IMG/VR virus record: IMGVR_UViG_3300021399_000098
DNA length: 64,000 bases
Reading direction: 5' to 3' (one strand)
Origin: a virus
Lineage: Duplodnaviria; Caudoviricetes
Position 1 is the first letter of the stretch. Each line of letters begins with the position of its first letter. Below, in pieces: positions 1 to 64,000 of this stretch. Made by a program: the position numbers and the translations under genes. Below the pieces are notes generated by a model, which was not told the origin of the DNA, did no database searches, and saw only the letters and a list, made by a program, of their open reading frames with translations.

Positions 1-185
1 AACCATCTTGCTTATGTTGTATTTTAAACCTAGGACTTCTTTCTGTAGCTCTAGATTATTGATGAGCAAGTTAGATATGTAACGTTGACTTGTTTCTTTC
101 CATTTGCTTTGCTTTGCTTGATACTATCATATGCATATTTATTAAGCTTATTCAATTCAAAAAATTCTTCCAATGTATTATCCAT
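1..185 (-). pseudogene. 5' end of DGR reverse transcriptase, apparently frameshifted (partial)
   Basis: ATG at 185 reads MDNTLEEFFELNKLNKYAYDSIKQSK, then reaches TAG. The shifted frame reads SKWKETSQRYISNLLINNLELQKEVLGLKYNISKMV, resembling DGR RT N-termini. It sits directly after TR and spacer. The catalytic motifs lie outside the window. Confidence 0.7.
103..117 (-). repeat. (GCAAA)x3 tandem repeat at the RT frameshift
   Basis: Plus strand reads tttgc tttgc tttgc; removing one unit gives in-frame ...SIKQSKWKETSQRY... Confidence 0.9.
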
Positions 186-340
186 TGTTTAAAATAAATT
201 ATAAAAAAAGCAAGGTGCTTATAGTTCCATTTGACGTATCAAGGAACGTCACCTTGCATATTTACCACATCTTCAGTGGAAGGTTCGATTCTCCTTATCA
301 AACTGAACCATCGTAATATCTGTATATTACCAGGTCAGAT
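186..340 (-). ncRNA. DGR spacer RNA segment between TR and RT, structured
   Basis: Nested stems gcaaggtg(210-217)/caccttgc(250-257), gttcc/ggaac, ttga/tcaa; also ccac/gtgg and ggttc/gaacc. Confidence 0.6.
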
Positions 341-433
341 GTTAATCGCAGCAACGTAATTGGTATTGTTAGCATTGTTATTGTTAGCATTACCATTGTT
401 GTTCACATTGCAGGCATTAGAAGACGAAGCAAC
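341..433 (-). repeat. DGR template repeat (TR)
   Basis: Non-coding, AAY-codon-rich copy of the VR: gttgcttcgtcttctaatgcctgcaatgtgaacaacaatggtaatgctaacaataacaatgctaacaataccaattacgttgctgcgattaac. Confidence 0.95.
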
Positions 434-464
434 CTTACAGAACCAAACCTATATCATATAATTA

Positions 465-905
465 TTATTTATTTTCGAGTGCTGTTTTAAATTTGTTACC
501 GCTTTTTCTCCAAGCTTTAAGACTGTTTATCATCTTTGCAATAGTCTCTATGTATTCCACGTATTTATTATCATTAACCTTAAGCCTCATCATTATTCTA
601 TGCAAATGAGTTAATATTGCATAGCAAGTGCCTATCGATTTTCCTATATTAGTTCTTCTCTCTTCATATTCAGTCACACAAGTAGGATATATAGAATTAG
701 CTATCTTTATGTAAAATAATAACTTGTCTGTTAAATCTTCAAGACTCTTGCACCTAATGTCAAGGAATATATAGTTCCTTTCAATTAATTCCTTACTAGC
801 ATAAAACTTGTGTTCAACAAGATTATCAATATTATCAGCCAATTTAAAATAAAGGCTCTCAAATTCAATACTACTTTTATTTCTCTTATTCTTTACAACA
901 CTCAT
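465..905 (-). CDS. avd: DGR accessory protein, Avd-like four-helix bundle
   Basis: 146 aa, basic and helical, starts MSVVKNKR, ends ..LKAWRKS..; lies between target gene and TR. Confidence 0.8.
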   Translation of the reverse strand: MSVVKNKRNKSSIEFESLYFKLADNIDNLVEHKFYASKELIERNYIFLDIRCKSLEDLTDKLLFYIKIANSIYPTCVTEYEERRTNIGKSIGTCYAILTHLHRIMMRLKVNDNKYVEYIETIAKMINSLKAWRKSGNKFKTALENK

Positions 906-938
906 AACAGTCTATATTAAAAACATTTTTTATTTATC

Positions 939-965
939 ATTGCTACCCCACAAGAGGGTAGCAAT
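939..965 (-). other. Hairpin downstream of VR (DGR target-recognition hairpin and/or terminator)
   Basis: 10-bp stem attgctaccc/gggtagcaat with a 7-nt loop, about 20 nt past the target stop codon. Confidence 0.7.
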
Positions 966-986
966 TCTGAGTAAAATCCTTTTTCC

Positions 987-3929
987 TTACGCAAAAAGGA
1001 TAAGCGCAGCAACGTAATGGGCACGGTCAACACCGCGATAGTCAGCAGCACCAGTGTCGTGCACACGGCAGGCACTAGAAGACGAAGCAACATCTCTAAG
1101 CCAAGGGTATCTGCCCTCGAATATCTCGTTCATATTGTACACTCTGAAAACATCAAGCTGACGGCAAGCTTCGCCAGTATCATATCCACTTGAACTCCAT
1201 ACAATGCTTCCATATACTTGTACCTCTGATAATGCGCATATCTTTTGGTCAGCATACCAAGCCCAAGAAGAAGAACAACCTCCAGCATTACCAAATCTGT
1301 TATAGCCGCTTGTGTTAACTGCTGTTGAATATAACTTATAATGACTCTTTATATTATTACTACCAAGGTCTCCTTCAACATATGGTAGAACTGTGGTTTC
1401 TAAATAATATTGCAAGTCACAGCTAGCATAACCAGCAGCAGCCGTACCAGTTGTCCAAGTTCCGTCTGTTGAATGAGTGTTCTGACTTGTTGATGTACTA
1501 TTACTACTGTTCCAAACGTAAGTATCATTTGTGTCAACAATGATACCAATGTGGTTATAGTCCAAACGATTAGGTGTTGAAGTACCTTTCATTGTATTAA
1601 GTCCTGCTATAACATAGTTATATGTTTTTCCATTATTGGTTGTAGTACAATAGTCACCAACTCTCATTCCATATTTTTCAAGGTCTTGGTCAGCTACTGC
1701 CTTTTTCAAAGTAGATATAAATGTGGCTTTATCCCACAACTTTCTTGTTCTACGTCTGATTGTATCAAGTTTCAATTTTTCTTCACTTGTTAAGTGAATA
1801 TCACTATCTGCTACATGTTCTTCAGTAGGTGTTAATCTTTTATCTAAGTTTGTTAGTGCAGCAGCTACTGTTTCACTTTGCCCACTTAGGTCATCTACAG
1901 CAGTTTTATCAGCTTTATTTGACAATGCTGTATTCACTTGTGTTGCACTTGAATAACTACTTGTGTTTTGGAATGCCATTGTGCCAACAGCACCAGTCAA
2001 ACTGTTAATAGCAGTGCTTGAAGCTGTGATTGCATCAAGAGTAGACTTGTTACTATGATTGTGAGCACTAGTTGCAGCAGTATCCCAAGAAGATGTCTTA
2101 GCTGTTGTAATACCATCTAATACTGTCTTATTATCATGACTATGTTTAGCAGTATATGCTTCATCCCATTGTCCTTGCTTTAATGTTGTTGGAATAGAAT
2201 ATCCATCACTGAATTTAACATCGAACTTACCACTTTCTGTAATTGCTGTAGTTGCAGCAGAAAGACCTGTAGGAAGTCCAATCTGTACGCTAGTCACAGT
2301 ACCTACATTACTTGTCTTACTATTCCAATTGGTAATATCAGTAGAAGATATACCATCCAATACAGACTTATTACTATGTGTATGGCTATCAGTAGCAGCT
2401 CCATCCCAGTTACTTACCTTTGTAGATGTAATACCACTTATAGCAGCAATATTGGTGGCAAGAGAATCAAGGTTAGTCTTCTCAGTAGTTGACATATGTA
2501 CTGTGCTTGCTGTATGCGCAGTAAATGTAGAAGTATTAACCTTACCACTTGTAGCAGCCTCAATAGCAGTGTCTGTTTGTGCTGTGGTATAGTAATTATC
2601 AGCTTCAAAAATGTCACCGATATTGAGTTCAGTATCTGTCTTACCAGCTGCTGTATTCCAAGTAATTACAAGATATGTTGTACCACTCTTTGTTTCAAGG
2701 GTTACACTATCAACCATACCATCTACCAAGAATGTAGATGCATTAAATGATGACAATACACTACCAGCAGTATTCTTAAGCTGAATATAATGACTCTCAC
2801 TATCATAAGCTACAGTAACACCAACACCACTATAGATGTGTTTTGCTTCTATAAGGTTATCACTATTAGTTATACCAGTAGATACACCCTTTGCAGCAGC
2901 AGTACCAAGTGTAGGCTTATTCTGAATGTATGAATCAGCAGTTGTAGCTGTTTCTGTCCAGTCAGCTTGTACGTTTACTTCAGCACCACTAGCGATATTA
3001 TCAAGCTTTGTCTTTAATGCGTCTGTAAAGTCATTTGATGACAAGTCTTTACCACTTACTTTATCAACCTTATTACCTATAGCTGTATCTACAGCGCCAC
3101 TGTAAGTATTGAAATCAGAGGTATTAAGCTTGTTATCTACGCTATTCCACTTGCTCTTATCATCTGCTGTTACGTGTATAACTGAATCTGCTGTGTGAGC
3201 AGTAACAGTGCCACTAAGTGTATTAGTAGTAGCAGTAGTAGTATAAGCTGTCATTCCAGTTACATCTTGTTTACCACTAATGTCAGCACTTGTTAAATAG
3301 TTTTGTTCACCAACCCAAGTCTTAGTAGCCATATCATTCGTTACTGTTTGAACATAGGCACTTGTTGCAAATCCATTATCATTTACTAAGTCAGATGTCT
3401 TTGAAGGTATTGTTGGCTTGTCTGTAAGGTCATTGTAACTGCCGCTGAAATCAGACTTATTATTCCAGTTAGTCTTATCGGCAGCAGTAACGTGAATATC
3501 AGTGTTTGTAATATGGGTATTCACAGTACCGCTAACTGCATCTAAGTCAGCATCATTTGCCTTCAAAACAAAGGCTGTAGATAATTCAGTAGCACCACTT
3601 GTCTCACTTTTCTTGTAGTAATCGCTTAAATCTGTTGGGGTATATGCTGACGCATCTAATTTTCTACCATTAAGGTCATCAATTGCTTCAGTAACAGTTG
3701 CATCGTTGTTTGTGAACCCACTACCAAGTTTTTTCTCAGTATAATAATTGTCTGATGAGAATGTTGTTATAGCACTATTCTCATTTCTAATTGATATTGT
3801 TTCCACACCTTCAGCATAGTTAATGGCAATCTCACCATCCACCAATTTATCTGGAGATGGCAATTGTGGCAAACCATTAATCTTTAGCTTACTTTTAATG
3901 TGAGAAACGTGTTCAACGTTTTTTGCCAT
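987..3929 (-). CDS. DGR target: tail fibre/receptor-binding protein with C-terminal CLec-type variable domain
   Basis: 980 aa; N-terminal L.DGEIAINY motif (Mtd N-domain-like); T/S-rich fibre repeats (H.H.NK..LD.I); C-terminal LSEVQVYG...YPWLRD plus VR. Confidence 0.85.
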   Translation of the reverse strand: MAKNVEHVSHIKSKLKINGLPQLPSPDKLVDGEIAINYAEGVETISIRNENSAITTFSSDNYYTEKKLGSGFTNNDATVTEAIDDLNGRKLDASAYTPTDLSDYYKKSETSGATELSTAFVLKANDADLDAVSGTVNTHITNTDIHVTAADKTNWNNKSDFSGSYNDLTDKPTIPSKTSDLVNDNGFATSAYVQTVTNDMATKTWVGEQNYLTSADISGKQDVTGMTAYTTTATTNTLSGTVTAHTADSVIHVTADDKSKWNSVDNKLNTSDFNTYSGAVDTAIGNKVDKVSGKDLSSNDFTDALKTKLDNIASGAEVNVQADWTETATTADSYIQNKPTLGTAAAKGVSTGITNSDNLIEAKHIYSGVGVTVAYDSESHYIQLKNTAGSVLSSFNASTFLVDGMVDSVTLETKSGTTYLVITWNTAAGKTDTELNIGDIFEADNYYTTAQTDTAIEAATSGKVNTSTFTAHTASTVHMSTTEKTNLDSLATNIAAISGITSTKVSNWDGAATDSHTHSNKSVLDGISSTDITNWNSKTSNVGTVTSVQIGLPTGLSAATTAITESGKFDVKFSDGYSIPTTLKQGQWDEAYTAKHSHDNKTVLDGITTAKTSSWDTAATSAHNHSNKSTLDAITASSTAINSLTGAVGTMAFQNTSSYSSATQVNTALSNKADKTAVDDLSGQSETVAAALTNLDKRLTPTEEHVADSDIHLTSEEKLKLDTIRRRTRKLWDKATFISTLKKAVADQDLEKYGMRVGDYCTTTNNGKTYNYVIAGLNTMKGTSTPNRLDYNHIGIIVDTNDTYVWNSSNSTSTSQNTHSTDGTWTTGTAAAGYASCDLQYYLETTVLPYVEGDLGSNNIKSHYKLYSTAVNTSGYNRFGNAGGCSSSWAWYADQKICALSEVQVYGSIVWSSSGYDTGEACRQLDVFRVYNMNEIFEGRYPWLRDVASSSSACRVHDTGAADYRGVDRAHYVAALILFA
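999..1091 (-). repeat. DGR variable repeat (VR)
   Basis: Encodes VASSSSACRVHDTGAADYRGVDRAHYVAALI; 22 mismatches to TR, 21 of them at TR adenines. Confidence 0.95.
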
Positions 3930-4150
3930 AAATGTATAAATTATTTTTTATCTTATTTGTTATTATTAATTCCAATATAATTGTTTTTCAAGGTTATAGA
4001 ACCCAACAATTGACAAGAATGTCAGCATTATATTACACAACATATCTCACAATAAGATATTTGTTAATAATAAATAGTATTGAAAAATAAAAAAAGAGAC
4101 TAGAAAATCTATGTTTCTAACCCCTTTTTGAAAAATTATTTAAAGTTTTT

Positions 4151-6601
4151 TTAATTAGCATCGTATACGCCTGCGTCAATATAGCCAAGATGTAAACCAG
4201 CTGAATCATTTACAATACCGCCATCACCATTAACTTTAGCAGATATAGTCTGAGACTTATTATTCTTAGCTTCTACCTCAATACCATTTCCAGCTGTAAC
4301 TCCAGTAAGCATTGCATTATCTACAGTGTTTAATGCAGTATCCAAAGCTTGGTCAGCACCATATAAAGTAGTAGCGGTATTAATATAGTGAGCATTAGTA
4401 TCAGTAGTATATGCATTACCATTTACACCATCAACAGCCTTACGTGCTGCAATTTCATTAGCAAGACCTTGTGCAGATGCCACATCACTAAGATTAACAG
4501 TGTATATCTTATGACCATCAGCATCAGCAGTTTCATCAATACTCATGTTATTACCAGCATCAGTACCTTCAGCAACTACAGTTGTAGCAGCAGCCTTTGC
4601 AGCCTTTACTTGATTCTCCAACTTACCGATTGCTTGATTAACTGTATCAGTTGCAACAACCGCAGCACTAGAAGAACCACTTGCATAACCGTCAAGTTTA
4701 ATGTCAGCACCATCAATGGTTACAGATGCGATTTTATCGCTGAAAGTGCCATTTACACCATTAACTGTGATATTTTCAACCTTAGTTGCCTCAAGGTCAT
4801 TCAATGCAGCACTAACAACTCTTTCATTGTCAGTGATTACCTTATCAACCTCTTTAAATGCCTCTGTAACAGAACTTGTTGAATTGATTCCGCTAAGAAC
4901 ATCAGTGCTAGTGAAACCAGTCATCTTAATCTTAGAAGCATCAGTGATTACATCATACTTAACAGTGCCATCACTAACAGTTGTTGTAGCAGTAGCAACA
5001 GCGATGCTTGAATTAGAAGAACCAATTTCAGTTACAGTCTTTGCACTAAGTGCTGCAAGGTCATCAGCATCAGCAATGTTATCCTCTGTTACTGTAACAG
5101 CAGTGATTTTACCATCAGCCTCAATCACCTCAACGGCAACGTGTTTGTCTGTAGCAATGGTTTGCGTTCCACCAGTTGCATCAAGTGATTCAATAGCGGC
5201 ATTAATAGCGTCAGTTACACCGTCAAGTTTCAAGCCATTAGCACCTACAGTAAGGAACTTGTTATCTCCAGTATCATCACCTGTGGTATCAAGTTTAATA
5301 GAAAGTTTTCCATTAACAGACTGTATACCATTTTCTACCTCAGTTTCAAGGATAAGGTGTGCCATGTCAACTTCAGTTGTCTGCTCAACACCACTTGCAT
5401 CAAGATATTTGTAGATTAACTTTTGAGTTGTTTCATCATAAGTAATACTTACAATATGGCTATCCTTTGCGATGTTAATTGATTCGCCAATCTTGTTTCC
5501 ATCTGAGTCACGGAACTCATAACTTTCCTTAACTGTTTCACCAAGTCCAGTTGTAATCTTAACAAGGTTAAGGTTTGTATAAATACCATCTTCACCAAGT
5601 TTAATTACCTTCTCACCACTCTTGATGTTAACCTTGATGTCAGTTGTGGTTGCTGTTCCAGTAGGTTCAGTTACTACGATAGATTTGTCAGCATTAGTGA
5701 TTTTGTTTGCGCCAACCTTGTTCTCCAACTTAGAAAGAGCGGCATTGATTGTATCAGTAGATGCAATGTCACCAATAGCACTAGCATCTTTTGCGTATCC
5801 GCCAAGCTGCAAGTCCTTGACGTTAGCCTTTGTCTCAGATACGACACCATCAGCCTCAGATACAGTTGTTACAACTTGTCCATCAACAGCAGAAGCACTC
5901 TTATCCATTGCATTAATTTCGTCAGCAATTTCAGCAAGAGCTGCCTTTACATTTGTTGCAGTAATTGCACTATATGAAACGTCTACATATTGTGAATCAA
6001 TATTACCAGCTGAAGCAGAGATAGTACCCTTAGACTGTGAAACAGATATGATAGCCTTACCAGTTTCACTAATAGCAGCAACTGTCGGCATATCTGCTGT
6101 TGTTGCAGAAACCTTACCATCAGCTTGAGATACACTCTTAATGAATGCACCATCACCAGCAGAAATAGCAGTTACATCAAGATTAGCTATTGCAGCATCA
6201 GTATAATCCTTTGCATAAGCTTTTGCGCCTTCTACAGATGTTGCCCCACTATTATCAGATGAAGAGCCACTCAAAGTTTCAAGTTGGCTTGTAACTGTAT
6301 TAGAAGATGAAACACCAGTTCCAACAAGACTATCTACATATGCTTTAGCGTCAGTTCCAGCATCATCAACGTCAATTGTTGTAACAAAAGTTCCATTTGC
6401 TCCACTGTAAACAAAACCTATAAGGGTTTTAACAATGAAATCTGATTCTCCAACAGTTCCACCACTATAACGAGCAAGTATTGCACTACCATCAGCGCCA
6501 AGTCCTTTATTGGTTTCTAATGCAGCTCTAGCTTCTGTACGTGAAGTAAACAAACTACCATTACGCAAGAACTTAATGTTCTGTACATTATTATTTGCCA
6601 T
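4151..6601 (-). CDS. Putative tail fibre/virion structural protein
   Basis: 816 aa A/T/S/D/G-rich; repeated V..V.E.DGK/V motifs; C-terminal IDAGVY. Confidence 0.65.
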   Translation of the reverse strand: MANNNVQNIKFLRNGSLFTSRTEARAALETNKGLGADGSAILARYSGGTVGESDFIVKTLIGFVYSGANGTFVTTIDVDDAGTDAKAYVDSLVGTGVSSSNTVTSQLETLSGSSSDNSGATSVEGAKAYAKDYTDAAIANLDVTAISAGDGAFIKSVSQADGKVSATTADMPTVAAISETGKAIISVSQSKGTISASAGNIDSQYVDVSYSAITATNVKAALAEIADEINAMDKSASAVDGQVVTTVSEADGVVSETKANVKDLQLGGYAKDASAIGDIASTDTINAALSKLENKVGANKITNADKSIVVTEPTGTATTTDIKVNIKSGEKVIKLGEDGIYTNLNLVKITTGLGETVKESYEFRDSDGNKIGESINIAKDSHIVSITYDETTQKLIYKYLDASGVEQTTEVDMAHLILETEVENGIQSVNGKLSIKLDTTGDDTGDNKFLTVGANGLKLDGVTDAINAAIESLDATGGTQTIATDKHVAVEVIEADGKITAVTVTEDNIADADDLAALSAKTVTEIGSSNSSIAVATATTTVSDGTVKYDVITDASKIKMTGFTSTDVLSGINSTSSVTEAFKEVDKVITDNERVVSAALNDLEATKVENITVNGVNGTFSDKIASVTIDGADIKLDGYASGSSSAAVVATDTVNQAIGKLENQVKAAKAAATTVVAEGTDAGNNMSIDETADADGHKIYTVNLSDVASAQGLANEIAARKAVDGVNGNAYTTDTNAHYINTATTLYGADQALDTALNTVDNAMLTGVTAGNGIEVEAKNNKSQTISAKVNGDGGIVNDSAGLHLGYIDAGVYDAN

Positions 6602-6687
6602 AATTTTTAAAAATAGTTTAATTAAGTTATTATTTTATTTTTAATACTAAATTGTTAATAATAAATATCTATTACTCATAATTAAAA

Positions 6688-7284
6688 TTAATATTGGCCA
6701 CAATCGATACCATTTTTTAAATCATCTACCTTACCATTAACGGTATTAACCTTATTATCAACTTCTGTTTTTGTATAATAATTAGATGGGTCAAATATAT
6801 CAGTGATAGATATTTGTATTGGTTGTTTTCCACTATCAGTATTGAAAGTAACTATGAGATATGACTTACCATCAATTACCTTAATTTCAACATTGTCAAC
6901 CATACCATCCTTTACAAAATCAGATGTATCAATCCAAGCAAGAACTCTATCAGAGTTTGAAGCACTATAGAAATTTATCCTTTTACTCCTAGACACATAT
7001 CTAACATCACCGAATTTTTCAGTATTAAGAGTTGAAGCTGATACTTGTAAAGTACCAATGTTAGCAGTGTTTGTATCAATAGCGCCAGATAAAGATTGTG
7101 TTTTTGCATCAACTTGAGCTTCTGTAAGAAATCTAGCAATTTCATCATTAGTGTTTTTAATGAATAGTTTTTCTTTTCCAGCGTATAAATTGATTGCAAT
7201 TTCTCCTTCTTTAAGTTCTGTTACTGATGGTTCTATGTCTGGAACAACACATCTATAATGTTGGTATCTAAATTGTTCTTCCAT
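6688..7284 (-). CDS. Short fibre-associated/adaptor protein
   Basis: Shares LKEGEIAINL and DGMVD.V...YL..T(F/W)NT..GK...DIF...NYYT modules with the DGR target; ends IDCGQY. Confidence 0.65.
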   Translation of the reverse strand: MEEQFRYQHYRCVVPDIEPSVTELKEGEIAINLYAGKEKLFIKNTNDEIARFLTEAQVDAKTQSLSGAIDTNTANIGTLQVSASTLNTEKFGDVRYVSRSKRINFYSASNSDRVLAWIDTSDFVKDGMVDNVEIKVIDGKSYLIVTFNTDSGKQPIQISITDIFDPSNYYTKTEVDNKVNTVNGKVDDLKNGIDCGQY

Positions 7285-7302
7285 AATTTATATTTTAAAT
7301 AG

Positions 7303-7488
7303 TTACATATAATAATATCCTCCGTCCAAATCATAAGCACCTTCTCTAGGATTACCGTCATCTAGATGTTGGTAATAATAGCTATCAAAATGAAGGTGTA
7401 TTCCCTCTATGCAATGTGATATGAATGGTTTTGTGCTAGACCTAGCATATTCCTTATGGTTTCTATATAGTTTAAGATATTTTGCCAT
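7303..7488 (-). CDS. Small hypothetical protein
   Basis: 61 aa, in operon context, ends LDGGYYYM. Confidence 0.55.
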   Translation of the reverse strand: MAKYLKLYRNHKEYARSSTKPFISHCIEGIHLHFDSYYYQHLDDGNPREGAYDLDGGYYYM

Positions 7489-7513
7489 GCATATTTAACT
7501 TAGGTATTATTAT

Positions 7514-8338
7514 TTAGTCATATAGTTCGTGTGCAATTTGTCCAAGGAGCTTATTAATGCTCATATATTCCCCTTCTATCCATAAATAGACTTCTCCATC
7601 TTTTCTAACTTCTATAGCGTTTTTCCTATCATTATCGCTTGTTCCTATTCCCACGGAAAATACGGTTTTACCAGATGGTTCAGTGGTTTCATTATTTAGG
7701 TTATATTCTCCAAATGCAACATCATGTTCATTATTGGTTTCTAGGGTATCATTATTGTCATAGCCTAATTTTTCTATAAGTTCGTCAAGTTTTTCAGATG
7801 TACTTCCGCTTGCAATTTCATCTATTCTTTCATTAAGTGCTTCCTCTGCTTCAATGGCTCTAGCAGTCTCGTCATCAATTTTTTCATCTAGTCTGTCAAT
7901 TTCAGATTGGATGCCATCTATTTTAACGCCATTTTCAGAGACAGTAATCCATTTTTCAGAACTTGGGTCTATTGCCAATGAAACAACTCCATCAGATTCT
8001 TGCAAGCCATCTTTAAATTCATAATCTGGTATAAGTCCACCAATATCTATTGTCACCAAATCTCCATTGGTGAATTTTATATATAGTTTACCATCTTCAT
8101 ACCAAACCTTTTCGATAATCTGCCCTTGTTGAACGAAATCATCAACATTAAGTGTTGCCACATCTTTTCCATCTTTATTTGCAAAATGGATTTTGTTATC
8201 ATCTTTTACATATGACGCACTAGCAAAAAAATCATCCAATTCATTTTCGTAGATGGAATCAGAACTTTGATAATTGTTCTCATCCCTATAGCCCCAAGGC
8301 TCATACATTCTAGTTTTTCTTTTTCTTTGTAATGCCAT
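7514..8338 (-). CDS. Fibre-like structural protein
   Basis: C-terminal domain (KTVFSVGIGTS..DRKNA.EVRK.G) is paralogous to 53007-55007; N-terminal PWGYRDENNY. Confidence 0.65.
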   Translation of the reverse strand: MALQRKRKTRMYEPWGYRDENNYQSSDSIYENELDDFFASASYVKDDNKIHFANKDGKDVATLNVDDFVQQGQIIEKVWYEDGKLYIKFTNGDLVTIDIGGLIPDYEFKDGLQESDGVVSLAIDPSSEKWITVSENGVKIDGIQSEIDRLDEKIDDETARAIEAEEALNERIDEIASGSTSEKLDELIEKLGYDNNDTLETNNEHDVAFGEYNLNNETTEPSGKTVFSVGIGTSDNDRKNAIEVRKDGEVYLWIEGEYMSINKLLGQIAHELYD

Positions 8339-8371
8339 TGTTGTATATTACTTTATTATTGGTTATTTTAA

Positions 8372-8379
8372 TATAAATA
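8372..8379 (-). promoter_or_regulatory. TATTTATA putative late promoter (one representative of about 16 copies)
   Basis: Sense-strand TATTTAT(A) recurs shortly upstream of structural and cargo gene starts throughout the window. Confidence 0.6.
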
Positions 8380-8422
8380 TTTTACTTTCCACATAAATAT
8401 TTAATTTTTTTAAGAATTATAG

Positions 8423-8454
8423 TTTGGTGTATTGAAATAAAAGTCGTATATTTG
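8423..8454 (+). promoter_or_regulatory. Bacteroidota-type sigma-A promoter (-33 TTTG / -7 TAnnTTTG)
   Basis: TTTG 8423-8426, 20-nt spacer, TATATTTG 8447-8454. Confidence 0.75.
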
Positions 8455-8484
8455 CAGCAGAAATGAAAAAATAACCATAAAATT

Positions 8485-8515
8485 TTTGTTTTTTACTTTT
8501 TTTTATATATTTTTG
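8485..8515 (+). promoter_or_regulatory. Second tandem Bacteroidota-type promoter
   Basis: TTTG 8485-8488, 19-nt spacer, TATTTTTG 8508-8515. Confidence 0.6.
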
Positions 8516-8545
8516 CAAAAATAAAAGTATTAAAACTGTAAAACA

Positions 8546-9055
8546 ATGACAAATATTTACATGGCAGCGTACAAAGACTACGCAGATTACGACTTACTGA
8601 AAACGGTGTGTGACAGAATCACAAGTGACATGGATAAAAATGATGTTACGTTTTTCGTTACCACTGGGGAGTCTGGAGACAACACTTGCACCAAATATGC
8701 AGCAGATAATGGGTTTAGAATTGTTGATTGGTTTCCTGATGAGCAATTCATGCCACTGAAAGAAGAAACTAGGCAGAACGGCCATTGGAAAGAGTTTTAT
8801 AACGCATTGAAAACGCAGAAAAGTGAATTCATTTCCAAAGCTGACCACGTTATCCTAGTAAGTGACTATGACGCTAAGAACAATGGAATCGGATATGCCA
8901 TAAGATTGGCTTCCAAACACGGAAAAACAATATCTGTTCTGTTTCCAGATAGAGGTGAACTATACGTCAATAGGTTTTCAACACCTAATAAAACCTACGT
9001 CTATAGTGTTAGTAATGGCACGATGAACTTTAAAAAAATTATAGAACATGACTAA
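8546..9055 (+). CDS. SLOG-superfamily (YspA/DUF2493-like) protein, divergent
   Basis: DYDLLKTVCD...TTGESGDNTCTKYAADNG...ADHVILV...GIGYAIRLASKHGK follows the DUF2493 pattern. Confidence 0.55.
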   Translation: MTNIYMAAYKDYADYDLLKTVCDRITSDMDKNDVTFFVTTGESGDNTCTKYAADNGFRIVDWFPDEQFMPLKEETRQNGHWKEFYNALKTQKSEFISKADHVILVSDYDAKNNGIGYAIRLASKHGKTISVLFPDRGELYVNRFSTPNKTYVYSVSNGTMNFKKIIEHD

Positions 9056-9329
9056 AGAAAACTACATTTCGCCCTATGAGGCCGAAGACTTAGACACCAT
9101 CATTAACCAACTCATCGAAGATGGCATCATTGACGGTGACTATGACGAAGATGAGTATGATGAGCTAGATGCAATCGTCTCAGAGGCAATCGACAAGTTC
9201 AACACAGAACTGATGGAAGATGAATCCATAGAGGCTGATGAGGAACTTGACTACCAAGACCTAAGAGACGATATGTACGCGGCAATTAGGGAAGCTGTTG
9301 AGGAAAACTACAGTAACGTAATAAAATAA
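9048..9329 (+). CDS. Small, highly acidic protein
   Basis: 93 aa with about 33 D/E versus 5 K/R. Confidence 0.75.
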   Translation: MTKENYISPYEAEDLDTIINQLIEDGIIDGDYDEDEYDELDAIVSEAIDKFNTELMEDESIEADEELDYQDLRDDMYAAIREAVEENYSNVIK

Positions 9330-9359
9330 AGGGAACTTATACAGTTCCCTTATTTTTTT
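9323..9359. terminator. Bidirectional intrinsic terminator
   Basis: aagggaact/agttccctt stem with A/T-rich flanks between convergent genes. Confidence 0.6.
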
Positions 9360-11730
9360 GTTCAATATATGTAATTATATCCTTTGGTGACTTAACACCA
9401 TTTGTTATCTTATCGGCATCTATGCCGTCACCCCAAGAGCAGCCTATGAATGGTATGTTTGCATTTCTTGACTCAGCACCATCAGAAGCTCTATCACCAA
9501 TGCTTAAGCATTCTTCTGGGGCAATTCCCATTATATTAAGCACCTCTCTCATACGAGCAGCTTTAGGCCATCCACTTCTGTCACCCTTAACTGCTACTGG
9601 GTGCAGCCCATAATACTTAATCGTCTCTTGGGCGAATAACTGATTACACTTTGTCACAACAGCCCATTGTATTCCGTTGTTTTCCAAATACTTTATCAAG
9701 TCTTTTATGCCACTATAGATTATGTTCTTTCCAACATACTTCGAAGCCTCTATCCAAGCTTTTTTCTTGTCTGTGGCAGTTCCCTTAACCGTCCTTGTCT
9801 GTCTTCTGATTTCCAACGTTCCGTCAGTGTTGAAAAGTGTATAGTCAAAATCGAATATAACGCCCTTTACACCACCACCTTCTTCAAATTCCTCTTTGAT
9901 AAGGTTTTTACGTTGGTTTGCATTTTCAGACAATGAATAAGCATTGGTTAAACAAAGGATATGCGTATCATCAACACCATTATTATGTAGAGCATTTATA
10001 AGAAGCTTAAGAGTTGAACCTGTACTGATGTCCTCATCAAACAACAAATAATACCTTGACCTAAACATTTCAAAATAATTAGGGTCATTTACAGCCTCAT
10101 TATTAGCAACTATGTACATGTCCTTCACATACTTACGATACTTACCGCCAAAGTCAACTATTTTTCCTCTTTGAAGGCTGAAATCGATTTTAACACCAGT
10201 TGTCAATAGCTTTTCTTTGTAGAAATTATAAACTTTGTGCATTTCATTTGATGCTTCGAAGAACTTTTGAAGCATTGCCTTATTTGCATATAGGGCATCG
10301 TGAATGGCTTTTTCGTAAGTCTTATAATCATTTGAAAGTTTGATGTGAGAATTGTTAGCGAACAAGTTGTTTTTGAAATACTCAAGCAAATTATCCTTCT
10401 CCTCCAAATTTGAAGAACAAATCATAAATGATAACTCCTTTAGTATCAACTGTATTCTATCCAAAGAAATCTTATCCCCTAGTATTTCAGTTAGATAATC
10501 ACCATACTCATTGAAATAGTTTTCTATTGGTTGTCCGATGAAATATACAATTTCAGAAATACCCTTCTGCTTTGCGGTTTCCCTAAAACTTGCTATCTGT
10601 TTTTCATCTACACCGTCATTTCTCATCATTTCCTCATCCATCTTCACGTTAACCATGTCTCTCTGGAAGAAATTCCTTTCATATGGAACTCCAAGCTTAC
10701 TAGACAGTCTTGTACAATAATACAAGTTGAACTTTGAAGACGATGGAGCATCAACTATTACAGATGGCTTGAAAGATTCACATTTCAACGCATAAGCAGC
10801 AGCCATTATAGACTTGTCTATAAATTTGGCAATTGATGTGTAATTATTGTCACCATAGCCATATTGTTTCCTAGTCAAATCGTCTGGACCATTCAAAGAG
10901 AAATTACCGCCAATATTAGGCTTTACTCCATTATCATAAGTCAATTCAAATGGCTTGTATGCACGGCTTTTACCTTGTATTTTCTCCCTTTTTGAAGCAT
11001 CTATTCCAAAGTTCTCTGCATTTTTGTCATTGCCCCTAATGTATCCATGTTTAATAATGTCACTAAAGTTAAAGTCAACCATTCTAAACAATGAAATAAC
11101 ATTCACATTTGTGTAAGGAACTTTCATTAACCTATATCTAGGAACTCTACCTTGTGAAAACCTTTCATCCTCCGCATTTTGTAAAGGTCTGTCGTATTGT
11201 GCAGCAGCCCTTTCAGCATTATTCAAGTTCACCATCAACTTACTAAGAACGGTGCTCATTTGTTCTCCTTGAGACAATGCCTTAATTGCCTTATTAGCAG
11301 CAGTTTTTGGACCTTTTTCAATCATTTGGTATGAATCCAAATTTATTGTCTTGAGAAACACCTTATATATGTTTTTAATATTTGACTGGTCAAAACCCTT
11401 TATAAAATTAATAACATCACGATACATCCTAGCAGTCTCTTTCAAACTCGCTCCTACCTTCTGCTGCTGGAACACATGCCACTTACGGCCAGGTTTACCC
11501 ATCCTAGACTGTTCAATAGAACCATCACCATTCACGATGTCGTTCCTACTGCCGAACAATCTAGTGTCTACACCTTGGTTGTCAACGTCTAACCTACTAG
11601 TGTTAATTGATGTGTTGAAAGTATTCGTATTTGGGTTATAGTTCACATTCAAACCTTCCTTTAACAATATGACGCTGTTTTCCCTAATATGTACTTTCTT
11701 TCGTTTTTTATCTGTTGAATACAAAATCAT
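9337..11730 (-). CDS. Phosphoribosyltransferase-like plus C-terminal HAD hydrolase fusion protein
   Basis: PRPP-binding loop YLLFDEDISTGSTL and APSSS; HAD motifs IFDFDYTL, VVT and IGDRASDG. Confidence 0.75.
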   Translation of the reverse strand: MILYSTDKKRKKVHIRENSVILLKEGLNVNYNPNTNTFNTSINTSRLDVDNQGVDTRLFGSRNDIVNGDGSIEQSRMGKPGRKWHVFQQQKVGASLKETARMYRDVINFIKGFDQSNIKNIYKVFLKTINLDSYQMIEKGPKTAANKAIKALSQGEQMSTVLSKLMVNLNNAERAAAQYDRPLQNAEDERFSQGRVPRYRLMKVPYTNVNVISLFRMVDFNFSDIIKHGYIRGNDKNAENFGIDASKREKIQGKSRAYKPFELTYDNGVKPNIGGNFSLNGPDDLTRKQYGYGDNNYTSIAKFIDKSIMAAAYALKCESFKPSVIVDAPSSSKFNLYYCTRLSSKLGVPYERNFFQRDMVNVKMDEEMMRNDGVDEKQIASFRETAKQKGISEIVYFIGQPIENYFNEYGDYLTEILGDKISLDRIQLILKELSFMICSSNLEEKDNLLEYFKNNLFANNSHIKLSNDYKTYEKAIHDALYANKAMLQKFFEASNEMHKVYNFYKEKLLTTGVKIDFSLQRGKIVDFGGKYRKYVKDMYIVANNEAVNDPNYFEMFRSRYYLLFDEDISTGSTLKLLINALHNNGVDDTHILCLTNAYSLSENANQRKNLIKEEFEEGGGVKGVIFDFDYTLFNTDGTLEIRRQTRTVKGTATDKKKAWIEASKYVGKNIIYSGIKDLIKYLENNGIQWAVVTKCNQLFAQETIKYYGLHPVAVKGDRSGWPKAARMREVLNIMGIAPEECLSIGDRASDGAESRNANIPFIGCSWGDGIDADKITNGVKSPKDIITYIEQKNKGTV

Positions 11731-12629
11731 ACAACTTTTTCTTTCTTTAATATCTTTATGTCTTTAGGGTTGAATATGACATAGTTTGTGTTTTTAGTTC
11801 CATCTGCCGTAACATCAACCCATTTAATACCCTTATATCCTTCTCTGTACAAAAATTCAGAAGTTTCCTTGTCATCGCCAACAAGTGATGCTATCGTTCC
11901 ATAAACATCACCGCCAGTTTGACAATCGCACAAATACTTACATTCCTCATTCCAAAATTCATTTTCATAGCCCTTATATATCTCCCTACCATACTCATTT
12001 TCAGTTGTATAGTATTTGAAGAAATCTCTAGCTATTTTGGTTGCAGCCGCCCTAGAAATGCTTTTATATGTTAAATAACGCCCACTTGGAACTTTTGCAG
12101 TGTACACAAAGCCACCTCTTGCATACTCCTTTGCGCCCTCTGGATTATCAATCAAATATACACCATATCCATACGCTTGCTGACCCCAACCACTTGATAT
12201 GAAAGCTAAATCAAATTCTTGGAAATCAGCTTGAAAGCCATGAAACAAATCCAATTCAGTTATGGACTCCATTATGGCACGTCTTATTCTGTTTTCATTT
12301 TTCTCCCATTCATAATCGGCATTATCTTTTTCACCATTATAGGTAAAATAGTTTCCATCATTCCAACTTATCTGCTTTGGTTGCTTTGGCTGTTTTGGAG
12401 GCTTCTGAGACGCTTTTGCCACTCTTGCCTTATCGTAGTCCACCAACTCTTTAAAATGCTGCGTAAGGGCTGTATAAACACTTTTATGATAGCCTCTCTT
12501 GCCACCAATCTGCTTCTCCCTATAGCCAATTCCTTGTGCCACATGATGAATTGCAGGCAAAGAAACATCTTTCCCACAAGCATTTCTGAACCTTTTCCTT
12601 ATTTCTTTAGCTGATAATAAATCGTACAT
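11727..12629 (-). CDS. Protein with C-terminal ADP-ribosyltransferase-like (ART-PolyVal-type) domain
   Basis: LFHG...FQEFD...GWGQQAYGYGVYL...AKEYA...GYKGI...NYVIFNP; start moved to MYDLL, which follows a TATTTATA site. Confidence 0.65.
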   Translation of the reverse strand: MYDLLSAKEIRKRFRNACGKDVSLPAIHHVAQGIGYREKQIGGKRGYHKSVYTALTQHFKELVDYDKARVAKASQKPPKQPKQPKQISWNDGNYFTYNGEKDNADYEWEKNENRIRRAIMESITELDLFHGFQADFQEFDLAFISSGWGQQAYGYGVYLIDNPEGAKEYARGGFVYTAKVPSGRYLTYKSISRAAATKIARDFFKYYTTENEYGREIYKGYENEFWNEECKYLCDCQTGGDVYGTIASLVGDDKETSEFLYREGYKGIKWVDVTADGTKNTNYVIFNPKDIKILKKEKVV

Positions 12630-12688
12630 TGTAACTCTATTTATTCTATAAATAGAATTTTGGTCATAATAATTTTTATTTTGAAATA

Positions 12689-12720
12689 TTTGTTTTTTTA
12701 AGAATTTTAACATATCTTTG
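12689..12720 (+). promoter_or_regulatory. Bacteroidota-type promoter of the DNA polymerase gene
   Basis: TTTG 12689-12692, 20-nt spacer, TATCTTTG 12713-12720. Confidence 0.75.
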
Positions 12721-12793
12721 CAAAAAAATAAAAGTGATGACATCAAAGTGTGTCTTTAGCTTTAATAACTAAAAAACTAACAATTTTTATAGT

Positions 12794-15700
12794 ATGAGAG
12801 AAATTACAACCGAAGTTGTTAACACCTTTCTCAACGGACATGACCCAATGGAACACATCATTTCAATAGAATGTGGATTTGACGAAGATAGGGTTAGCAT
12901 TATTTATGTAAACGAAAAAGGTGAAAAAAGGGTCAAATTAGATGACTTCAAGCCATTTGTTTGGGTTAAGCACAGTGCTGCGATAAGGTTGTTTGGTGGA
13001 AACAAAACAACACTCAGGCGTGAGCTTAAACGTTTTGGCATTACAATTAAAAAGCTTACAACATCAAACGATGACGGAGAGGAACATGAACGCCTAGAAA
13101 GTGGCTATAAGTACCTTTTCTATGCTACAAGGAGAATGAGCAATCAGAATTTCCAAAACTTTTTTAAAATTGGTGGCGTTCCAATCCATGAAAGGAAAAA
13201 GAAAGATGACCCAGCCCAAAACGGAAACAGAGAGTTTATGGCAGTGACCCCTGTTGAGCAATATATGATTGCCACTGGACGTAGACTCTTTAAAGGTTAC
13301 GACACTTACAACCAACTCACACGATTCATATTTGACTTGGAAACGCAAGGTCTTAATCCTAAGATACATAGGATTGAGCAAATAGGTATTCACACCAATA
13401 AAGGATATGATAAGGTGATTTCAGTTGAAGGTAAAACCAAAGAAGAGTTAGACAGAAACGAAATTGCCGCAATTAAAGAATTCTTGGACATATTGTCAAG
13501 TCTGAAGCCAGATACAGTCGTTGGGCATAACTCTGAAAACTTTGACTGGAATTTTATGATTGTTCGTTGTGAACAACTTGGTGTTGATTTTTCAGAGCTT
13601 TCTTTAAACTATTTCAAACACGCCATTTACAAAAAGTCAAAGGAATCTGTTCTCAAGCTTGGTGGCGAAGTGGAATATTATTATCCAACAATCATGTGGG
13701 GTCACAACGTACTTGATTCATTGCACGCTGCAAGAAGAGCGCAAGCAATTGATTCAAACATGAAATCTTCAAACTTGAAATATGTAACAAAATACCTAAA
13801 CTTGAAGAAACAAAACCGTGTTTATGTTCCAGGTGATAAAATCACATCAACTTGGGCGATTCAAGATAAAGTATTTGGATTTTGTGAAGATGATGGTGAT
13901 TGGTACAAAGTCACAGATAAAAGGCCACTACTTAAAGGCTATAACCTTGTAAGTGGTAGATACATCGTTGAAAGATACCTCTTGGATGACTTATGGGAAA
14001 CTGATAAAGTTGAAGATAGGTTGAATGAGTCTAACTTCTTGGTAGGTAAGATGCTACCGACTAGCTTTACAAGAGCGTGTACAATGGGTACGGCAGGAAT
14101 TTGGAAACTTATAATGCTTTCATGGTGTTATGAAAATGACTTGGCAATCCCAGCAGCAGCACCAAATAAACGTTTCACAGGTGGTCTTTCACGTCTTCTT
14201 AAAACAGGATTCGTTGACCGTATCGTGAAGCTTGACTACAACTCACTTTATCCGTCAGTTATTCTAACATGGCACGTTTCAACTCCAATTGACGTTATGA
14301 ACGTTATGCTTTCATTCCTTGAATATATTCTAACACAACGTGAGAAATATAAAGGATTAAAAGCTGAAGCAGGAGAAAAGGCCGACAGTCTTAAGGAAAA
14401 ACTTAAAGAGTGTGACGGTGAGGAAAAAAAAGAAATCGAAGAAAAAATCAAGTTTTGGAAAGCTGAAAAAAGTGGTAATGATAAGAAACAATTACCTCTT
14501 AAGATTTTAGCAAACTCATTCTTCGGTGGTTATGGCTCACCTAACGTATTCCCATTCGGTGATATACTTGCAGCAGAAAAAACAACTTGTATCAGCAGAA
14601 TGTCACTAAGACTTATGATTAGCCATTTCAAGTCAATAGGCTATGAGCCAATTGTGGGTGATAGTGTTACATACGACACACCTATAATCGTTAGAGGTGA
14701 AGATAAGAGAATTGATATTATACCGATATGTGATATATTCAATAATGACGAAGCCGTTGAATTCGATAATGAACAATACAGAGACTTCTCAAGAAAGAAT
14801 TATGATGTTCTTACAAGGGATGGGTGGAAGCCTATTGAATATATATACAAGCATAAAACAAACAAGCAATTAAAGAGAGTAGAAACAAAGAATGGCCTAG
14901 TTGATTGTACGGAAGACCACTCGTTGTTTGATAATAATGGTAATGAGGTAAAACCTTCTACACTTACTCGTGGAAATAAAATCGAAATATATACCAAAGA
15001 CATTGACTATTTCGCAAGCTCAACAGTAACAGACAGAGAAGCTTGGCTATTTGGTTTCTTTATGGCTGATGGCAGTTCTGTATACTGTGATAGAACTCAA
15101 AAATACTATTCTAAACGAAAAGGCGAATGGGTAATACATAATGGCAAAAGAGCCAATTGGAAAATATCTAATAAATCTCTTGATAGATTAAATAAAGCAA
15201 AGGAGATATTAGAAGATAGTTTCTTCTTGAAAGCTTCCATTAAAGACCATAGAGCATCATCTAATGTTTACAACTTAGTTGTTGAAAATACAGATAATGC
15301 GAAATTTTTCTCTAATAATTTCTACACGTCATACAGATACAAGAAAGTCCCAGAGTTTATATTAAATGCTAGGAAAGAAGTTAAGAAAGCATTCTTAGAT
15401 GGATTCTGTTGTGGCGATGGACAAAACGATACAATTGATGAATGCATAGAATTTGGTCAGAAATCAAAAGTTGCTATGGCTGGACTTTATTTCTTGATGA
15501 AAGAACTTGGATACAATTTCCGTTGTCACAATAGAAATGACAAGCAAGAATTCATTAGTTTTAGACTTAGAAATCATCGTGGAAGCCTATTGAACGAAAA
15601 CTATTCAGAGAAAAAAGAAGATGAAGTATGGAATTGCGAAGACATTACTAGCAAATCAGAATACGTATATGATATTTCTGCTGATGGAACATTTGTTAAT

Positions 15701-17170
15701 GCCCTTGGCATGATTGTATGCCATAATACAGATGGTTTTAACTTCCAAATGCCTACTGAGGACAAATTCAGATATACAAAGGAACATCCATATATCTCAA
15801 ATGGTCTTGGGCGTAACTCTATTAAAGGTAAGGAATATACACGTGTTGATGCTGACGTGGCAGAATTCGAGGACATCTATCTGTCACAAGCATATAACGG
15901 TGGTATAAACAAAATGGGATTAGGAATAGACGAATACTGTGATGCTTGTATACAGTTCGCAAGAAAGAACTATGCTGACTTAATGCCAGACGGTAAAACA
16001 AAGAAAGTTGGTAATACCATCAAATCAAGAAAGATGAGCGGCTATCTTGAGAAATTCATTGATGAGGGTGTTGACCTATTGCTTCGTGGTAACGGATATA
16101 AGTTCTTGTCCAACTATTACGATTACATAGACAAGATTTACAATTATCAAATTCCGATTAAAGACATTGCTTCAAAGGGCAATATCAAAAAGTCAATTAA
16201 AGATTATATTGCTGATTGTAACACGCTCACCAAAGCTGGTTCAAAGAAATCTCGTCAAGCTTGGTATGAATTGGTTATAAAAGAAAATGTTGAAGTAAAT
16301 GTCAGTGACACAATATATTACATCAACACTGGCACAAAGAAAGGACATACAGACGTTAAACGTGTAACACATTTCTATTATACCCTAAATGGAGAAAAAA
16401 CAGAAATAACAAAGGAAGTTGAAAAGTTATACAAAAATCAAGACAAAGCAGCACCTAATTATGTAAAGAAAACTAGATTGGAACTTGCGAAAGAAACTTA
16501 TGGAAATAGTGCGTTTGACGAAGATGAAATTATACTTAACTGTAAATTAGTTCCAAACGAAATACTTGAAAAGGAAGAGGATGTGCTTTGCAGTGATTAT
16601 GAAGGAATGGAATATAATGTTGAAAAATACATTGACCAATTCAATAAACGAATAACTCCTTTGTTGGTTTGTTTCCATCCAGACATAAGAAATAAGATAT
16701 TGGTTACGAATCCAAAAGACAGACTATTCTTCACAGAAGAACAGTCAAAACTTGTAAGCGGTTATCCAAACAAGGAAGAAGACCAAGACACATTTGAGGC
16801 GTTGATGACACCTGAAAGGAAAGAAATAGAGTTTTGGCTTAAGGTAAATGAAGTTCCACCATTTGTAAAGGAATGTGGTATTGATTGGAATGCTTTGGTA
16901 GAAAAACATAAGAAAGATATTGAATCAGAACAAAATGAACTTTACAACGAGGAAAATCAGAAATATTTGGATGCGTTGGATGCAATGACGAATGATGAAG
17001 TTGTGGAATTTGAAGAGGAAGGTAAATTACCAACAGCAATTGCGTCATTGGTAACTCTTGGTGCTGACATGAGACTATATTTCAAAAAAATACCTGACAA
17101 GACACCATCAACTGGAGGTTATGTCTTCGATGACATCACTTACAACTATGCCGAAACAATTGCAGAATAA
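12794..17170 (+). CDS. Family B DNA polymerase containing an intein
   Basis: Exonuclease motifs FDLET, GHNSENFD and YLLDD; motif A DYNSLYPS; motif B KILANSFFG; motif C VGD|TDG split by the intein. Confidence 0.95.
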   Translation: MREITTEVVNTFLNGHDPMEHIISIECGFDEDRVSIIYVNEKGEKRVKLDDFKPFVWVKHSAAIRLFGGNKTTLRRELKRFGITIKKLTTSNDDGEEHERLESGYKYLFYATRRMSNQNFQNFFKIGGVPIHERKKKDDPAQNGNREFMAVTPVEQYMIATGRRLFKGYDTYNQLTRFIFDLETQGLNPKIHRIEQIGIHTNKGYDKVISVEGKTKEELDRNEIAAIKEFLDILSSLKPDTVVGHNSENFDWNFMIVRCEQLGVDFSELSLNYFKHAIYKKSKESVLKLGGEVEYYYPTIMWGHNVLDSLHAARRAQAIDSNMKSSNLKYVTKYLNLKKQNRVYVPGDKITSTWAIQDKVFGFCEDDGDWYKVTDKRPLLKGYNLVSGRYIVERYLLDDLWETDKVEDRLNESNFLVGKMLPTSFTRACTMGTAGIWKLIMLSWCYENDLAIPAAAPNKRFTGGLSRLLKTGFVDRIVKLDYNSLYPSVILTWHVSTPIDVMNVMLSFLEYILTQREKYKGLKAEAGEKADSLKEKLKECDGEEKKEIEEKIKFWKAEKSGNDKKQLPLKILANSFFGGYGSPNVFPFGDILAAEKTTCISRMSLRLMISHFKSIGYEPIVGDSVTYDTPIIVRGEDKRIDIIPICDIFNNDEAVEFDNEQYRDFSRKNYDVLTRDGWKPIEYIYKHKTNKQLKRVETKNGLVDCTEDHSLFDNNGNEVKPSTLTRGNKIEIYTKDIDYFASSTVTDREAWLFGFFMADGSSVYCDRTQKYYSKRKGEWVIHNGKRANWKISNKSLDRLNKAKEILEDSFFLKASIKDHRASSNVYNLVVENTDNAKFFSNNFYTSYRYKKVPEFILNARKEVKKAFLDGFCCGDGQNDTIDECIEFGQKSKVAMAGLYFLMKELGYNFRCHNRNDKQEFISFRLRNHRGSLLNENYSEKKEDEVWNCEDITSKSEYVYDISADGTFVNALGMIVCHNTDGFNFQMPTEDKFRYTKEHPYISNGLGRNSIKGKEYTRVDADVAEFEDIYLSQAYNGGINKMGLGIDEYCDACIQFARKNYADLMPDGKTKKVGNTIKSRKMSGYLEKFIDEGVDLLLRGNGYKFLSNYYDYIDKIYNYQIPIKDIASKGNIKKSIKDYIADCNTLTKAGSKKSRQAWYELVIKENVEVNVSDTIYYINTGTKKGHTDVKRVTHFYYTLNGEKTEITKEVEKLYKNQDKAAPNYVKKTRLELAKETYGNSAFDEDEIILNCKLVPNEILEKEEDVLCSDYEGMEYNVEKYIDQFNKRITPLLVCFHPDIRNKILVTNPKDRLFFTEEQSKLVSGYPNKEEDQDTFEALMTPERKEIEFWLKVNEVPPFVKECGIDWNALVEKHKKDIESEQNELYNEENQKYLDALDAMTNDEVVEFEEEGKLPTAIASLVTLGADMRLYFKKIPDKTPSTGGYVFDDITYNYAETIAE
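14663..15727 (+). mobile_element. Intein (355 aa) with LAGLIDADG homing endonuclease in polymerase motif C
   Basis: Starts SVTYDTP; block B TEDHSL; LFGFFMADGS and FLDGFCCGDG; ends VYDIS...CHN followed by +1 Thr. Confidence 0.93.
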
Positions 17171-17204
17171 AAAAAGGCTAGGGTTTTTTCCCTAACCTTT
17201 TTTT
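17169..17204. terminator. Bidirectional intrinsic terminator
   Basis: aaaaaggctaggg-tttttt-ccctaaccttttt between convergent genes. Confidence 0.7.
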
Positions 17205-17212
17205 ATTATTTT

Positions 17213-20200
17213 TTAGGCTCTTACGCCATTTCTATATCTCTGATTGAAGAGGTTCTGAGCTGATGCAGTTTCATCAGTCTGATACTTGTTTCCTGGCGTT
17301 CCTACTCCGTTTTCAGTATATTCTCCACAATCCCAAACATTGCTTACGTATAGACCATTATACTGCGTCTCTGGAACATAGTCATCAAATGCAACTAATC
17401 TAAGTACGTTTGTATCAGTGAACTCTTCTTGTGTAACACCAGTGATGGTAAGTTCCTCATCGGTCATTGCCTTGGTATTACCATGAGATAGTCTTACATC
17501 AACTTCGAAATGTTGGTTATTACCGTATTGTACAACGCGCATTGATGCAGATGGGGTATTTGTATCTACCATCATCTTTAGAAGTTCACAAACTGATTTC
17601 TCAAGTATTGCGTCAGCATTTGCATAAGTTGTTGCAGAATTCAACAAACATCCCTCAGTCTTAGGATATAAAATAACCTCTGAACAGTTACCAACAACAC
17701 CAAGTGCTCTTTCTATTGACTTAGTTTCAGCACTCATACATTCGATGTCTGAATCGATGTCATCAATGTCAGAATTGATATTACAAATTGCACTGTCTAA
17801 TAATGCATCAGCATTATCCATACTTGTTGCTGCACTGATTACACAACCGTTTGCATGTGCTTGGTATTTGTAAATCGTCTGGTCGGCATTCAGACCGCAC
17901 TCAGGTACAGTTATACCCATTACATTCTGTTGTGTCACTTGCAATGCTTTCTTCAAGCAGTCAACTTCCTCGTCTGTGTCCTCAGTCTTAGAACTCAAAG
18001 CACAAACTGCTGTATCAAGTATCTCATCAGCATTGAACATTGAGGTTGCTGCACTGATAACGCAAGCTGCTGCCTTTGGAGTGTATGTAAATCCACTACC
18101 ACACTCTTGGTCAACTGAATGACCGAAGGTTGCAATTTCAACTTGCTTAAGCTCATGTGTTACACACTCTGCTGCTTCCTTTGCCTCAGTGATTGCAGAA
18201 CCACTTGCATAAAGTCCGTTGTTTACGATTCTAATAATGTTATCACCGTATTCAACTTCGCCACCATCGATTTCAACAGCCTTGGTCAAAAGAACACGTC
18301 CGTATAGGTAGTCAACTGCGCCAGTCTCACTAGTGTTAGGAACTTTGGTCAACTCAAGTGCACTACCCTCTGAAGGATTCTTAACCTCCCACTCGTTGAA
18401 CAACTCAGCAACACCGAATTGTAATTCTTGTGCCTCACCGTCAGCGTTGTGGTAGTTGATTATCAAGTTCTTCTCAGTTGGGTCGTAATGGATGCTGTCA
18501 AGCAATGAACCAGCTCCAAGCTTCTGCTGTGACAAAAGAACGTCATTAGTTCCGTATAACTTAATTGTATTTGTTGCAGCATCGTAAACAAGGTTTGCCG
18601 TTGCATAAATACCAGCATTTGTTTCATCACCAATGATTATATTCTTGTCTGAGCTAGATATTGCAACGTGTGCCTTCCAAATATCTGGGTTTGTCTTATC
18701 AACACTAATTGTAGTTGTGCTGTCAAGCGTATGTGTTGCAGCATCGATTGCATCTTGCAATGCGTCATCAGCAGCTTCTCTTGCAGCAGCTTCAGCAGTG
18801 ATAGCAGCCTCAAGTTCTGCATCCTTATCAGTTGAACGCTGGATTTCAGTAGCCAAGTTAGTTGCTATTGTGTTCTCAGCATTTGTGGCTCTGATAACTT
18901 CACTGTTGATAGCATTTCTCAATTCAGTGTCAGCAGAAATACGTTCATTCTTCTCGGTTTCAATCTTATTTTCAAGTTCAGCGTCTTTATTGGTTGAACG
19001 TGTAATCTCTGCCTCCAAATTGGTTCTGAGGATTTCCTCTTCTCTCATTGCACGAGTTGTCTCTGCATCAATATTGCTCTGGAGAGTTGTATCAGCATTT
19101 TCTCTTGCCGTAGCCTCTGCATCAATGTTTGACTGTAGAACACTCTCAGCATTTGTAGCTCTAGTTACTTCATTGTTGATTGCAGTCTGTAAAGCGTTTT
19201 CTGCTGTTGTTGCACGGTCTTGCTCTGCATGGATAGCTTGTGACAAAGCGTTTTCAGCATCTGTAGCCCTAGTAATCTCATTTGCAATGTTAGTTGCATT
19301 TGTGGTAATTCTAGTCTCATGGTCTTCATCAATAGCTTTTGAACGAGCAATTTCAGCATTCAATGCTGTCTGGATTGCTGTATCAACACTTTCCCTAGCG
19401 GTAGCTTCAGCAGTGATAGCACTGTCAATGTAATTCCTTAATTCAGTGTCAGCTTGCTCTCTAGCAGTAGCTTCAGCAGTGATAGCAGAATCAATCTTGG
19501 TGTTCAATGCTGTGTCAGCAGAAATGCGCTCAGTTCTTTCAGTGTTAATAGTTGTAGTTAATTCAGTTCTTAAGTCGCTAATGTCGCTCTCTCTCAACTC
19601 TGCCTCATGATTAATCATGTCCTCTAACAAGTGGTCAGCAGTTTCTCTTGCAGTAGCTTCAGCAGTGATGGCACTATTAATGTAGTTTCTTAACTCTGTG
19701 TCAGCATTTGCACGATACATTGCTTCGTTGTTAATTGCAGTCTGGAGTGCAACGTCAGCAGCTTCTCTTGCAGTTCTCTCAGCCTCAAGTGCTGCGTTGA
19801 AATCACTTCTGATTTCAGCATCGGCAGCAATACGGTCAGATTTCTCTTCTTCAATCTCAGCCTCAAGGTCTTCTCTTAATATGTCAATTGGAGCACTTGA
19901 CACATACAAAGCACCATTGTCATTGACAAGCATATTATCGTCATGGTCTGAAATGACTGTTTCTGCATATAGTACATCTTGCGTTGCACCACTTTCTCTT
20001 ATTTTAGAAAGCTTGATTGCACCGTCTGTGCTTTCAGAAACACGCCATTCGTTAATCAATGCGCCAACTGGAATAACCACATCAGGCATTCTATGGCCGT
20101 TAACCGTGTACTCGATTATGATTGCTTCCCTAATTGGGTCGTAGTAAATCTTATCTACAACTGAATTGGTCTTTAGGTCATAAACCTTAGTTCCATTCGT

Positions 20201-22396
20201 GGTCTTGAAGATAAGTTGGTTAGAACCAGTCTCTTCATTGAACTCATAGATAAGGTCAACGCCTGCATATATACCATCGGCATTAAGCTTGATGATGTTT
20301 GGTTTGTTATCCTCAACCTCACTGCTTATGTTAACGCTAACGTTAGGTCTAATTGGGTCAGTTCTGTCAACATTGATTGAATTGTCAGTATTGATAACGT
20401 CAACCAACTTACCTTCACTGCTTGCGCTTAAGGTGTCAATTGCACCGCTCAAGAAATTATCAGCGGCTTCTCTTTCAGCCTTTTCTCTGTCGAACTCATC
20501 CCTTACGGTATTACGGATGTCAAATCCTTCACCAAGGGCATCGTCAAATTTCTTTTCAATTCTCTGTTCCTCTGCGGTTGCTCTAGCAATCTCAGCTTCG
20601 GTCTGTGCAGAAAGGATTGAAAGGTTTGCTGAAATTGTTTCAGTCTTAGCTGAAATGGTATCAGTCTTTGCAGAAAGCTCATTGAACTTATAGGTTACTG
20701 TTTCGTGACCATCGGTTGTGAAACCAGTACCAATGGTGGTTTCAATGGTGTTGATTTCCCTATCATGCTCAGTGTCCTTTTCAGTTGAACGTGTAATCTC
20801 TTCATCCAACTTATTCTCAATTCTTTCATCCTCAGATGTTGAACGAGCAATCTCTGCATCAAGGTCAGCTCTTACGCTGTCAACTTTACCACTAGTTTCG
20901 TTAAGTCTAGCATTGATGTCTGCGTCACTTGCAATCAACTTGTCAAGTTCAGCCTCAACAGTGCTTTCCCTACCATATCTGATGTTATCAGCAGTACCCT
21001 TTACAAACAACTCATGGTTCTTGTCAACCAATATGTTGTCTGGGTCATTATAGATTGCTGCGTCAGCAGAAACCTTATCATTTCCTCCAATTACTCTTTC
21101 CTTGTGAAGCTTAACATTGTGGCCATCATTCACAATATCCCACTCCCAGTTCATGAGCAATTCACCGATAGGAATGTCAACGAACTTTGTTTCTCCGTGA
21201 CTGTCTTTATATGTAATTACAAGAACTTCTCTAGTTGCATCGTAATATATATTCTCCAAAATTTCAACGCTGTTAAGCGCAATTCTTTCGGTGTTTGTGC
21301 CACCTGTTACGTTTGAAGCCGTAAAGATAAGTGTGTTTTCACTAGGAACATACTTCAACGTTGCTGAAGCAAAGATACCATCTGGCTTTTCGTAAATTAT
21401 GTTACTGCCGTCACTAGATACCTTTTTCTTAGCGCACTCATTCAAAGCGTCTGCAACAGTAATCTCAACGCCATCCTTAAAGTAGGCGATGTTGTCTGCC
21501 ATACCTCTAACATACAAGTATCTTCCATCACTGGTCTTCTTCAAGATGTTGTGAGCCATGTCAGCAAGTCTAACGTCTGCTCTCAAGATGTCTTGCCAAG
21601 GTTCTACGTGGTTGTGTGCTGCATCGTCACCGTAGCCTATTTCCTCTTTGGTCAACACGATAGGGGTCTTTGATGCTTCACCTTCGACATCCCATTCATC
21701 AACCAAACGCTCAAGGTCAATTACGATTTCGCCACTCTCTTTCATGAAAAGATGTAATGACTCATCTTCTACGGAGTATTCACCACCTACCAAATAATTG
21801 TTAGGCAATTTAACGCTAGTCTTCTCAAGTTCACTAGTCTGAGCATTGTTTACTACGAATGTAAAGGTTTCCCTTTCCTCGTCATAAGTCAAGTTAACAT
21901 ATGTATACAAACCATCCTCTGTTGTCATTATACGATTTGGAAGACGAACATTGTCAAAAATATGCGCCTCTGCAACTTGAACGTCACCACTCAAAATAGT
22001 GCCATCATCAGTCTTCTCAGCGTAAAGCTTCAAAGTGTCTGTGTCTTTGGTTACAAGAGTCAAACTCCTTACAACCTTTTCAAGCTCTTCCCAAAGGTCT
22101 TGTATTTCAGACTCAGTTTTATCTATATCTATGATACAGAACTGGTTGTCTGCATATTGTACACCTTCATTGGTAGCAGAACCGATGACAAGGATGATAT
22201 GTGGGTCTTCCTCGTTCTCCTCGTTCTTATACCTGAGAATAGTTGGCTCGGCAAGCAAAGAAAAGCCATAAGAATCGTCTTCAGCAGCCATGCTTGGCTC
22301 TGTTGCACGTCTTATACCTGTGTAAATATACTCAATTGCTTGCTCCCTAGTCTCAAATATTTCACTATGGTGTCTAAATTGTAATCTATTCTTCAT
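17213..22396 (-). CDS. Large fibre/coiled-coil virion protein
   Basis: 1727 aa; repeated YD...L.I.Y....GEL..EW modules; long 18-residue E..RA..AE..L coiled coil; three C-terminal Cys-containing repeats; VWDCGEY. Confidence 0.7.
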   Translation of the reverse strand: MKNRLQFRHHSEIFETREQAIEYIYTGIRRATEPSMAAEDDSYGFSLLAEPTILRYKNEENEEDPHIILVIGSATNEGVQYADNQFCIIDIDKTESEIQDLWEELEKVVRSLTLVTKDTDTLKLYAEKTDDGTILSGDVQVAEAHIFDNVRLPNRIMTTEDGLYTYVNLTYDEERETFTFVVNNAQTSELEKTSVKLPNNYLVGGEYSVEDESLHLFMKESGEIVIDLERLVDEWDVEGEASKTPIVLTKEEIGYGDDAAHNHVEPWQDILRADVRLADMAHNILKKTSDGRYLYVRGMADNIAYFKDGVEITVADALNECAKKKVSSDGSNIIYEKPDGIFASATLKYVPSENTLIFTASNVTGGTNTERIALNSVEILENIYYDATREVLVITYKDSHGETKFVDIPIGELLMNWEWDIVNDGHNVKLHKERVIGGNDKVSADAAIYNDPDNILVDKNHELFVKGTADNIRYGRESTVEAELDKLIASDADINARLNETSGKVDSVRADLDAEIARSTSEDERIENKLDEEITRSTEKDTEHDREINTIETTIGTGFTTDGHETVTYKFNELSAKTDTISAKTETISANLSILSAQTEAEIARATAEEQRIEKKFDDALGEGFDIRNTVRDEFDREKAEREAADNFLSGAIDTLSASSEGKLVDVINTDNSINVDRTDPIRPNVSVNISSEVEDNKPNIIKLNADGIYAGVDLIYEFNEETGSNQLIFKTTNGTKVYDLKTNSVVDKIYYDPIREAIIIEYTVNGHRMPDVVIPVGALINEWRVSESTDGAIKLSKIRESGATQDVLYAETVISDHDDNMLVNDNGALYVSSAPIDILREDLEAEIEEEKSDRIAADAEIRSDFNAALEAERTAREAADVALQTAINNEAMYRANADTELRNYINSAITAEATARETADHLLEDMINHEAELRESDISDLRTELTTTINTERTERISADTALNTKIDSAITAEATAREQADTELRNYIDSAITAEATARESVDTAIQTALNAEIARSKAIDEDHETRITTNATNIANEITRATDAENALSQAIHAEQDRATTAENALQTAINNEVTRATNAESVLQSNIDAEATARENADTTLQSNIDAETTRAMREEEILRTNLEAEITRSTNKDAELENKIETEKNERISADTELRNAINSEVIRATNAENTIATNLATEIQRSTDKDAELEAAITAEAAAREAADDALQDAIDAATHTLDSTTTISVDKTNPDIWKAHVAISSSDKNIIIGDETNAGIYATANLVYDAATNTIKLYGTNDVLLSQQKLGAGSLLDSIHYDPTEKNLIINYHNADGEAQELQFGVAELFNEWEVKNPSEGSALELTKVPNTSETGAVDYLYGRVLLTKAVEIDGGEVEYGDNIIRIVNNGLYASGSAITEAKEAAECVTHELKQVEIATFGHSVDQECGSGFTYTPKAAACVISAATSMFNADEILDTAVCALSSKTEDTDEEVDCLKKALQVTQQNVMGITVPECGLNADQTIYKYQAHANGCVISAATSMDNADALLDSAICNINSDIDDIDSDIECMSAETKSIERALGVVGNCSEVILYPKTEGCLLNSATTYANADAILEKSVCELLKMMVDTNTPSASMRVVQYGNNQHFEVDVRLSHGNTKAMTDEELTITGVTQEEFTDTNVLRLVAFDDYVPETQYNGLYVSNVWDCGEYTENGVGTPGNKYQTDETASAQNLFNQRYRNGVRA

Positions 22397-22420
22397 TTTA
22401 TTATATTGTTTTCAAACTTA

Positions 22421-24748
22421 TTAGATTTCACCAAAATTACCGTCAAACACAATCTTAATGAAGTGTTCTTCATTTCCGTCTTTTGATTTAAGAACCATGT
22501 TAGGGTCATGAGTTGATGATGGATTCTCTTGGTCAGTTGAATACTGTGGTGCAACTACCATTTCATAAGGATTGTTTGCTGGGTCAATCAACTGTCCGTC
22601 AATCTCATCCTCTCTTGCCTTTGCACGCTCAATTTCCTCAAGAAGCTCTTCCTCTATTTCATCTTCCCTTTCGGTTGCTCTTTCGATTTCATCGTTAATC
22701 TTCTGGTCGAGTCTTGCTTCCTCTTCCATTGCTCTAGCAGTCTCAGCATCAATCTTTTCATCAAGAACTTGCTCTGCTGCTGTTGCTCTTTCGATTTCAG
22801 CATCAATCTTAGTGTTCAACTCAGTCTCGGCACTGATTGCACGAGAAATTTCATTGTTAAGGGCTTCCCAAAGTTCCTCATCTGCTGCAATACGGTCAGA
22901 AATCTCTTGGTCTATCTTATCATCAAGATAAGTGTCACCACTGATTCTAGCCTCTATTTCAGCATTTAATGCATCCCAAAGCTCTTCATCAGCAGCTTCT
23001 CTCTCAGACTTCTCCTCATCAAGTGCTTCTTGTAAAGCGGTGTCAGCAGAGATGCGTTCTTCTCTCTCCTGCTCCAATGCCTCCCAAAGCTCTGTGTCAG
23101 CAGAAATGCGCTCTTCCTTCTCTTTGATGATTACTGGAAGTATTAGCTTCAATACTCTCTCAACAACAAGGTCATCCGTGTTTACAAGGTCTTGGTTACA
23201 ACCATCAGTTGTGTAAACCCTATATTCAACGTTTCTCTGTGGTTCGTGAGCAATTGTAATGGTGTCACATTCCTCTTCGTCAAGGTTGTTTATTCTCCAA
23301 CAGTATTCAACTGTGCTTTCAACGCTAGTGTCAAAGCAAGTGTTTTCAATAACCACTGTATCGCCCTCATTCATGAGTTTCTTTTCCCAGTAATTACCAT
23401 TCCACTCGTTCAAGAAAAGAACCTTTCTCTTCTCTAGAATTTCACCATTGTTTACATCTGCTACTTCAGCATTCTTCTTGTCTTCGTCAAATGTGACGAA
23501 ACCTCCCTTCTTGGCATAGTTGGAAGCTAACCAAATTTGGCCACTCTTAGGGAACAAAATGGTCTTGTAAAGAACACCATCAATATATTCTGAATCGAAA
23601 TAGTTAGAACCATCATAATCCTTTACCAATCTAATGCTATAGAATGGGTTTGGGCATTCAGCAGCTTGAAGAACTCCACCTTTGTTCCATGCAAAATTCT
23701 TTACATAAACATCTTGGTCATCATCACCATGAACGTGAGTAGTTGTCCAGAAATAAGCTTGCTCTTTAAACTCATTTGCTTGAGGTCTATCATAAGCATC
23801 CTTAACGACAACACCGCTTGGTAAAATGGTCATTCCATACTTATCAACACCAACTGGTGAAATGTCCTTCTGTCTTGGAGAATTTGTTCCATCAAATTCT
23901 GAATCGTCAATATCATCAGAATAAATTTCTTCAGCAGAACAACCTGTCATTGGCTTTGTAACTGTACATTCACACTCTGGCTGACCCAACCATCCACATT
24001 CTGACTTGAGGTATTTACCAGCAAGCATGCCAAGTTCAACATGACATCTAGCAGAATTATGGTTCTGGTATTCACATGGTTCAATTGAATTCAAAAGTGC
24101 ATCCCAATCTGCCTTAGTTGGAACTCTCCAACCCTTTCCTTCTGCATTCAAATTGTTGACAATCTTGTCAAGGCCAGCTCCGTTATATAGATAACCGTAA
24201 TCGTTGACATACTCAACTGTGACGTATCTAGTACCTAGCTTTGCAACCTCTGGCAAACTACCACCGTTAGTTAAATCAATTTTCCCTTTAACTGGTGCAT
24301 ACATACCAGTTTTCTCAACACCGTTAAGTCCAAGAGGAGAATCAATTGTACCGTCTCCCTTCAATGTACCATCTGTAATTACTTTTGTAAGAATGTCATG
24401 ACCAATGATTTCCATTAAATTGTCAATGGTAATCAATTTATCAATTACGACTGTCTTAGGGCCGTCAACACAATCATAAGAAATAGTGATTGACTTTCCA
24501 CTTTCAGTACAGTCAGTTTCGACATTCAAATTGTAAGTAACGTCAGTAAGAGGAACGATGAGCTTTTCACCGTTATTCCTTGTAAGTACAAGAGTTTTAG
24601 ACTCCCTAATGAACTCGGCACTCTTAATGTCCTCATCCTTTAATGCCAAGAAATTGCTGTCAATTTCATTAATGGTTAAACGGCAGTTCTTGGTCACATC
24701 CTCTGGATAAGGACTCTGTAATTTGTAATAATATAAGCCTTTTGCCAT
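22421..24748 (-). CDS. Virion protein with FISUMP (Fib_succ_major)-like domain and coiled coil
   Basis: GYLYN, GWRVPTKADW, AGKYLKS, YFWTTT and SIRLVKD motifs; ERISADT.L repeats. Confidence 0.7.
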   Translation of the reverse strand: MAKGLYYYKLQSPYPEDVTKNCRLTINEIDSNFLALKDEDIKSAEFIRESKTLVLTRNNGEKLIVPLTDVTYNLNVETDCTESGKSITISYDCVDGPKTVVIDKLITIDNLMEIIGHDILTKVITDGTLKGDGTIDSPLGLNGVEKTGMYAPVKGKIDLTNGGSLPEVAKLGTRYVTVEYVNDYGYLYNGAGLDKIVNNLNAEGKGWRVPTKADWDALLNSIEPCEYQNHNSARCHVELGMLAGKYLKSECGWLGQPECECTVTKPMTGCSAEEIYSDDIDDSEFDGTNSPRQKDISPVGVDKYGMTILPSGVVVKDAYDRPQANEFKEQAYFWTTTHVHGDDDQDVYVKNFAWNKGGVLQAAECPNPFYSIRLVKDYDGSNYFDSEYIDGVLYKTILFPKSGQIWLASNYAKKGGFVTFDEDKKNAEVADVNNGEILEKRKVLFLNEWNGNYWEKKLMNEGDTVVIENTCFDTSVESTVEYCWRINNLDEEECDTITIAHEPQRNVEYRVYTTDGCNQDLVNTDDLVVERVLKLILPVIIKEKEERISADTELWEALEQEREERISADTALQEALDEEKSEREAADEELWDALNAEIEARISGDTYLDDKIDQEISDRIAADEELWEALNNEISRAISAETELNTKIDAEIERATAAEQVLDEKIDAETARAMEEEARLDQKINDEIERATEREDEIEEELLEEIERAKAREDEIDGQLIDPANNPYEMVVAPQYSTDQENPSSTHDPNMVLKSKDGNEEHFIKIVFDGNFGEI

Positions 24749-24862
24749 TGTTACTTGTTATTTTTGAATTTATTTTTTAATAATAAATATTGAAAGTTTT
24801 TAACTTGTTTCCGTTTTCATACATATTTATAATGTAAAATATATATAAACCCTACAATTTTT

Positions 24863-25186
24863 ATGAAACACCCAAAAGGCTACTGGAAAAACAGGGATAA
24901 CATGATGAAAGAAGCTAGAAAATATTCCACTAAGGAGGCGTTCAAAAAAGGAAACTTGAGTGCCTTTCTAGCGGCATATCGTTATGCTTATATAGACGAA
25001 ATGTACTGGTTAGTTAAACAAAAACAACATAAAAAGGGATATTGGAACTATAAACACATTGAGGAAGAAGCATTAAAATACAAAACAAAAACTGATTTTT
25101 TTAAAGGAAATCAAACAGCATATAGGGCAGCACTGAAATTGGGAATAATCGATGACTTCTTTAGCTTCAATAATTATGTGGAATAA
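24863..25186 (+). CDS. Two-repeat basic protein resembling homing-endonuclease-associated DNA-binding repeats, no nuclease domain
   Basis: Two KGYW...EA.KY.TK..F.KGN..A..AA repeats. Confidence 0.55.
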   Translation: MKHPKGYWKNRDNMMKEARKYSTKEAFKKGNLSAFLAAYRYAYIDEMYWLVKQKQHKKGYWNYKHIEEEALKYKTKTDFFKGNQTAYRAALKLGIIDDFFSFNNYVE

Positions 25187-25221
25187 AAAAAAGAGCAACC
25201 GATTAAGTTGCTCTCTGTTTT
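25185..25221. terminator. Bidirectional intrinsic terminator
   Basis: agagcaac/gttgctct stem with A and T tracts. Confidence 0.65.
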
Positions 25222-25722
25222 TTATTTTTGATATTTTTCAACTCCCTTTTGAAAACCATAATTATATCCAGCCTCATTATTATGACTTCTAAGAGGGTTT
25301 GGCGTATTTAAACTATCCTTATAACCTTTCCAAGCTTCATCATCAGCTCTTCCAATAATTTTGGAATTTTCAGCCCTATCTTTAATACCCATATTAGTTC
25401 TATACCCCTTTGCTGCTCTCCTACCTTTAACTGCATTAAGGGCAAAATTACCACGAGGCGTATCACCAATTTCACTCAGTATTCTGTTTACAGACTCTTT
25501 AACAATTCTATGTAAGTCTGACTCTGTTAATCTTATAATGGTTTGTTCCTCAACTTTTTCTGGAAGTCCTTTATGCTTTGTTTCAGCAAAATCTTTAACA
25601 TCATTCATTGACATTCCATTTGCAGCTTTCTTTATCTTGCTGCTTGGATTCTTCATTTCACCTTTCTTATAGGCATCAACCATACCGAAGAATCTCTGTT
25701 GTGCTTTACTCTTACTTGGCAT
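25222..25722 (-). CDS. DUF3008-like protein with internal IRLTESDL tag
   Basis: MPSKSKAQQRFFGMV...DFAETKHKGLPEKV followed by IIRLTESDLHRIVKESVNRILSE. Confidence 0.65.
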   Translation of the reverse strand: MPSKSKAQQRFFGMVDAYKKGEMKNPSSKIKKAANGMSMNDVKDFAETKHKGLPEKVEEQTIIRLTESDLHRIVKESVNRILSEIGDTPRGNFALNAVKGRRAAKGYRTNMGIKDRAENSKIIGRADDEAWKGYKDSLNTPNPLRSHNNEAGYNYGFQKGVEKYQK

Positions 25723-25723
25723 A

Positions 25724-27706
25724 TTAATTAGTATTTAATTTATTATTTTCGTATTTGTAGTTATTTTCTATAATTAATTGCTCCATGAAACAATTATAAA
25801 TCTTGAATGACTTAAGATAACCGATGAAAGTACCAGCAAAACTCTTCTCTAGAGGGTAAACCCTAGTTGGGTCTAGCATATAGTTATACTGTATCGTCTC
25901 AGCCAATCCTTGCGTACCTCCACCTATTGAAATGTTGTAAGGAACGCCCTCTTGCTTCTCATATAAGTCATTCAAAGCTTTTGGACTGATTCTAGGTAAT
26001 TCCTCTGTGATATATCTAAGCTTTCCGTTTACATAGAACATGAGCTTCATCTTGTCACCGCCCAAGAACGTTATTCTAACATTAACAGTAGTCCATTCAC
26101 AATCTGGTATCACGTTTTCAAATGAATAACCTTCCATTATCTTGGTCTTGTCATCGCCTTCCTTGTCACAGTCAATCGTAAGCAGTCTATAGCCTATTTC
26201 ACCATTATCTGTGATTCTAAACGCCAAAGCATTGTTATAGATGTCATAGTATGGATTATAGTAATTGATGTCCTTATCCCTAAGTTCGTCAATGTTGGCA
26301 ATGGTATATCCAGTCTTTGTACGGTTCATCAATATGAAAAGATTACCTTTGAAATGGTTTTTCCTACCCATGTACATAAATTCAGTACCTTCAACCCAAT
26401 TGGCAATCGTCTTGCCGTTTTTAGTTCTGTCAAACATCATAAACTTGTTGTCAGTGTAGAAATAGTACCAATTTGCCTCTTTCAAGTTGAAACCATTGTC
26501 AGTGTAATATTCAAAGTCTGATATGTCCAATTCTGGCTCAACATAGTCTTGACAGTCAACCGTGTCTTCTAGTCCATCCCATCCTCCAATATATCCGTCT
26601 CCAAAAGGGTCATTCCAGTCGATTTCAGACGTTTCTGACGTGGTTGTGGACTTGTATACCTTCTTGTACTTAATAGGGCATCCACAGCCCACAAAATAAG
26701 GCTGTAGGGTATAATCCTTTTCAACCTTGCCACAGCACCAACCCATTGTTATATGGTCTTCATCTTCATCTATCAATTTCGGCTGTTTCCTAACTTCAAT
26801 TTCAAGGTAATCTGACATGTCCTCCCAATCACAATAATCATCAGCATATAACTCATCGTCATAGTAGTTGAAATTGGTATAATCGTCAATGTCTAGGAAA
26901 TCACCGACATAGTTAAGGCTGACATCGCTGAAATTGCCTATGATATGAGTTTTCTTGTCTATACCGCCATCTTCAACGAAATCATCCATTCCCAACTGGT
27001 AACATTCCTCAAGCCCATATTGGTCATTTTCATCATATAGATAAACCCACTTGTTCTCAGCCCTAGTTCCGATATAGAAGAAAATGCCCTTATTTTCAGG
27101 ATATTTGTCATTCAACGTTTTTGTTGACTCAGCTTCTAAATCACACTTTTTCAAAGTGAACTCAAAATAATACACATCACCGTCATCAAACTTGGATGGC
27201 AAAACTTGGTACTTGTCACATTCTGTCTTGAAAAAGCCTTGGTAGAAACCACCATTTAACTTTACATAACCATCTTCAACATGCAACGGATATTCGTATA
27301 ACAAAGTATTGCCACTAACGGCATGTAGCTTGAGCCTATTATCATCAGCTTCAATCTTCAACGTGTTTGACTTGAACAAGTCAACAAAATCCTTATTGCT
27401 TATTCTGTCTTTCCTGTAGGTGAAAAGACCGTTGTCAACTCCAGTGTATGTTATATTATATAATGTATGTTCCAATGATATGGATTTATCCCATGTATAA
27501 TCGTTCTTTCCGTAAATCCAATTATCCTCACCAATACAGTCACTATCAGACAAATCTATGTACGATATAAGGCACTTATCATACAACTCATTTGGATTGC
27601 TTCCATAATACCCATAAGAGTCCTTATTAACAAAGAAATCCCAATACTCATCCTTGTTAAATCTAAATTTTAGCCTATGATAGTTATTTACCTTTAAATT
27701 TGCCAT
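25724..27706 (-). CDS. Hypothetical, probably virion structural protein (acidic, possible beta-sandwich C-terminus)
   Basis: 660-aa ORF with a TATTTAT site upstream; YVNGKL...ISIGGG near the C-terminus. Confidence 0.55.
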   Translation of the reverse strand: MANLKVNNYHRLKFRFNKDEYWDFFVNKDSYGYYGSNPNELYDKCLISYIDLSDSDCIGEDNWIYGKNDYTWDKSISLEHTLYNITYTGVDNGLFTYRKDRISNKDFVDLFKSNTLKIEADDNRLKLHAVSGNTLLYEYPLHVEDGYVKLNGGFYQGFFKTECDKYQVLPSKFDDGDVYYFEFTLKKCDLEAESTKTLNDKYPENKGIFFYIGTRAENKWVYLYDENDQYGLEECYQLGMDDFVEDGGIDKKTHIIGNFSDVSLNYVGDFLDIDDYTNFNYYDDELYADDYCDWEDMSDYLEIEVRKQPKLIDEDEDHITMGWCCGKVEKDYTLQPYFVGCGCPIKYKKVYKSTTTSETSEIDWNDPFGDGYIGGWDGLEDTVDCQDYVEPELDISDFEYYTDNGFNLKEANWYYFYTDNKFMMFDRTKNGKTIANWVEGTEFMYMGRKNHFKGNLFILMNRTKTGYTIANIDELRDKDINYYNPYYDIYNNALAFRITDNGEIGYRLLTIDCDKEGDDKTKIMEGYSFENVIPDCEWTTVNVRITFLGGDKMKLMFYVNGKLRYITEELPRISPKALNDLYEKQEGVPYNISIGGGTQGLAETIQYNYMLDPTRVYPLEKSFAGTFIGYLKSFKIYNCFMEQLIIENNYKYENNKLNTN

Positions 27707-27764
27707 GTAATCTTCATTATTTTGTCATAAATAAATATTTATTTAATAATAAAACAAATAGATA

Positions 27765-28016
27765 ATGAAAATAATTAGTTTAAACGAATCACAGTTTGGA
27801 AGACTGTTCGAAGGAATTACTGATGGAGACTTCGGTGATAATCCTGTTCCAGACAGATTTGGGGCTGAAGTTACTGACCAAGCAAAACTCCACGAGCCAA
27901 ATGCTTCAACAGATGATACAGAAAATTCAGACCCAACACAAGTTCCTAAAACACCTAAAATGCACACTAGCCAACACTGGGGTGTTACTACTAGAAGTGC
28001 ATCAAATACAATTTAA
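27765..28016 (+). CDS. Small protein with N-terminal MKIISLNESQFGRLFE tag
   Basis: Leader nearly identical to that of the kinase-like gene 55646-56434. Confidence 0.65.
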   Translation: MKIISLNESQFGRLFEGITDGDFGDNPVPDRFGAEVTDQAKLHEPNASTDDTENSDPTQVPKTPKMHTSQHWGVTTRSASNTI

Positions 28017-28021
28017 AAGCT

Positions 28022-28642
28022 ATGCCATTGATATTCGAAGACTCACAGAAAGTAACCAAAAAACAGATATACATTCCGCAGAAAGCCAAACAAAAGTTCA
28101 AAGCGATGGAAAAAATCTACGAACCTTTGTTGGATAAAAATCTTGCTGGTAGTAAAGTTCTTAAATCCCTTGCTGCTGATAAAAAATACAACAAAAAAGG
28201 CCCTAACGCAAACCAAAACGGTAATGAAATTACGCAAGACTCTGTTAGTGTAGAAGATGCAAAAGTGAGGCTTCATAGATTAAATAAACTACCTCAAAAC
28301 GATATTAGAAGAGAACTAAACGGTGGCGAGCTAGCGGCAAACATATACAAAAAAGGAATAGAAAATGCTAGGAGTCAAGAGAAGGTTTCAACGGTAGAAC
28401 CTCCAAAGCCTCCAAAGCCAACATCAGCAAATTCGGTAAAACCGCCATCAGTGAAGACTAAAACGATTTCAAAACCAAATGGTAAAATCACATTCACTGT
28501 AACATCTGAAAACAGAGTGATAAAGGAAAGTAAGGCATTATCTAAAATTGCTGAAGAAACTAGGAAAGATACGAAAAAAATTTACATAACTGAAAAACAA
28601 ATGCTTAGAAATGGCAAACACATTAGAAAATACACTAAATAA
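28022..28642 (+). CDS. Hypothetical basic protein
   Basis: 206 aa; C-terminal KKIYITEKQ tag-like segment. Confidence 0.65.
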   Translation: MPLIFEDSQKVTKKQIYIPQKAKQKFKAMEKIYEPLLDKNLAGSKVLKSLAADKKYNKKGPNANQNGNEITQDSVSVEDAKVRLHRLNKLPQNDIRRELNGGELAANIYKKGIENARSQEKVSTVEPPKPPKPTSANSVKPPSVKTKTISKPNGKITFTVTSENRVIKESKALSKIAEETRKDTKKIYITEKQMLRNGKHIRKYTK

Positions 28643-29168
28643 AGTAGGCAATGCCATAGAGACAATTCTAGGCAGCAACAGTCCAAAAGAGACTAGCCCT
28701 ACTGCTGTTACAACTGGTCAAACTTGTCTTGAACGTTATGGAATGGAAACTAGAAAAGAGCATTTGATGAGGAATGAATGGAAAAAGGACTTGCAATACA
28801 CAAAAGCCTTGGTCAATTCGGAATATGAAATACAAAGTGAATTCATAGTTTCCTCATACGAAGACAGACTTAGAGAAAAGGCACTTAACGCTGCTGCCAT
28901 AGAAGCAGACAAAACATTCAAAAAGCAAATGGCTGCTGAAGACAAAGCTGCTAAAAAGGCTAAAAAGAAGAGGGAAAAGGAAGAACGCCTAAAGAAAAAA
29001 CAAGAAGGAAATAAGGCAACAAATCCAGATGGAACTGTAGAACATTATAACAAACCACAAGAAACAATTACCAAAGTTGGTGGTATTACCGAAGAGAATG
29101 CTGCACAGTATCAAACATTTTTTGATAACTTCCGAACAATAGCTATGGGTGGAAACCCAAATATTTAA
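28611..29168 (+). CDS. Hypothetical protein, partial paralog of the next gene
   Basis: MANT start and GQTCLERYGMETR motif. Confidence 0.65.
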   Translation: MANTLENTLNKVGNAIETILGSNSPKETSPTAVTTGQTCLERYGMETRKEHLMRNEWKKDLQYTKALVNSEYEIQSEFIVSSYEDRLREKALNAAAIEADKTFKKQMAAEDKAAKKAKKKREKEERLKKKQEGNKATNPDGTVEHYNKPQETITKVGGITEENAAQYQTFFDNFRTIAMGGNPNI

Positions 29169-29221
29169 CCAAACTACTATTTATAATAAAAAATAAAATA
29201 TTTAAAAATTTATAGAGAAAT

Positions 29222-29650
29222 ATGGCAAATACAGTTCAAAACGGTCAGACATGCCTTGAGAAAAGAGGCATGGAAGAAAGACATCAAGAGATAACTCGTA
29301 GTGACTATAACATCGAAAACCAGTATGGCGCAACCCATAAGGATGCAACTAGTGACGGTGATGCGCAAGGTAAGGGAACTGGACATGGCGGACACACTCA
29401 CTTCCTTCCTGACTGCACAAAGCCAACAAACATGATTAACTACAGCAACTTTGATACCGAAAACGGTGGTGGCTGCTATGACATCAAGGGTAGAAACGGC
29501 ATCAGTGGTCGTGAAAGAGCACTCGCAATTTCAATGTACAACAAAGAACAGCCTTATGGTGCAGCTTTGGTTGACACTACCGCTAACATAAATGATGGTC
29601 AGTATTTCGTTGGACAGCAGATTGGTAGTCCTAGCTCAAACTGTGGATAA
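29222..29650 (+). CDS. Hypothetical protein
   Basis: MANT start and GQTCLEKRGMEER motif; TATTTATA at 29178-29185. Confidence 0.7.
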   Translation: MANTVQNGQTCLEKRGMEERHQEITRSDYNIENQYGATHKDATSDGDAQGKGTGHGGHTHFLPDCTKPTNMINYSNFDTENGGGCYDIKGRNGISGRERALAISMYNKEQPYGAALVDTTANINDGQYFVGQQIGSPSSNCG

Positions 29651-29670
29651 TTAAATCTGATTAAAATAGT

Positions 29671-30444
29671 ATGGGCTTAACATTATCAGACATCTTGGCC
29701 AATATCATTAAAGAAGATGCTTCAAACGGCATCAACTCATATGATACTGACATGAAAATAAAATATGCCATCGCAAACAGAAAATATATTTCACTGTATT
29801 ATGATGACAAAAAAGGAAAAATGATTGGTTCTAAAGGAAACCCAAAAGGTTTCAGAAGAATCATTCCGTATTGTTATGGCTCAAGGAAAGGAAGACCAGC
29901 ATTAAGATGTTTTCATGTCTTTAAGACAAACACGAAGAGAGGCCCACTTAAGTGGAAATTCTTCTATGTTGACAACATAAGCAACTTGAGGGTATATGAA
30001 AACTGGCCTTCATTCACACAAAAAGACATCCCACAGAACTTCAACCCAAACGGTGATAAGCATATGGATGAAATATATGCAATCGTTGACTTTGGGTATG
30101 AATCACCATTGAACAAAGCAAAAACTGAGTTTAAACAACAAAATCCAAAAGGAAGTGTCAAAAACGTTAACTCATTATCTAATCTAACACAATACAAAGA
30201 CCCTACTGCAAAATTCAAAAACAACAAGACAAACTACGGTGCAGTTAAAACAAACGTTGATAGACGTAATGCAGAAATGTCACCAAACAATAGGGAAGAA
30301 TATTGGAAAGATTATGACAGAGCTAAAGAGGAAATACAGCAAAACAACAACGGTCCTGTCAACAGTTACGATGAAAACGATTACGATGTAAATGACGTTG
30401 ATTTTGACGAAAATAATTTCAAAACAAATACAAACAGAAGATAA
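29671..30444 (+). CDS. WYL-like domain protein
   Basis: AI.NRKYISLYY...RRIIPYCYG...LRCF...WKFFYVDNISNL fits the WYL pattern; leader ILANIIKE. Confidence 0.6.
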   Translation: MGLTLSDILANIIKEDASNGINSYDTDMKIKYAIANRKYISLYYDDKKGKMIGSKGNPKGFRRIIPYCYGSRKGRPALRCFHVFKTNTKRGPLKWKFFYVDNISNLRVYENWPSFTQKDIPQNFNPNGDKHMDEIYAIVDFGYESPLNKAKTEFKQQNPKGSVKNVNSLSNLTQYKDPTAKFKNNKTNYGAVKTNVDRRNAEMSPNNREEYWKDYDRAKEEIQQNNNGPVNSYDENDYDVNDVDFDENNFKTNTNRR

Positions 30445-30445
30445 A

Positions 30446-31117
30446 ATGGCAAAACAAGTAGACCCAAATAAAATAGCTAATTTACAGTCGGCAATGTCTA
30501 GGGCATCAAAGTTAATGAGATTGGAGTCCAATGGAACTCTAGATAAAATTGCAAAAGCACATAAGGGAGAGATTAATGAGTCATTAGGTGGTGATGGTTC
30601 AATGACAACAGAAAGCATGATGACTACGGCTAGAAACAGAAACACTCAAGCACCAATCGCAGGAGGGCAAATGCTAGGCGCAGGAGCAGGAAATGTTCCA
30701 TCAATCATCAGAGAATCATTTGCTAATAACCCAATTGATGAAAGAGCATTATACGCTGGTCTTGGCGATGGTAGAGACTTGTCATTCCTAAATGAGTCAA
30801 TGCCTACCCAACAAGTACAAGCACCTTCATCACAAGAGATAAGACAAATCATTAATGAAAGTGCTCCGCAAACAATGCAAGTTCCACAACAAATAGACTA
30901 CCCTATGATTAGGACAATAGTTGAAGAAATAGTTAGGAAATATGCAGTGTCACTTAAAAACAAAATACTGACAGAAGACAAGCAAAACATGAATGAGGTC
31001 AATACCGTAATGCTCGGAAAATCATTCAAGTTCCTTGCGAAAAACGGTGACATATACGAAGCAAAACTTACCAAAGTTGGTAACATAAATGACAAAAAAA
31101 AGAGCGTTAATGAATAA
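30446..31117 (+). CDS. Hypothetical protein with multiple (I/L)xE sites
   Basis: Start moved to MAKQVDP; contains INES, IIRES and ILTE segments. Confidence 0.65.
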   Translation: MAKQVDPNKIANLQSAMSRASKLMRLESNGTLDKIAKAHKGEINESLGGDGSMTTESMMTTARNRNTQAPIAGGQMLGAGAGNVPSIIRESFANNPIDERALYAGLGDGRDLSFLNESMPTQQVQAPSSQEIRQIINESAPQTMQVPQQIDYPMIRTIVEEIVRKYAVSLKNKILTEDKQNMNEVNTVMLGKSFKFLAKNGDIYEAKLTKVGNINDKKKSVNE

Positions 31118-31128
31118 CGCTCTTTTTT
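31096..31128. terminator. Bidirectional intrinsic terminator
   Basis: aaaaaagagcgtta/taacgctctttttt 14-bp stem. Confidence 0.8.
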
Positions 31129-31143
31129 ATTTTTAGGTAATAA

Positions 31144-31572
31144 TTAGATTTGTACAATTAGAAGAATAGTATTTCTATCCATCTTAACTCTCTTATATTC
31201 TTTCCAATTTAGCAATTCTGCCAAAGCATATAATTGCGATAATTTTAGGTGATTCTTACCAAACTGTAAAGGCATTCTAAGATATTTAGAAGTCATTTCA
31301 TGTCCATTAAGCATCGGATTTGCACTAATTACCCCATCTTTATCTAGTGTGTCAAATGAGTCTCCCATTCTTGTTAATTTTGAATTAAGGGCATCTAAAT
31401 CCTCTTGTGTTAGACCTATTTTTATAGTTTGACTATAATGATGCCCCTCATCATCCCAATTGCTAGGATAACTAACAGAAGGCATACTTTCTTCCTTTAA
31501 TACTCTTTTTACTGATTCCTTCACGATTCTATGAAGGTCTGATTCTGTTAGTCTAATTAATTTCTTATCCAT
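31144..31572 (-). CDS. IRLTESDL-tagged hypothetical protein
   Basis: Starts MDKKLIRLTESDLHRIVKESVKRVLKE; has its own TATTTATA site at 31631-31638. Confidence 0.75.
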   Translation of the reverse strand: MDKKLIRLTESDLHRIVKESVKRVLKEESMPSVSYPSNWDDEGHHYSQTIKIGLTQEDLDALNSKLTRMGDSFDTLDKDGVISANPMLNGHEMTSKYLRMPLQFGKNHLKLSQLYALAELLNWKEYKRVKMDRNTILLIVQI

Positions 31573-31700
31573 AGTATATTATTTTTTGTATTTATTAGTC
31601 TTTTATTGCTGCATAGGTTAATTTATTTACTATAAATATTTGTTTATACGGATATGTTTTTATTTTTTCAAAAAAGAAATAATTTTTTAATATATTAAAA

Positions 31701-32912
31701 ATGGATAAAAAAATCAAAATGTTAGTAATACCATCTGACCGTACAGGTGTTGGTAAGTTCCGTTCAGTTGACCCTCACGTATACATTGGTGAGCATTATT
31801 CTGACGAATTCGATGTGGATGTTGTGTACAACATGCCAAACGGAAACTTGGAAGAGTTCTTGAAACAGTACGACTTGATTCACATTCACAAACAGCTTGA
31901 CAAAAACTGTCAATTAATCGACTTAATGAAATTCTTGGGAATTCCAGTTATCATAGACATTGATGACCATTTCAAACTAGGAAATGACCATCCAATGTCA
32001 ATTACAGCAAAAAAGGACAAGTGGCATGAACCTATCATCAATCACTTGAAGAGGGCTGATTACGTTACAACTACAACTCCAATTTTTGCTGACGTTATTA
32101 GGCCATTTAATAAAAATGTAATGGTTTTCCCAAATGCAATTAACCCAGAGGAAAAACAATACACTGTTCCAAAGACACAAGGTGACGGAAGACTTAGAGT
32201 TGGTATTATTTGTGGCTCATCACACTTGAAGGACTTGCAATTGCTTGACGGCATCGCAAAGCAAATCAACAAAGACAAGGTACAATTCATCCTATGCGGA
32301 TTCGACACGAGAGGTACTAGAACCATCTACAGAGAAGACGGACAAGTTGAGACAAGACCTATTAGGCCAGAGGAAAGCGTGTGGTGCGAGTATGAAAGGA
32401 TATTCAGCGACAACTATAAACTAGTTTCAGAAGAACATAAGAACTTCTTATTGCAATATAACGCACACATTGATGACCCATTTACAAATGAGCCTTATAG
32501 AAGAATGTGGACAAGAGACATCAGCAACTATGCCACACACTATGCAAACGTAGATGTATTGATTGCTCCTTTGAAGGAAAACGAATTCAATAAGGTTAAA
32601 TCAGAACTTAAGGAAATTGAGTGCGGATTTACACATACAGCTTTTATTGCTCAGAACTTTGGAGCATATACCCTCAACCTTATTCCAATGATTGAAAAGG
32701 GTGGAAAGATTAACGAAAACGGCACTGCATTATTGGTGGATACATCTAAAAATCATAAGCAATGGGCTAAGTACATCAACAAGCTTGCTGACGATAGGGA
32801 AATGCTTAAGAAGCTTCAAGACAACCTTTACAACTACGTCAAAGACAAGTATTCATTGGACACAATTTGTAAACAAAGAGTAGAATTTTATAAGAAAATT
32901 GTAAATAAGTAA
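31701..32912 (+). CDS. Glycosyltransferase, GT-B fold
   Basis: DIDDHF, ADYVTTTT, FPNAI and DVLIAPLKENEFNKVKSELKEIE motifs. Confidence 0.8.
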   Translation: MDKKIKMLVIPSDRTGVGKFRSVDPHVYIGEHYSDEFDVDVVYNMPNGNLEEFLKQYDLIHIHKQLDKNCQLIDLMKFLGIPVIIDIDDHFKLGNDHPMSITAKKDKWHEPIINHLKRADYVTTTTPIFADVIRPFNKNVMVFPNAINPEEKQYTVPKTQGDGRLRVGIICGSSHLKDLQLLDGIAKQINKDKVQFILCGFDTRGTRTIYREDGQVETRPIRPEESVWCEYERIFSDNYKLVSEEHKNFLLQYNAHIDDPFTNEPYRRMWTRDISNYATHYANVDVLIAPLKENEFNKVKSELKEIECGFTHTAFIAQNFGAYTLNLIPMIEKGGKINENGTALLVDTSKNHKQWAKYINKLADDREMLKKLQDNLYNYVKDKYSLDTICKQRVEFYKKIVNK

Positions 32913-32940
32913 AGGAAATTACAATCAACATTACAAAAAA

Positions 32941-33070
32941 TAACAATAATATAAATAATATAAAATTTTAAAAGAATATTATATATTAAATAAAATATAT
33001 AGTATTCTTTTTTTAATATATATTATATATTATTATATAAAGAAAAGAAATATATAAAGAAAAGAAAAAT
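32941..33070. other. Extremely AT-rich intergenic region with inverted and direct repeats
   Basis: 18-bp imperfect inverted repeat 32970-32987/32994-33011; tandem tatataaagaaaagaaa x2 at 33034-33067. Confidence 0.7.
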
Positions 33071-33084
33071 TCGTTATTCAATTT

Positions 33085-33116
33085 TTTGCTTTTTTAACTT
33101 TTTTTTTATATCTTTG
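33085..33116 (+). promoter_or_regulatory. Bacteroidota-type promoter
   Basis: TTTG 33085-33088, 20-nt spacer, TATCTTTG 33109-33116. Confidence 0.75.
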
Positions 33117-33141
33117 CATTGAAGTTAAAAAAGTTAAAATT

Positions 33142-33708
33142 ATGATTACAACAGAAACAAAAGAAAAAAACTTAAAGTTATTTTTTAAAAAACTCTCACA
33201 GCTTGGCATTAATTCAGAATGTCTTGAGAGCATGTATGGTGAAAAAATCCTCAACGCAAGTTTCACCAATTCAAATGAGTATGGAAACGCATATGAAGGT
33301 TCGTTCCTAGAAATCGTACTTAAAAAGCTTACTCCATATGCTGTTAAGCTTAACGAACTTTTGCCAGAGGATAAAAGGGTTGACAAAGATTCCCTAGTTA
33401 AAATTTGTCTTCTTCACCAAATTGCCAAAGCGATTAGACTTGTGCCAAATGATAATCAATGGGAGGTTGAAAAGAGAGGCTTTGTCTACAAGTATGACAG
33501 CAACTTGCCATCAATCAGAACTGGTCTTCATTCCCTAGTCATGTGTCAAAACTGCGGAATTCAGTTCACGGCAGAAGAGGCAGAGGCAATGACGGTCAAT
33601 GACAGAGACATGACTGACGAGCAAGCTAGATGGTTCTCAAGCATAATGGCAACCATTGTTAGGCAAGCTAGTGAATTAACATACTTAGAAATTAACGATA
33701 AGAAGTGA
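33142..33708 (+). CDS. HD-domain-like protein with degenerate metal site
   Basis: AYEGSFLEIVL...ICLLHQIAK where HD hydrolases have LLHDIGK. Confidence 0.55.
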   Translation: MITTETKEKNLKLFFKKLSQLGINSECLESMYGEKILNASFTNSNEYGNAYEGSFLEIVLKKLTPYAVKLNELLPEDKRVDKDSLVKICLLHQIAKAIRLVPNDNQWEVEKRGFVYKYDSNLPSIRTGLHSLVMCQNCGIQFTAEEAEAMTVNDRDMTDEQARWFSSIMATIVRQASELTYLEINDKK

Positions 33709-34397
33709 TGGAAAATACAGATAACTTGACGTATGACAACAGGGCATACATTGAAGGTGATACAAAAGATTTATTCACCTATCTGAAAGAAGCAATAGGA
33801 CATTCACCACTTGAGGTTGGTTTCAAAAAACTAGACAAGGATGCAGTTATACCAAGCTATGCTCACGATGGTGATGTTGGAATGGATTTTACAGCAATCA
33901 GTGTAGAATACGACCAAGAAAAGGACATATACATTTATCACACTGGTCTTGCTTTCGAAACGGAAAAACATTACGGTGCATTTCTTTTCCCAAGAAGTTC
34001 TAACAGAAAAACGGATGCTTACCTATGCAATCACGTTGGAATTGCTGACACTGCAATCTATAGGGGTGAAATAATGTTTTGTTATAAAAACAGAACTTCA
34101 CTTGAAGTTAGGGCAGAAATTGAAAAAAGCAGATATTTGATTTCGCGCTTGTCTTATGAGCCATTTACTGTAAGCAATGGCGATGCGGTAATGTTTCAAT
34201 GGCCACATGTGGCAAAGGATGCAGAAAATGCAGGAAATTGGATTTATGACAATCCAATGAATTTTGCACCTTATAAAGCAGGTGATAAAATAGGTCAAAT
34301 GGTAGTTCTTCCTTATCCAAATGTGAAATTGGTTGAAAGAATGGAATTATCTGAGACTGTTCGTGGAGATAATGGTTTTGGTTCAACAGGAAATTAA
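33705..34397 (+). CDS. dut: Trimeric dUTPase
   Basis: Motifs GMDF, PRSS, GIADTAIYRGEI, IGQMV and RGDNGFGSTG. Confidence 0.92.
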   Translation: MMENTDNLTYDNRAYIEGDTKDLFTYLKEAIGHSPLEVGFKKLDKDAVIPSYAHDGDVGMDFTAISVEYDQEKDIYIYHTGLAFETEKHYGAFLFPRSSNRKTDAYLCNHVGIADTAIYRGEIMFCYKNRTSLEVRAEIEKSRYLISRLSYEPFTVSNGDAVMFQWPHVAKDAENAGNWIYDNPMNFAPYKAGDKIGQMVVLPYPNVKLVERMELSETVRGDNGFGSTGN

Positions 34398-34399
34398 TT

Positions 34400-34936
34400 A
34401 TGAACATATTAGAAGTATTTTTTTGGTATTGCAAGTCTATGGGAATTATGGGTGAAATGTGGAACATATACCAAAATGCTAATTTTGGAACATGGAAGTA
34501 CGACCAGTCTTTAAACAAATCATATTACGGCAAATACAAATTTAAAGAACATCTTGAATTTAGTTGCAACAGATATGGTATGATAGGACTATTTTGCGGT
34601 TTGGAAGATTGTTGCCATCACACTCTATACCGACTAATGAAAAGTGAAAAGATTAAAAGGGCTAGAAGAAATTGGGTTAGATTTGTTAAAAACAACCTAA
34701 TCGTTTTACCTTCATTTGTTAAAGAAGGGGATAGGATACATGCAGTTACTAATTTTATTACTGTAGAAGGAGTTCTTGAAAAAATAACAGAAAATAAGGA
34801 ACTTTTGGTAAGAGACAATAATGGAAGAGTCAATTATGTAAGTTTATTTAGACCTATTACCATAAACGGAAAAAAAAGAGAACCAAAGTTTATAATTAAG
34901 AAAAATAGAAAAATATATGGGGCTGATAAAGAATAA
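34400..34936 (+). CDS. Hypothetical protein
   Basis: 178-aa ORF packed in the operon. Confidence 0.6.
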   Translation: MNILEVFFWYCKSMGIMGEMWNIYQNANFGTWKYDQSLNKSYYGKYKFKEHLEFSCNRYGMIGLFCGLEDCCHHTLYRLMKSEKIKRARRNWVRFVKNNLIVLPSFVKEGDRIHAVTNFITVEGVLEKITENKELLVRDNNGRVNYVSLFRPITINGKKREPKFIIKKNRKIYGADKE

Positions 34937-36029
34937 AGTGTATTACACATATACAGATGTTACAATATTACCAGGAGTGATAAGTAACATCGAACACAGA
35001 AAAGAATGTATTCCTTTAGATGAAAACGGAATGTTACCATTGTTTACTGCTCCTATGGACACTGTTGTTGATGAGCATAATTGCCAACAGTTTACCGATG
35101 AAATGGTTTACGCAATACTGCCGAGGACAGTTTCTTTTGAGACTAGGCTGTCATACTCCATCAAAAATCGTTGGGCTGCATATTCACTTGCAGAGTTTGA
35201 AACTGCTTTTTGCACTGAAAGTAACAAGCTTGACGAATCAAACGGTATAAAGGTATTAATAGATATTGCAAACGGCCATATGAAAAAAGTTCTAGACTTG
35301 ATTAGGGCAGCAAAGAACATATACGGTCAGAACATCACCATAATGGTCGGAAATATAGCGAATCCTTACACATTTGAAAAACTCTCAAAAGCTGGTGCGG
35401 ATTTCATTCGTTGCGGAATAGGAAGTGGTTGCGGATGCTTATCTACGAGCAATACTGGAATACATATGCCAATGGTTTCACTTATTGATGAAATTTCAAC
35501 AATTAAAAAAGACTTTAGTCTTAAAGCTAAAATAGTCGCAGATGGCGGTATAAGGAATTACTCTGACATTATTAAGGCAATCGCTGTTGGTGCTGACTAT
35601 GTGATGGTAGGAAGTGTGTTTGCCAAGATGTTTGAATCGGCAGCACCGAAATATCCGAATTCTGAAGACTGGGCAGAAAAACCACTTGGAGTGGAACTTA
35701 GGGATTTGGAAAACATACACAAAGAAGGAAATGCTTGGTATGGCTCATACAACCATAAGGAAATTTTTCTAGGTAACATCAGTCTTAAGTTCTATGGAAT
35801 GGCATCAAAACAAGGGCAAATCGCTTTAAATGGCACTAAAACCAAGACAAGTGAAGGTTTGATGAAAACTTTGCAAGTTGAATATACAATGCATGGATGG
35901 TGTATGAACTTTATTGATTACCTTCGTTCTGCAATGTCATATGTCGGAGTTAAAACGTTAGATGATTTTAGAAGAGAATCTGTAGTCATTATAAATTCTC
36001 CAAATGCAGTTTCTGCTGTTAATAAATAA
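34917..36029 (+). CDS. IMP dehydrogenase/GMP reductase family enzyme lacking CBS domains
   Basis: APMDTV, IDIANGH, GIGSGCGC, ADGGI, FYGMAS and LRSAMSYVG motifs. Confidence 0.9.
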   Translation: MGLIKNKVYYTYTDVTILPGVISNIEHRKECIPLDENGMLPLFTAPMDTVVDEHNCQQFTDEMVYAILPRTVSFETRLSYSIKNRWAAYSLAEFETAFCTESNKLDESNGIKVLIDIANGHMKKVLDLIRAAKNIYGQNITIMVGNIANPYTFEKLSKAGADFIRCGIGSGCGCLSTSNTGIHMPMVSLIDEISTIKKDFSLKAKIVADGGIRNYSDIIKAIAVGADYVMVGSVFAKMFESAAPKYPNSEDWAEKPLGVELRDLENIHKEGNAWYGSYNHKEIFLGNISLKFYGMASKQGQIALNGTKTKTSEGLMKTLQVEYTMHGWCMNFIDYLRSAMSYVGVKTLDDFRRESVVIINSPNAVSAVNK

Positions 36030-36044
36030 CTTTTTCAAAAAATT

Positions 36045-36080
36045 AAGTGATTAAGAATTGATTCTTAGTCACTTTTTTTT
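36045..36080 (+). terminator. Intrinsic terminator
   Basis: aagtgattaagaat/attcttagtcactt stem followed by a T tract. Confidence 0.7.
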
Positions 36081-36095
36081 ATTTTTTAATAAAAA

Positions 36096-36785
36096 ATGGA
36101 AAATAGTATTTCAGTTATATTTTGTTCAAAGAAAAAGGGCGAAGACAGCAAAGAGTTTATTGAACATATAAAAAACACATGCGGATGTGATACTCATGTG
36201 TTGCATGTATATAACCCAGATGGTGTTTCAATTTCAAAGATATACGCAGACATGCTAGTATCTAAAGACATTGGAACAGACATCATTGTGTTTATACACG
36301 ATGACATAGAATTCTTAAGAAAAGACTGGGGAAAAGAAATCTTAAGGCTATTCAACGAGCACGAAGACTATGGAATCATTGGAGTCGCAGGTTCAGCTCA
36401 ATTTGATGAAAAGGGTGCATGGTGGAATTATGAAAAGAAATTCGGACAAGTCTTGCACAGAAGTGAGGGTAAGTCTTGGCTAACAGCATTTTCTCCATTA
36501 TTGGATAAGGATTTGCAAGAAGTGGCTGTAATTGACGGACTTTTCATTGCAGTGCACAAGAAAAGAATTTCTGACAATTTCTCTAGGGAACTTAACGGTT
36601 TTGATTTCTATGATGTGTATTTTTGTTTGAAAAACCTTTTGGCTAAAAAAACAAAAATTGGTGTTACAACCAATATTAGGTTGGCGCATAACTCAGTAGG
36701 AAAACTGAAGGACACATGGTATACAAATAGGGAAATAATCAATAAAATTTTTGGGGATAAATACCCAATAGACGTATTAAAATAA
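36096..36785 (+). CDS. Glycosyltransferase, GT-A/GT2-like
   Basis: VFIHDDIEF, GIIGVAGS, VIDGLFIAV and FDFYDVYFC motifs. Confidence 0.8.
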   Translation: MENSISVIFCSKKKGEDSKEFIEHIKNTCGCDTHVLHVYNPDGVSISKIYADMLVSKDIGTDIIVFIHDDIEFLRKDWGKEILRLFNEHEDYGIIGVAGSAQFDEKGAWWNYEKKFGQVLHRSEGKSWLTAFSPLLDKDLQEVAVIDGLFIAVHKKRISDNFSRELNGFDFYDVYFCLKNLLAKKTKIGVTTNIRLAHNSVGKLKDTWYTNREIINKIFGDKYPIDVLK

Positions 36786-36808
36786 TTTTTGGTACAATTT
36801 TTGCTAGT

Positions 36809-37060
36809 ATGAAAATAAGTGAAATGACAACTGAACAAATTTTTACACTCTACAACATTGCTTGTGATATTTGTAGAGAATATTCAAGAATGACTGATGG
36901 TTATGTCCTTGCAACTGGTGATAATGTTCTTGACCCATCTGCTGTTTTACCACGCGACATACAAAACACCATCATCGAAAGACAACAATATTTTGCCGTT
37001 AAGGACAAAATAATGAATGAACTTAAAAAAAGGTTATTAACTGAAATAGAATATGAATAA
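36809..37060 (+). CDS. Hypothetical protein
   Basis: 83-aa ORF in the operon. Confidence 0.6.
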   Translation: MKISEMTTEQIFTLYNIACDICREYSRMTDGYVLATGDNVLDPSAVLPRDIQNTIIERQQYFAVKDKIMNELKKRLLTEIEYE

Positions 37061-38033
37061 AATAAAGAAATACCTACTTAACATCTGGTATGGTCTTCCA
37101 TTCGGCCTTAAAGGTGCTGATACTGAAATCATGGGAAGTGGAAGCAAAGACGAAAATGGTACTACGATAGGACAAGAAGTATCTGACGAAAGGGTGGCAA
37201 AGCATCTTCTAAAGGGAGAAGTGACGCAAGAAGTAGAGGAACTTAGATATAGAACATACAAGGTTGCGAATGAAGCTGATAATTATGAATATTTGGGAAA
37301 TGGTGTTGCGGTTAAAAAAGAAGCTAAACCAAGGAAGGACAGAACGAAATACAAGTTTACCCAAGAGAACGAAAACTTATGTGAATCTGTATTGGATGCA
37401 TTGAAACAAGTTGGCAACTATGGAATGGAAAAATATAGGTTTGAAATCGACTATACAGAGTTCATTAGATTTAAGGTTGAAAAATATGCGACCAAGATTG
37501 ACGTTAACATAGACGATGATAACGGAATCGTAGAGACTACCTTGCATTTCAACACAGAGCCTAACCCTTACGATGCAGTTTCAAAGCCATTCATCAATGA
37601 ATTGGAAAAAATAGCAACAGCTAAAAACGAACATGAAATAGCTAGGAATGAAATTGCATTATCCATCAAGAGCATTTCATTTGCCACATACAAAGCTTCA
37701 AATGAAGATGACTTGGTAACTTATAGTTTCAGCAACGGAAAGTTCAAATCCTTTGAAAAGAAGGGATATGAATATCTGATGACTTATTCATGGGATGAAT
37801 ATGTAAGGCTTCCTCTTAGCCTAGAAAGCAAATATTATTCCGCATCAATGGCCGAAAAGTACAAGAACAAAGAAAGGAAAGACACCCTTGTTTCGATGGT
37901 GGAAAGTGAAAGGAAAAGGTATTGCTCAGTGTGTGGAAAAGAAATATCAGTGTATGATGCTGACATACAAGAGGCTGATGGGCATGAGCCAGTATGCAAA
38001 GAATGTATGCAAAAAGCATTTAATAAACAATAA
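37053..38033 (+). CDS. Hypothetical protein with C-terminal zinc ribbon
   Basis: CSVC...CKEC near the C-terminus. Confidence 0.65.
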   Translation: MNKIKKYLLNIWYGLPFGLKGADTEIMGSGSKDENGTTIGQEVSDERVAKHLLKGEVTQEVEELRYRTYKVANEADNYEYLGNGVAVKKEAKPRKDRTKYKFTQENENLCESVLDALKQVGNYGMEKYRFEIDYTEFIRFKVEKYATKIDVNIDDDNGIVETTLHFNTEPNPYDAVSKPFINELEKIATAKNEHEIARNEIALSIKSISFATYKASNEDDLVTYSFSNGKFKSFEKKGYEYLMTYSWDEYVRLPLSLESKYYSASMAEKYKNKERKDTLVSMVESERKRYCSVCGKEISVYDADIQEADGHEPVCKECMQKAFNKQ

Positions 38034-38050
38034 AAAACATTATATTTTAT

Positions 38051-38650
38051 ATGATAACAATTGGAATTGAATTAAATCACGTCATAAGAAATATTAACAA
38101 GCAAATTGTTAAATACTATTCAAAGGAATATGACCCATCAACTGACATTGATGAGATTGATGATAAGGAAGATGTGCTAGAAACATACGCCAAGTTTAAG
38201 AGCAGATACGATAAGAACAACTTTCTGTTTATAGACTATCCTTATGAAATATTTGGATGCGCGAATACAATGGAAAAGAAACTGCCAAGCAAAATAACCA
38301 ACTGGTTAACTGAAATTTCAAACATTGAAGACAAGGACATCAGAATCATATTCTACAGCTTGAATGAAGAGGCACTTACCATTCAGTCAACTTTCTTCTT
38401 CTTAAGCAAGATTGGAACTAGGGTAAGAAAAGTAATATTCCCTAAGAGCATAGATGAAGTGTGGGATGAATGTGATGTCATAATAACCGCAAGGAATGGA
38501 TTCTTTGAAAAGGGTATCCCAGATGGCAAGAAAGCTGTTCTAATCAACAGACCATTCAATAAGGAATTTAAAGACAAAGCCATTTTGAATTATGATAATT
38601 TAAGTGACCTAATTGATGATAAAAACTTTTTTAATGAAATTACAAAATGA
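38051..38650 (+). CDS. 5'(3')-deoxyribonucleotidase-like HAD-fold protein, degenerate
   Basis: N-terminal IGIELNHVIRN in place of IGIDxDGV; C-terminal INRPFN. Confidence 0.5.
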   Translation: MITIGIELNHVIRNINKQIVKYYSKEYDPSTDIDEIDDKEDVLETYAKFKSRYDKNNFLFIDYPYEIFGCANTMEKKLPSKITNWLTEISNIEDKDIRIIFYSLNEEALTIQSTFFFLSKIGTRVRKVIFPKSIDEVWDECDVIITARNGFFEKGIPDGKKAVLINRPFNKEFKDKAILNYDNLSDLIDDKNFFNEITK

Positions 38651-38985
38651 ATGAAAGCATGACATTAATTTTCGACATTAACAAAATCACCGACTTTGTT
38701 TTTGGAAATCCAAATGACAGAACAAATGAGGTGGAGATAACGGAGTCTTTCGTGTTTGACAAGAAATTGGATAAGATGATTCCAAACGCAAAGGAAGTTA
38801 AGGAAGTAAAGGTCAATGACTATACTGGCCAAAACACTATCCGTTATGACATGGTTAAAACGTTTATCGACATTCTAGACGCAGTTGAAGACACAAATGC
38901 AATGACTCTAGGACAGAAGATAACATATAACACAATGCAAGCTTACGAACTAATAAAAGACATTAAAAACAACGACAATGAGTGA
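38647..38985 (+). CDS. Hypothetical protein
   Basis: 112-aa ORF with ATGA overlap. Confidence 0.65.
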   Translation: MNESMTLIFDINKITDFVFGNPNDRTNEVEITESFVFDKKLDKMIPNAKEVKEVKVNDYTGQNTIRYDMVKTFIDILDAVEDTNAMTLGQKITYNTMQAYELIKDIKNNDNE

Positions 38986-40066
38986 GAAAGATTTAAAGAT
39001 TATTGAAAACATCAATAGGGAAATTGAAAAAATTGACAAAAAGACCAACAGGGTTTATTTCTTTGTAATTGACACTAAGGGTGTGCCTAGCGGAAGCCTA
39101 GAGTACATTTATAAATTAGCAATGATTCTAAAGGATGAAGGATATGATATAAGTATGCTACACACTGAAGATGAGTTTGTCGGAGTCGGTGAATGGTTAG
39201 GAGAAGCCTATGCTGCTTTACCACACTATAACGTAAACAAAGATGAAACTGGTACATCACCTTCAGATTTGTTGTTTATCCCAGAAATTTTCTCACAAGT
39301 TATGAATCAGACAAAGACTCTTCCTTGCAAGAGGGTTGCCATCCTTCAAAACTACAACTATGTCGTTGAGCAGATGCCATATGCTGCACAATGGGGAGAT
39401 TTCGGAATCATGGAGGGTATAACAAATTCAAAATACCAAGCTGCTGAGTTAAATGAGTCATTCCCATATGTAAAGCTTACAAAGGTTACTCCTTTCATTT
39501 CAAAGGTATTCGGTACAACAAATGAGCCTAAAAACATGGTTATAAATATTGTTGCGAAAGACCAGTCAGATATAAAGAAGGTTGTAAAGCCATTCTATTG
39601 GAAATACCCAATGTTTAAGTGGGTATCATTTAAGGAGCTTAGAAACTTGCCAAAGACTGACTTTGCAAAGGCATTGCGTGAGAACGCTGTAACCATCGTC
39701 ATAGACGAAGATGCAAGCTTCTGCTATTCAGCACTAGAGGCAATGAAGAGTGGGGCAATCACTATGTGCAAAGTTCCCAATACTACTTTGGATTGGGCTG
39801 ATTCAGAGGACGGAGTTTTGCCAAACTGCTGCGTGTGGTTTAACGACTATGACACGTTACACAAACAAATTGCAAGCGTTGTCCGTTCTTGGATTACTGA
39901 TAAAGTTCCAACTGTGTTGACAGAAGAAGCTAAGAAGGTGTGTGAGCAGTTTACAGAAGACAAGACCAAAGAACAACTATTAACTTTTGTTTCTTCAGTA
40001 CTAGGCAAAAGAAAGAAGGAAATGGAAGACCTAATAACACAAATTAAAAACAAAAAGGAAGAGTAA
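38978..40066 (+). CDS. Glycosyltransferase-like protein, GT-B fold
   Basis: DLLFIPE, AILQN and ASFCYSALEAMKSG (donor-binding-like motif). Confidence 0.65.
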   Translation: MSEKDLKIIENINREIEKIDKKTNRVYFFVIDTKGVPSGSLEYIYKLAMILKDEGYDISMLHTEDEFVGVGEWLGEAYAALPHYNVNKDETGTSPSDLLFIPEIFSQVMNQTKTLPCKRVAILQNYNYVVEQMPYAAQWGDFGIMEGITNSKYQAAELNESFPYVKLTKVTPFISKVFGTTNEPKNMVINIVAKDQSDIKKVVKPFYWKYPMFKWVSFKELRNLPKTDFAKALRENAVTIVIDEDASFCYSALEAMKSGAITMCKVPNTTLDWADSEDGVLPNCCVWFNDYDTLHKQIASVVRSWITDKVPTVLTEEAKKVCEQFTEDKTKEQLLTFVSSVLGKRKKEMEDLITQIKNKKEE

Positions 40067-40068
40067 TT

Positions 40069-40680
40069 ATGAAGGAATTTTTAATGGAAGATAGTAATGT
40101 TGGACACATCAATTCTGATGTATCAATCTGTGTTCACAAATATGAACAAGCCAAAAAAAATGACAATTTTAATGATAGAATCAAAGAATATTTAAATAGG
40201 TGGAAAAAGTTAGGATTTTTGGAAGGATTTCCAGAGGATAGAAAGGAAGAGCTAGCATTTGCATTTGAACAGCTTGCAGTGTTCTTGATTTTCTGTGAAG
40301 ATGACCAAACTGACAGGTTGTTCGATAAGGATGAATACGGCAATCGCCCATTTGAAACGGTTGGTTTTCCAATGACAAGAAGAATTATTGGAAACTTAGA
40401 GCCAAATGTATTTGATTTCCAAAAGTTTTTGGAGTATTGCAAGATATTCAACGTAAATGACATCATTAGATTTTTAGAAACTAATAAATTATGCTTTCAA
40501 CGCATTGACTATGAGGCAGAAGGTGTAGCTATATGTTGTGAAATGATTGAAAAGAAATTTAAAAATCCTGACAGAAATGATAAGGAAATCAAAGACGAAA
40601 GTCTTGACAGATTTTATAAAATAATTGAGGATAAAAAGAAACAGAATGAAGGAACTAGTAGTGATAATACCAATGCATGA
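40069..40680 (+). CDS. Hypothetical protein resembling the N-terminal part of T4-gp23-type major capsid proteins
   Basis: RWKKLGFLEG...LAFAFEQLA...FETVGFPMTRRI; resemblance from recall only. Confidence 0.45.
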   Translation: MKEFLMEDSNVGHINSDVSICVHKYEQAKKNDNFNDRIKEYLNRWKKLGFLEGFPEDRKEELAFAFEQLAVFLIFCEDDQTDRLFDKDEYGNRPFETVGFPMTRRIIGNLEPNVFDFQKFLEYCKIFNVNDIIRFLETNKLCFQRIDYEAEGVAICCEMIEKKFKNPDRNDKEIKDESLDRFYKIIEDKKKQNEGTSSDNTNA

Positions 40681-41422
40681 ATTTGGTAAAGAAAATATTG
40701 AGTTGTTAAATAAAGCCGTTGATTCAGTACCAAATGAAATCAATGTATTACTTTCAGTACCAAAGGGCATTGATGGGAAGAAATTGAAGGGAATCAGTGA
40801 CAGACTTGGTGTTATATCTGAATCAGAAGGTAGTTCTTTTGCTGAACTTGTAAACGCTGCCGTTGATAATATTGAAGAGAAGTGGTTCTCAATTCTTGAG
40901 TTCGATGATACATATACACCTATTTGGTTTGATAACGTCAAGAAATATATGGAATATATGCCAGAGGTAAGCGTGTTCATGCCTTTGGAAGATGTAGTTG
41001 ATTTCAACAACTCAAAATATATTGGATTCGGAAATGAAGCAGCATGGGCATCTTCATTCTCAAACGAAATCGGTTACATTGACAATGAATGTCTTCAGAA
41101 CTATTTTGATTTCTACCTAACAGGTAGTATTTTCAACACTGCCGATTGGAAAGAAATCGGAGGACTGAAACCATCCATCAAAGTAACGTTTTGGTACGAA
41201 TTCCTTCTTCGCCTAACAAATAAGTCAAAGAAAGTGTATGTAATTCCAAAGGTGGGATATATACACGCACTAGGAAGAAAGGGTTCTTTGATTGAAACTT
41301 ATAAGAGCACGATGTCAAAGGAAGAAACACAATGGTGGTTCGACCTTGCAAAACGTGAATATTACTTTAAGGAAGACAGAAAGAAGGAATATAAGAAAAC
41401 AGAAGATAATACCGAAGAATAA
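40646..41422 (+). CDS. Glycosyltransferase, GT2-like
   Basis: VVIIPMH, WFSILEFDD, IGGLK and WYEFLLR motifs; start at MKELVV. Confidence 0.75.
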   Translation: MKELVVIIPMHEFGKENIELLNKAVDSVPNEINVLLSVPKGIDGKKLKGISDRLGVISESEGSSFAELVNAAVDNIEEKWFSILEFDDTYTPIWFDNVKKYMEYMPEVSVFMPLEDVVDFNNSKYIGFGNEAAWASSFSNEIGYIDNECLQNYFDFYLTGSIFNTADWKEIGGLKPSIKVTFWYEFLLRLTNKSKKVYVIPKVGYIHALGRKGSLIETYKSTMSKEETQWWFDLAKREYYFKEDRKKEYKKTEDNTEE

Positions 41423-41433
41423 ATTAGTTATTG

Positions 41434-41470
41434 AAAAATGGCATTAATCTTTTATGGTTAGTGCCATTTT
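41434..41470 (+). terminator. Intrinsic terminator
   Basis: aaaatggcattaatc/ggttagtgccatttt stem. Confidence 0.65.
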
Positions 41471-41619
41471 AAATGCATCAAAACGGCAGCACAAAGATTT
41501 TCTCTTGAAAATGTGAAAGAAAGTGTGTTGAAAATACGCAGATTTGCCTTTGATAAAATATTTAGTAATAAAATAATAACTAAACAGGGGATATTTCCTA
41601 AATATAAATATCATTAGCT

Positions 41620-42396
41620 ATGCCAGAAATTTGCGTAACCGAAGAAAAAGTTAAGAAAAAAAGAGGCAGAAAACCTTCCAAGGAAAGGAAAGGCTATTTC
41701 TACGAAGAACAAGAGAAAGCTGTTGTGGATTACATTTCAACTGACGATGAGAAGGTTAAGAACAGAATCTTCAATGCTACGTTGAAACCAGCATTCACTA
41801 AAATGATAGAATCAATCATTAGAAGATATAATTTATATCCACCTGACGAAGAATTCAAAGAGACATTCGATGATACAATATCATTTTTAATGACAAAGTT
41901 GTCTTGTTTCGACCCCACCACGAATTATAAAGCATATTCATACTGTGGAACAATTTGTAAAAACTACCTCATCTACAAAATCAACCAATTTTCCAAAAAT
42001 CAGAAAAGAAACCTATCGTATGACTCACCTTATGAGTCAAGCATTCAAAGTGACATTAATGACAGTTTAAGGTATTCTTATGATGAAAGTGACCCAAGGA
42101 AAACGTTTTTGTCAGAGCTTACTTGCAATACCGTATCCAACATTGAAAAGATATTGTCTGAAAAGGACAAAATGAAACTAAACGAAAATGAAATAAAGGT
42201 TGGTCAAGCATTGGTCAACCTAATGAAAAACTGGGATGAACTTTTTGCCCAAATGGGTAGTGATAAGTTTAACAAAAGTTCTATTTTATTGTTCTTGAAA
42301 GAAACTACCATGTTAAGCACAAAAGAAATCAGGGATGCCATCAGAGTTTACAAAAAAAGATATTATGATGTTAAGTGGAAACTAATCAATGAATAA
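41620..42396 (+). CDS. Phage sigma-factor-like protein (T4 gp55-like region 2)
   Basis: KMIESIIRRY...TKLSCFDPTTNYKAYSYCGTICKNYL resembles sigma region 2. Confidence 0.6.
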   Translation: MPEICVTEEKVKKKRGRKPSKERKGYFYEEQEKAVVDYISTDDEKVKNRIFNATLKPAFTKMIESIIRRYNLYPPDEEFKETFDDTISFLMTKLSCFDPTTNYKAYSYCGTICKNYLIYKINQFSKNQKRNLSYDSPYESSIQSDINDSLRYSYDESDPRKTFLSELTCNTVSNIEKILSEKDKMKLNENEIKVGQALVNLMKNWDELFAQMGSDKFNKSSILLFLKETTMLSTKEIRDAIRVYKKRYYDVKWKLINE

Positions 42397-42432
42397 ATGA
42401 AAATTATAATATTTATAAACAAAGATTAGACT

Positions 42433-42831
42433 ATGGGTAAACTTAAAATAGAACTTAATGATACCCAAAACATAAGAGACCTTTTGCAAGAAGCCTACAG
42501 ATTGGCCGATGAACAGATTATACAAGCTCAGAACGAGATTAACAAGCTTTCTGTGGCCACCGAACTACAGAATGAACCAATGGAGGCTAGAAGCAAATAT
42601 GCAAAGGCTATAAACGATTATTTGGGTATGAAAGACAAGGCAATATCAAAGAAAATAGATATTGCGAAAATACTAACGGACATATATCATCATAACGGTG
42701 ATGTTAAGGAAGCATTTGAACATGGAAGTTCAATGAAGGACATGTCATTCAATTTCGATGACATAAGGAAGATTGTAGATGATTCTTTACAAGAAAAAGA
42801 GCAAACTAAGAAAATAGAACTTAACAAGTAA
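42433..42831 (+). CDS. Hypothetical helical protein
   Basis: 132 aa; TATTTATA at 42410-42417. Confidence 0.65.
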   Translation: MGKLKIELNDTQNIRDLLQEAYRLADEQIIQAQNEINKLSVATELQNEPMEARSKYAKAINDYLGMKDKAISKKIDIAKILTDIYHHNGDVKEAFEHGSSMKDMSFNFDDIRKIVDDSLQEKEQTKKIELNK

Positions 42832-45047
42832 TGGCAAGCGTAAAATCCATGCAAGAGGAAGCAATGGCTTCCATTGATACTGCGAAAGCTATGATTGATA
42901 AAGTAATGTCAATCATGGAAATTGTGCTGGTATCGCCATCTTTGTCATTGTCTTTTGCAACAAACCCTATTGGTTTCTTATTGCAGATACTTAAACACTT
43001 GGGTATTACATACGAAGAGATTAGACTATGGCTTGTTAAGTTCCTAATCTATATAGTGCCTTTGTTGGAGATTTCAGTAAAGGCAGTCTTACTTACGAAC
43101 TTGAAGAACATGATTTCATGTTCAGTTGACCCTAGAATTCCAGATAAATATAGAAAAAGACACAAAGAACATACAAGTTCCACTGGGTATGAAACATCAC
43201 AAGAATATGGAATAGATATAAATATTGAATCCATAGACTTTTTGGATAAGCTTTCTGTCAACCCATTAAGTGAATTCGGTTCTGAAATGTATTTCGGACT
43301 TGAGGGTGTAGAGGATTCATATAAATTCGCAAGAGCAGATGACTTCGATGCATTCTTGTGGTTTGTAATACATAAAGGCAAGTTCCCTAACTCTTCTATA
43401 ATAGCAAACTTTGAAGGTAGTAGTTTCTCTCCTAACAGCATTACACATGAAGAGCCTACACTTACACCTAGCAGTGGAAGCTTGCTAAGTCAAGTTGAGG
43501 TTATATATCCAAAACATTCTTCTACCATTCTGTTAGGAAACACGTTTACATACCCCAAAGGTCATGTAATATCAATGTGTATTGACAGAAAGTTAGACGA
43601 ATCAAACTACACGGTAAGAAACACATTGGTTCCAGTATCAGATGACTGGTCTTCAGTCAATTGGTACGCAAGGAGAGCTAGCCAACTTGGTAAAAACTTG
43701 GGATTTGGATGGAGTGCCAATTGGTCAGACCCAACAGCAACCACTAGGTTTAGAAAGGGTAAAAAAGGTAGAAACTATGACAAGGAAAGGGCTTTATGTA
43801 ATTTACAGTACATAGACCAAGCATCAAGCGATTCTCCTATTACTGGACTAGTAAACAACAAGCTACGCTTCACCATTCTACCAAAACCATACATACATAT
43901 ACCTCAGATAAGTAAAGGAGAGCCACCTTGGAGATTTAAAAAGATGCTGTTTGATTCTAGCGGTAACTACGATTCAAACGGAAAATACACATTTGCAAAG
44001 ACTCCTACAGAAAGTATAAGTGACGGAACTATTTCATTCAAAGGCATAGATGGTGGAGTTACAATGAGCATTAAGTCTGGTAAAGTCACGGTTGGAGACC
44101 CTAAAGAATTGGTTAAAAACTTGATGGAGTGCTATCCAGGACTTACAATCTTTGAGTTCAACTATGACTATGTAATGAGCCTTAAGCTGTTTGATGCGAA
44201 GGTGTTGGCAACAGCACTGTTGGACTCATTGATTAATGCTAGAATGGGTGTCAACTTGGGGTTCAAAAAAGAACATCAAGACGCAACAGAAGCTTTAAAA
44301 GAAATAATCAAGTCAATTATAAACACTGATGATTCAGAAGTAAACAACTGCTATTATACATTTGATAACAGTAAATATGAATCATTGTTAAGGAGAAGTG
44401 AAGAGAAAAGGGCTAGACAAGAAAGGTTTGGAAACACCACAAGGGAATTAGGTTCTTTTGAAAGTGTGGATGAAATACTTAAAGAATATGACGCAAATGC
44501 TGATTTGCATGAGCAGACTGATATTTTGCATAGGGCAATAACCCAAGCAGCAGTGACCATAAGCGAAGGTGCTGATGATGCCGATAGGTACAAGTTAGAA
44601 TATGATTTCGTGTTCGATTTGGTTGAGAACTTGGTTACTGCCATAGTAAATTCAATTCTAAGTCCTAAAATTCTTTTGCTGTTAGAAGTCAACCAGAAGA
44701 TAATGGGTGGTACTTGGGAAAAGTTCACCATGAGGGATTTGATTCAAGCCATGCAGACTTTGATTGTTTCCATAGTAAAGGAAGTAAAGGATTTGGTCAT
44801 ACAAGAGCTTCTCAAACTAGTGTTGAGTCAGTTAGAGCCTATTATTCAAATGTTGGGCAGCATATTGCTCAGAGAGCAACTTGAAAGCAGTGCAGACAAG
44901 ATTATGGAAATTATTCGTAACTGTCCATCTATTTGGTTTAAATTTGGCAATAGGTACGAAGACACTAAACTTGATACAATTGACTATGCTGACATTGATA
45001 CAAGTTCAACTAACAAGGATGACCAACCTTCAACAAATAACTGTTAA
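42831..45047 (+). CDS. Large hypothetical protein, probably baseplate/virion-associated
   Basis: 738-aa ORF in an operon with the spike gene. Confidence 0.55.
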   Translation: MASVKSMQEEAMASIDTAKAMIDKVMSIMEIVLVSPSLSLSFATNPIGFLLQILKHLGITYEEIRLWLVKFLIYIVPLLEISVKAVLLTNLKNMISCSVDPRIPDKYRKRHKEHTSSTGYETSQEYGIDINIESIDFLDKLSVNPLSEFGSEMYFGLEGVEDSYKFARADDFDAFLWFVIHKGKFPNSSIIANFEGSSFSPNSITHEEPTLTPSSGSLLSQVEVIYPKHSSTILLGNTFTYPKGHVISMCIDRKLDESNYTVRNTLVPVSDDWSSVNWYARRASQLGKNLGFGWSANWSDPTATTRFRKGKKGRNYDKERALCNLQYIDQASSDSPITGLVNNKLRFTILPKPYIHIPQISKGEPPWRFKKMLFDSSGNYDSNGKYTFAKTPTESISDGTISFKGIDGGVTMSIKSGKVTVGDPKELVKNLMECYPGLTIFEFNYDYVMSLKLFDAKVLATALLDSLINARMGVNLGFKKEHQDATEALKEIIKSIINTDDSEVNNCYYTFDNSKYESLLRRSEEKRARQERFGNTTRELGSFESVDEILKEYDANADLHEQTDILHRAITQAAVTISEGADDADRYKLEYDFVFDLVENLVTAIVNSILSPKILLLLEVNQKIMGGTWEKFTMRDLIQAMQTLIVSIVKEVKDLVIQELLKLVLSQLEPIIQMLGSILLREQLESSADKIMEIIRNCPSIWFKFGNRYEDTKLDTIDYADIDTSSTNKDDQPSTNNC

Positions 45048-45060
45048 AAAAACACACAAT

Positions 45061-45453
45061 ATGGGTATTGAGCAAATTTGTCATACTATTACCAATTTTT
45101 TCAACAATATAAGACCTCCATTTCCACAATTGTCGAGGTTACTGTTGGTGTGCTCTATGATTCGTAGACCAGGACTTTCTGTTATACAATCTACAGCAAA
45201 CATAGTTAAGGACTTGAATAAATTGGGTATACCAACTGGACCGATGCCTGACGGTAGTGCAAATTTAACCGTTGCGTTCACTTTTGCAAATACAAAGGAA
45301 ATATATAGAGCAATGAAAAAAGATGCATCAATTCAAGTTGGATTCCAACCTGGTTCTATGACATTGACCGCTTTCGGTGCAAACGCTGGCGGTCCTATTG
45401 CTGTACAAGGAATGAACACCTCTGCTGGTATGGGCTTTGGCGATATAAGTTAA
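45061..45453 (+). CDS. Hypothetical protein
   Basis: Start moved to MGIEQ; Gly-rich C-terminus GANAGGP. Confidence 0.65.
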   Translation: MGIEQICHTITNFFNNIRPPFPQLSRLLLVCSMIRRPGLSVIQSTANIVKDLNKLGIPTGPMPDGSANLTVAFTFANTKEIYRAMKKDASIQVGFQPGSMTLTAFGANAGGPIAVQGMNTSAGMGFGDIS

Positions 45454-45454
45454 A

Positions 45455-45652
45455 ATGATTATGAAAAAAGATATGGATTTTACAAGATTGTCCAACTCAG
45501 AAATTAATATCAAAATAATGGGTTACAATGACGAATATAATGTCAAAAAGGATAAAATAATTCAGTTGGTGCATGAATTGGAGGAACTTGACCACCTCTA
45601 TCAGAAAGCCAATGAGGAACTTAAAAAAAGAGGCGTTTTAAAAGATGGCTAA
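45455..45652 (+). CDS. Small coiled-coil protein
   Basis: 65 aa in the operon. Confidence 0.6.
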   Translation: MIMKKDMDFTRLSNSEINIKIMGYNDEYNVKKDKIIQLVHELEELDHLYQKANEELKKRGVLKDG

Positions 45653-46595
45653 CTTAAAAATAGAAATAGGTGTCGTAAGAGACGTTGAAACTGAGTATTC
45701 TGATTACATTAAGGACAAAGAGCATCAATTAGACCAACCTTTCGGAGGTCTTAGGGTTAGAGTTGAACTTACATCGGACAAAGATAAGAATAAGACAACG
45801 ATTGAGCCTAAAGACTTGCCTTGGGCATTTCCATTGCTTCCGAAAGCGTTTCAAGTCATTCCCAAGATTGGAGAAGGGGCAATGGTGTTGTGTGACGATA
45901 ACCCAAAAAGCCAAAGATACTATATAGGCCCAGTCATATCACAACCGCAGTATAACACAGAGTGTAAGAAAAGAAACGGTGTGTCACTGCTTAATACATC
46001 AATTGCTTCTGATAACAAACCATTGGAAGATGTCAGTGGAAAAATTGTAGGTTCTTTCCCAAACGTTGAAGATGTTGCTGTGGTTGGTAGAGGTGCTGAA
46101 GATGTCATACTTAAATTCAATGACAGCACGAAGGAAAGCGAAGTAGATATTAGAGCTGGCATCAGAAAAGAACCAACCAACGACCCAAACCCAAGCATGA
46201 CTGGAAATATCATATTTAATGAAGTTGACCCAGCATACATACAGTTAAAGTATAAAAGTGGACTGTGCAGCAACCCAGACGCTAACAGCATCATCAATAT
46301 AGTTGCTGATAAAATCAATCTTATAAGCAATAAAGATGATAATGTTGCGCATAACATACATGATAAAAATGGGTTGATTCAAAACGACAAAATATCAGAT
46401 ATTACATGGAATCTACAAGCTGTTCCATTGGGGAACAATCTATATGATTTGTTGATGATAATGAAAGAGTGTATTTTGAATCATGTGCACCCTTGGCCAG
46501 GAAAACCACAATGCGGTGACTGGGGAGGTTATATAAATAAATTAGTTGAATATGATTTGAGCAAAATACTGTCAAAACATGTGAGAACATCATAA
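45645..46595 (+). CDS. Baseplate central spike protein (gpV/gp5-like)
   Basis: N-terminal OB-fold pattern LRVRV...LPWAFPLLP...PKIGEGAMV...RYYIG; C-terminal NHVHP apex motif. Confidence 0.7.
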   Translation: MANLKIEIGVVRDVETEYSDYIKDKEHQLDQPFGGLRVRVELTSDKDKNKTTIEPKDLPWAFPLLPKAFQVIPKIGEGAMVLCDDNPKSQRYYIGPVISQPQYNTECKKRNGVSLLNTSIASDNKPLEDVSGKIVGSFPNVEDVAVVGRGAEDVILKFNDSTKESEVDIRAGIRKEPTNDPNPSMTGNIIFNEVDPAYIQLKYKSGLCSNPDANSIINIVADKINLISNKDDNVAHNIHDKNGLIQNDKISDITWNLQAVPLGNNLYDLLMIMKECILNHVHPWPGKPQCGDWGGYINKLVEYDLSKILSKHVRTS

Positions 46596-46632
46596 AAAAT
46601 AAGCGAATCTTTTTTAGATTCGCTTATTTTTT
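46594..46632. terminator. Bidirectional intrinsic terminator
   Basis: 17-bp perfect stem aaaaaataagcgaatct/agattcgcttatttttt. Confidence 0.85.
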
Positions 46633-46687
46633 GGAACGATAACTTGTTTGTAGTAGTTCCTTATTTTGAATAAATATACAATAATAG

Positions 46688-47224
46688 TTAAAAATCCAAG
46701 TCGTTTTCTATTCGTCTGAAATTTCCATATTCATCTTTAACATATTTATTAAAATCTGGGTCTCTGTAAATAGGCTCATCATCTTCTCTATCTATTCTTT
46801 CCCATCCTTTTGGTAGCCTTTCCCTTGTATGATGCTTATATACAGCATCTTCCCAAGGGTCAATACCTTCACTTAATATTCTATTCACTGATTCTTTCAC
46901 AATATTGTGGATGTAGTTTTCTATATTAAGATTTTTAATTTCACGAAACCTCGGTTCAACTTTATCAGTAGGTTTCTGAATTGTAATTGTTGGTAAATTG
47001 TCAAAAGCATCAATTATCTGATTTGCCCTATCATTGGTGGGGTCAGCATCAAGAACTCTGTAAACTTCTTGCATAAAATCCTCTCTGACTTCATCGACAT
47101 TTATAAAAGTGCCTTCCATCGAAAGTTTTTGCTCATCATCACCCTCTTTCAATATTCTGTTAACTGAATTTCTAACTATATTGTGAAGGTCTGATTCTGT
47201 AAGTCTAATTATTTGTTTATCCAT
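46688..47224 (-). CDS. IRLTESDL-tagged hypothetical protein with two tags
   Basis: MDKQIIRLTESDLHNIVRNSVNRILKE and internal IHNIVKESVNRILSE. Confidence 0.75.
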   Translation of the reverse strand: MDKQIIRLTESDLHNIVRNSVNRILKEGDDEQKLSMEGTFINVDEVREDFMQEVYRVLDADPTNDRANQIIDAFDNLPTITIQKPTDKVEPRFREIKNLNIENYIHNIVKESVNRILSEGIDPWEDAVYKHHTRERLPKGWERIDREDDEPIYRDPDFNKYVKDEYGNFRRIENDLDF

Positions 47225-47281
47225 TGTTTTTAATTGTTTAGCAATATTATTTCTTATAAATATCAGCCTAAGTAAAAAAAC

Positions 47282-48088
47282 TTATTCCCAAACGTCCAAT
47301 ATTTTCGTAATCAACGGATTTCTAACGATGTCTTCCCTAGTGAACTCTGTCACTCCGACTTCATCCAAGTCTATCAAGTGATTTGCAGCGTATTCAAGTC
47401 CACACTCTGACTTTTTATTCACAATGTCTCGTCTGTTCACTTGTCCGCAATCACCAGTGATGATTACCTTACTGTTCTCTCCAATTCTTGTGAGCAATAG
47501 CTTCATATTGTCTTTTGTATACTGTTCAGCTTCATTCACCAAAATTATTGAATCGTCAAATGTTTTTCCCAATGCATAGTTTATAAATTCATATCTTACA
47601 TACCCACTGTTAATCAAGTTTTGTGCCATTATCGTTGGGTCTCCGTTGCCACTGTTTTTAAGGATTTTTGCAATGGTTTCCTCATCACATTCCTTAAACG
47701 GTCTAGTTTTGTCTTCAAAGTCACCCTTTAGGTAGCCAAGGTTCAAGTCCAAACCTCCTGCTGGTGCTGTAGGAACAATCATTATGATGTTGTTATACCT
47801 ACCTTCTTTAAGCTCCCTTAAGGCAAATGAAAGTGAAATGTAAGATTTACCAGTACCTGGAGCACCGATACCAAAACATATTTGGTAATTTTTGTTTTTC
47901 AAAACATTAAGGAAATCTTTTTGCTTTTCGTTTTTGCACTTAATATCCAATTTAAAACTCAAAGCTTTAAGTTGTGTAACCATTCCGCAAGACGTTAGAT
48001 AATTGAGAGCACTGTCTCCTTTCATCTTGTCTTCGATGAACTGTATGTCCAATTCATCAATTCCTTTAAGATTTTTCTTTTTTCCCAT
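47282..48088 (-). CDS. phoH: PhoH-family ATPase
   Basis: GAPGTGKS, LGYLKGD, LLTRIGENSKVIITGD and DIVRNPLI motifs. Confidence 0.88.
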   Translation of the reverse strand: MGKKKNLKGIDELDIQFIEDKMKGDSALNYLTSCGMVTQLKALSFKLDIKCKNEKQKDFLNVLKNKNYQICFGIGAPGTGKSYISLSFALRELKEGRYNNIIMIVPTAPAGGLDLNLGYLKGDFEDKTRPFKECDEETIAKILKNSGNGDPTIMAQNLINSGYVRYEFINYALGKTFDDSIILVNEAEQYTKDNMKLLLTRIGENSKVIITGDCGQVNRRDIVNKKSECGLEYAANHLIDLDEVGVTEFTREDIVRNPLITKILDVWE

Positions 48089-48104
48089 AATTTTTTTAAT
48101 TAAG

Positions 48105-48144
48105 AAAAAAGCGCACTAGTCCATTAAAGAACTAGTGCGCTTTT
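48105..48144 (-). terminator. Intrinsic terminator immediately upstream of phoH
   Basis: 14-bp stem aaaagcgcactagt/actagtgcgctttt with U tract on the minus strand. Confidence 0.7.
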
Positions 48145-48225
48145 GATTATGTAGTATTTAATGTTTTATCCATTAGCATTACATTTATATCTATAAATAT
48201 ATAAAAAGTCATTTTTATATTCATT

Positions 48226-49719
48226 TTAAGCGTATTTGTTGTTTAAATCATCTACAATATCGAATGATAAAACGTCATGGTGTATAATGCTATTCATGCC
48301 GTATTTTATTCTTATATCAACGTAATATCTCTGAGGTATTAAGATGTTCGTGTCAATCACATAGAAGTTGTTTGAGAACGACTTATTGACCCTATCCCAT
48401 TCGATTACGTCAATTTCCCTAGTTCCGTCCTTAATGTATAACCTCAAGTCCATACTATCCAACAATTCGTATGTATTGTATGTGTAAGACGGCTTTCCGT
48501 TTATAACTAGTTTCCTTATGTCACCCCTCTTAATCTGTTCCTTCTCCTTTATTCCGTTAATGCTTGGGTTATAGGTTATGTTCTCAGGCTCAAGTGAATT
48601 TCCTATATTGAAGAAATTAGCAGTTTTTTTAAGCGTAAAATCAAGCTCTACAGCCTCTAATTCTGTTCCTTGGTATACTAACCCATCCCACGTGTCATAA
48701 AGCATCCTATCAGCCTCAAAATCGCTCGTAGAGAGTTTTAAATCTATGTAGTAAATTCCTTTTGATTGCTTCTTTGCCTCAACCTCCAATATTTCGTTTC
48801 CATCAGAGTCTTTTATGACCTCATCCTCGTCATTCCTAATGGTTACTTTTGGATTTGAATCCAAATTCTCAAGGTGCTCTCCAATTGTACAGTACAAATA
48901 CAACTTGTTGTTTTTGTTCAGCACAAAATTAGAGCGGTCATCTGAAACAACATCATTATATCTAGTTTCAACAAATGGTTCAAAGAAGGTGTTCGTCTTG
49001 TCTGTAAGCCAACCCACATAGTTCTCCCATTGACTGTCCATCACCTCTAGCATTGGAGAATATGCCATACCAATTCCAAAGTTCTCAAGTTCTCCGCTCA
49101 AGAACTTGTTAAATGTATCTGTAATATCCAAGTTGATGCATTCGTTTCCGTAATCGAAATGTTGCCTTCCGATGATGATGGAATCTTCACCAGCAGCCCA
49201 TTTATCATATTCTTTTGATAGGGTTTCGTTGTCGTAAATTCCAGCTTCATCCCACTTCAATCCATTTTGTCTTTGAAACCAGTTGCATCCTTCTTCAGAA
49301 ATTAACCTTTGTGGGTCAATAGGAGCTGGAGAATAATACCCAGCATTGAAATAAGTTTTTACATAGTTAAATCCTTTACCCCTATCCCAAGGCTTTGGAA
49401 TAAGGAAAAATATGATGTCAAATGACGCAGCTCTGATTTTTTTATTGTCATTGATTGAACTAGTTTCACACATATGCAACTGTGTGAAATCAGTAGAACT
49501 TGCATTGGTGATATGAAGAGTGTGCTTCATCTTATTTATGTCAATCATAATACCATCGTCAATAAGTTTCTTAACCTTACTGTGGTCGAAATAGAACAAT
49601 GCCCTAGACACTATCGTATCGCGTCCATAAACAAGCTCAGACACAGGATTCAATCCAGTGTTGATTTTACTGTTGCTTACAATAGTGTTGAATTTAGATA
49701 TGTATGTCTTATAAACCAT
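48226..49719 (-). CDS. Hypothetical, probably virion structural protein
   Basis: 497 aa; TATTTATA at 49737-49744. Confidence 0.55.
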   Translation of the reverse strand: MVYKTYISKFNTIVSNSKINTGLNPVSELVYGRDTIVSRALFYFDHSKVKKLIDDGIMIDINKMKHTLHITNASSTDFTQLHMCETSSINDNKKIRAASFDIIFFLIPKPWDRGKGFNYVKTYFNAGYYSPAPIDPQRLISEEGCNWFQRQNGLKWDEAGIYDNETLSKEYDKWAAGEDSIIIGRQHFDYGNECINLDITDTFNKFLSGELENFGIGMAYSPMLEVMDSQWENYVGWLTDKTNTFFEPFVETRYNDVVSDDRSNFVLNKNNKLYLYCTIGEHLENLDSNPKVTIRNDEDEVIKDSDGNEILEVEAKKQSKGIYYIDLKLSTSDFEADRMLYDTWDGLVYQGTELEAVELDFTLKKTANFFNIGNSLEPENITYNPSINGIKEKEQIKRGDIRKLVINGKPSYTYNTYELLDSMDLRLYIKDGTREIDVIEWDRVNKSFSNNFYVIDTNILIPQRYYVDIRIKYGMNSIIHHDVLSFDIVDDLNNKYA

Positions 49720-49749
49720 TTTACTTTTAATTTATATATAAATATCAAA

Positions 49750-49784
49750 AAAAACGAGTTTACATCGTCTGCAAACTCGTTTTT
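49750..49784 (-). terminator. Intrinsic terminator
   Basis: aaaaacgagttt/aaactcgttttt stem. Confidence 0.7.
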
Positions 49785-49803
49785 ATAGTTATGTTATGTT
49801 TTT

Positions 49804-52800
49804 TTAATCACCACCCTCAATTATGTCAAGGATTCTGTCATATTCACTTTCAAGTGCTGAAATTTTACTGCTGTGCTGAGTGTCTTGCTGTGTTGACCTA
49901 GTTGCCTCAGACGTTAGGTTAGACTCCAATGCAGCTACTCTAGCTTCCAATGCAGATAGTTGACTTGTCAAACCACTTATGATTGCGTTCTTTGAAACGT
50001 ACAATGCATTTGCGTCAATTGATGCAGCATTATCATCGTGTGTGTTGTTAAGAATCAATCTAGCTTTCAAAACGTCTTCACTTGATACGTTTCTTTCCTT
50101 GGTCAACTCAATTGCTCCTTGGTGTCCATCTTCAGCTCTCCACTCTTCGATTAAGTCGCCTACTGGAACTCTAACGTCTTCCTTTCTAGCACCGTTTACA
50201 GTGTACTCAATTACAATCTCTTCATTTGGTTTGTCATAATAGATATTGTTTATTTCTGACTTACTCTTGAGCTTAATTGACGTAGTACCAATTGTATTGG
50301 TGAACAAAAGCTCATTGTCTTCCTCATCATATGCTAGGCTAGCATTTGCATAGATACCGTCAGCATTTAGTTTAATGATTTGTCCTTCACTTGTGCTGAT
50401 ATTAACACCAACTGCTGGTCTTGTTGCATTCGTGTTGTCAACTGTAATTGACGCATCCTTTGCAGTAATAGCTTCAAGCTTATTTAATACACTGTTTTCC
50501 AATGCAGTAACCCTTGTATCGAGTGCTGTGTCGGCAGTTTCTCTAGCTCTTGTCTCTTCTGTGATTGTGCTGTTAAGTTCAGCATCAGCAGCCTCACGAG
50601 TATTAGCCTCGTCTGTTACGGTAGCAGCAATTGCAGCGTCCTTTGCGTCAACTTCTGACTTAGAATAGAAATCTGTAGGTATTTCTTCCTTAGTTGCAAA
50701 CTTGTTGTCAGCCTCAGCCTTGTAATATACATCTACTGAATTTGCTTTGGTTGTTAGTGTATTTTCCAACAACATGTCAGCGTTTTGTCTAGCAGATGTT
50801 TCGTTATTCAACTGTGTCTGCAACGTAGTGATTTTTGCATTAAGCTCAACGTCAGCAGTTGTCAATGTGTTGATTTGAGTCTGCAATGCAGCATCGGCAG
50901 TTGACCTGTTGCTAGTTTCTGTAGCCAAGTCATTGCTAACTTGAGTGATGTATCTGTTCAAGCTCTGGTCAGCATCTTCTCTTGCAGTCTGCTCTCTAGC
51001 GATTTGCAAGCCCAATGCAACGTCTTCGTTCTGTCTTGTTGAAGCTTCATTGTTGATTGCCGTCTGTAAAGCTGAATCAGCGTTTTCTCTAGCGATAGCC
51101 TCAGTTGAAATTGCATTTGTCAATTCATTGTCTGCTGCTAGTCTCTCTGCTTTCTCTTGAGTGATTGCTGCTTCCAACAAAGCGTCTTTAGACTCTCTTG
51201 TAAGCTTCTCTAAGTCTAAGTCATTCTTGATGCCATCAATTCCTTCAACCTTCAAGCCTGCGCTAGATACGGTTAAATAGCTTTCAGATGCTGAATCAAC
51301 CTTAACGCTAACTTCACCTGCGCTGTTGACTTTAAGTCCATCTTTGAACTCAGCCTCAACTAAGAATATTGAAACGTCAAGGTATTCTTCTTTTTCAGTT
51401 CCGTCTTCCAAGATATAGGTGAACTTCAAGAACTGGCCTTCTCTAGAGCCATAATGGTCTACAAGTTCAACGTCCTTCAATGAAGAGTCCTTATAAACCT
51501 TAATCATTTCACCTAGCTGCTCACCACCAGCATTTGTAAGCTTATAGGCTTCTCTTACGTTTGCATCGAGTCCAATGGTTACTTTTTCAATCTTGACCTT
51601 ATTAGCCTCTATTTCGTCTGATAATGCTTCATCAGCAGCTTCCCTTGCAGCAACTTCAGCAGCAATAGCAGCTTCCAATTCAGCATCTTTGTCTGCTCTA
51701 GCTTGTGCCTCGTCAGCATCAGCTTGTGCCCTTGCAGCAGCTTCCTCATCGATTGCAGTCTGCAAAGCGGTGTCAGCAGATTCACGGATAGCAGCTTCAT
51801 TATCAATTGCCTCTTGTAATGCATTGTCAGCAGCTTCTCTAGCAGTAGCTTCCTCATCTATTGCGTTCTGCAAAGCGGTATCACCAGAAATTCTCTCAGC
51901 TTTTTCAGCTTCAAGTGCTTCCTCTAATGCAGTGTCAGCAGACTCACGGATAGCAGCTTCCTCATCTATTGCGTTCTGCAAAGCGGTATCAGCAGAAATT
52001 CTCTCAGCTTTCTCTTGCTCAAGTGCTTCTTCTAAAGCGGTGTCAGCAGATATGCGCTCTGCTTTCTCTTGTTCAAGTGCTTCTTCTAAAGCGGTGTCAG
52101 CAGAAATTCTTTCAGCTTTTTCCTCTTCCAATGCTTCCTCAAGGGCTGTGTCAGCAGATATGCGCTCAGATTTCTCTTGTTCTAAAGCTTCCTCAAGTGC
52201 GGTGTCAGCGGAGATGCGTTCAGCTTTCTCTTGCTCAAGAGCCTCTTCAAAGGCTTCTTCTAAAGCTGTGTCAGCAGATATGCGCTCTGCTTTCTCTTGC
52301 TCAAGTGCATCTTCCAATGCGGTATCAGCAGAGATACGTTCAGCTTTCTCTTGCTCAAGAGCCTCTTCAAGAGCACTATCACCAGAGATACGCTCTTCCT
52401 TCTCTTGTTCCAAAGCCTCTTCTAGAGCAGAGTCACTAGAAATGCGTTCTTGTATTTCTTCCTCAAGTGCTTCCTCAAGTGCAGAATCACCAGAGATACG
52501 TTCAGCTTTTTCTTGTTCTATCATTTCGATGATAGTTTCTCCGCTTGTGAAAGCTGAAATAACTTCCCAAATTTCTTGGTCAGCAGCTTCTCTTTCGGCC
52601 TTTTCTGTGTCGATTGTCTCAACTAGGTCATCAAGAGGAACTTCAACAAAGTCATCATTATCGAATGTAACAGTGATGTTTTTTGTTTCTGAATCGTAGC
52701 TAGCATTTTTAATTAAGTCAGAAGGATATACGTCTGACAACTTTGCGCTTGCGATTTTATCACCATTATCGTTCTTGAAGACAAAAGACTTACTGTTTCT

Positions 52801-52977
52801 ATCGTATTCAACACCAAAGAATGCGTCAGCTAGAATCTCTTCAATTTCCTTTTCAACGGTTGAACCTGACCCACCTTGACCATCTATGATAGCTTGGCAA
52901 ATCATATTACCTTCGCTCATATACTTGTTTTGCTCCCTGTAGCCATATGGCTGTTGCATTCTGTTTCCTTTATTCAT
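49804..52977 (-). CDS. Coiled-coil fibre protein with 18-aa tandem repeats
   Basis: LEQEKAERISADTALEEA repeats; N-terminal PYGYREQNKY; shares modules with 17213-22396. Confidence 0.75.
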   Translation of the reverse strand: MNKGNRMQQPYGYREQNKYMSEGNMICQAIIDGQGGSGSTVEKEIEEILADAFFGVEYDRNSKSFVFKNDNGDKIASAKLSDVYPSDLIKNASYDSETKNITVTFDNDDFVEVPLDDLVETIDTEKAEREAADQEIWEVISAFTSGETIIEMIEQEKAERISGDSALEEALEEEIQERISSDSALEEALEQEKEERISGDSALEEALEQEKAERISADTALEDALEQEKAERISADTALEEAFEEALEQEKAERISADTALEEALEQEKSERISADTALEEALEEEKAERISADTALEEALEQEKAERISADTALEEALEQEKAERISADTALQNAIDEEAAIRESADTALEEALEAEKAERISGDTALQNAIDEEATAREAADNALQEAIDNEAAIRESADTALQTAIDEEAAARAQADADEAQARADKDAELEAAIAAEVAAREAADEALSDEIEANKVKIEKVTIGLDANVREAYKLTNAGGEQLGEMIKVYKDSSLKDVELVDHYGSREGQFLKFTYILEDGTEKEEYLDVSIFLVEAEFKDGLKVNSAGEVSVKVDSASESYLTVSSAGLKVEGIDGIKNDLDLEKLTRESKDALLEAAITQEKAERLAADNELTNAISTEAIARENADSALQTAINNEASTRQNEDVALGLQIAREQTAREDADQSLNRYITQVSNDLATETSNRSTADAALQTQINTLTTADVELNAKITTLQTQLNNETSARQNADMLLENTLTTKANSVDVYYKAEADNKFATKEEIPTDFYSKSEVDAKDAAIAATVTDEANTREAADAELNSTITEETRARETADTALDTRVTALENSVLNKLEAITAKDASITVDNTNATRPAVGVNISTSEGQIIKLNADGIYANASLAYDEEDNELLFTNTIGTTSIKLKSKSEINNIYYDKPNEEIVIEYTVNGARKEDVRVPVGDLIEEWRAEDGHQGAIELTKERNVSSEDVLKARLILNNTHDDNAASIDANALYVSKNAIISGLTSQLSALEARVAALESNLTSEATRSTQQDTQHSSKISALESEYDRILDIIEGGD
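51770..52520 (-). repeat. Degenerate 54-bp tandem repeat encoding 18-aa coiled-coil units (approximate bounds)
   Basis: More than a dozen EQEKAERISADTAL-type units, one with a 4-aa insertion (FEEA). Confidence 0.85.
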
Positions 52978-53006
52978 TTTTCAAATATTTTATTAGTTAT
53001 AGTTTA

Positions 53007-55007
53007 TTAAATCAAGTTTCCAATAATTGTGTTAAGGCATTTGTATTCACCGTTAATCCACATATAGATGTCACCATTTTTTCTGACCTCAAATGCATTT
53101 TTTCTGTCAATAGTAGAAGTACCTATGCCGATACTAAACACAGTTTTTTCGTCATCATTGAATCCAGTATTTGATTTATTATATCTACCAAATGCAGCTT
53201 CTTGCTCGTTCTTTGCTTCAACACCTTCTGAAACATTGGCAATTGATACCTTCATGTCATGCACCTCTCTATGCATTACATCAACGATTCCATTACCCTC
53301 ATCAGTATAGTCCGCACGGTCATCGCCTTTCCAGTCAGTTAATGCTGCAACGATGTTTCCGATGTGTGTTGTTGCGCTAATCAAACTTGTTTCTTGTCCT
53401 AGTGCACGAGAACGTTCACTTGCTATGCTTGCTGCCAATGAAACCTCTTCACCTCTAGCGCGTTGTCTCTCAGCCTCTACCTTGCCGTCTATTTCGTTTA
53501 GAACGTCATTCTTAACAGCATTTACATATGTCTTGTCAGCCTTTCCGCTTATTTCTCTCTCAAGAGGTTCTACAATCTCGTCTTGGATGAATATTCTAAG
53601 CTGGCTATCCTTGTTGTCAGTATAAATGTTAGCCTCATCAACAGCATTTGCAGCAACCTTATCAGCGTACTTTCTAGTTCCGTAAATGGTCAATGCAATA
53701 TCCTTATCAGTTGGTTGTCCAACGATGGCAGCATCACTTGCAATTCGGTCAGCAATTTCTTGTTCCAAACCACTCTCAAGGTTTGCAATCTTATTGTCTC
53801 TTCCAACATTATCCTCTTCGATGTCATCAATTAAATCGTCAACCCCATCTATTCTGTTACCCAATGCAGCATCACTAGCAATGCGGTCAGCAATTTCTTG
53901 GTCGATTTTCCCATTCAAGCCATCAACTGCGGCACTCACTTCATTTAATGCAGTCTTGTCAGCTTTTTTATCATCCAAGTTATTGATTGCGTTTGTGATG
54001 TTTGTCTTGTCAACGTTATAGTCAATCTTGTCAACCTTATTGTTCAAGTTAGACTTAACAACATCTACTTCAGCTTTTAAATCATTGAAATCACTCTTAT
54101 TTACCTTGTTTGGTAATGCAACCTCATTGATTTGCCTAATGTCTTCCTTATTTGCATTGATTTGGTTCTGCAAGTCATCAACTCTTCCGTTTAGACCGTC
54201 AATTTCCCTGTCATGCTTAGTCTCCAAAGTTGTGAGTCTTCCATTAAGGGTATCTAATCTAGCGTTGGTGTTGTTCTTGAACGTTGTGTAATCGTTGTTT
54301 AATGAATTGTACTGGTTGTACAAATTCGTTTGAACATCGTTAACTCTATCCTCAAGGGCTGTAAGCCTTGCTTTTGTAGCGTATTTCGAATCGGCATCAG
54401 TTTCAGTAATGAAACCTCTATTCATGACCCACTCCTTAGTTGCTACGTTATCCGTACCTTCTTCGATTAGTTGGTCAACCTCTCTTTTTGTATATACATC
54501 AGACTTTTTGGCATAAGTTTCCTCTGCCTCAGTCTTGTCTAATTTTTTCCCAAGCTCTTCGCTTATCTCAGCGAATTTCCTCTCAGCTTCCTCTTCGAAT
54601 CCTGCGTAATTGTCAACCTTTTGATTCAATGCGGTAATCTCTCCGTCAATTTCACCAAGTCTGTCATAGATTGGGTTGAAGTCATCAACAAGCTCATTCA
54701 ACTTATCGGTGATTTCAACGTCTCTCTGCTGCAAGCCATTAATCTTTTCAGAGTTAGAAGCAATTGCATGAGCTAGACTTTCATTGATGCGTGCTTGAGT
54801 ATCAATGAAACTGTCAACTTTTCCGCTAAGTTCGTTTACCAACTCAAGGTCAGCCTTTTCTTTAGTTGCGCCAGAAAGCTCGCTAATCTCCTTGTCTTGC
54901 TCCTTGTTAGTTTCACGAATGTCACTCAAGTCTGCATTAGGGATGCCGATATATACGTTCTGGTCAGCATAACCATAGTATTCTAGGTGTCTTATTCTTT
55001 TTCCCAT
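53007..55007 (-). CDS. Coiled-coil fibre protein
   Basis: KADK-type coiled-coil breaks; C-terminal domain paralogous to 7514-8338; N-terminal YYGYADQNVY. Confidence 0.7.
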   Translation of the reverse strand: MGKRIRHLEYYGYADQNVYIGIPNADLSDIRETNKEQDKEISELSGATKEKADLELVNELSGKVDSFIDTQARINESLAHAIASNSEKINGLQQRDVEITDKLNELVDDFNPIYDRLGEIDGEITALNQKVDNYAGFEEEAERKFAEISEELGKKLDKTEAEETYAKKSDVYTKREVDQLIEEGTDNVATKEWVMNRGFITETDADSKYATKARLTALEDRVNDVQTNLYNQYNSLNNDYTTFKNNTNARLDTLNGRLTTLETKHDREIDGLNGRVDDLQNQINANKEDIRQINEVALPNKVNKSDFNDLKAEVDVVKSNLNNKVDKIDYNVDKTNITNAINNLDDKKADKTALNEVSAAVDGLNGKIDQEIADRIASDAALGNRIDGVDDLIDDIEEDNVGRDNKIANLESGLEQEIADRIASDAAIVGQPTDKDIALTIYGTRKYADKVAANAVDEANIYTDNKDSQLRIFIQDEIVEPLEREISGKADKTYVNAVKNDVLNEIDGKVEAERQRARGEEVSLAASIASERSRALGQETSLISATTHIGNIVAALTDWKGDDRADYTDEGNGIVDVMHREVHDMKVSIANVSEGVEAKNEQEAAFGRYNKSNTGFNDDEKTVFSIGIGTSTIDRKNAFEVRKNGDIYMWINGEYKCLNTIIGNLI

Positions 55008-55100
55008 ATTATTTAATATATTTAACTAGTTAATTTACTATAAATATCTTCTGTCATTTAAAAAAACAAATGCAATAGAGATTTTCTATTGCACTTATCT

Positions 55101-55643
55101 TTATGCTGTAAATTCAGAAGAATCAACAGGACTACATTGCACTGTTCTATATAATGGAACTGTGCCCCAAAGTGTATGACTGTTGTCATAATTGTTCCTA
55201 CCGTCATTGTTAACAACGAAAAACTCCATATGCTCTGGAGAAATCTGTATTCCAATGTAATCACCCTTCTTGATGTCAACGTTCAGTTCATCCAATGTCT
55301 CTTGGTAGACGCCAACGGTAAGCTTGCCTGTTTTCATGTAAGTTCCCAATTGCTTTTCCTTGTCATAGGATTTCAATTCAGGTTCTTCAATCTTATATAC
55401 ACAAGGTATTTCAACTGGTGTCTTGTACATCACATCATTGGGGTCTGTTTCGCCATACACGGCATCAACTTGAGTCTGTGACGCATCCACTTGGTACAAT
55501 ACAACAGTTTGACCCATATCTTGTTCGATATAGTTCTTACCAATATCTCTTTCCAATGCAAACGACTCTGCATCATAAAATAAACTGTTCCTATTAATTG
55601 GAACACGTCTAATGCTTTTTGTATTAAATTGTATTTTTGCCAT
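55101..55643 (-). CDS. Putative head-closure/neck protein
   Basis: DAVYGE...PVEIPC...DIKKGDYI pattern; start at MAKIQF. Confidence 0.45.
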   Translation of the reverse strand: MAKIQFNTKSIRRVPINRNSLFYDAESFALERDIGKNYIEQDMGQTVVLYQVDASQTQVDAVYGETDPNDVMYKTPVEIPCVYKIEEPELKSYDKEKQLGTYMKTGKLTVGVYQETLDELNVDIKKGDYIGIQISPEHMEFFVVNNDGRNNYDNSHTLWGTVPLYRTVQCSPVDSSEFTA

Positions 55644-55645
55644 AA

Positions 55646-56434
55646 TTAATCTGCATAATGTTTTTCCCAAAGGTCAAGATTCATGCCAGCATCTAGTATA
55701 ACTAGTGTTGGCTTTCCGTCTCTATTGACCATTCCATAATTTTCAACGTTACAAAAATCAGACATTCCTGTTTCCTCAACCAAATCCCTAAGTGCACTCA
55801 ACCATTCTGAATTGTCTATCATATTTTCAATTTCTTCAGAATGATAACCTTCATCTGTTACATAATTGGATTCCAAATAACAGAAAATATCATACAACGT
55901 ATTTCCTTTATACTCTTGATACGGAGTTTTAATATTATCAAAATATTTATTAAACCCAACTGTTGTATCACCTTTGCCATTCTTACTAGAAACTTTCTTT
56001 GAGTTCTGATACCAAACATTGTTCACTGGTATACCCAATATTTTCTCAAAGTCTGTTTCTGTAGCTGGAACAACATTTTCACAAACAATGTATGTAAAAT
56101 TTTCGTCTGCATCAAATACTCTAGCTAATAATGGAGATTTATAACGGTTGTACATTTCATATTCCAATTTATTTTGTTCAACCCCAGCATTTCTATAGTC
56201 ACCCATAGCTAGTTTCAAAACAACATTATCGCTTAATGTGAATACACATCTTGAAGAACCGAAACCATCTGGCTCCCCTAACCATTTAACGCAATATTCA
56301 TACTGTTTCTCCCAATCTCTCCAATCAGAAAAAGCATCGCCACCAAGAATAGACAAGGTTTCAAAAGAAAAGCCTTCTCTATAAGCCTCAAACAGCCTAT
56401 TTTTCTGTGATTCGTTTATTTTAATAATTTTCAT
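55646..56434 (-). CDS. Protein-kinase-like protein with N-terminal tag
   Basis: Gly loop GFGSSRCVF, VVLKLA, QNKLE, DFCNVENYG and ILDAG; leader MKIIKINESQKNRLFE. Confidence 0.65.
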   Translation of the reverse strand: MKIIKINESQKNRLFEAYREGFSFETLSILGGDAFSDWRDWEKQYEYCVKWLGEPDGFGSSRCVFTLSDNVVLKLAMGDYRNAGVEQNKLEYEMYNRYKSPLLARVFDADENFTYIVCENVVPATETDFEKILGIPVNNVWYQNSKKVSSKNGKGDTTVGFNKYFDNIKTPYQEYKGNTLYDIFCYLESNYVTDEGYHSEEIENMIDNSEWLSALRDLVEETGMSDFCNVENYGMVNRDGKPTLVILDAGMNLDLWEKHYAD

Positions 56435-56535
56435 ACAAAGAAACATTTTATATAAATATTTTCAAAAAAACATTTGTCTAGCTATTGATTTTTCAAAATA
56501 AAATATTATATTTTATTAATAAAATATAATATTTT

Positions 56536-58500
56536 ATGGCATTATCATTAAGTAAAATAGAAAAAGCTCACGAATTATTGAAGAATTACAACGGTAGCAA
56601 TTCTTACATAATTAAACTCAGGAACGTCATATTTGCCTACAGACTTAGGGCTATGAACGATTTTGAGGCTGAGTATGTTCTGTGTAATTATGACAAAGAG
56701 CCTAAGTTAATCAATAAAATTGTTAAAATAGCTGATTGGTATGGAGTAAAATGTCAAGAAGAGTGGAAAACTGAATTTACACCGAATAGGTTCAAAATTA
56801 CATGGTTTTTGGGCGAAACATCACAATTCTATCATTTCTATTGTGTCTATAGAAGGTCACAAGAAAAAGCTGTTGAGGTCTTTGCCCCAAAGAAAGGAAT
56901 CCTCACTGATTTCCTATGTGAGGATTGGAACTTGAAAGAAATTGATTTTAAGCCCTACAGCGACAAAAGTGGGCGCACCCTTTATCCTTATCAAGAAGAG
57001 GCTGTAAAGTTCCTTATAAGCCGTAAAAAGGCCATTCTCGCAAGCGAAATGGGCAGTGGTAAGACGTTGGCGGCAATCATAGCAGCATTGGAGGGAAAAT
57101 ACGAGAAGATTCTGATAATATGTCCAGCATCTGTAAAGCTCACTTGGAAAAAAGAATTGAACTTGTTGGTTGACGATGATGATATAACAATAGTTGAGGG
57201 TAGCAAGTGGAAGGAAAACAAATTCACAATCATCAACTATGACATTCTTAGGAATTTCTACGAAGTTCCAACTGAAATTGTCAAAAAGAAGGAACTTAAC
57301 TTGGATGACGATGGAAAAATTGTAAATATCATAAAGGAAAGGGAAGTCGTTTCAAGGAAGAAGTCAGTAATTGAAGAAGCAATGGAAAACAGCCAGCTTT
57401 ACCAATCAAAGTTCGACTTGGTGATAATAGACGAGGCACACAGGCTTTCAAACACCACAAGCGGAATTTTCAAGATAGTTTCTGACCTAATGCACAGAAG
57501 TAACCCTAAAGGTATTTTTGCCATAACTGGAACTCCTATCACCAACCGTCCTATAAATTTCTTCAACATACTGAAGATAATTGATGCTCCGTTGGCTAGT
57601 GATTGGAAATATTATGTTGAAAGATATTGTGACGGAAAGTTCTTCTACAATAAAAAAGAACGTGATGCATACTCTGCAATATTCTGTAGGAAAAAGAAAA
57701 AGGGTAGTTGGTATGACCTCACTCAAGAGGAAAAAGAAGAGCTTGATGGAATACTAGACAAAAACTGCAAGAAAATATGGGTCACTAACGGTTCTTCAAA
57801 CCTAGATGAGCTTCAAGAAGTAGTAAAGTCATACTATCTCAGAAGACTAAAAAGTGATTTCGGAAAGATAGTTAAAAAGACTGTTAAGGTTTTGAATTAC
57901 AAATTAACACCACAAGAAAAAAAGGAATATGACAGCGTATGGGAAGAGTATATTACGTCAAAAAATAACATTGACAAAGAGGATATTGACAAATATAAAA
58001 ATATTACTGAAGGGATTATGTTACGTCAATGGTTAGCAAAATCCATGACATCAAAGACGATTAAACTAGCGCAGAAATGCATAGACAGAGGTTATAAAGT
58101 GGTTATATTCTGCTCGTTTGATGATGAGCTTAACACCATTAAAAAAGCATTTAAAGACATTTGTGTAGTGCATAATGGAAAACAAACTGCCAAGAGGAAA
58201 GACAAAGCTGTGGAAGAGTTTCAAAATAACCCTGATATAAAAGTGTTTATCGGAAACATACAATCCGCTGGAGTTGGCCTTACCCTTGTCGCTTCTCGTG
58301 TTGCAATATTCAACAGCTTTTCATGGGTAAGCGGTGACAATCTGCAAGCAGAAGACAGGATTCACAGATTAAATCAAAAAAATGATGTAACTATTTATTA
58401 TCAAGTTTTTGAAGATACTTTTTATAAGGAAATGCTAGAAAAAGTGAGAGGAAAACAAGAAATAATAAACAATATAATCATTAGCGAAAATGATAAATGA
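56536..58500 (+). CDS. SNF2-family helicase/ATPase
   Basis: EMGSGKT, DEAH, TGTPITN, AGVGLTL and QAEDRIHR motifs. Confidence 0.92.
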   Translation: MALSLSKIEKAHELLKNYNGSNSYIIKLRNVIFAYRLRAMNDFEAEYVLCNYDKEPKLINKIVKIADWYGVKCQEEWKTEFTPNRFKITWFLGETSQFYHFYCVYRRSQEKAVEVFAPKKGILTDFLCEDWNLKEIDFKPYSDKSGRTLYPYQEEAVKFLISRKKAILASEMGSGKTLAAIIAALEGKYEKILIICPASVKLTWKKELNLLVDDDDITIVEGSKWKENKFTIINYDILRNFYEVPTEIVKKKELNLDDDGKIVNIIKEREVVSRKKSVIEEAMENSQLYQSKFDLVIIDEAHRLSNTTSGIFKIVSDLMHRSNPKGIFAITGTPITNRPINFFNILKIIDAPLASDWKYYVERYCDGKFFYNKKERDAYSAIFCRKKKKGSWYDLTQEEKEELDGILDKNCKKIWVTNGSSNLDELQEVVKSYYLRRLKSDFGKIVKKTVKVLNYKLTPQEKKEYDSVWEEYITSKNNIDKEDIDKYKNITEGIMLRQWLAKSMTSKTIKLAQKCIDRGYKVVIFCSFDDELNTIKKAFKDICVVHNGKQTAKRKDKAVEEFQNNPDIKVFIGNIQSAGVGLTLVASRVAIFNSFSWVSGDNLQAEDRIHRLNQKNDVTIYYQVFEDTFYKEMLEKVRGKQEIINNIIISENDK

Positions 58501-58507
58501 AAACAAT

Positions 58508-59068
58508 ATGAACGTTATTAAAACTGATATTGAAGGTGTTGTGATAATTGAACCAAAAATATTTAAAGACTCTAGAGGGTATTTTTTTGAGTCATTTTCA
58601 CAAAGGGAGTTTGATGAAAATGTAACTCCAATTAATTTCGTACAAGATAACGAAAGTATGTCTTCATATGGAGTTATGAGAGGTTTGCATTTCCAAAAAC
58701 CTCCATATGCTCAAAGCAAGTTGGTAAGATGTGTTAAGGGAAGAGTTTTGGATGTTGCTGTTGACATTAGGAAAGGCAGTCCTACATATGGTAGGCATGT
58801 AGCTGTAGAGCTTACAGAGGATAATCACAGACAATTATTCATCCCTAAAGGATTTGCTCATGGGTTTGCCGTACTGTCAGATGTTGCAGTGTTCCAATAT
58901 AAGTGTGATGAGTTCTATCATCCAGAGGTGGACGGTGGTATCAGTATTATAGACGATTCACTTGGGATAGATTGGAAAATACCAACAGACAAGGCAATAT
59001 TAAGTGAAAAGGACACAAAACATCCTTTGATGACTGAATTTGATTCACCATTTATTTATGAAAAATAA
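58508..59068 (+). CDS. rfbC: dTDP-4-dehydrorhamnose 3,5-epimerase
   Basis: DSRGYFFE, FVQDNES, RGLHFQ, DVAVDIRKGSPTYG and GFAHGF motifs. Confidence 0.95.
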   Translation: MNVIKTDIEGVVIIEPKIFKDSRGYFFESFSQREFDENVTPINFVQDNESMSSYGVMRGLHFQKPPYAQSKLVRCVKGRVLDVAVDIRKGSPTYGRHVAVELTEDNHRQLFIPKGFAHGFAVLSDVAVFQYKCDEFYHPEVDGGISIIDDSLGIDWKIPTDKAILSEKDTKHPLMTEFDSPFIYEK

Positions 59069-59088
59069 TTTATACAAAATAACTAGTT

Positions 59089-59934
59089 ATGAACATTAAT
59101 TTAGATGACAAGAAAATTGTAAAAATCGTTTATGCTGTTGATGATTTTACGGAGTTGAGCATTGAATTTAAAGACGGCAACATTTGTGCGGTAAACAAAA
59201 AGTACAAGAATGAAAATTCAAATTTCATGAATGAAATCAAGGACATGTTGGAAAAGAGTAGGTCATCAAATTGGCCAAGTGATATTGTTAGACGCAGGAA
59301 TGAAATTGAACAAGATAGGGAAAACTTGGAAAAGTCTGCCAATGCAAAAAGAACAGCAAAGAATTCTGAAATAAAAAATCTGTACGACTGCAAAAAGTTG
59401 ATAGACATGGACAAAGATGGCAAACTTGATGAAATAGTCAAGGAGCATAAAGAAAATGGTATACTACACAAATATGCTACGTTATTTGACACTTCATGTA
59501 AAAATAAGTCTGATTTTGACAGATTAAATGAAGGTTTAAACGCTTTGGAATATGCCACTAACAAAATTTGTGACAAAAACAAAGAAGAAAAAGCCGTAAA
59601 AAAGGCAATAGAAGATGCAGCAGAAGGTTCAACAGATAAAAAATACGAATCCGATGTTAAAAAGGATTTTATGTCAACTTTAGATACAATCAAAGAAAAC
59701 GCTGAAAAATACATTGATGCCAAAGAATTAGAGGCAAAAAAGCATAAGGAAGAAATAACAGAGCTAATTCCAAACTTTGAAATAACTCGAATATTAATGG
59801 AACTTGTTAAAATGGGATATTTTGAAGAAATTGGAAAACAATCAGATGAGGTTGAAAAATCACTATTTAGGGCTAGGTCAATAGTGGATGCAATAAATAA
59901 AGTTAAGACTAGAAAAACTAAGAATAATGATTGA
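59089..59934 (+). CDS. Hypothetical charged helical protein
   Basis: 281-aa ORF. Confidence 0.6.
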   Translation: MNINLDDKKIVKIVYAVDDFTELSIEFKDGNICAVNKKYKNENSNFMNEIKDMLEKSRSSNWPSDIVRRRNEIEQDRENLEKSANAKRTAKNSEIKNLYDCKKLIDMDKDGKLDEIVKEHKENGILHKYATLFDTSCKNKSDFDRLNEGLNALEYATNKICDKNKEEKAVKKAIEDAAEGSTDKKYESDVKKDFMSTLDTIKENAEKYIDAKELEAKKHKEEITELIPNFEITRILMELVKMGYFEEIGKQSDEVEKSLFRARSIVDAINKVKTRKTKNND

Positions 59935-60331
59935 AAAAGACGAGGTGGTTAAACTTGGATTTATAAGACTAATCGGTGAAGAAACTGATGGGTATTACAG
60001 ATATGAGTTTATATTTACTGACAACATTGATGAGTTTTGGGGAGAAAATTTCGAATATAAACCAGCTTGCTTGGTTAACGACTTAACTCCGATGGATGAA
60101 TACATAACCGAAATTCACATTGTAAAAATGAAAATCAAACTAGACCTCATACAAAATTCATGCTGTTTCGGCTTCCAAGACTGTGCGGATGGCATAATTG
60201 CAATGGCATGGGAGAACTTGGACGAATATGATGAATATCCTGAAGAAGGTAGATTGTTCTTTAGATTCGGTGAGACATTAGAAGAGGTCGAAGAAAAATT
60301 AGCAATAAAAAACGTATTAATGATGAATTGA
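59927..60331 (+). CDS. Hypothetical acidic protein
   Basis: 134 aa; DCADGIIAMAWE motif. Confidence 0.65.
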   Translation: MIEKDEVVKLGFIRLIGEETDGYYRYEFIFTDNIDEFWGENFEYKPACLVNDLTPMDEYITEIHIVKMKIKLDLIQNSCCFGFQDCADGIIAMAWENLDEYDEYPEEGRLFFRFGETLEEVEEKLAIKNVLMMN

Positions 60332-60332
60332 T

Positions 60333-60584
60333 ATGGTAGAACCAATTTTTAAAAAAGGAGATTACATTATTAATCGTAATGCTGGCGATATGGCAATCGT
60401 CAAAGGAGTGACAAAGAAAAGCTATTACCAGTTTGATGCTTACTATGGAGGGATGTTTAAAGAATTAAAAGACGTAAAAAATTCAAATTATGACTTGCAA
60501 GTAAACTATCAAAAATTCTGGGATTTTTGTACCGATGATGAAAAGAAAAAACTAAACGATATAATAAAAAAAGGAGAGAATTAA
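60333..60584 (+). CDS. Hypothetical protein
   Basis: 83 aa; starts with FKKGDYI (SH3-like). Confidence 0.6.
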   Translation: MVEPIFKKGDYIINRNAGDMAIVKGVTKKSYYQFDAYYGGMFKELKDVKNSNYDLQVNYQKFWDFCTDDEKKKLNDIIKKGEN

Positions 60585-60596
60585 TTCTCTCCTTTT
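60569..60596. terminator. Perfect 28-bp palindrome, bidirectional terminator
   Basis: aaaaggagagaattaattctctcctttt between convergent genes. Confidence 0.75.
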
Positions 60597-60611
60597 AATG
60601 CTTATTAAACT

Positions 60612-60863
60612 TTAGTAAAAATCTTTCATAAGTCTAGCTGGTCTTTTATTAACCGTACTTCTACCAATTTCTTTCAATATTTTATTCACAGACTCTTTAA
60701 CCATTTTATGAAGGTCTGATTCAGTTAGTCTTATAAGTTTCTTTTCTGTTTTCTTTGATTCTGCTTGTATGTTATTTTCTTTTTGTTCTTTTGAAGCTTG
60801 GTACATTTTTCCAAATCCCATAGCTTGTGCTAATTCAAATCCGTTTTTAAAAGGTAGTGCCAT
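60612..60863 (-). CDS. Small IRLTESDL-tagged protein
   Basis: KKLIRLTESDLHKMVKESVNKILKE. Confidence 0.7.
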   Translation of the reverse strand: MALPFKNGFELAQAMGFGKMYQASKEQKENNIQAESKKTEKKLIRLTESDLHKMVKESVNKILKEIGRSTVNKRPARLMKDFY

Positions 60864-60864
60864 A

Positions 60865-62271
60865 TTATTCATTATTTAATTGTTTCATTATTCCTTCGTA
60901 CATGAAATCTGCGACCTTCATAATAGAGTCAAAGACATCACTACAATTGCTTACGTTCATACCCCAATTGGCTAGGTAGTTAAAATGTTCTTGTTGACTT
61001 TCGTATCCTAATCCGCTCAAGACTAGCCAAGCACATAATTCAGCTTCTTGTTCAACAATATCTCTGCCTCTTAATGCGCTACCACCTCTATAAAACTTTT
61101 TAAGGTTTGGGTTTGTAGTGTGAACAACTTCCCAATGCATAATCTGATGCGCGGTTTCGTGTATTACTGTACTAAGCAATCCATGATTTCTTTTATCGTC
61201 AACGATTCTTACATCGCCATCAATACTAGCATAACCCCTAGAGCCACCAAGTTTGCTTTTATCAATAAATTCATAGCTTCTTACGCCAATTGATTTACCA
61301 AAACTAACACAAGCATCTATAAGAATCTTTTCTTTTTCGGTTTCATCACTATCTGCGTCATACCACTTGAAATTGTTTTCAGGAAATTCTTCTGCTCCTT
61401 CTCCCTTAATCAAATCCGAAATATCATATGCTATATAGTCTTTAAAACCGCCTTGTGTGTCTGGATATTTTGTTTCTCTGTCCAACCTTCTTTTTTGTGA
61501 TGGTGTTAATTCACTAATTGCTCTAACTCCTTCTCTATTAAGGAATTTCCTTACAATCTCATCATATTGAGCGCCATAAAACTTTTTGAATGATGCTGGT
61601 CTTGCCAAAACAATAGGTGTTGCGTCTGGTTTTGGCGTATAACCCATATCATTCCATTCGCCTTTTGAACGTACATCAGTTGCATTTCTTTTTTGTAAGA
61701 AAATAAGAATTGTATTTAGGAATGATAATTGATGGCCTCTATGTTTTGACATTTCAATTCTGAATCTAGACAATTCAGCCAAAGCCTCCATCGTCTCTCT
61801 GCTTCCAACACCTTGAATAAGTTTTTTCTTAAATTCCTCGGCATTGTCAATAATACCACTGCCATTAATACGAACTTGGCCACTTGCTTGCGCTTTCATA
61901 ATGACATCCTTCAATTGTTCGATTGATGCCAATACTTCTTCAATTGTTCTGTTATTCCCATTTTCTGGTGGCGTTTCTTGACTTCCAATTTCTTCAGCGA
62001 ATTTTTTTATTAAAGGATAAACCTCTTGTTCGCTTCCATCCCAAACAATCCATCCCCAAGCCTTTGGAACACCTTGTATGTTTCGTATATATCTGTTATA
62101 TGGTAGGTATTCCATACCATATTTTTTCATTAGCTCTTTGTTATCAAATGTGCTATCAGTTGACATATTAGGGTCAACATACACCAATTTGAAGCCTTTT
62201 CCGTTTTTCGTTCTTAAAACTGAATCATTCGTAGCTAACTCGTAATATTCTCTAATTAAACGCTTTTTCAT
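60865..62271 (-). CDS. ArdC-like ssDNA-binding domain plus zincin metallopeptidase protein
   Basis: LSFLNTILIFLQ...ATDVRSKGEWNDMG; HETAH...EQEAE motif. Confidence 0.75.
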   Translation of the reverse strand: MKKRLIREYYELATNDSVLRTKNGKGFKLVYVDPNMSTDSTFDNKELMKKYGMEYLPYNRYIRNIQGVPKAWGWIVWDGSEQEVYPLIKKFAEEIGSQETPPENGNNRTIEEVLASIEQLKDVIMKAQASGQVRINGSGIIDNAEEFKKKLIQGVGSRETMEALAELSRFRIEMSKHRGHQLSFLNTILIFLQKRNATDVRSKGEWNDMGYTPKPDATPIVLARPASFKKFYGAQYDEIVRKFLNREGVRAISELTPSQKRRLDRETKYPDTQGGFKDYIAYDISDLIKGEGAEEFPENNFKWYDADSDETEKEKILIDACVSFGKSIGVRSYEFIDKSKLGGSRGYASIDGDVRIVDDKRNHGLLSTVIHETAHQIMHWEVVHTTNPNLKKFYRGGSALRGRDIVEQEAELCAWLVLSGLGYESQQEHFNYLANWGMNVSNCSDVFDSIMKVADFMYEGIMKQLNNE

Positions 62272-62654
62272 TTTGGTAAAATTGTAATTAATAATTCCTC
62301 ACGTATTGGCATATTCAATATACCATTAGGATATGAATATGAATCATTTTTAACAGATGGGTCAAATATTATTTCAAACGTTCCTTTAAACGTTCCTGCT
62401 TCCTTTGTATCGTGTTTTTTCCAATCGTAGCATATAACATACTGCTCAGTGCAGTCATCGTTCTCACGGAGCTTTATATAGGCTTTATTTTTCGCCACCT
62501 TCGTCACGTTTGTATCTGCGTTCACCATCGTGAATGTAATATCAGCACCTTGTATGCATTCGTGAAACTTGTTGAAGTCATGTCTACCATCCTCTATAAG
62601 TTCCATCCTGAGTGTTGGAAGTGTGCTATTTTGAGTTATATAGAAATACTGCAT
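62268..62654 (-). CDS. BppU-like baseplate/adaptor domain protein
   Basis: YITQNSTLP.L...YDWKKHDTKEAGTFKGTFEI...MP. Confidence 0.55.
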   Translation of the reverse strand: MQYFYITQNSTLPTLRMELIEDGRHDFNKFHECIQGADITFTMVNADTNVTKVAKNKAYIKLRENDDCTEQYVICYDWKKHDTKEAGTFKGTFEIIFDPSVKNDSYSYPNGILNMPIREELLITILPK

Positions 62655-62674
62655 AATTGTTTTTTTTTAGTTAA

Positions 62675-63154
62675 TTAATCATCCCAAGAACCTTCATCCC
62701 AGTCATCATCATGCCATTCCATTTCTTTATTTCTGAGCATATCTGAAAGTGGACTATTTGTAATTGGTCTTCCCATTTCGTCATATCCAATAATATAAAC
62801 TCCAGGAAATAACTCTTTGCCAATTCCATTTCTTCCTATTTTACCATCAATTACATTACCATTATTATATCCTTTCGTAAATCCCCTATTTAAACGCTCA
62901 GGATGGGCTTTATTGTATTCACGGTAGTAACCTTTCCTATGGCGGTCTTTTTGTTGTTTAGATGGCTTAATTTTAGGCTTATTTGTGGGATTTTGTTTTT
63001 CTGCTTCTTTAGCAGCTTTTTGTTTTGCATAACGCTCTTTCCAATAGCCTTCTCTATGACGGTCTAGTTTATCTTTAAAATATCCTTCTCTATGTCTATC
63101 AGCTTCAGAGATTATTTTATTAATTTCTTCTTTTATAATTTTTCTAATATTCAT
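62675..63154 (-). CDS. Basic protein with DRHR(E/K)GY repeats and tag-like leader
   Basis: MNIRKIIKEEINKIISE; three DRHR.GY repeats; TATTTATA at 63168-63175. Confidence 0.65.
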   Translation of the reverse strand: MNIRKIIKEEINKIISEADRHREGYFKDKLDRHREGYWKERYAKQKAAKEAEKQNPTNKPKIKPSKQQKDRHRKGYYREYNKAHPERLNRGFTKGYNNGNVIDGKIGRNGIGKELFPGVYIIGYDEMGRPITNSPLSDMLRNKEMEWHDDDWDEGSWDD

Positions 63155-63179
63155 AAGCATTTTTATATATAAATATAAT

Positions 63180-64000
63180 TTAGTCACCTTTTCTCCACAC
63201 ATATTTAAATAAACCACAATCCCATATCCTATCATATCCAAGTTCTTTCGCCATTTCTAGCTCTGTCATTGTCATTGGGAAATCATACTTTTTGTGTAAT
63301 ATTGATTTACACATAGACATTTTATGGACACGTTTGTATTTATCAACTTTTTCATTATAATATCTATAATCTGGTTTTGTTATTGATTCTAGTACGAAAC
63401 CAAGTTTGGTATATAGATTGTTATTGCTCCAAGGTGTCCACCTTCTGTCTGCAAATGATACAACAGCTTCAGACTCATATTTCCTTACAAAATAAGCAAA
63501 CATTTTACTAGCAACTCCTTGGTATATGTAATGATAATCAGTTGCGAATCTAGTAAGCTCCCACCCATTGTTTGTGACATTACCATTTTTTAGTGCCATT
63601 ACTGCAACGAGTTTATCTTGGTAGAACCCACCAATATAAACAGTATTCTTATAAAATCCTTGAATATGAAACTTATCTAGAAATTCTTTAGCATCATTAC
63701 TTAATATTTCACGGACTTGGATTTTACGCCCAGCTATTCGTTGCAAATTATAATCCTTACCAAGTATATGTTTTATTTTCGTCAATACAATATCTTTATG
63801 GTTAATGTATTCATCTTCAAAAATATGAATTAATCCATATCCTTTCTCATTGCATTGTAACGTTTTTCCTAAGTGATATTTATGATTTTTCTTGCCAAAA
63901 AATTCACTATGCCACTTTAAACCATCAAATTCAATACCAATTCTAACACTTGGGACTAATATATCAATTTCCCTACCTATTAAAATTTGTCTGTTTGCAT
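63180..64000 (-). CDS. Hef-like homing endonuclease (PD-(D/E)XK type), 3' part; runs off the right edge
   Basis: Frame is open to the edge: EIDILVP...IGIEFDGLKWHS...LIHIFEDE, then WELTRF, SFADRRW and RIWDCG. Confidence 0.75.
   Translation of the reverse strand, partial: ANRQILIGREIDILVPSVRIGIEFDGLKWHSEFFGKKNHKYHLGKTLQCNEKGYGLIHIFEDEYINHKDIVLTKIKHILGKDYNLQRIAGRKIQVREILSNDAKEFLDKFHIQGFYKNTVYIGGFYQDKLVAVMALKNGNVTNNGWELTRFATDYHYIYQGVASKMFAYFVRKYESEAVVSFADRRWTPWSNNNLYTKLGFVLESITKPDYRYYNEKVDKYKRVHKMSMCKSILHKKYDFPMTMTELEMAKELGYDRIWDCGLFKYVWRKGD

Follow-up and report, generated by a model that had tools for sequence, protein, structure and literature searches.

The reverse transcriptase (RT) gene of a DGR in a giant phage is broken by the third unit of a 5-bp tandem repeat, most likely a recent, one-off duplication that abolishes RT function and freezes the variable repeat (VR) of a fibre-like protein. 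The locus lies at the left end of a 64,000-nt stretch of Caudoviricetes DNA (IMG/VR record IMGVR_UViG_3300021399_000098), which was analysed as a whole and is referred to here as the window. From the comparison of contigs and proteins set out below, we infer that RT activity has been lost, that the lesion is recent, and that switching between repeat lengths has no selected role.

Results

An extra repeat unit breaks the RT reading frame

All features of the cassette are encoded on the minus strand (Table 1). The RT gene starts at ATG 185 and continues with ...TATGATAGTATCAAGCAAAGCAAAGCAAATGGAAAG; as it stands, this frame (frame 0) yields only the 44-aa product MDNTLEEFFELNKLNKYAYDSIKQSKANGKKQVNVTYLTCSSII, closed by TAG at 53–51. 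Tandem Repeats Finder placed the repeat at 103–119 (period 5, 3.4 copies, 100% matches). No other perfect pentamer array in the 64-kb window has as many as three units, against 82 with two. The number of units sets the reading frame of the RT, three being out of frame and two in frame. The −1 frame is open from position 123, with TAG (126–124) and TGA (129–127) immediately upstream, and runs off the left window edge (open frame 1–69, MLINNLELQKEVLGLKYNISKMV; ...WKETSQRYISNLLINNLELQKEVLGLKYNISKMV); its earliest possible in-frame starts are TTG 69 and ATG 6. An active DGR needs an intact, translatable RT ORF, and here the frame is lost at codon 26 through the duplication.

Removing one unit from the array gives IKQSKWKETSQRY, an exact match to the closest full-length relatives, and the N-terminus of the 44-aa ORF matches that of the 379-aa relatives P0002 and P0003. 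An earlier reading of this DNA, made from its letters alone (the sequence-only reading), had pointed to (GCAAA)x3 within a frame running from ATG 185 to a TAG, to the fusion of two frames on deletion of one unit, and to a downstream frame with stops just upstream and no early start. All three observations were borne out, and the fusion that it predicted is the actual sequence of the 379-aa relatives.

Table 1. Features of the DGR locus (window coordinates)
Feature	Position	Strand	Remark
(GCAAA)x3 tandem repeat	103..117	-	third unit (5 bp, duplicated) is absent from all relatives
Truncated 44-aa ORF	51..185	-	RT residues 1-26 in frame, 18 out-of-frame residues, then TAG
RT body start (YQAKQSKWKETSQRY...)	1..123	-	-1 frame; 361 aa in total including the part past the window edge, with YMDD
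Template repeat (TR), 93 nt	342..434	-	
146-aa accessory gene, Avd position	465..905	-	
Hairpin downstream of VR, 10-11 bp stem	939..965	-	fold z -6.27
Variable repeat (VR), target gene 3' end	1000..1092	-	
980-aa target gene (fibre-like), carries VR	987..3929	-	

The RT is otherwise intact beyond the window edge

The part of the gene lying past the edge was recovered from contigs that matched exactly either the 146-aa accessory protein or the called RT fragment; these included a 71-kb Logan contig (L016) and a 1,971-bp JGI contig (L019), both with three units. L016 showed 0 mismatches to the window over 10,905 shared nt, and its −1 frame (10783–11868) extends for 361 aa to a stop codon, carrying YMDD and LGSEAPQ without further interruption. 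The RT fragment is also on record on contigs of up to 401,247 bp, the host genome being that of a roughly 400-kb phage.

The product of the −1 frame matched Pfam RVT_1 (E 5e-18) and the PHROG reverse transcriptase family (1.8e-67), and its best match among solved structures (PDB) was bRT, the DGR RT of a Bordetella phage (8ub7), at low similarity (E 1.6e-9). It is an RT with a YxDD motif, related to those of DGRs and group II introns, as the sequence-only reading had supposed of the downstream frame; the intact continuation of a YxDD enzyme past the left edge, which that reading had wished to see confirmed, is provided by L016. Compared with the intact 379-aa relatives, the only frame-breaking difference is the 5-bp insertion, and no stop codon occurs in frame. 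When 37 sequences with identities down to 61% were aligned, the window RT proved to keep all of the 100+ family-invariant residues, which argues for a young lesion. As the frame has no further interruption and every invariant residue is kept, the 5-bp insertion is the sole lesion of the RT; the additional damage that would have marked simple decay was not found. No second RT able to act in trans was detected in the window by tblastn.

The remainder of the cassette resembles that of BPP-1

TR and VR differ at 23 of 93 positions, with 21 of these mismatches falling on TR adenines and hitting 21 of the 31 adenines present, as is characteristic of a DGR. Also in keeping with a DGR, the VR lies at the end of the target gene (stop codon 987–989), the conserved GC-rich 3' end ATTACGTTGCTGCG is shared, and the hairpin follows the VR. 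The pairing of this hairpin is kept in L020 (5220–5250), where G>C in one arm is matched by C>G in the other. Full-length relatives of the accessory gene were found in 15 viral contigs at 53–98% identity. Its product had no match in Pfam, NCBIfam or PHROG, and none to the Avd family; as the gene matches no Avd model, it owes the name Avd solely to its position. The earlier statement that TR, avd and hairpin are intact can accordingly be kept for the TR and the hairpin and extended to the VR and the target, while the accessory gene, though intact, is an avd in position alone.

The arrangement is that of Bordetella phage BPP-1 (bRT-Avd-TR-VR, with the tail-fibre gene Mtd), sharing the order target (VR), hairpin, accessory gene, TR and RT, the adenine-specific TR/VR mismatches and the location of the VR at the C-terminus of a fibre-like protein. 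It differs from BPP-1 in the lack of an Avd family match for the accessory protein, in the size of the phage (roughly 400 kb) and in the frameshifted RT. Neither the window nor L016 contains a second VR matching the TR. About 1.8 kb past the left edge, downstream of the RT, L016 (12650–13312) encodes a 220-aa protein with a weak match to Lcl_C (lectin-type) and no resemblance to the TR; this gene may be an orphan former DGR target.

Relatives carry two units or an interrupted repeat

The −1 frame product had 2,585 relatives in a protein search. The 100% match is a truncated 322-aa call, and the next-best RT relatives, at 91–92% identity, are 379 aa long and begin MDTLEEFFEL(S/N)KLNKYAYDSIKQSKWKETSQRY. 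The close proteins examined were P0002, P0003 and 14 members of the 39-member cluster of P0003 (15 of which were listed), and every N-terminus present among these close relatives reads IKQSKWKE or TKQSKWKE. At the nucleotide level, the close full-length relatives (91–94% identity, 379 aa) have either two units (AAGCAAAGCAAATGG in L020, L021, L033 and L034) or a repeat interrupted by a synonymous CAG (AAGCAGAGCAAATGG or AAGCAGAGCAAA in L022, L023 and L024), the latter accounting for three of the eight close contigs without the extra unit. Thirteen more distant relatives encode [TR/K]QSRWKE without any 5-mer repeat. Since the relatives have either two units or an interrupted repeat, the window carries a 5-bp tandem duplication of an older two-unit repeat, and two units is the ancestral, in-frame state.

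Three units were confined to contigs probably derived from one sample. The closest two-unit allele in the searched collections sits on a background 93.7% identical to that of the window at the nucleotide level, and the close relatives examined, within a set of about 40, showed no polymorphism between two and three units on one background, no four-unit allele and no second three-unit allele. Neither blastn of window positions 1–1200 against phage records nor an exact search of viral contigs for a 45-mer found a match, and a strict pattern for alleles of one to four units had zero matches in metagenome and viral contigs. A looser pattern for the same alleles hit at least 143 loci, all of them chance matches, with none RT-like among the matches listed. 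The comparison with related genomes that had been proposed alongside the sequence-only reading therefore finds three units to be peculiar to the contigs of the window's own phage.

Variation was also seen at the other end of the gene. The last ~60 RT residues exist in two versions among otherwise near-identical relatives (L016:11690–11868 versus P0122/P0132; ...NDLNKIFI versus ...NDLKQLLD), as though recombination had left a boundary within the 3' part of the RT gene. Among P0126, P0131 and P0134 in the P0003 cluster, loss of the stop codon lengthens the RT of some by 3 aa and in one fuses it to the downstream DUF4376-like gene, giving a 598-aa protein.

The RT has been inactivated repeatedly in close relatives

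Close relatives carry at least four other RT-inactivating lesions, which are independent, unrelated and for the most part irreversible. The closest relative among viral contigs (L001, with an accessory protein 98% identical) carries a deletion from about TR nt 27 to RT nt 948 (L001:3420–3660); its accessory gene and target remain, along with a 63-aa tail of the RT. An internal deletion from RT nt 55 to about 760 has removed the catalytic core in L025 and L026 (L025:35–361), with the same junction in two sequencing runs. Eight contigs, mostly from gut metagenomes (L023/24 and L027–32), form an RT-dead lineage in which a poly-A run at codon 287 is longer by one A (L023:295–1428), and L023/24, the only contigs of that lineage reaching codon 31, have CAA>TAA there as well. 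In L035/36 the RT 3' end is replaced after nt 902 (L035:3415–3520) by sequence for a lectin-like C-terminus (...AWRVYATDGYLSRNRKSYNFYVRAF), which suggests that a deletion has joined the RT to a variable-protein gene further downstream. P0129, the only other protein starting at a downstream Met, owes this start to a CAA>TAA nonsense codon and not to a change in the repeat.

Irreversible losses of this kind argue for plain loss over regulated switching, and recurrent plain loss is the simpler frame in which to place the three-unit allele.

A one-off null mutation is the best explanation

The two-unit direct repeat of the relatives is an accidental by-product of the codons AAG-CAA-AGC-AAA (K-Q-S-K). 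Replication slippage would have duplicated one unit and thrown the RT out of frame at codon 26. Translation from ATG 185 ends after 44 aa, and the −1 frame, which has no start of its own, holds both the invariant N-terminal-extension block and the catalytic domain in its entirety. With the catalytic domain in a frame that lacks a start, no working RT would be made, and the VR would be frozen in its heavily diversified state. A one-off inactivating duplication had been entered in the sequence-only reading as a fallback; it now gives the best fit, given the unrelated RT losses of the relatives and the lack of conservation of the repeat.

Degenerate DGRs without an RT offer a parallel, in that RT function is lost and the VR-bearing target is kept, and close relatives of the window show deletions and nonsense mutations of the RT gene; unlike them, the window has been caught at the very first step of decay, with one lesion and all else intact. 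Were exactly one unit lost, the RT would be restored, and revertants may arise in large phage populations, as holds for any tandem duplication. Slippage shortens a three-unit repeat more easily than a random lesion is reversed, and the cassette is otherwise intact; a subpopulation with an active RT may therefore coexist in the sample.

Reversible switching is unlikely

The main claim of the sequence-only reading was a candidate ON/OFF switch, that is, a contingency locus in which slipped-strand mispairing toggles between two units (RT on, fibre diversifying) and three units (RT off, fibre locked) and in which selection exploits the change. Its appeal is evident: the frame break falls exactly in a perfect tandem repeat, one unit fewer gives the family-consensus protein, the remainder of the DGR is intact, and no other pentamer array in the 64 kb reaches three units. 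As in the SSR contingency loci of Haemophilus and Neisseria surface genes, the number of units in a repeat within the ORF determines the frame.

The resemblance does not go much further, and we regard such a switch as unlikely. The tetra- and pentanucleotide tracts of Haemophilus and Neisseria are long and maintained by selection, with polymorphism both within a strain and from one strain to another; known contingency tracts of 4–5-nt units are usually much longer than the present one, and three units make a very short tract for phase variation by slippage. The window tract, by contrast, has three units only, is not conserved, and shows neither length polymorphism nor recurrence among the close relatives examined; a comparison at the level of contigs revealed no variation in repeat number among near-identical genomes. 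The tract is neither conserved nor extended beyond the needs of the protein. With no repeat in the 13 distant relatives and a synonymous CAG in three close ones, nothing appears to maintain it. The claim of a switch thus found no support. Its fuller form, in which the giant phage locks a successful receptor-binding variant and re-enables hypermutation by rare contraction of the tract, seems to us improbable; if true, it would amount to second-order control of mutagenesis.

Frameshifting, assembly error, a shortened RT and recoding

Some RT might still be made by −1 ribosomal frameshifting within the overlap of the 0 and −1 frames (window 123–51), for instance at U-GGA-AAG, leaving the DGR weakly active. 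The shift required is indeed −1, and A-AAG is a shift-prone motif in bacteria. Yet the overlap contains no canonical X XXY YYZ heptamer and no downstream stimulatory structure (fold z-score −0.27), and the two-frame layout is peculiar to the window's genome, every relative having a single ORF; the conserved pairing of slippery heptamer and structure that marks programmed −1 frameshifting is absent. A precedent of sorts is Quimbyvirus (Benler et al. 2021, PMC8008677), in which the DGR RT occupies three overlapping frames, programmed frameshifts and continued activity have been proposed, and the VR varies among near-identical genomes. The two cases are alike in that the DGR RT of a gut phage is broken by frame changes and VR variation is adenine-specific, but the break in the window occurs in one genome only, with no slippery site or structure, and we hold weak activity by this route to be a poor prospect.

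The extra unit could also be a sequencing or assembly error in a genome that truly has two. The sequence-only reading had put this on a par with its other explanations, and all three-unit contigs do probably come from one sample and hence share reads. Against it, the window record and the Logan and JGI assemblies all give the same three units at 100% identity; an artefact of one assembler is thereby set aside, although the reads behind these concordant assemblies are probably shared. Insertion of a whole 5-nt unit into a consensus is not a usual short-read error, and an error at this site is very unlikely.

Least credible is a functional, shortened RT initiated at TTG 69 or ATG 6, an outcome that the sequence-only reading had named as one that would overturn it. 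Gene callers do annotate a 322-aa product from ATG 6 (P0004), and the catalytic motifs all lie downstream of both codons. Such a product would, however, lack most of the N-terminal extension and the block QS.WK.T.QRY, which does not vary among 37 homologues with identities as low as 61%, and no relative uses either start. As this invariant block (QS[KR]WKxTxQRY) precedes both TTG 69 and ATG 6, neither is a plausible functional start. In the Bordetella phage RT, the N-terminal extension forms the interface with Avd and also binds the template:primer duplex, contacting the latter in part through a conserved Lys on an Avd-braced loop (bioRxiv 10.1101/2023.10.23.563531), and products begun at TTG 69 or ATG 6 would be without such a part.

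Recoding of the two TAG codons as sense was rejected, both because the TAG of the −1 frame is immediately preceded by a TGA and because the long ORFs and the RT of the window read through under table 11. A relative does depart from this code: on a 105-kb phage contig (IMGVR_UViG_3300011005_000064; L011:600–2005), in-frame TAG codons occur in the RT and the accessory gene at exactly the positions held by Gln in the family (STR*SRWKE, for example, in place of the invariant QSRWKE), a pattern that indicates TAG-to-Gln recoding.

Discussion

Taken alone, the locus is ordinary, a null allele of a DGR RT. Its modest value lies in showing DGR decay at its very outset, when a single lesion has struck the RT and left the TR, accessory gene, hairpin and target untouched. 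It also bears on annotation, as the 322-aa 'RT' in public records stems from a frameshifted gene and is truncated.

What goes beyond an ordinary null allele, and is somewhat interesting, is the repeated, independent loss of the DGR RT in this group of phages. Counting the window, the RT has been lost at least five separate times, through different mutations, with the diversified fibre gene retained. Such repeated loss suggests that diversification is used episodically and is then discarded or selected against.

Follow-up and report, generated by a model that had tools for sequence, protein, structure and literature searches.

The peptide tag IRLTESDLHxIVKESVNRILxE, carried by otherwise unrelated phage proteins, is with moderate confidence a T4-style leader (propeptide) for head cargo, which would serve both capsid targeting and cleavage. 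A six-frame fuzzy search and a profile search of the window (the whole stretch of 64,000 nucleotides analysed here) identified five copies in four genes, all on the minus strand, in agreement with the original prediction of near-identical tags in four dispersed genes. The copies score 63.5–72.9 bits in the profile search, and the ORFs of the window, reversed or shuffled in five rounds as controls, give at most 4.5 bits. Pairwise comparison of the four tagged proteins found no mutual similarity outside the tag, as had also been claimed. The DNA of the tag has 73% identity per column across the window copies, which differ pairwise by 0.51–0.75 at synonymous and 0.10–0.17 at non-synonymous sites. 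Saturation at synonymous sites (0.70) against a non-synonymous difference of 0.16 shows that selection works at the protein level, and that the peptide is kept rather than the DNA. Recent DNA duplication as the source of the copies is ruled out by the same saturation.

Tagged genes of the window

The first tagged gene (25222–25722, minus strand) encodes a 166-residue protein composed of a DUF3008 domain (residues 4–57, E 1.9e-7), an internal tag (residues 63–84; DNA 25471–25536, 71.6 bits) and a basic tail that opens with IGDTPRG. It lies one base from the gene at 25724–27706, which has two overlapping TATTTAT motifs upstream (27727–27737, minus strand) that hence also lead the operon containing 25222–25722. 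The palindromic spacer at this position supplies a further TATTTAT at -29 for the divergent gene 27765–28016. The second tagged gene (31144–31572, minus strand) encodes a 142-residue protein with an N-terminal tag (DNA 31492–31557, 70.2 bits), and a TATTTAT is located 66 nt upstream of its start (31632–31638, minus strand). Its AlphaFold model (pTM 0.62) contains a helix at residues 10–26, a low-confidence stretch at residues 29–47 and a folded region at residues 48–142, so that the tag is predicted to be followed by a disordered linker and then a folded alpha/beta cargo domain. This cargo fold has no significant match in the PDB or among viral models, and the tag is present in all 12 of the 12 homologues of the protein.

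The third tagged gene (46688–47224, minus strand) encodes a 178-residue protein that was predicted to be tagged twice, and it is: a full N-terminal tag (47144–47209, 72.9 bits) is accompanied by an internal copy (46868–46933, 63.5 bits) that retains the second half only, its first half being degenerate. The C-terminal region is a small beta domain that opens with LPKGWE, and the AlphaFold model, with an overall pLDDT of 58, renders both tags as lone helices. Within GATATTTAT, a late-promoter-like TATTTAT (47256–47262, minus strand) precedes the start by 38 nt. The fourth gene (60612–60872, minus strand) encodes an 86-residue protein with the tag at residues 47–68 (DNA 60669–60734, 69.8 bits) and a short basic tail, and overlaps the stop of the upstream gene 60865–62271 by eight bases. 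The copies were located in the gene spans originally given, except that this last gene ends at 60872 and not at 60863. An L-x-E closes all five window copies, two of which are N-terminal, and the expectation that tagged genes sit in TATTTAT-led units holds for three of the four genes, two directly and one through its operon.

A ribbon-helix-helix fold consists of a strand and then two helices with a turn between them, about 45 residues in total. This fold was ruled out for the IRLTESDL pattern, since AlphaFold predicts one continuous helix (residues 10–29 in the 46688–47224 protein and 10–26 in the 31144–31572 protein) followed by a disordered stretch.

Tag conservation and candidate cleavage sites

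Across 254 unique copies of the tag, the final Glu has an information content of 3.9 bits and the residue that follows it one of 0.7 bits. Within the final L-x-E, Leu is found in 214 and Glu in 242 of these copies, with P3 and P1 conserved and P2 variable, and the Glu of the earlier LTE is kept in 253. The tag starts 4–5 residues past the Met in 153 of 167 N-terminal copies, which places the first L-x-E at residues 8–10. By position, 299 copies divide into 176 N-terminal, 112 internal and 11 C-terminal, and 43 of 87 internal copies retain a Met (a Met-Asn-Lys-Lys start) just upstream. In many proteins the tag is extended by a conserved EIGDTPKGQ..ALG..GRA module.

The T4 prohead protease cuts after the Glu of an (L/I)-x-E motif. 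When the capsid propeptide of the relatives is aligned to gp23 of phage T6, LIYE|A or LLKE|A is found where T6 has its cut site, FLTE|AEIGG, and the scaffold of the relatives has L-x-E at residues 26, 38 and 50. Amphipathic helices that end in L-x-E are in themselves not rare. The tag does not match any entry in Pfam, PHROGs or the PDB sequences, and its protein atlas matches are unnamed viral clusters only. A literature search by sequence strings returned no published description of the tag, and a comparative paper on jumbo phages makes no mention of a leader of this kind.

Phage lineage and head module

A scan of relatives with the tag profile, which had been proposed with the original prediction, finds 4,781 protein clusters, nearly all of them small and without Pfam domains; the tag is thus not private to the window. 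The five complete tag-bearing viral contigs are 295–412 kb in size and all encode a Peptidase_S77 (E 8e-13 to 7.5e-25), the family of T4 gp21. Ten smaller tag-bearing contigs that were checked are 12–37% fragments, two of which contain the protease. All viral contigs checked belong to one T4-like jumbo-phage lineage or are fragments consistent with it. The idea that the tag occurs in many phage types and is hence host-directed was dropped, as the smaller contigs are fragments and all five complete contigs are T4-like. No close relative was found by DNA among deposited phage genomes, and a 497-residue protein has no protein-level match there. The tag phages are uncultured, and their host group is rumen Prevotella.

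In the relatives, the gp21-type protease gene (at 8151–8861 in L118, for example) is adjoined by genes for a scaffold, which is acidic, and for a capsid protein of gp23 type; the capsid protein matches gp23 of 2,587 T4-type records. Syntenic proteins of the window and of its closest complete relative (G005) are 84–91% identical, and the right end of the window abuts the head module of that relative. A gp21-type protease, expected in the genome under the original prediction, is present in five of five complete relatives; it is not encoded inside the window, and from this synteny the phage of the window probably carries it just past the right end. The gap between the portal and protease genes of the relatives is a variable island of tagged genes and a conserved 144-residue gene. 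Five of the six relatives have between one and four canonically tagged genes there, and the sixth has NESQ-type variants. The corresponding order in phage T6 is portal, 67, 68, protease, scaffold, capsid.

The TATTTAT motif is located upstream of the capsid, scaffold, protease and portal genes in six relatives. Among N-terminally tagged genes, 60 of 102 likewise have it upstream, versus 248 of 905 other ORFs (odds ratio 3.8, p = 5e-10). The motif is a putative late promoter, and its presence at both head genes and tagged genes suggests that the tagged genes are expressed together with the head proteins.

Tagged proteins and weaker variants of the tag

Clearly tagged proteins have a median length of 153 residues. 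A scan of 67 of the longest revealed a handful with any Pfam match and no enzyme families, and no enzyme domain was found in the four clearly tagged window proteins. The proposal that the tag marks an arsenal of host-manipulation enzymes is therefore unsupported.

Weaker variants of the tag had also been proposed, mostly on enzymes. With the tag profile, the motif at 62675 reaches 8.0 bits and the one at 27765 reaches 4.0 bits, and the motifs named for the PRTase-HAD, ART, WYL and ArdC proteins are missing from the 30 best window matches. Window matches below 8.0 bits fall inside the control range, so most of the weaker variants on enzymes are noise, statistically the same as chance, and the iterated profile converged without taking in any weak variant. 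The part of the claim that stands concerns two window genes with an MKIIx(I/L)NESQ..RLFE leader, which are plausible distant relatives of the tag. The gene at 27765–28016 (plus strand) encodes an 83-residue protein with the start MKIISLNESQFGRLFE, a possible divergent variant at control level, and N-termini resembling its own turn up repeatedly in related contigs. The gene at 55646–56446 (minus strand) encodes a protein of about 262–266 residues, also a possible divergent variant, which probably begins at the second Met, MKIIKINESQKNRLFE. It has a TATTTAT immediately upstream and shares 51% identity over 270 residues with the product of a gene that relative G002 carries between portal and protease; neither a kinase nor any other Pfam domain was found in it. 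An intermediate IRINENQF...IVKESV form occurs in one orthologue of the 31144–31572 protein.

Transposon-borne and chromosomal copies

Solitary copies of the tag are also found in Prevotellaceae (Prevotella) chromosomes outside prophages, and Segatella bryantii DSM 11371 has a chromosomal copy. These copies travel as passengers on an IS1595-family transposon or on miniature derivatives of it, and they keep the phage-type promoter motif. A convergent IS1595-family transposase (DDE_Tnp_IS1595, E 8.6e-43) is the neighbour of the tagged gene at 16 of the 29 bacterial and 15 of the 79 viral loci, and inverted repeats of about 24–28 bp flank tagged genes in 24 loci, some of the units being 447–538 bp long with the tagged gene alone. 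Locus L032, for example, has 28-nt inverted repeats at 5884–5911 and 7375–7402. A 9-bp target duplication, TAATTTTTT, is present on both flanks of one element only. The mobile copies thus have the transposase, terminal inverted repeats and target-site duplication (the last from one element) of the IS1595 family. Between loci, about 110 bp before the start codon are conserved in DNA. No transposon repeats and no transposase were found at the four tagged genes of the window. Transposon carriage explains the arrival of the chromosomal copies, not their role there.

A quite improbable elaboration is that the mobile copies are cassettes that hitch-hike in capsids, each with a late promoter, a head-loading leader and a payload, moved between jumbo-phage genomes and Prevotella chromosomes by the IS1595-family transposon and its miniature derivatives. 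Chromosomal copies would then be silent until a phage supplied late transcription, whereupon the product would enter the phage heads. The cassettes could serve the host as a counter-measure, by spoiling or marking the progeny of the phage, or be a shared reservoir that supplies phages with new injected proteins.

Proposed function of the tag

As a head-loading leader, the tag would function as follows. Tagged genes would be transcribed late, alongside the head genes, and the N-terminal amphipathic helix would bind the prohead scaffold core during assembly, enclosing the attached small protein. The gp21-type prohead protease would then cut after the Glu of (L/I)-x-E, with the LTE at residues 8–10 and the tag-ending L-x-E at about residue 27 as candidate sites, and free the cargo inside the head, from which it would exit together with the DNA when the phage next infects a cell. 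Where a protein has an internal second copy, this may be an extra cut or docking site between modules. This reading is favoured, circumstantially, by the phage lineage, the selection on the peptide, the portal-protease position, the TATTTAT motif, the conservation boundary at L-x-E, the L-x-E sites of capsid and scaffold and the register of the first L-x-E, and the predicted lone helix, 20-residue low-confidence linker and folded domain of the 31144–31572 protein point to a leader that is detachable. The originally predicted portable leader, which would load the head and be cut by a protease of gp21 type, fits every genomic test run, whereas its extension to most of the weak variants and to enzymes is unsupported. 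Counting against the head-cargo reading are the internal or C-terminal position of about a third of copies, including those of two of the four window genes, and the solitary copies in Prevotellaceae chromosomes outside prophages.

It is unlikely that the tag is instead a permanent docking helix that is not removed and fixes late proteins to the scaffold, the inner capsid wall, the portal or the tail, its L-x-E being no more than the point where the helix stops. Such a helix would agree equally well with the late motif and with the place in the head module, internal and C-terminal copies exist, and the EIGDTPKGQ..ALG..GRA extension looks as if the tag belonged to a larger domain; 27 residues and near-invariance are also beyond the needs of a cleaved T4-type leader (PMC9026906). 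Against docking stand the conservation boundary directly after the Glu with a variable P2, the predicted disordered linker with no packing of the tag on the cargo, and the retention in the lineage of a gp21-type protease together with (L/I)-x-E junctions in the capsid propeptide and scaffold. Somewhat less probable again is an interaction or oligomerisation helix outside the virion that recruits late accessory proteins to one cytoplasmic hub of phage or host, such as a host enzyme, chaperone or degradation adaptor. Phage takeover proteins are usually early, yet the tagged genes bear the TATTTAT of the head genes and cluster in the portal-protease gap, and all tag-bearing viral contigs checked are consistent with a single T4-like lineage. 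The cargoes are small, hydrophilic and very diverse, as are many anti-defence and takeover proteins, and the tag matches no known domain or solved structure in Pfam or the PDB. The chromosomal copies with no prophage nearby would suit a cytoplasmic hub, but they are transposon passengers with a phage-type promoter motif.

That same mobility underlies a further reading, which is very improbable: the promoter, leader and tag block would be the conserved end of a mobile cassette and a recombination handle for payload swapping. The adjoining transposases, the inverted repeats, the one target duplication and the DNA conservation upstream of the start codon all speak for it. The saturated synonymous sites of a peptide that is nonetheless kept place selection on the protein, and none of the four tagged window genes has transposon repeats or a transposase. 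Mobility accounts for spread and not for the invariance of the peptide, and can go together with a head-cargo leader without taking its place.

If the tag is a head-loading leader, this would be the largest known deployment of the principle, with at least 4,781 protein clusters under one label. A single profile would list the candidate injected proteome of uncultured giant gut and rumen phages, and the tag would be ready-made for loading foreign proteins into such particles. Many unannotated small metagenomic proteins become one testable class, and the transposon-borne copies suggest a route by which phages gain and swap cargo genes, as well as a reason for the presence of these genes in hosts.

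Comparison with known systems

The mobile copies resemble IS1595-family (ISXO2-like) elements in their transposase, terminal inverted repeats and target-site duplication. They differ in that the passenger is a tagged phage late gene and that the element occurs in phage as well as host genomes; the window has no such element. Among jumbo phages, the ejection and inner-body proteins of SPN3US and phiKZ have propeptides and are processed by a gp21-related prohead protease (PMC5694885, PMC7411985). Their heads receive diverse proteins in large mass, which a T4-related protease trims, as would happen in the proposed system. The portions of these reports drawn on here describe head-protein cleavage and mention no shared near-identical leader (PMC5694885, PMC7411985), and the SPN3US/phiKZ lineage is unrelated to the Prevotella phages. 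The T-even prohead core genes 67 and 68 are, like the tagged genes, small and located between portal gene 20 and protease gene 21, but they have no sequence similarity to the tagged genes, and the slot in the Prevotella phages is a variable island.

A parallel in T4 is the capsid targeting sequence (CTS), which is carried by the internal proteins IPI, IPII, IPIII and Alt and is cleaved off by the prohead protease gp21 (Mullaney and Black 1996, reviewed in PMC9026906). The T4 leader has 10 residues with processing residues at 8 and 10 (PMC9026906) and is loosely conserved, whereas the tag has 27 residues and is near-invariant over thousands of clusters. By eye, the T4 leader MKTYQEFIAE has no similarity to the tag past the hydrophobic-x-Glu at residues 8–10. 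The tag is thus about three times as long, far more conserved and dissimilar, which suggests a role beyond that of the T4 leader. It also differs in being found often twice per protein, on transposon cassettes and in host chromosomes. Should it be a CTS, it would be an analogue or very distant relative and not a recognisable member. Like the T4 CTS, it is found on otherwise unrelated proteins (at the N-terminus in 176 of 299 copies) and ends in (L/I)-x-E, its cargo genes are variable and often arrayed, and it occurs in a lineage that has a protease of gp21 type, a gp22-like scaffold and a gp23-type capsid. The first L-x-E of the tag, at residues 8–10, stands in the place of the T4 processing residues.

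Tag copies and tagged proteins of the window

The tag, a near-invariant peptide of about 27 residues, occurs in exactly five copies in the window by six-frame fuzzy search, all on the minus strand (25471–25536, 31492–31557, 46868–46933, 47144–47209 and 60669–60734). The four ORFs to which it had been assigned (25222–25722, 31144–31572, 46688–47224 and 60612–60872, all minus strand) all encode it in translation and, as noted, their products show no mutual similarity beyond it. A profile built from the alignment of the five copies scored them at 63.5–72.9 bits, against 4.5 bits for the top match among all reversed or shuffled window ORFs. Per-column identity of the tag DNA is only 73%, and pairwise synonymous difference (0.51–0.75) far exceeds non-synonymous difference (0.10–0.17), which indicates that the copies are old, with their constancy kept at the protein level, and rules out recent duplications.

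In the first protein (25222–25722) the tag lies between a DUF3008 domain and a basic tail. This protein includes the EIGDTPKGQ..ALG..GRA module of a frequent architecture in which the tag is followed by this conserved module, a second half-tag and a variable end. In the second protein (31144–31572) the tag and the linker behind it lead into a folded alpha/beta domain; AlphaFold predicts a tag helix, a 20-residue low-confidence linker and the folded domain (pTM 0.62). In the third (46688–47224) the tag is followed by a helical stretch, a half-tag and a small beta domain beginning LPKGWE; in the fourth (60612–60872) it lies between a 46-residue head and a short basic tail. Each tag is modelled as a lone helix with modest confidence. 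The C-terminal domain of the 178-aa third protein (46688–46850) is predicted to be beta-rich (LPKGWERI...IYRDPDFN.YVKDEYG, pLDDT ~80); its start resembles a WW-type motif, and it is found again behind the second tag of several unrelated proteins.

Distribution and phage lineage

A search of 1.84 billion representative proteins with the tag profile gave 4,781 matching clusters at an E threshold of 0.001, of which 791 remained at 1e-10; many of the matches carry two to four copies. When the tag was masked in 207 retrieved proteins (median 153 residues), these fell into 87 unrelated groups; their cargo, which varies widely in charge, has Asp, Asn, Gly, Lys and Tyr as abundant residues. The tag lies in no Pfam, PHROG or PDB entry, and a literature search found no published description of the peptide.

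The tag is encoded on 222 IMG/VR stretches, and the profile scan proposed for relatives of the window returned 7–17 copies in each of five complete contigs with the narrow profile. The gp21-type protease on which the original prediction depended was found, as Peptidase_S77 (the T4 gp21 family), in all five complete tag-bearing contigs tested (295–412 kb) and in two of the ten smaller ones checked, which CheckV rated as 12–37% fragments. The capsid protein of the lineage matches gp23 of 2,587 T4-type phage records. The SNF2 helicase and three adjoining genes of the window are 84–91% identical to counterparts in G005, a complete related contig in which the capsid, scaffold and protease genes come directly after this region; the equivalent point in the window lies just past base 64000. 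On this gene-level evidence the window belongs to the same T4-like lineage as G005.

Head-module position and late-promoter-like motif

The gene order in six relatives is terminase, portal, a 550–765-aa gene, a 75-aa gene, a variable island, protease, acidic scaffold and capsid protein. The island contains one to four canonically tagged genes in five of the six and, in the sixth, NESQ-type variants (possible distant relatives of the tag); the equivalent slot in T6 is occupied by the prohead core genes 67 and 68.

In the relatives, the late-promoter-like motif TATTTAT, usually inside GATATTTAT, lies 24–54 nt upstream of the genes for capsid, scaffold, protease and portal. Of the N-terminally tagged genes, 60 of 102 have it upstream, versus 248 of 905 other ORFs (odds ratio 3.8, p = 5e-10), mostly 21–30 nt before the start codon. 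Among the 61 window genes scanned it marks 17, including tail-fibre-like and other structural-looking ones, and is absent from the polymerase, PhoH, SNF2 and glycosyltransferase genes. Three of the four tagged genes in the window are TATTTAT-led, directly or via an operon. A palindromic spacer at 27707–27764 (AAATAAATATTTATTTA) lies between the divergent genes 25724–27706 and 27765–28016 and provides each with TATTTAT on its own strand.

Conservation and candidate protease sites

Across 254 unique copies, information content stands at 3–4.3 bits per position over the tag, with a drop after the last Glu (3.9 bits) to 0.7 bits at the following residue. In the final L-x-E, Leu and Glu are fixed and only the middle residue varies freely; conservation peaks at the Glu of LTE (253/254). 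Of the 167 N-terminal copies, 153 start 4–5 residues past the initiator Met, which places an L-x-E at residues 8–10. The relatives' scaffold has L-x-E at residues 26, 38 and 50. Their capsid propeptide can be aligned with the T6 gp23 propeptide and has LIYE|A or LLKE|A at the T6 position FLTE|AEIGG, which by the precedent of T4 gp23 is the cut site.

The scaffold-like protein, an acidic protein of ~500 aa (9329–10822 in viral locus L114, and orthologues), starts MSKNIRSKVVRESLLDY. It has a VV(R/K)ES(L) stretch similar to the IVKESV core of the tag, a likeness that could hint at the tag as a mimic of a scaffold helix. A 203-aa ORF of the window (40069–40680, plus strand), within a glycosyltransferase operon and with no TATTTAT upstream, matches at residues 33–113 the N-terminal propeptide region (residues 16–88) of five relatives' gp23-type capsid proteins (E 1e-9 to 7e-8) and then diverges.

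Weaker variants and cargo

The proposed weaker variants fared unevenly. The peptides of 62675 and 27765 scored 8.0 and 4.0 bits with the window profile, all window matches below 8.0 bits being in the range of the reversed or shuffled controls. The remaining motifs, including those on the PRTase-HAD, ART, WYL and ArdC-like proteins, lie outside the best 30 window matches and are unsupported; the weak variants were not recruited when the profile was iterated over 4,109 ORFs of the window and of related loci. A weaker kind of credit may go to the leaders of 27765–28016 and 55646–56446, which share the start MKIIx(I/L)NESQ..RLFE: the 55646–56446 product has a 51%-identical homologue in a related phage's portal–protease gap, similar N-termini recur in related contigs, and one orthologue of the 31144–31572 protein bears the intermediate leader IRINENQF...IVKESV. 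The first ATG of 55646–56446 (minus strand) is just 12 nt past TATTTAT. Starting at a second Met, 12 nt beyond, would give the usual spacing of ~24 nt and the N-terminus MKIIKINESQ, which makes this Met the probable true start. No kinase or other Pfam domain was matched in this protein.

The predicted arsenal of enzymes fails: a Pfam scan of 67 of the longest tagged proteins matched no enzyme family, and only a handful had matches at all (zinc ribbons, one receiver domain and one EF-hand pair).

Other genes of the window

The family B DNA polymerase of 1,458 aa encoded at 12794–17170 (plus strand) seems to have its sequence split by an intein that carries a LAGLIDADG homing-endonuclease domain; the Pfam matches behind this, to Intein_splicing and LAGLIDADG_3, are weak. 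A dTDP-4-dehydrorhamnose 3,5-epimerase (58490–59068, plus strand, E 3.6e-73) and a long plus-strand gene block (31701–46595) with a weak GT4 glycosyltransferase match suggest phage-encoded sugar metabolism or modification. Of three structural-looking late genes (22421–24748, 49804–52977 and 53007–55007, minus strand), one has a Fib_succ_major domain, another encodes a protein of 1,057 aa with tail-fibre-like matches in other phages, and the third a 666-aa homologue of the gene adjoining the capsid gene in the related contig G001.

Transposon carriage and function of the tag

Outside phages, the tag was found in 29 loci of species-representative genomes, nearly all Prevotellaceae or other Bacteroidales, with host-like rather than phage-like G+C (0.40–0.50 in most). 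The bacterial genomes tested carry one copy each, and 11 of 301 sampled Prevotellaceae genomes have one or two. In the isolates Segatella bryantii DSM 11371 and Prevotella sp. MA2016, genes for glycoside hydrolases, a beta-propeller protein and a transposase surround the copy, with no adjoining prophage genes. The bacterial copies retain the phage-type GATATTTAT motif and leader region. A convergent IS1595-family transposase gene, whole or remnant, accompanies the tagged gene in 16 of 29 bacterial and 15 of 79 viral loci, and inverted repeats GGCAATAACATnGnAGTTGnC enclose the tagged unit in 24 loci, including units of 447–538 bp with the tagged gene alone between the repeats. One viral element, at 5884–7402 of L032, has 28-nt inverted repeats, the target duplication TAATTTTTT on both flanks and the tagged gene as passenger. 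Together, transposase, repeats, duplication and tag-only units mark the chromosomal copies as transposon passengers. Related elements lie at L005, L007, L024, L061, L063, L107 and L108, and versions of 2.4–2.7 kb have an extra, divergent second passenger. The tag-carrying element is common to jumbo-phage contigs and Prevotellaceae chromosomes; no IS1595-type element was found in the window.

Such carriage accounts for the cassette-like behaviour of the tag without deciding the function of the protein. Cassette mobility as the sole explanation is very improbable, for it accounts for the tag's spread but leaves the conservation of the peptide unaccounted for. The tag could also be a permanent docking helix, which we consider unlikely, or an interaction helix outside the virion, which is somewhat less likely still. 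The best-supported reading, a somewhat probable one on circumstantial evidence, is a T4-style leader that would load the attached protein into the prohead and then be cut at (L/I)-x-E. This part of the original prediction fits the genomic position, the timing motif, the conservation boundary, the capsid and scaffold sites and the models. In T4 the leader has 10 residues, of which residues 8 and 10 are the processing determinants (PMC9026906). The tag is longer, invariant and also present in internal copies, and these differences, with the extended EIGDT module, suggest that it does more than the leader of T4.
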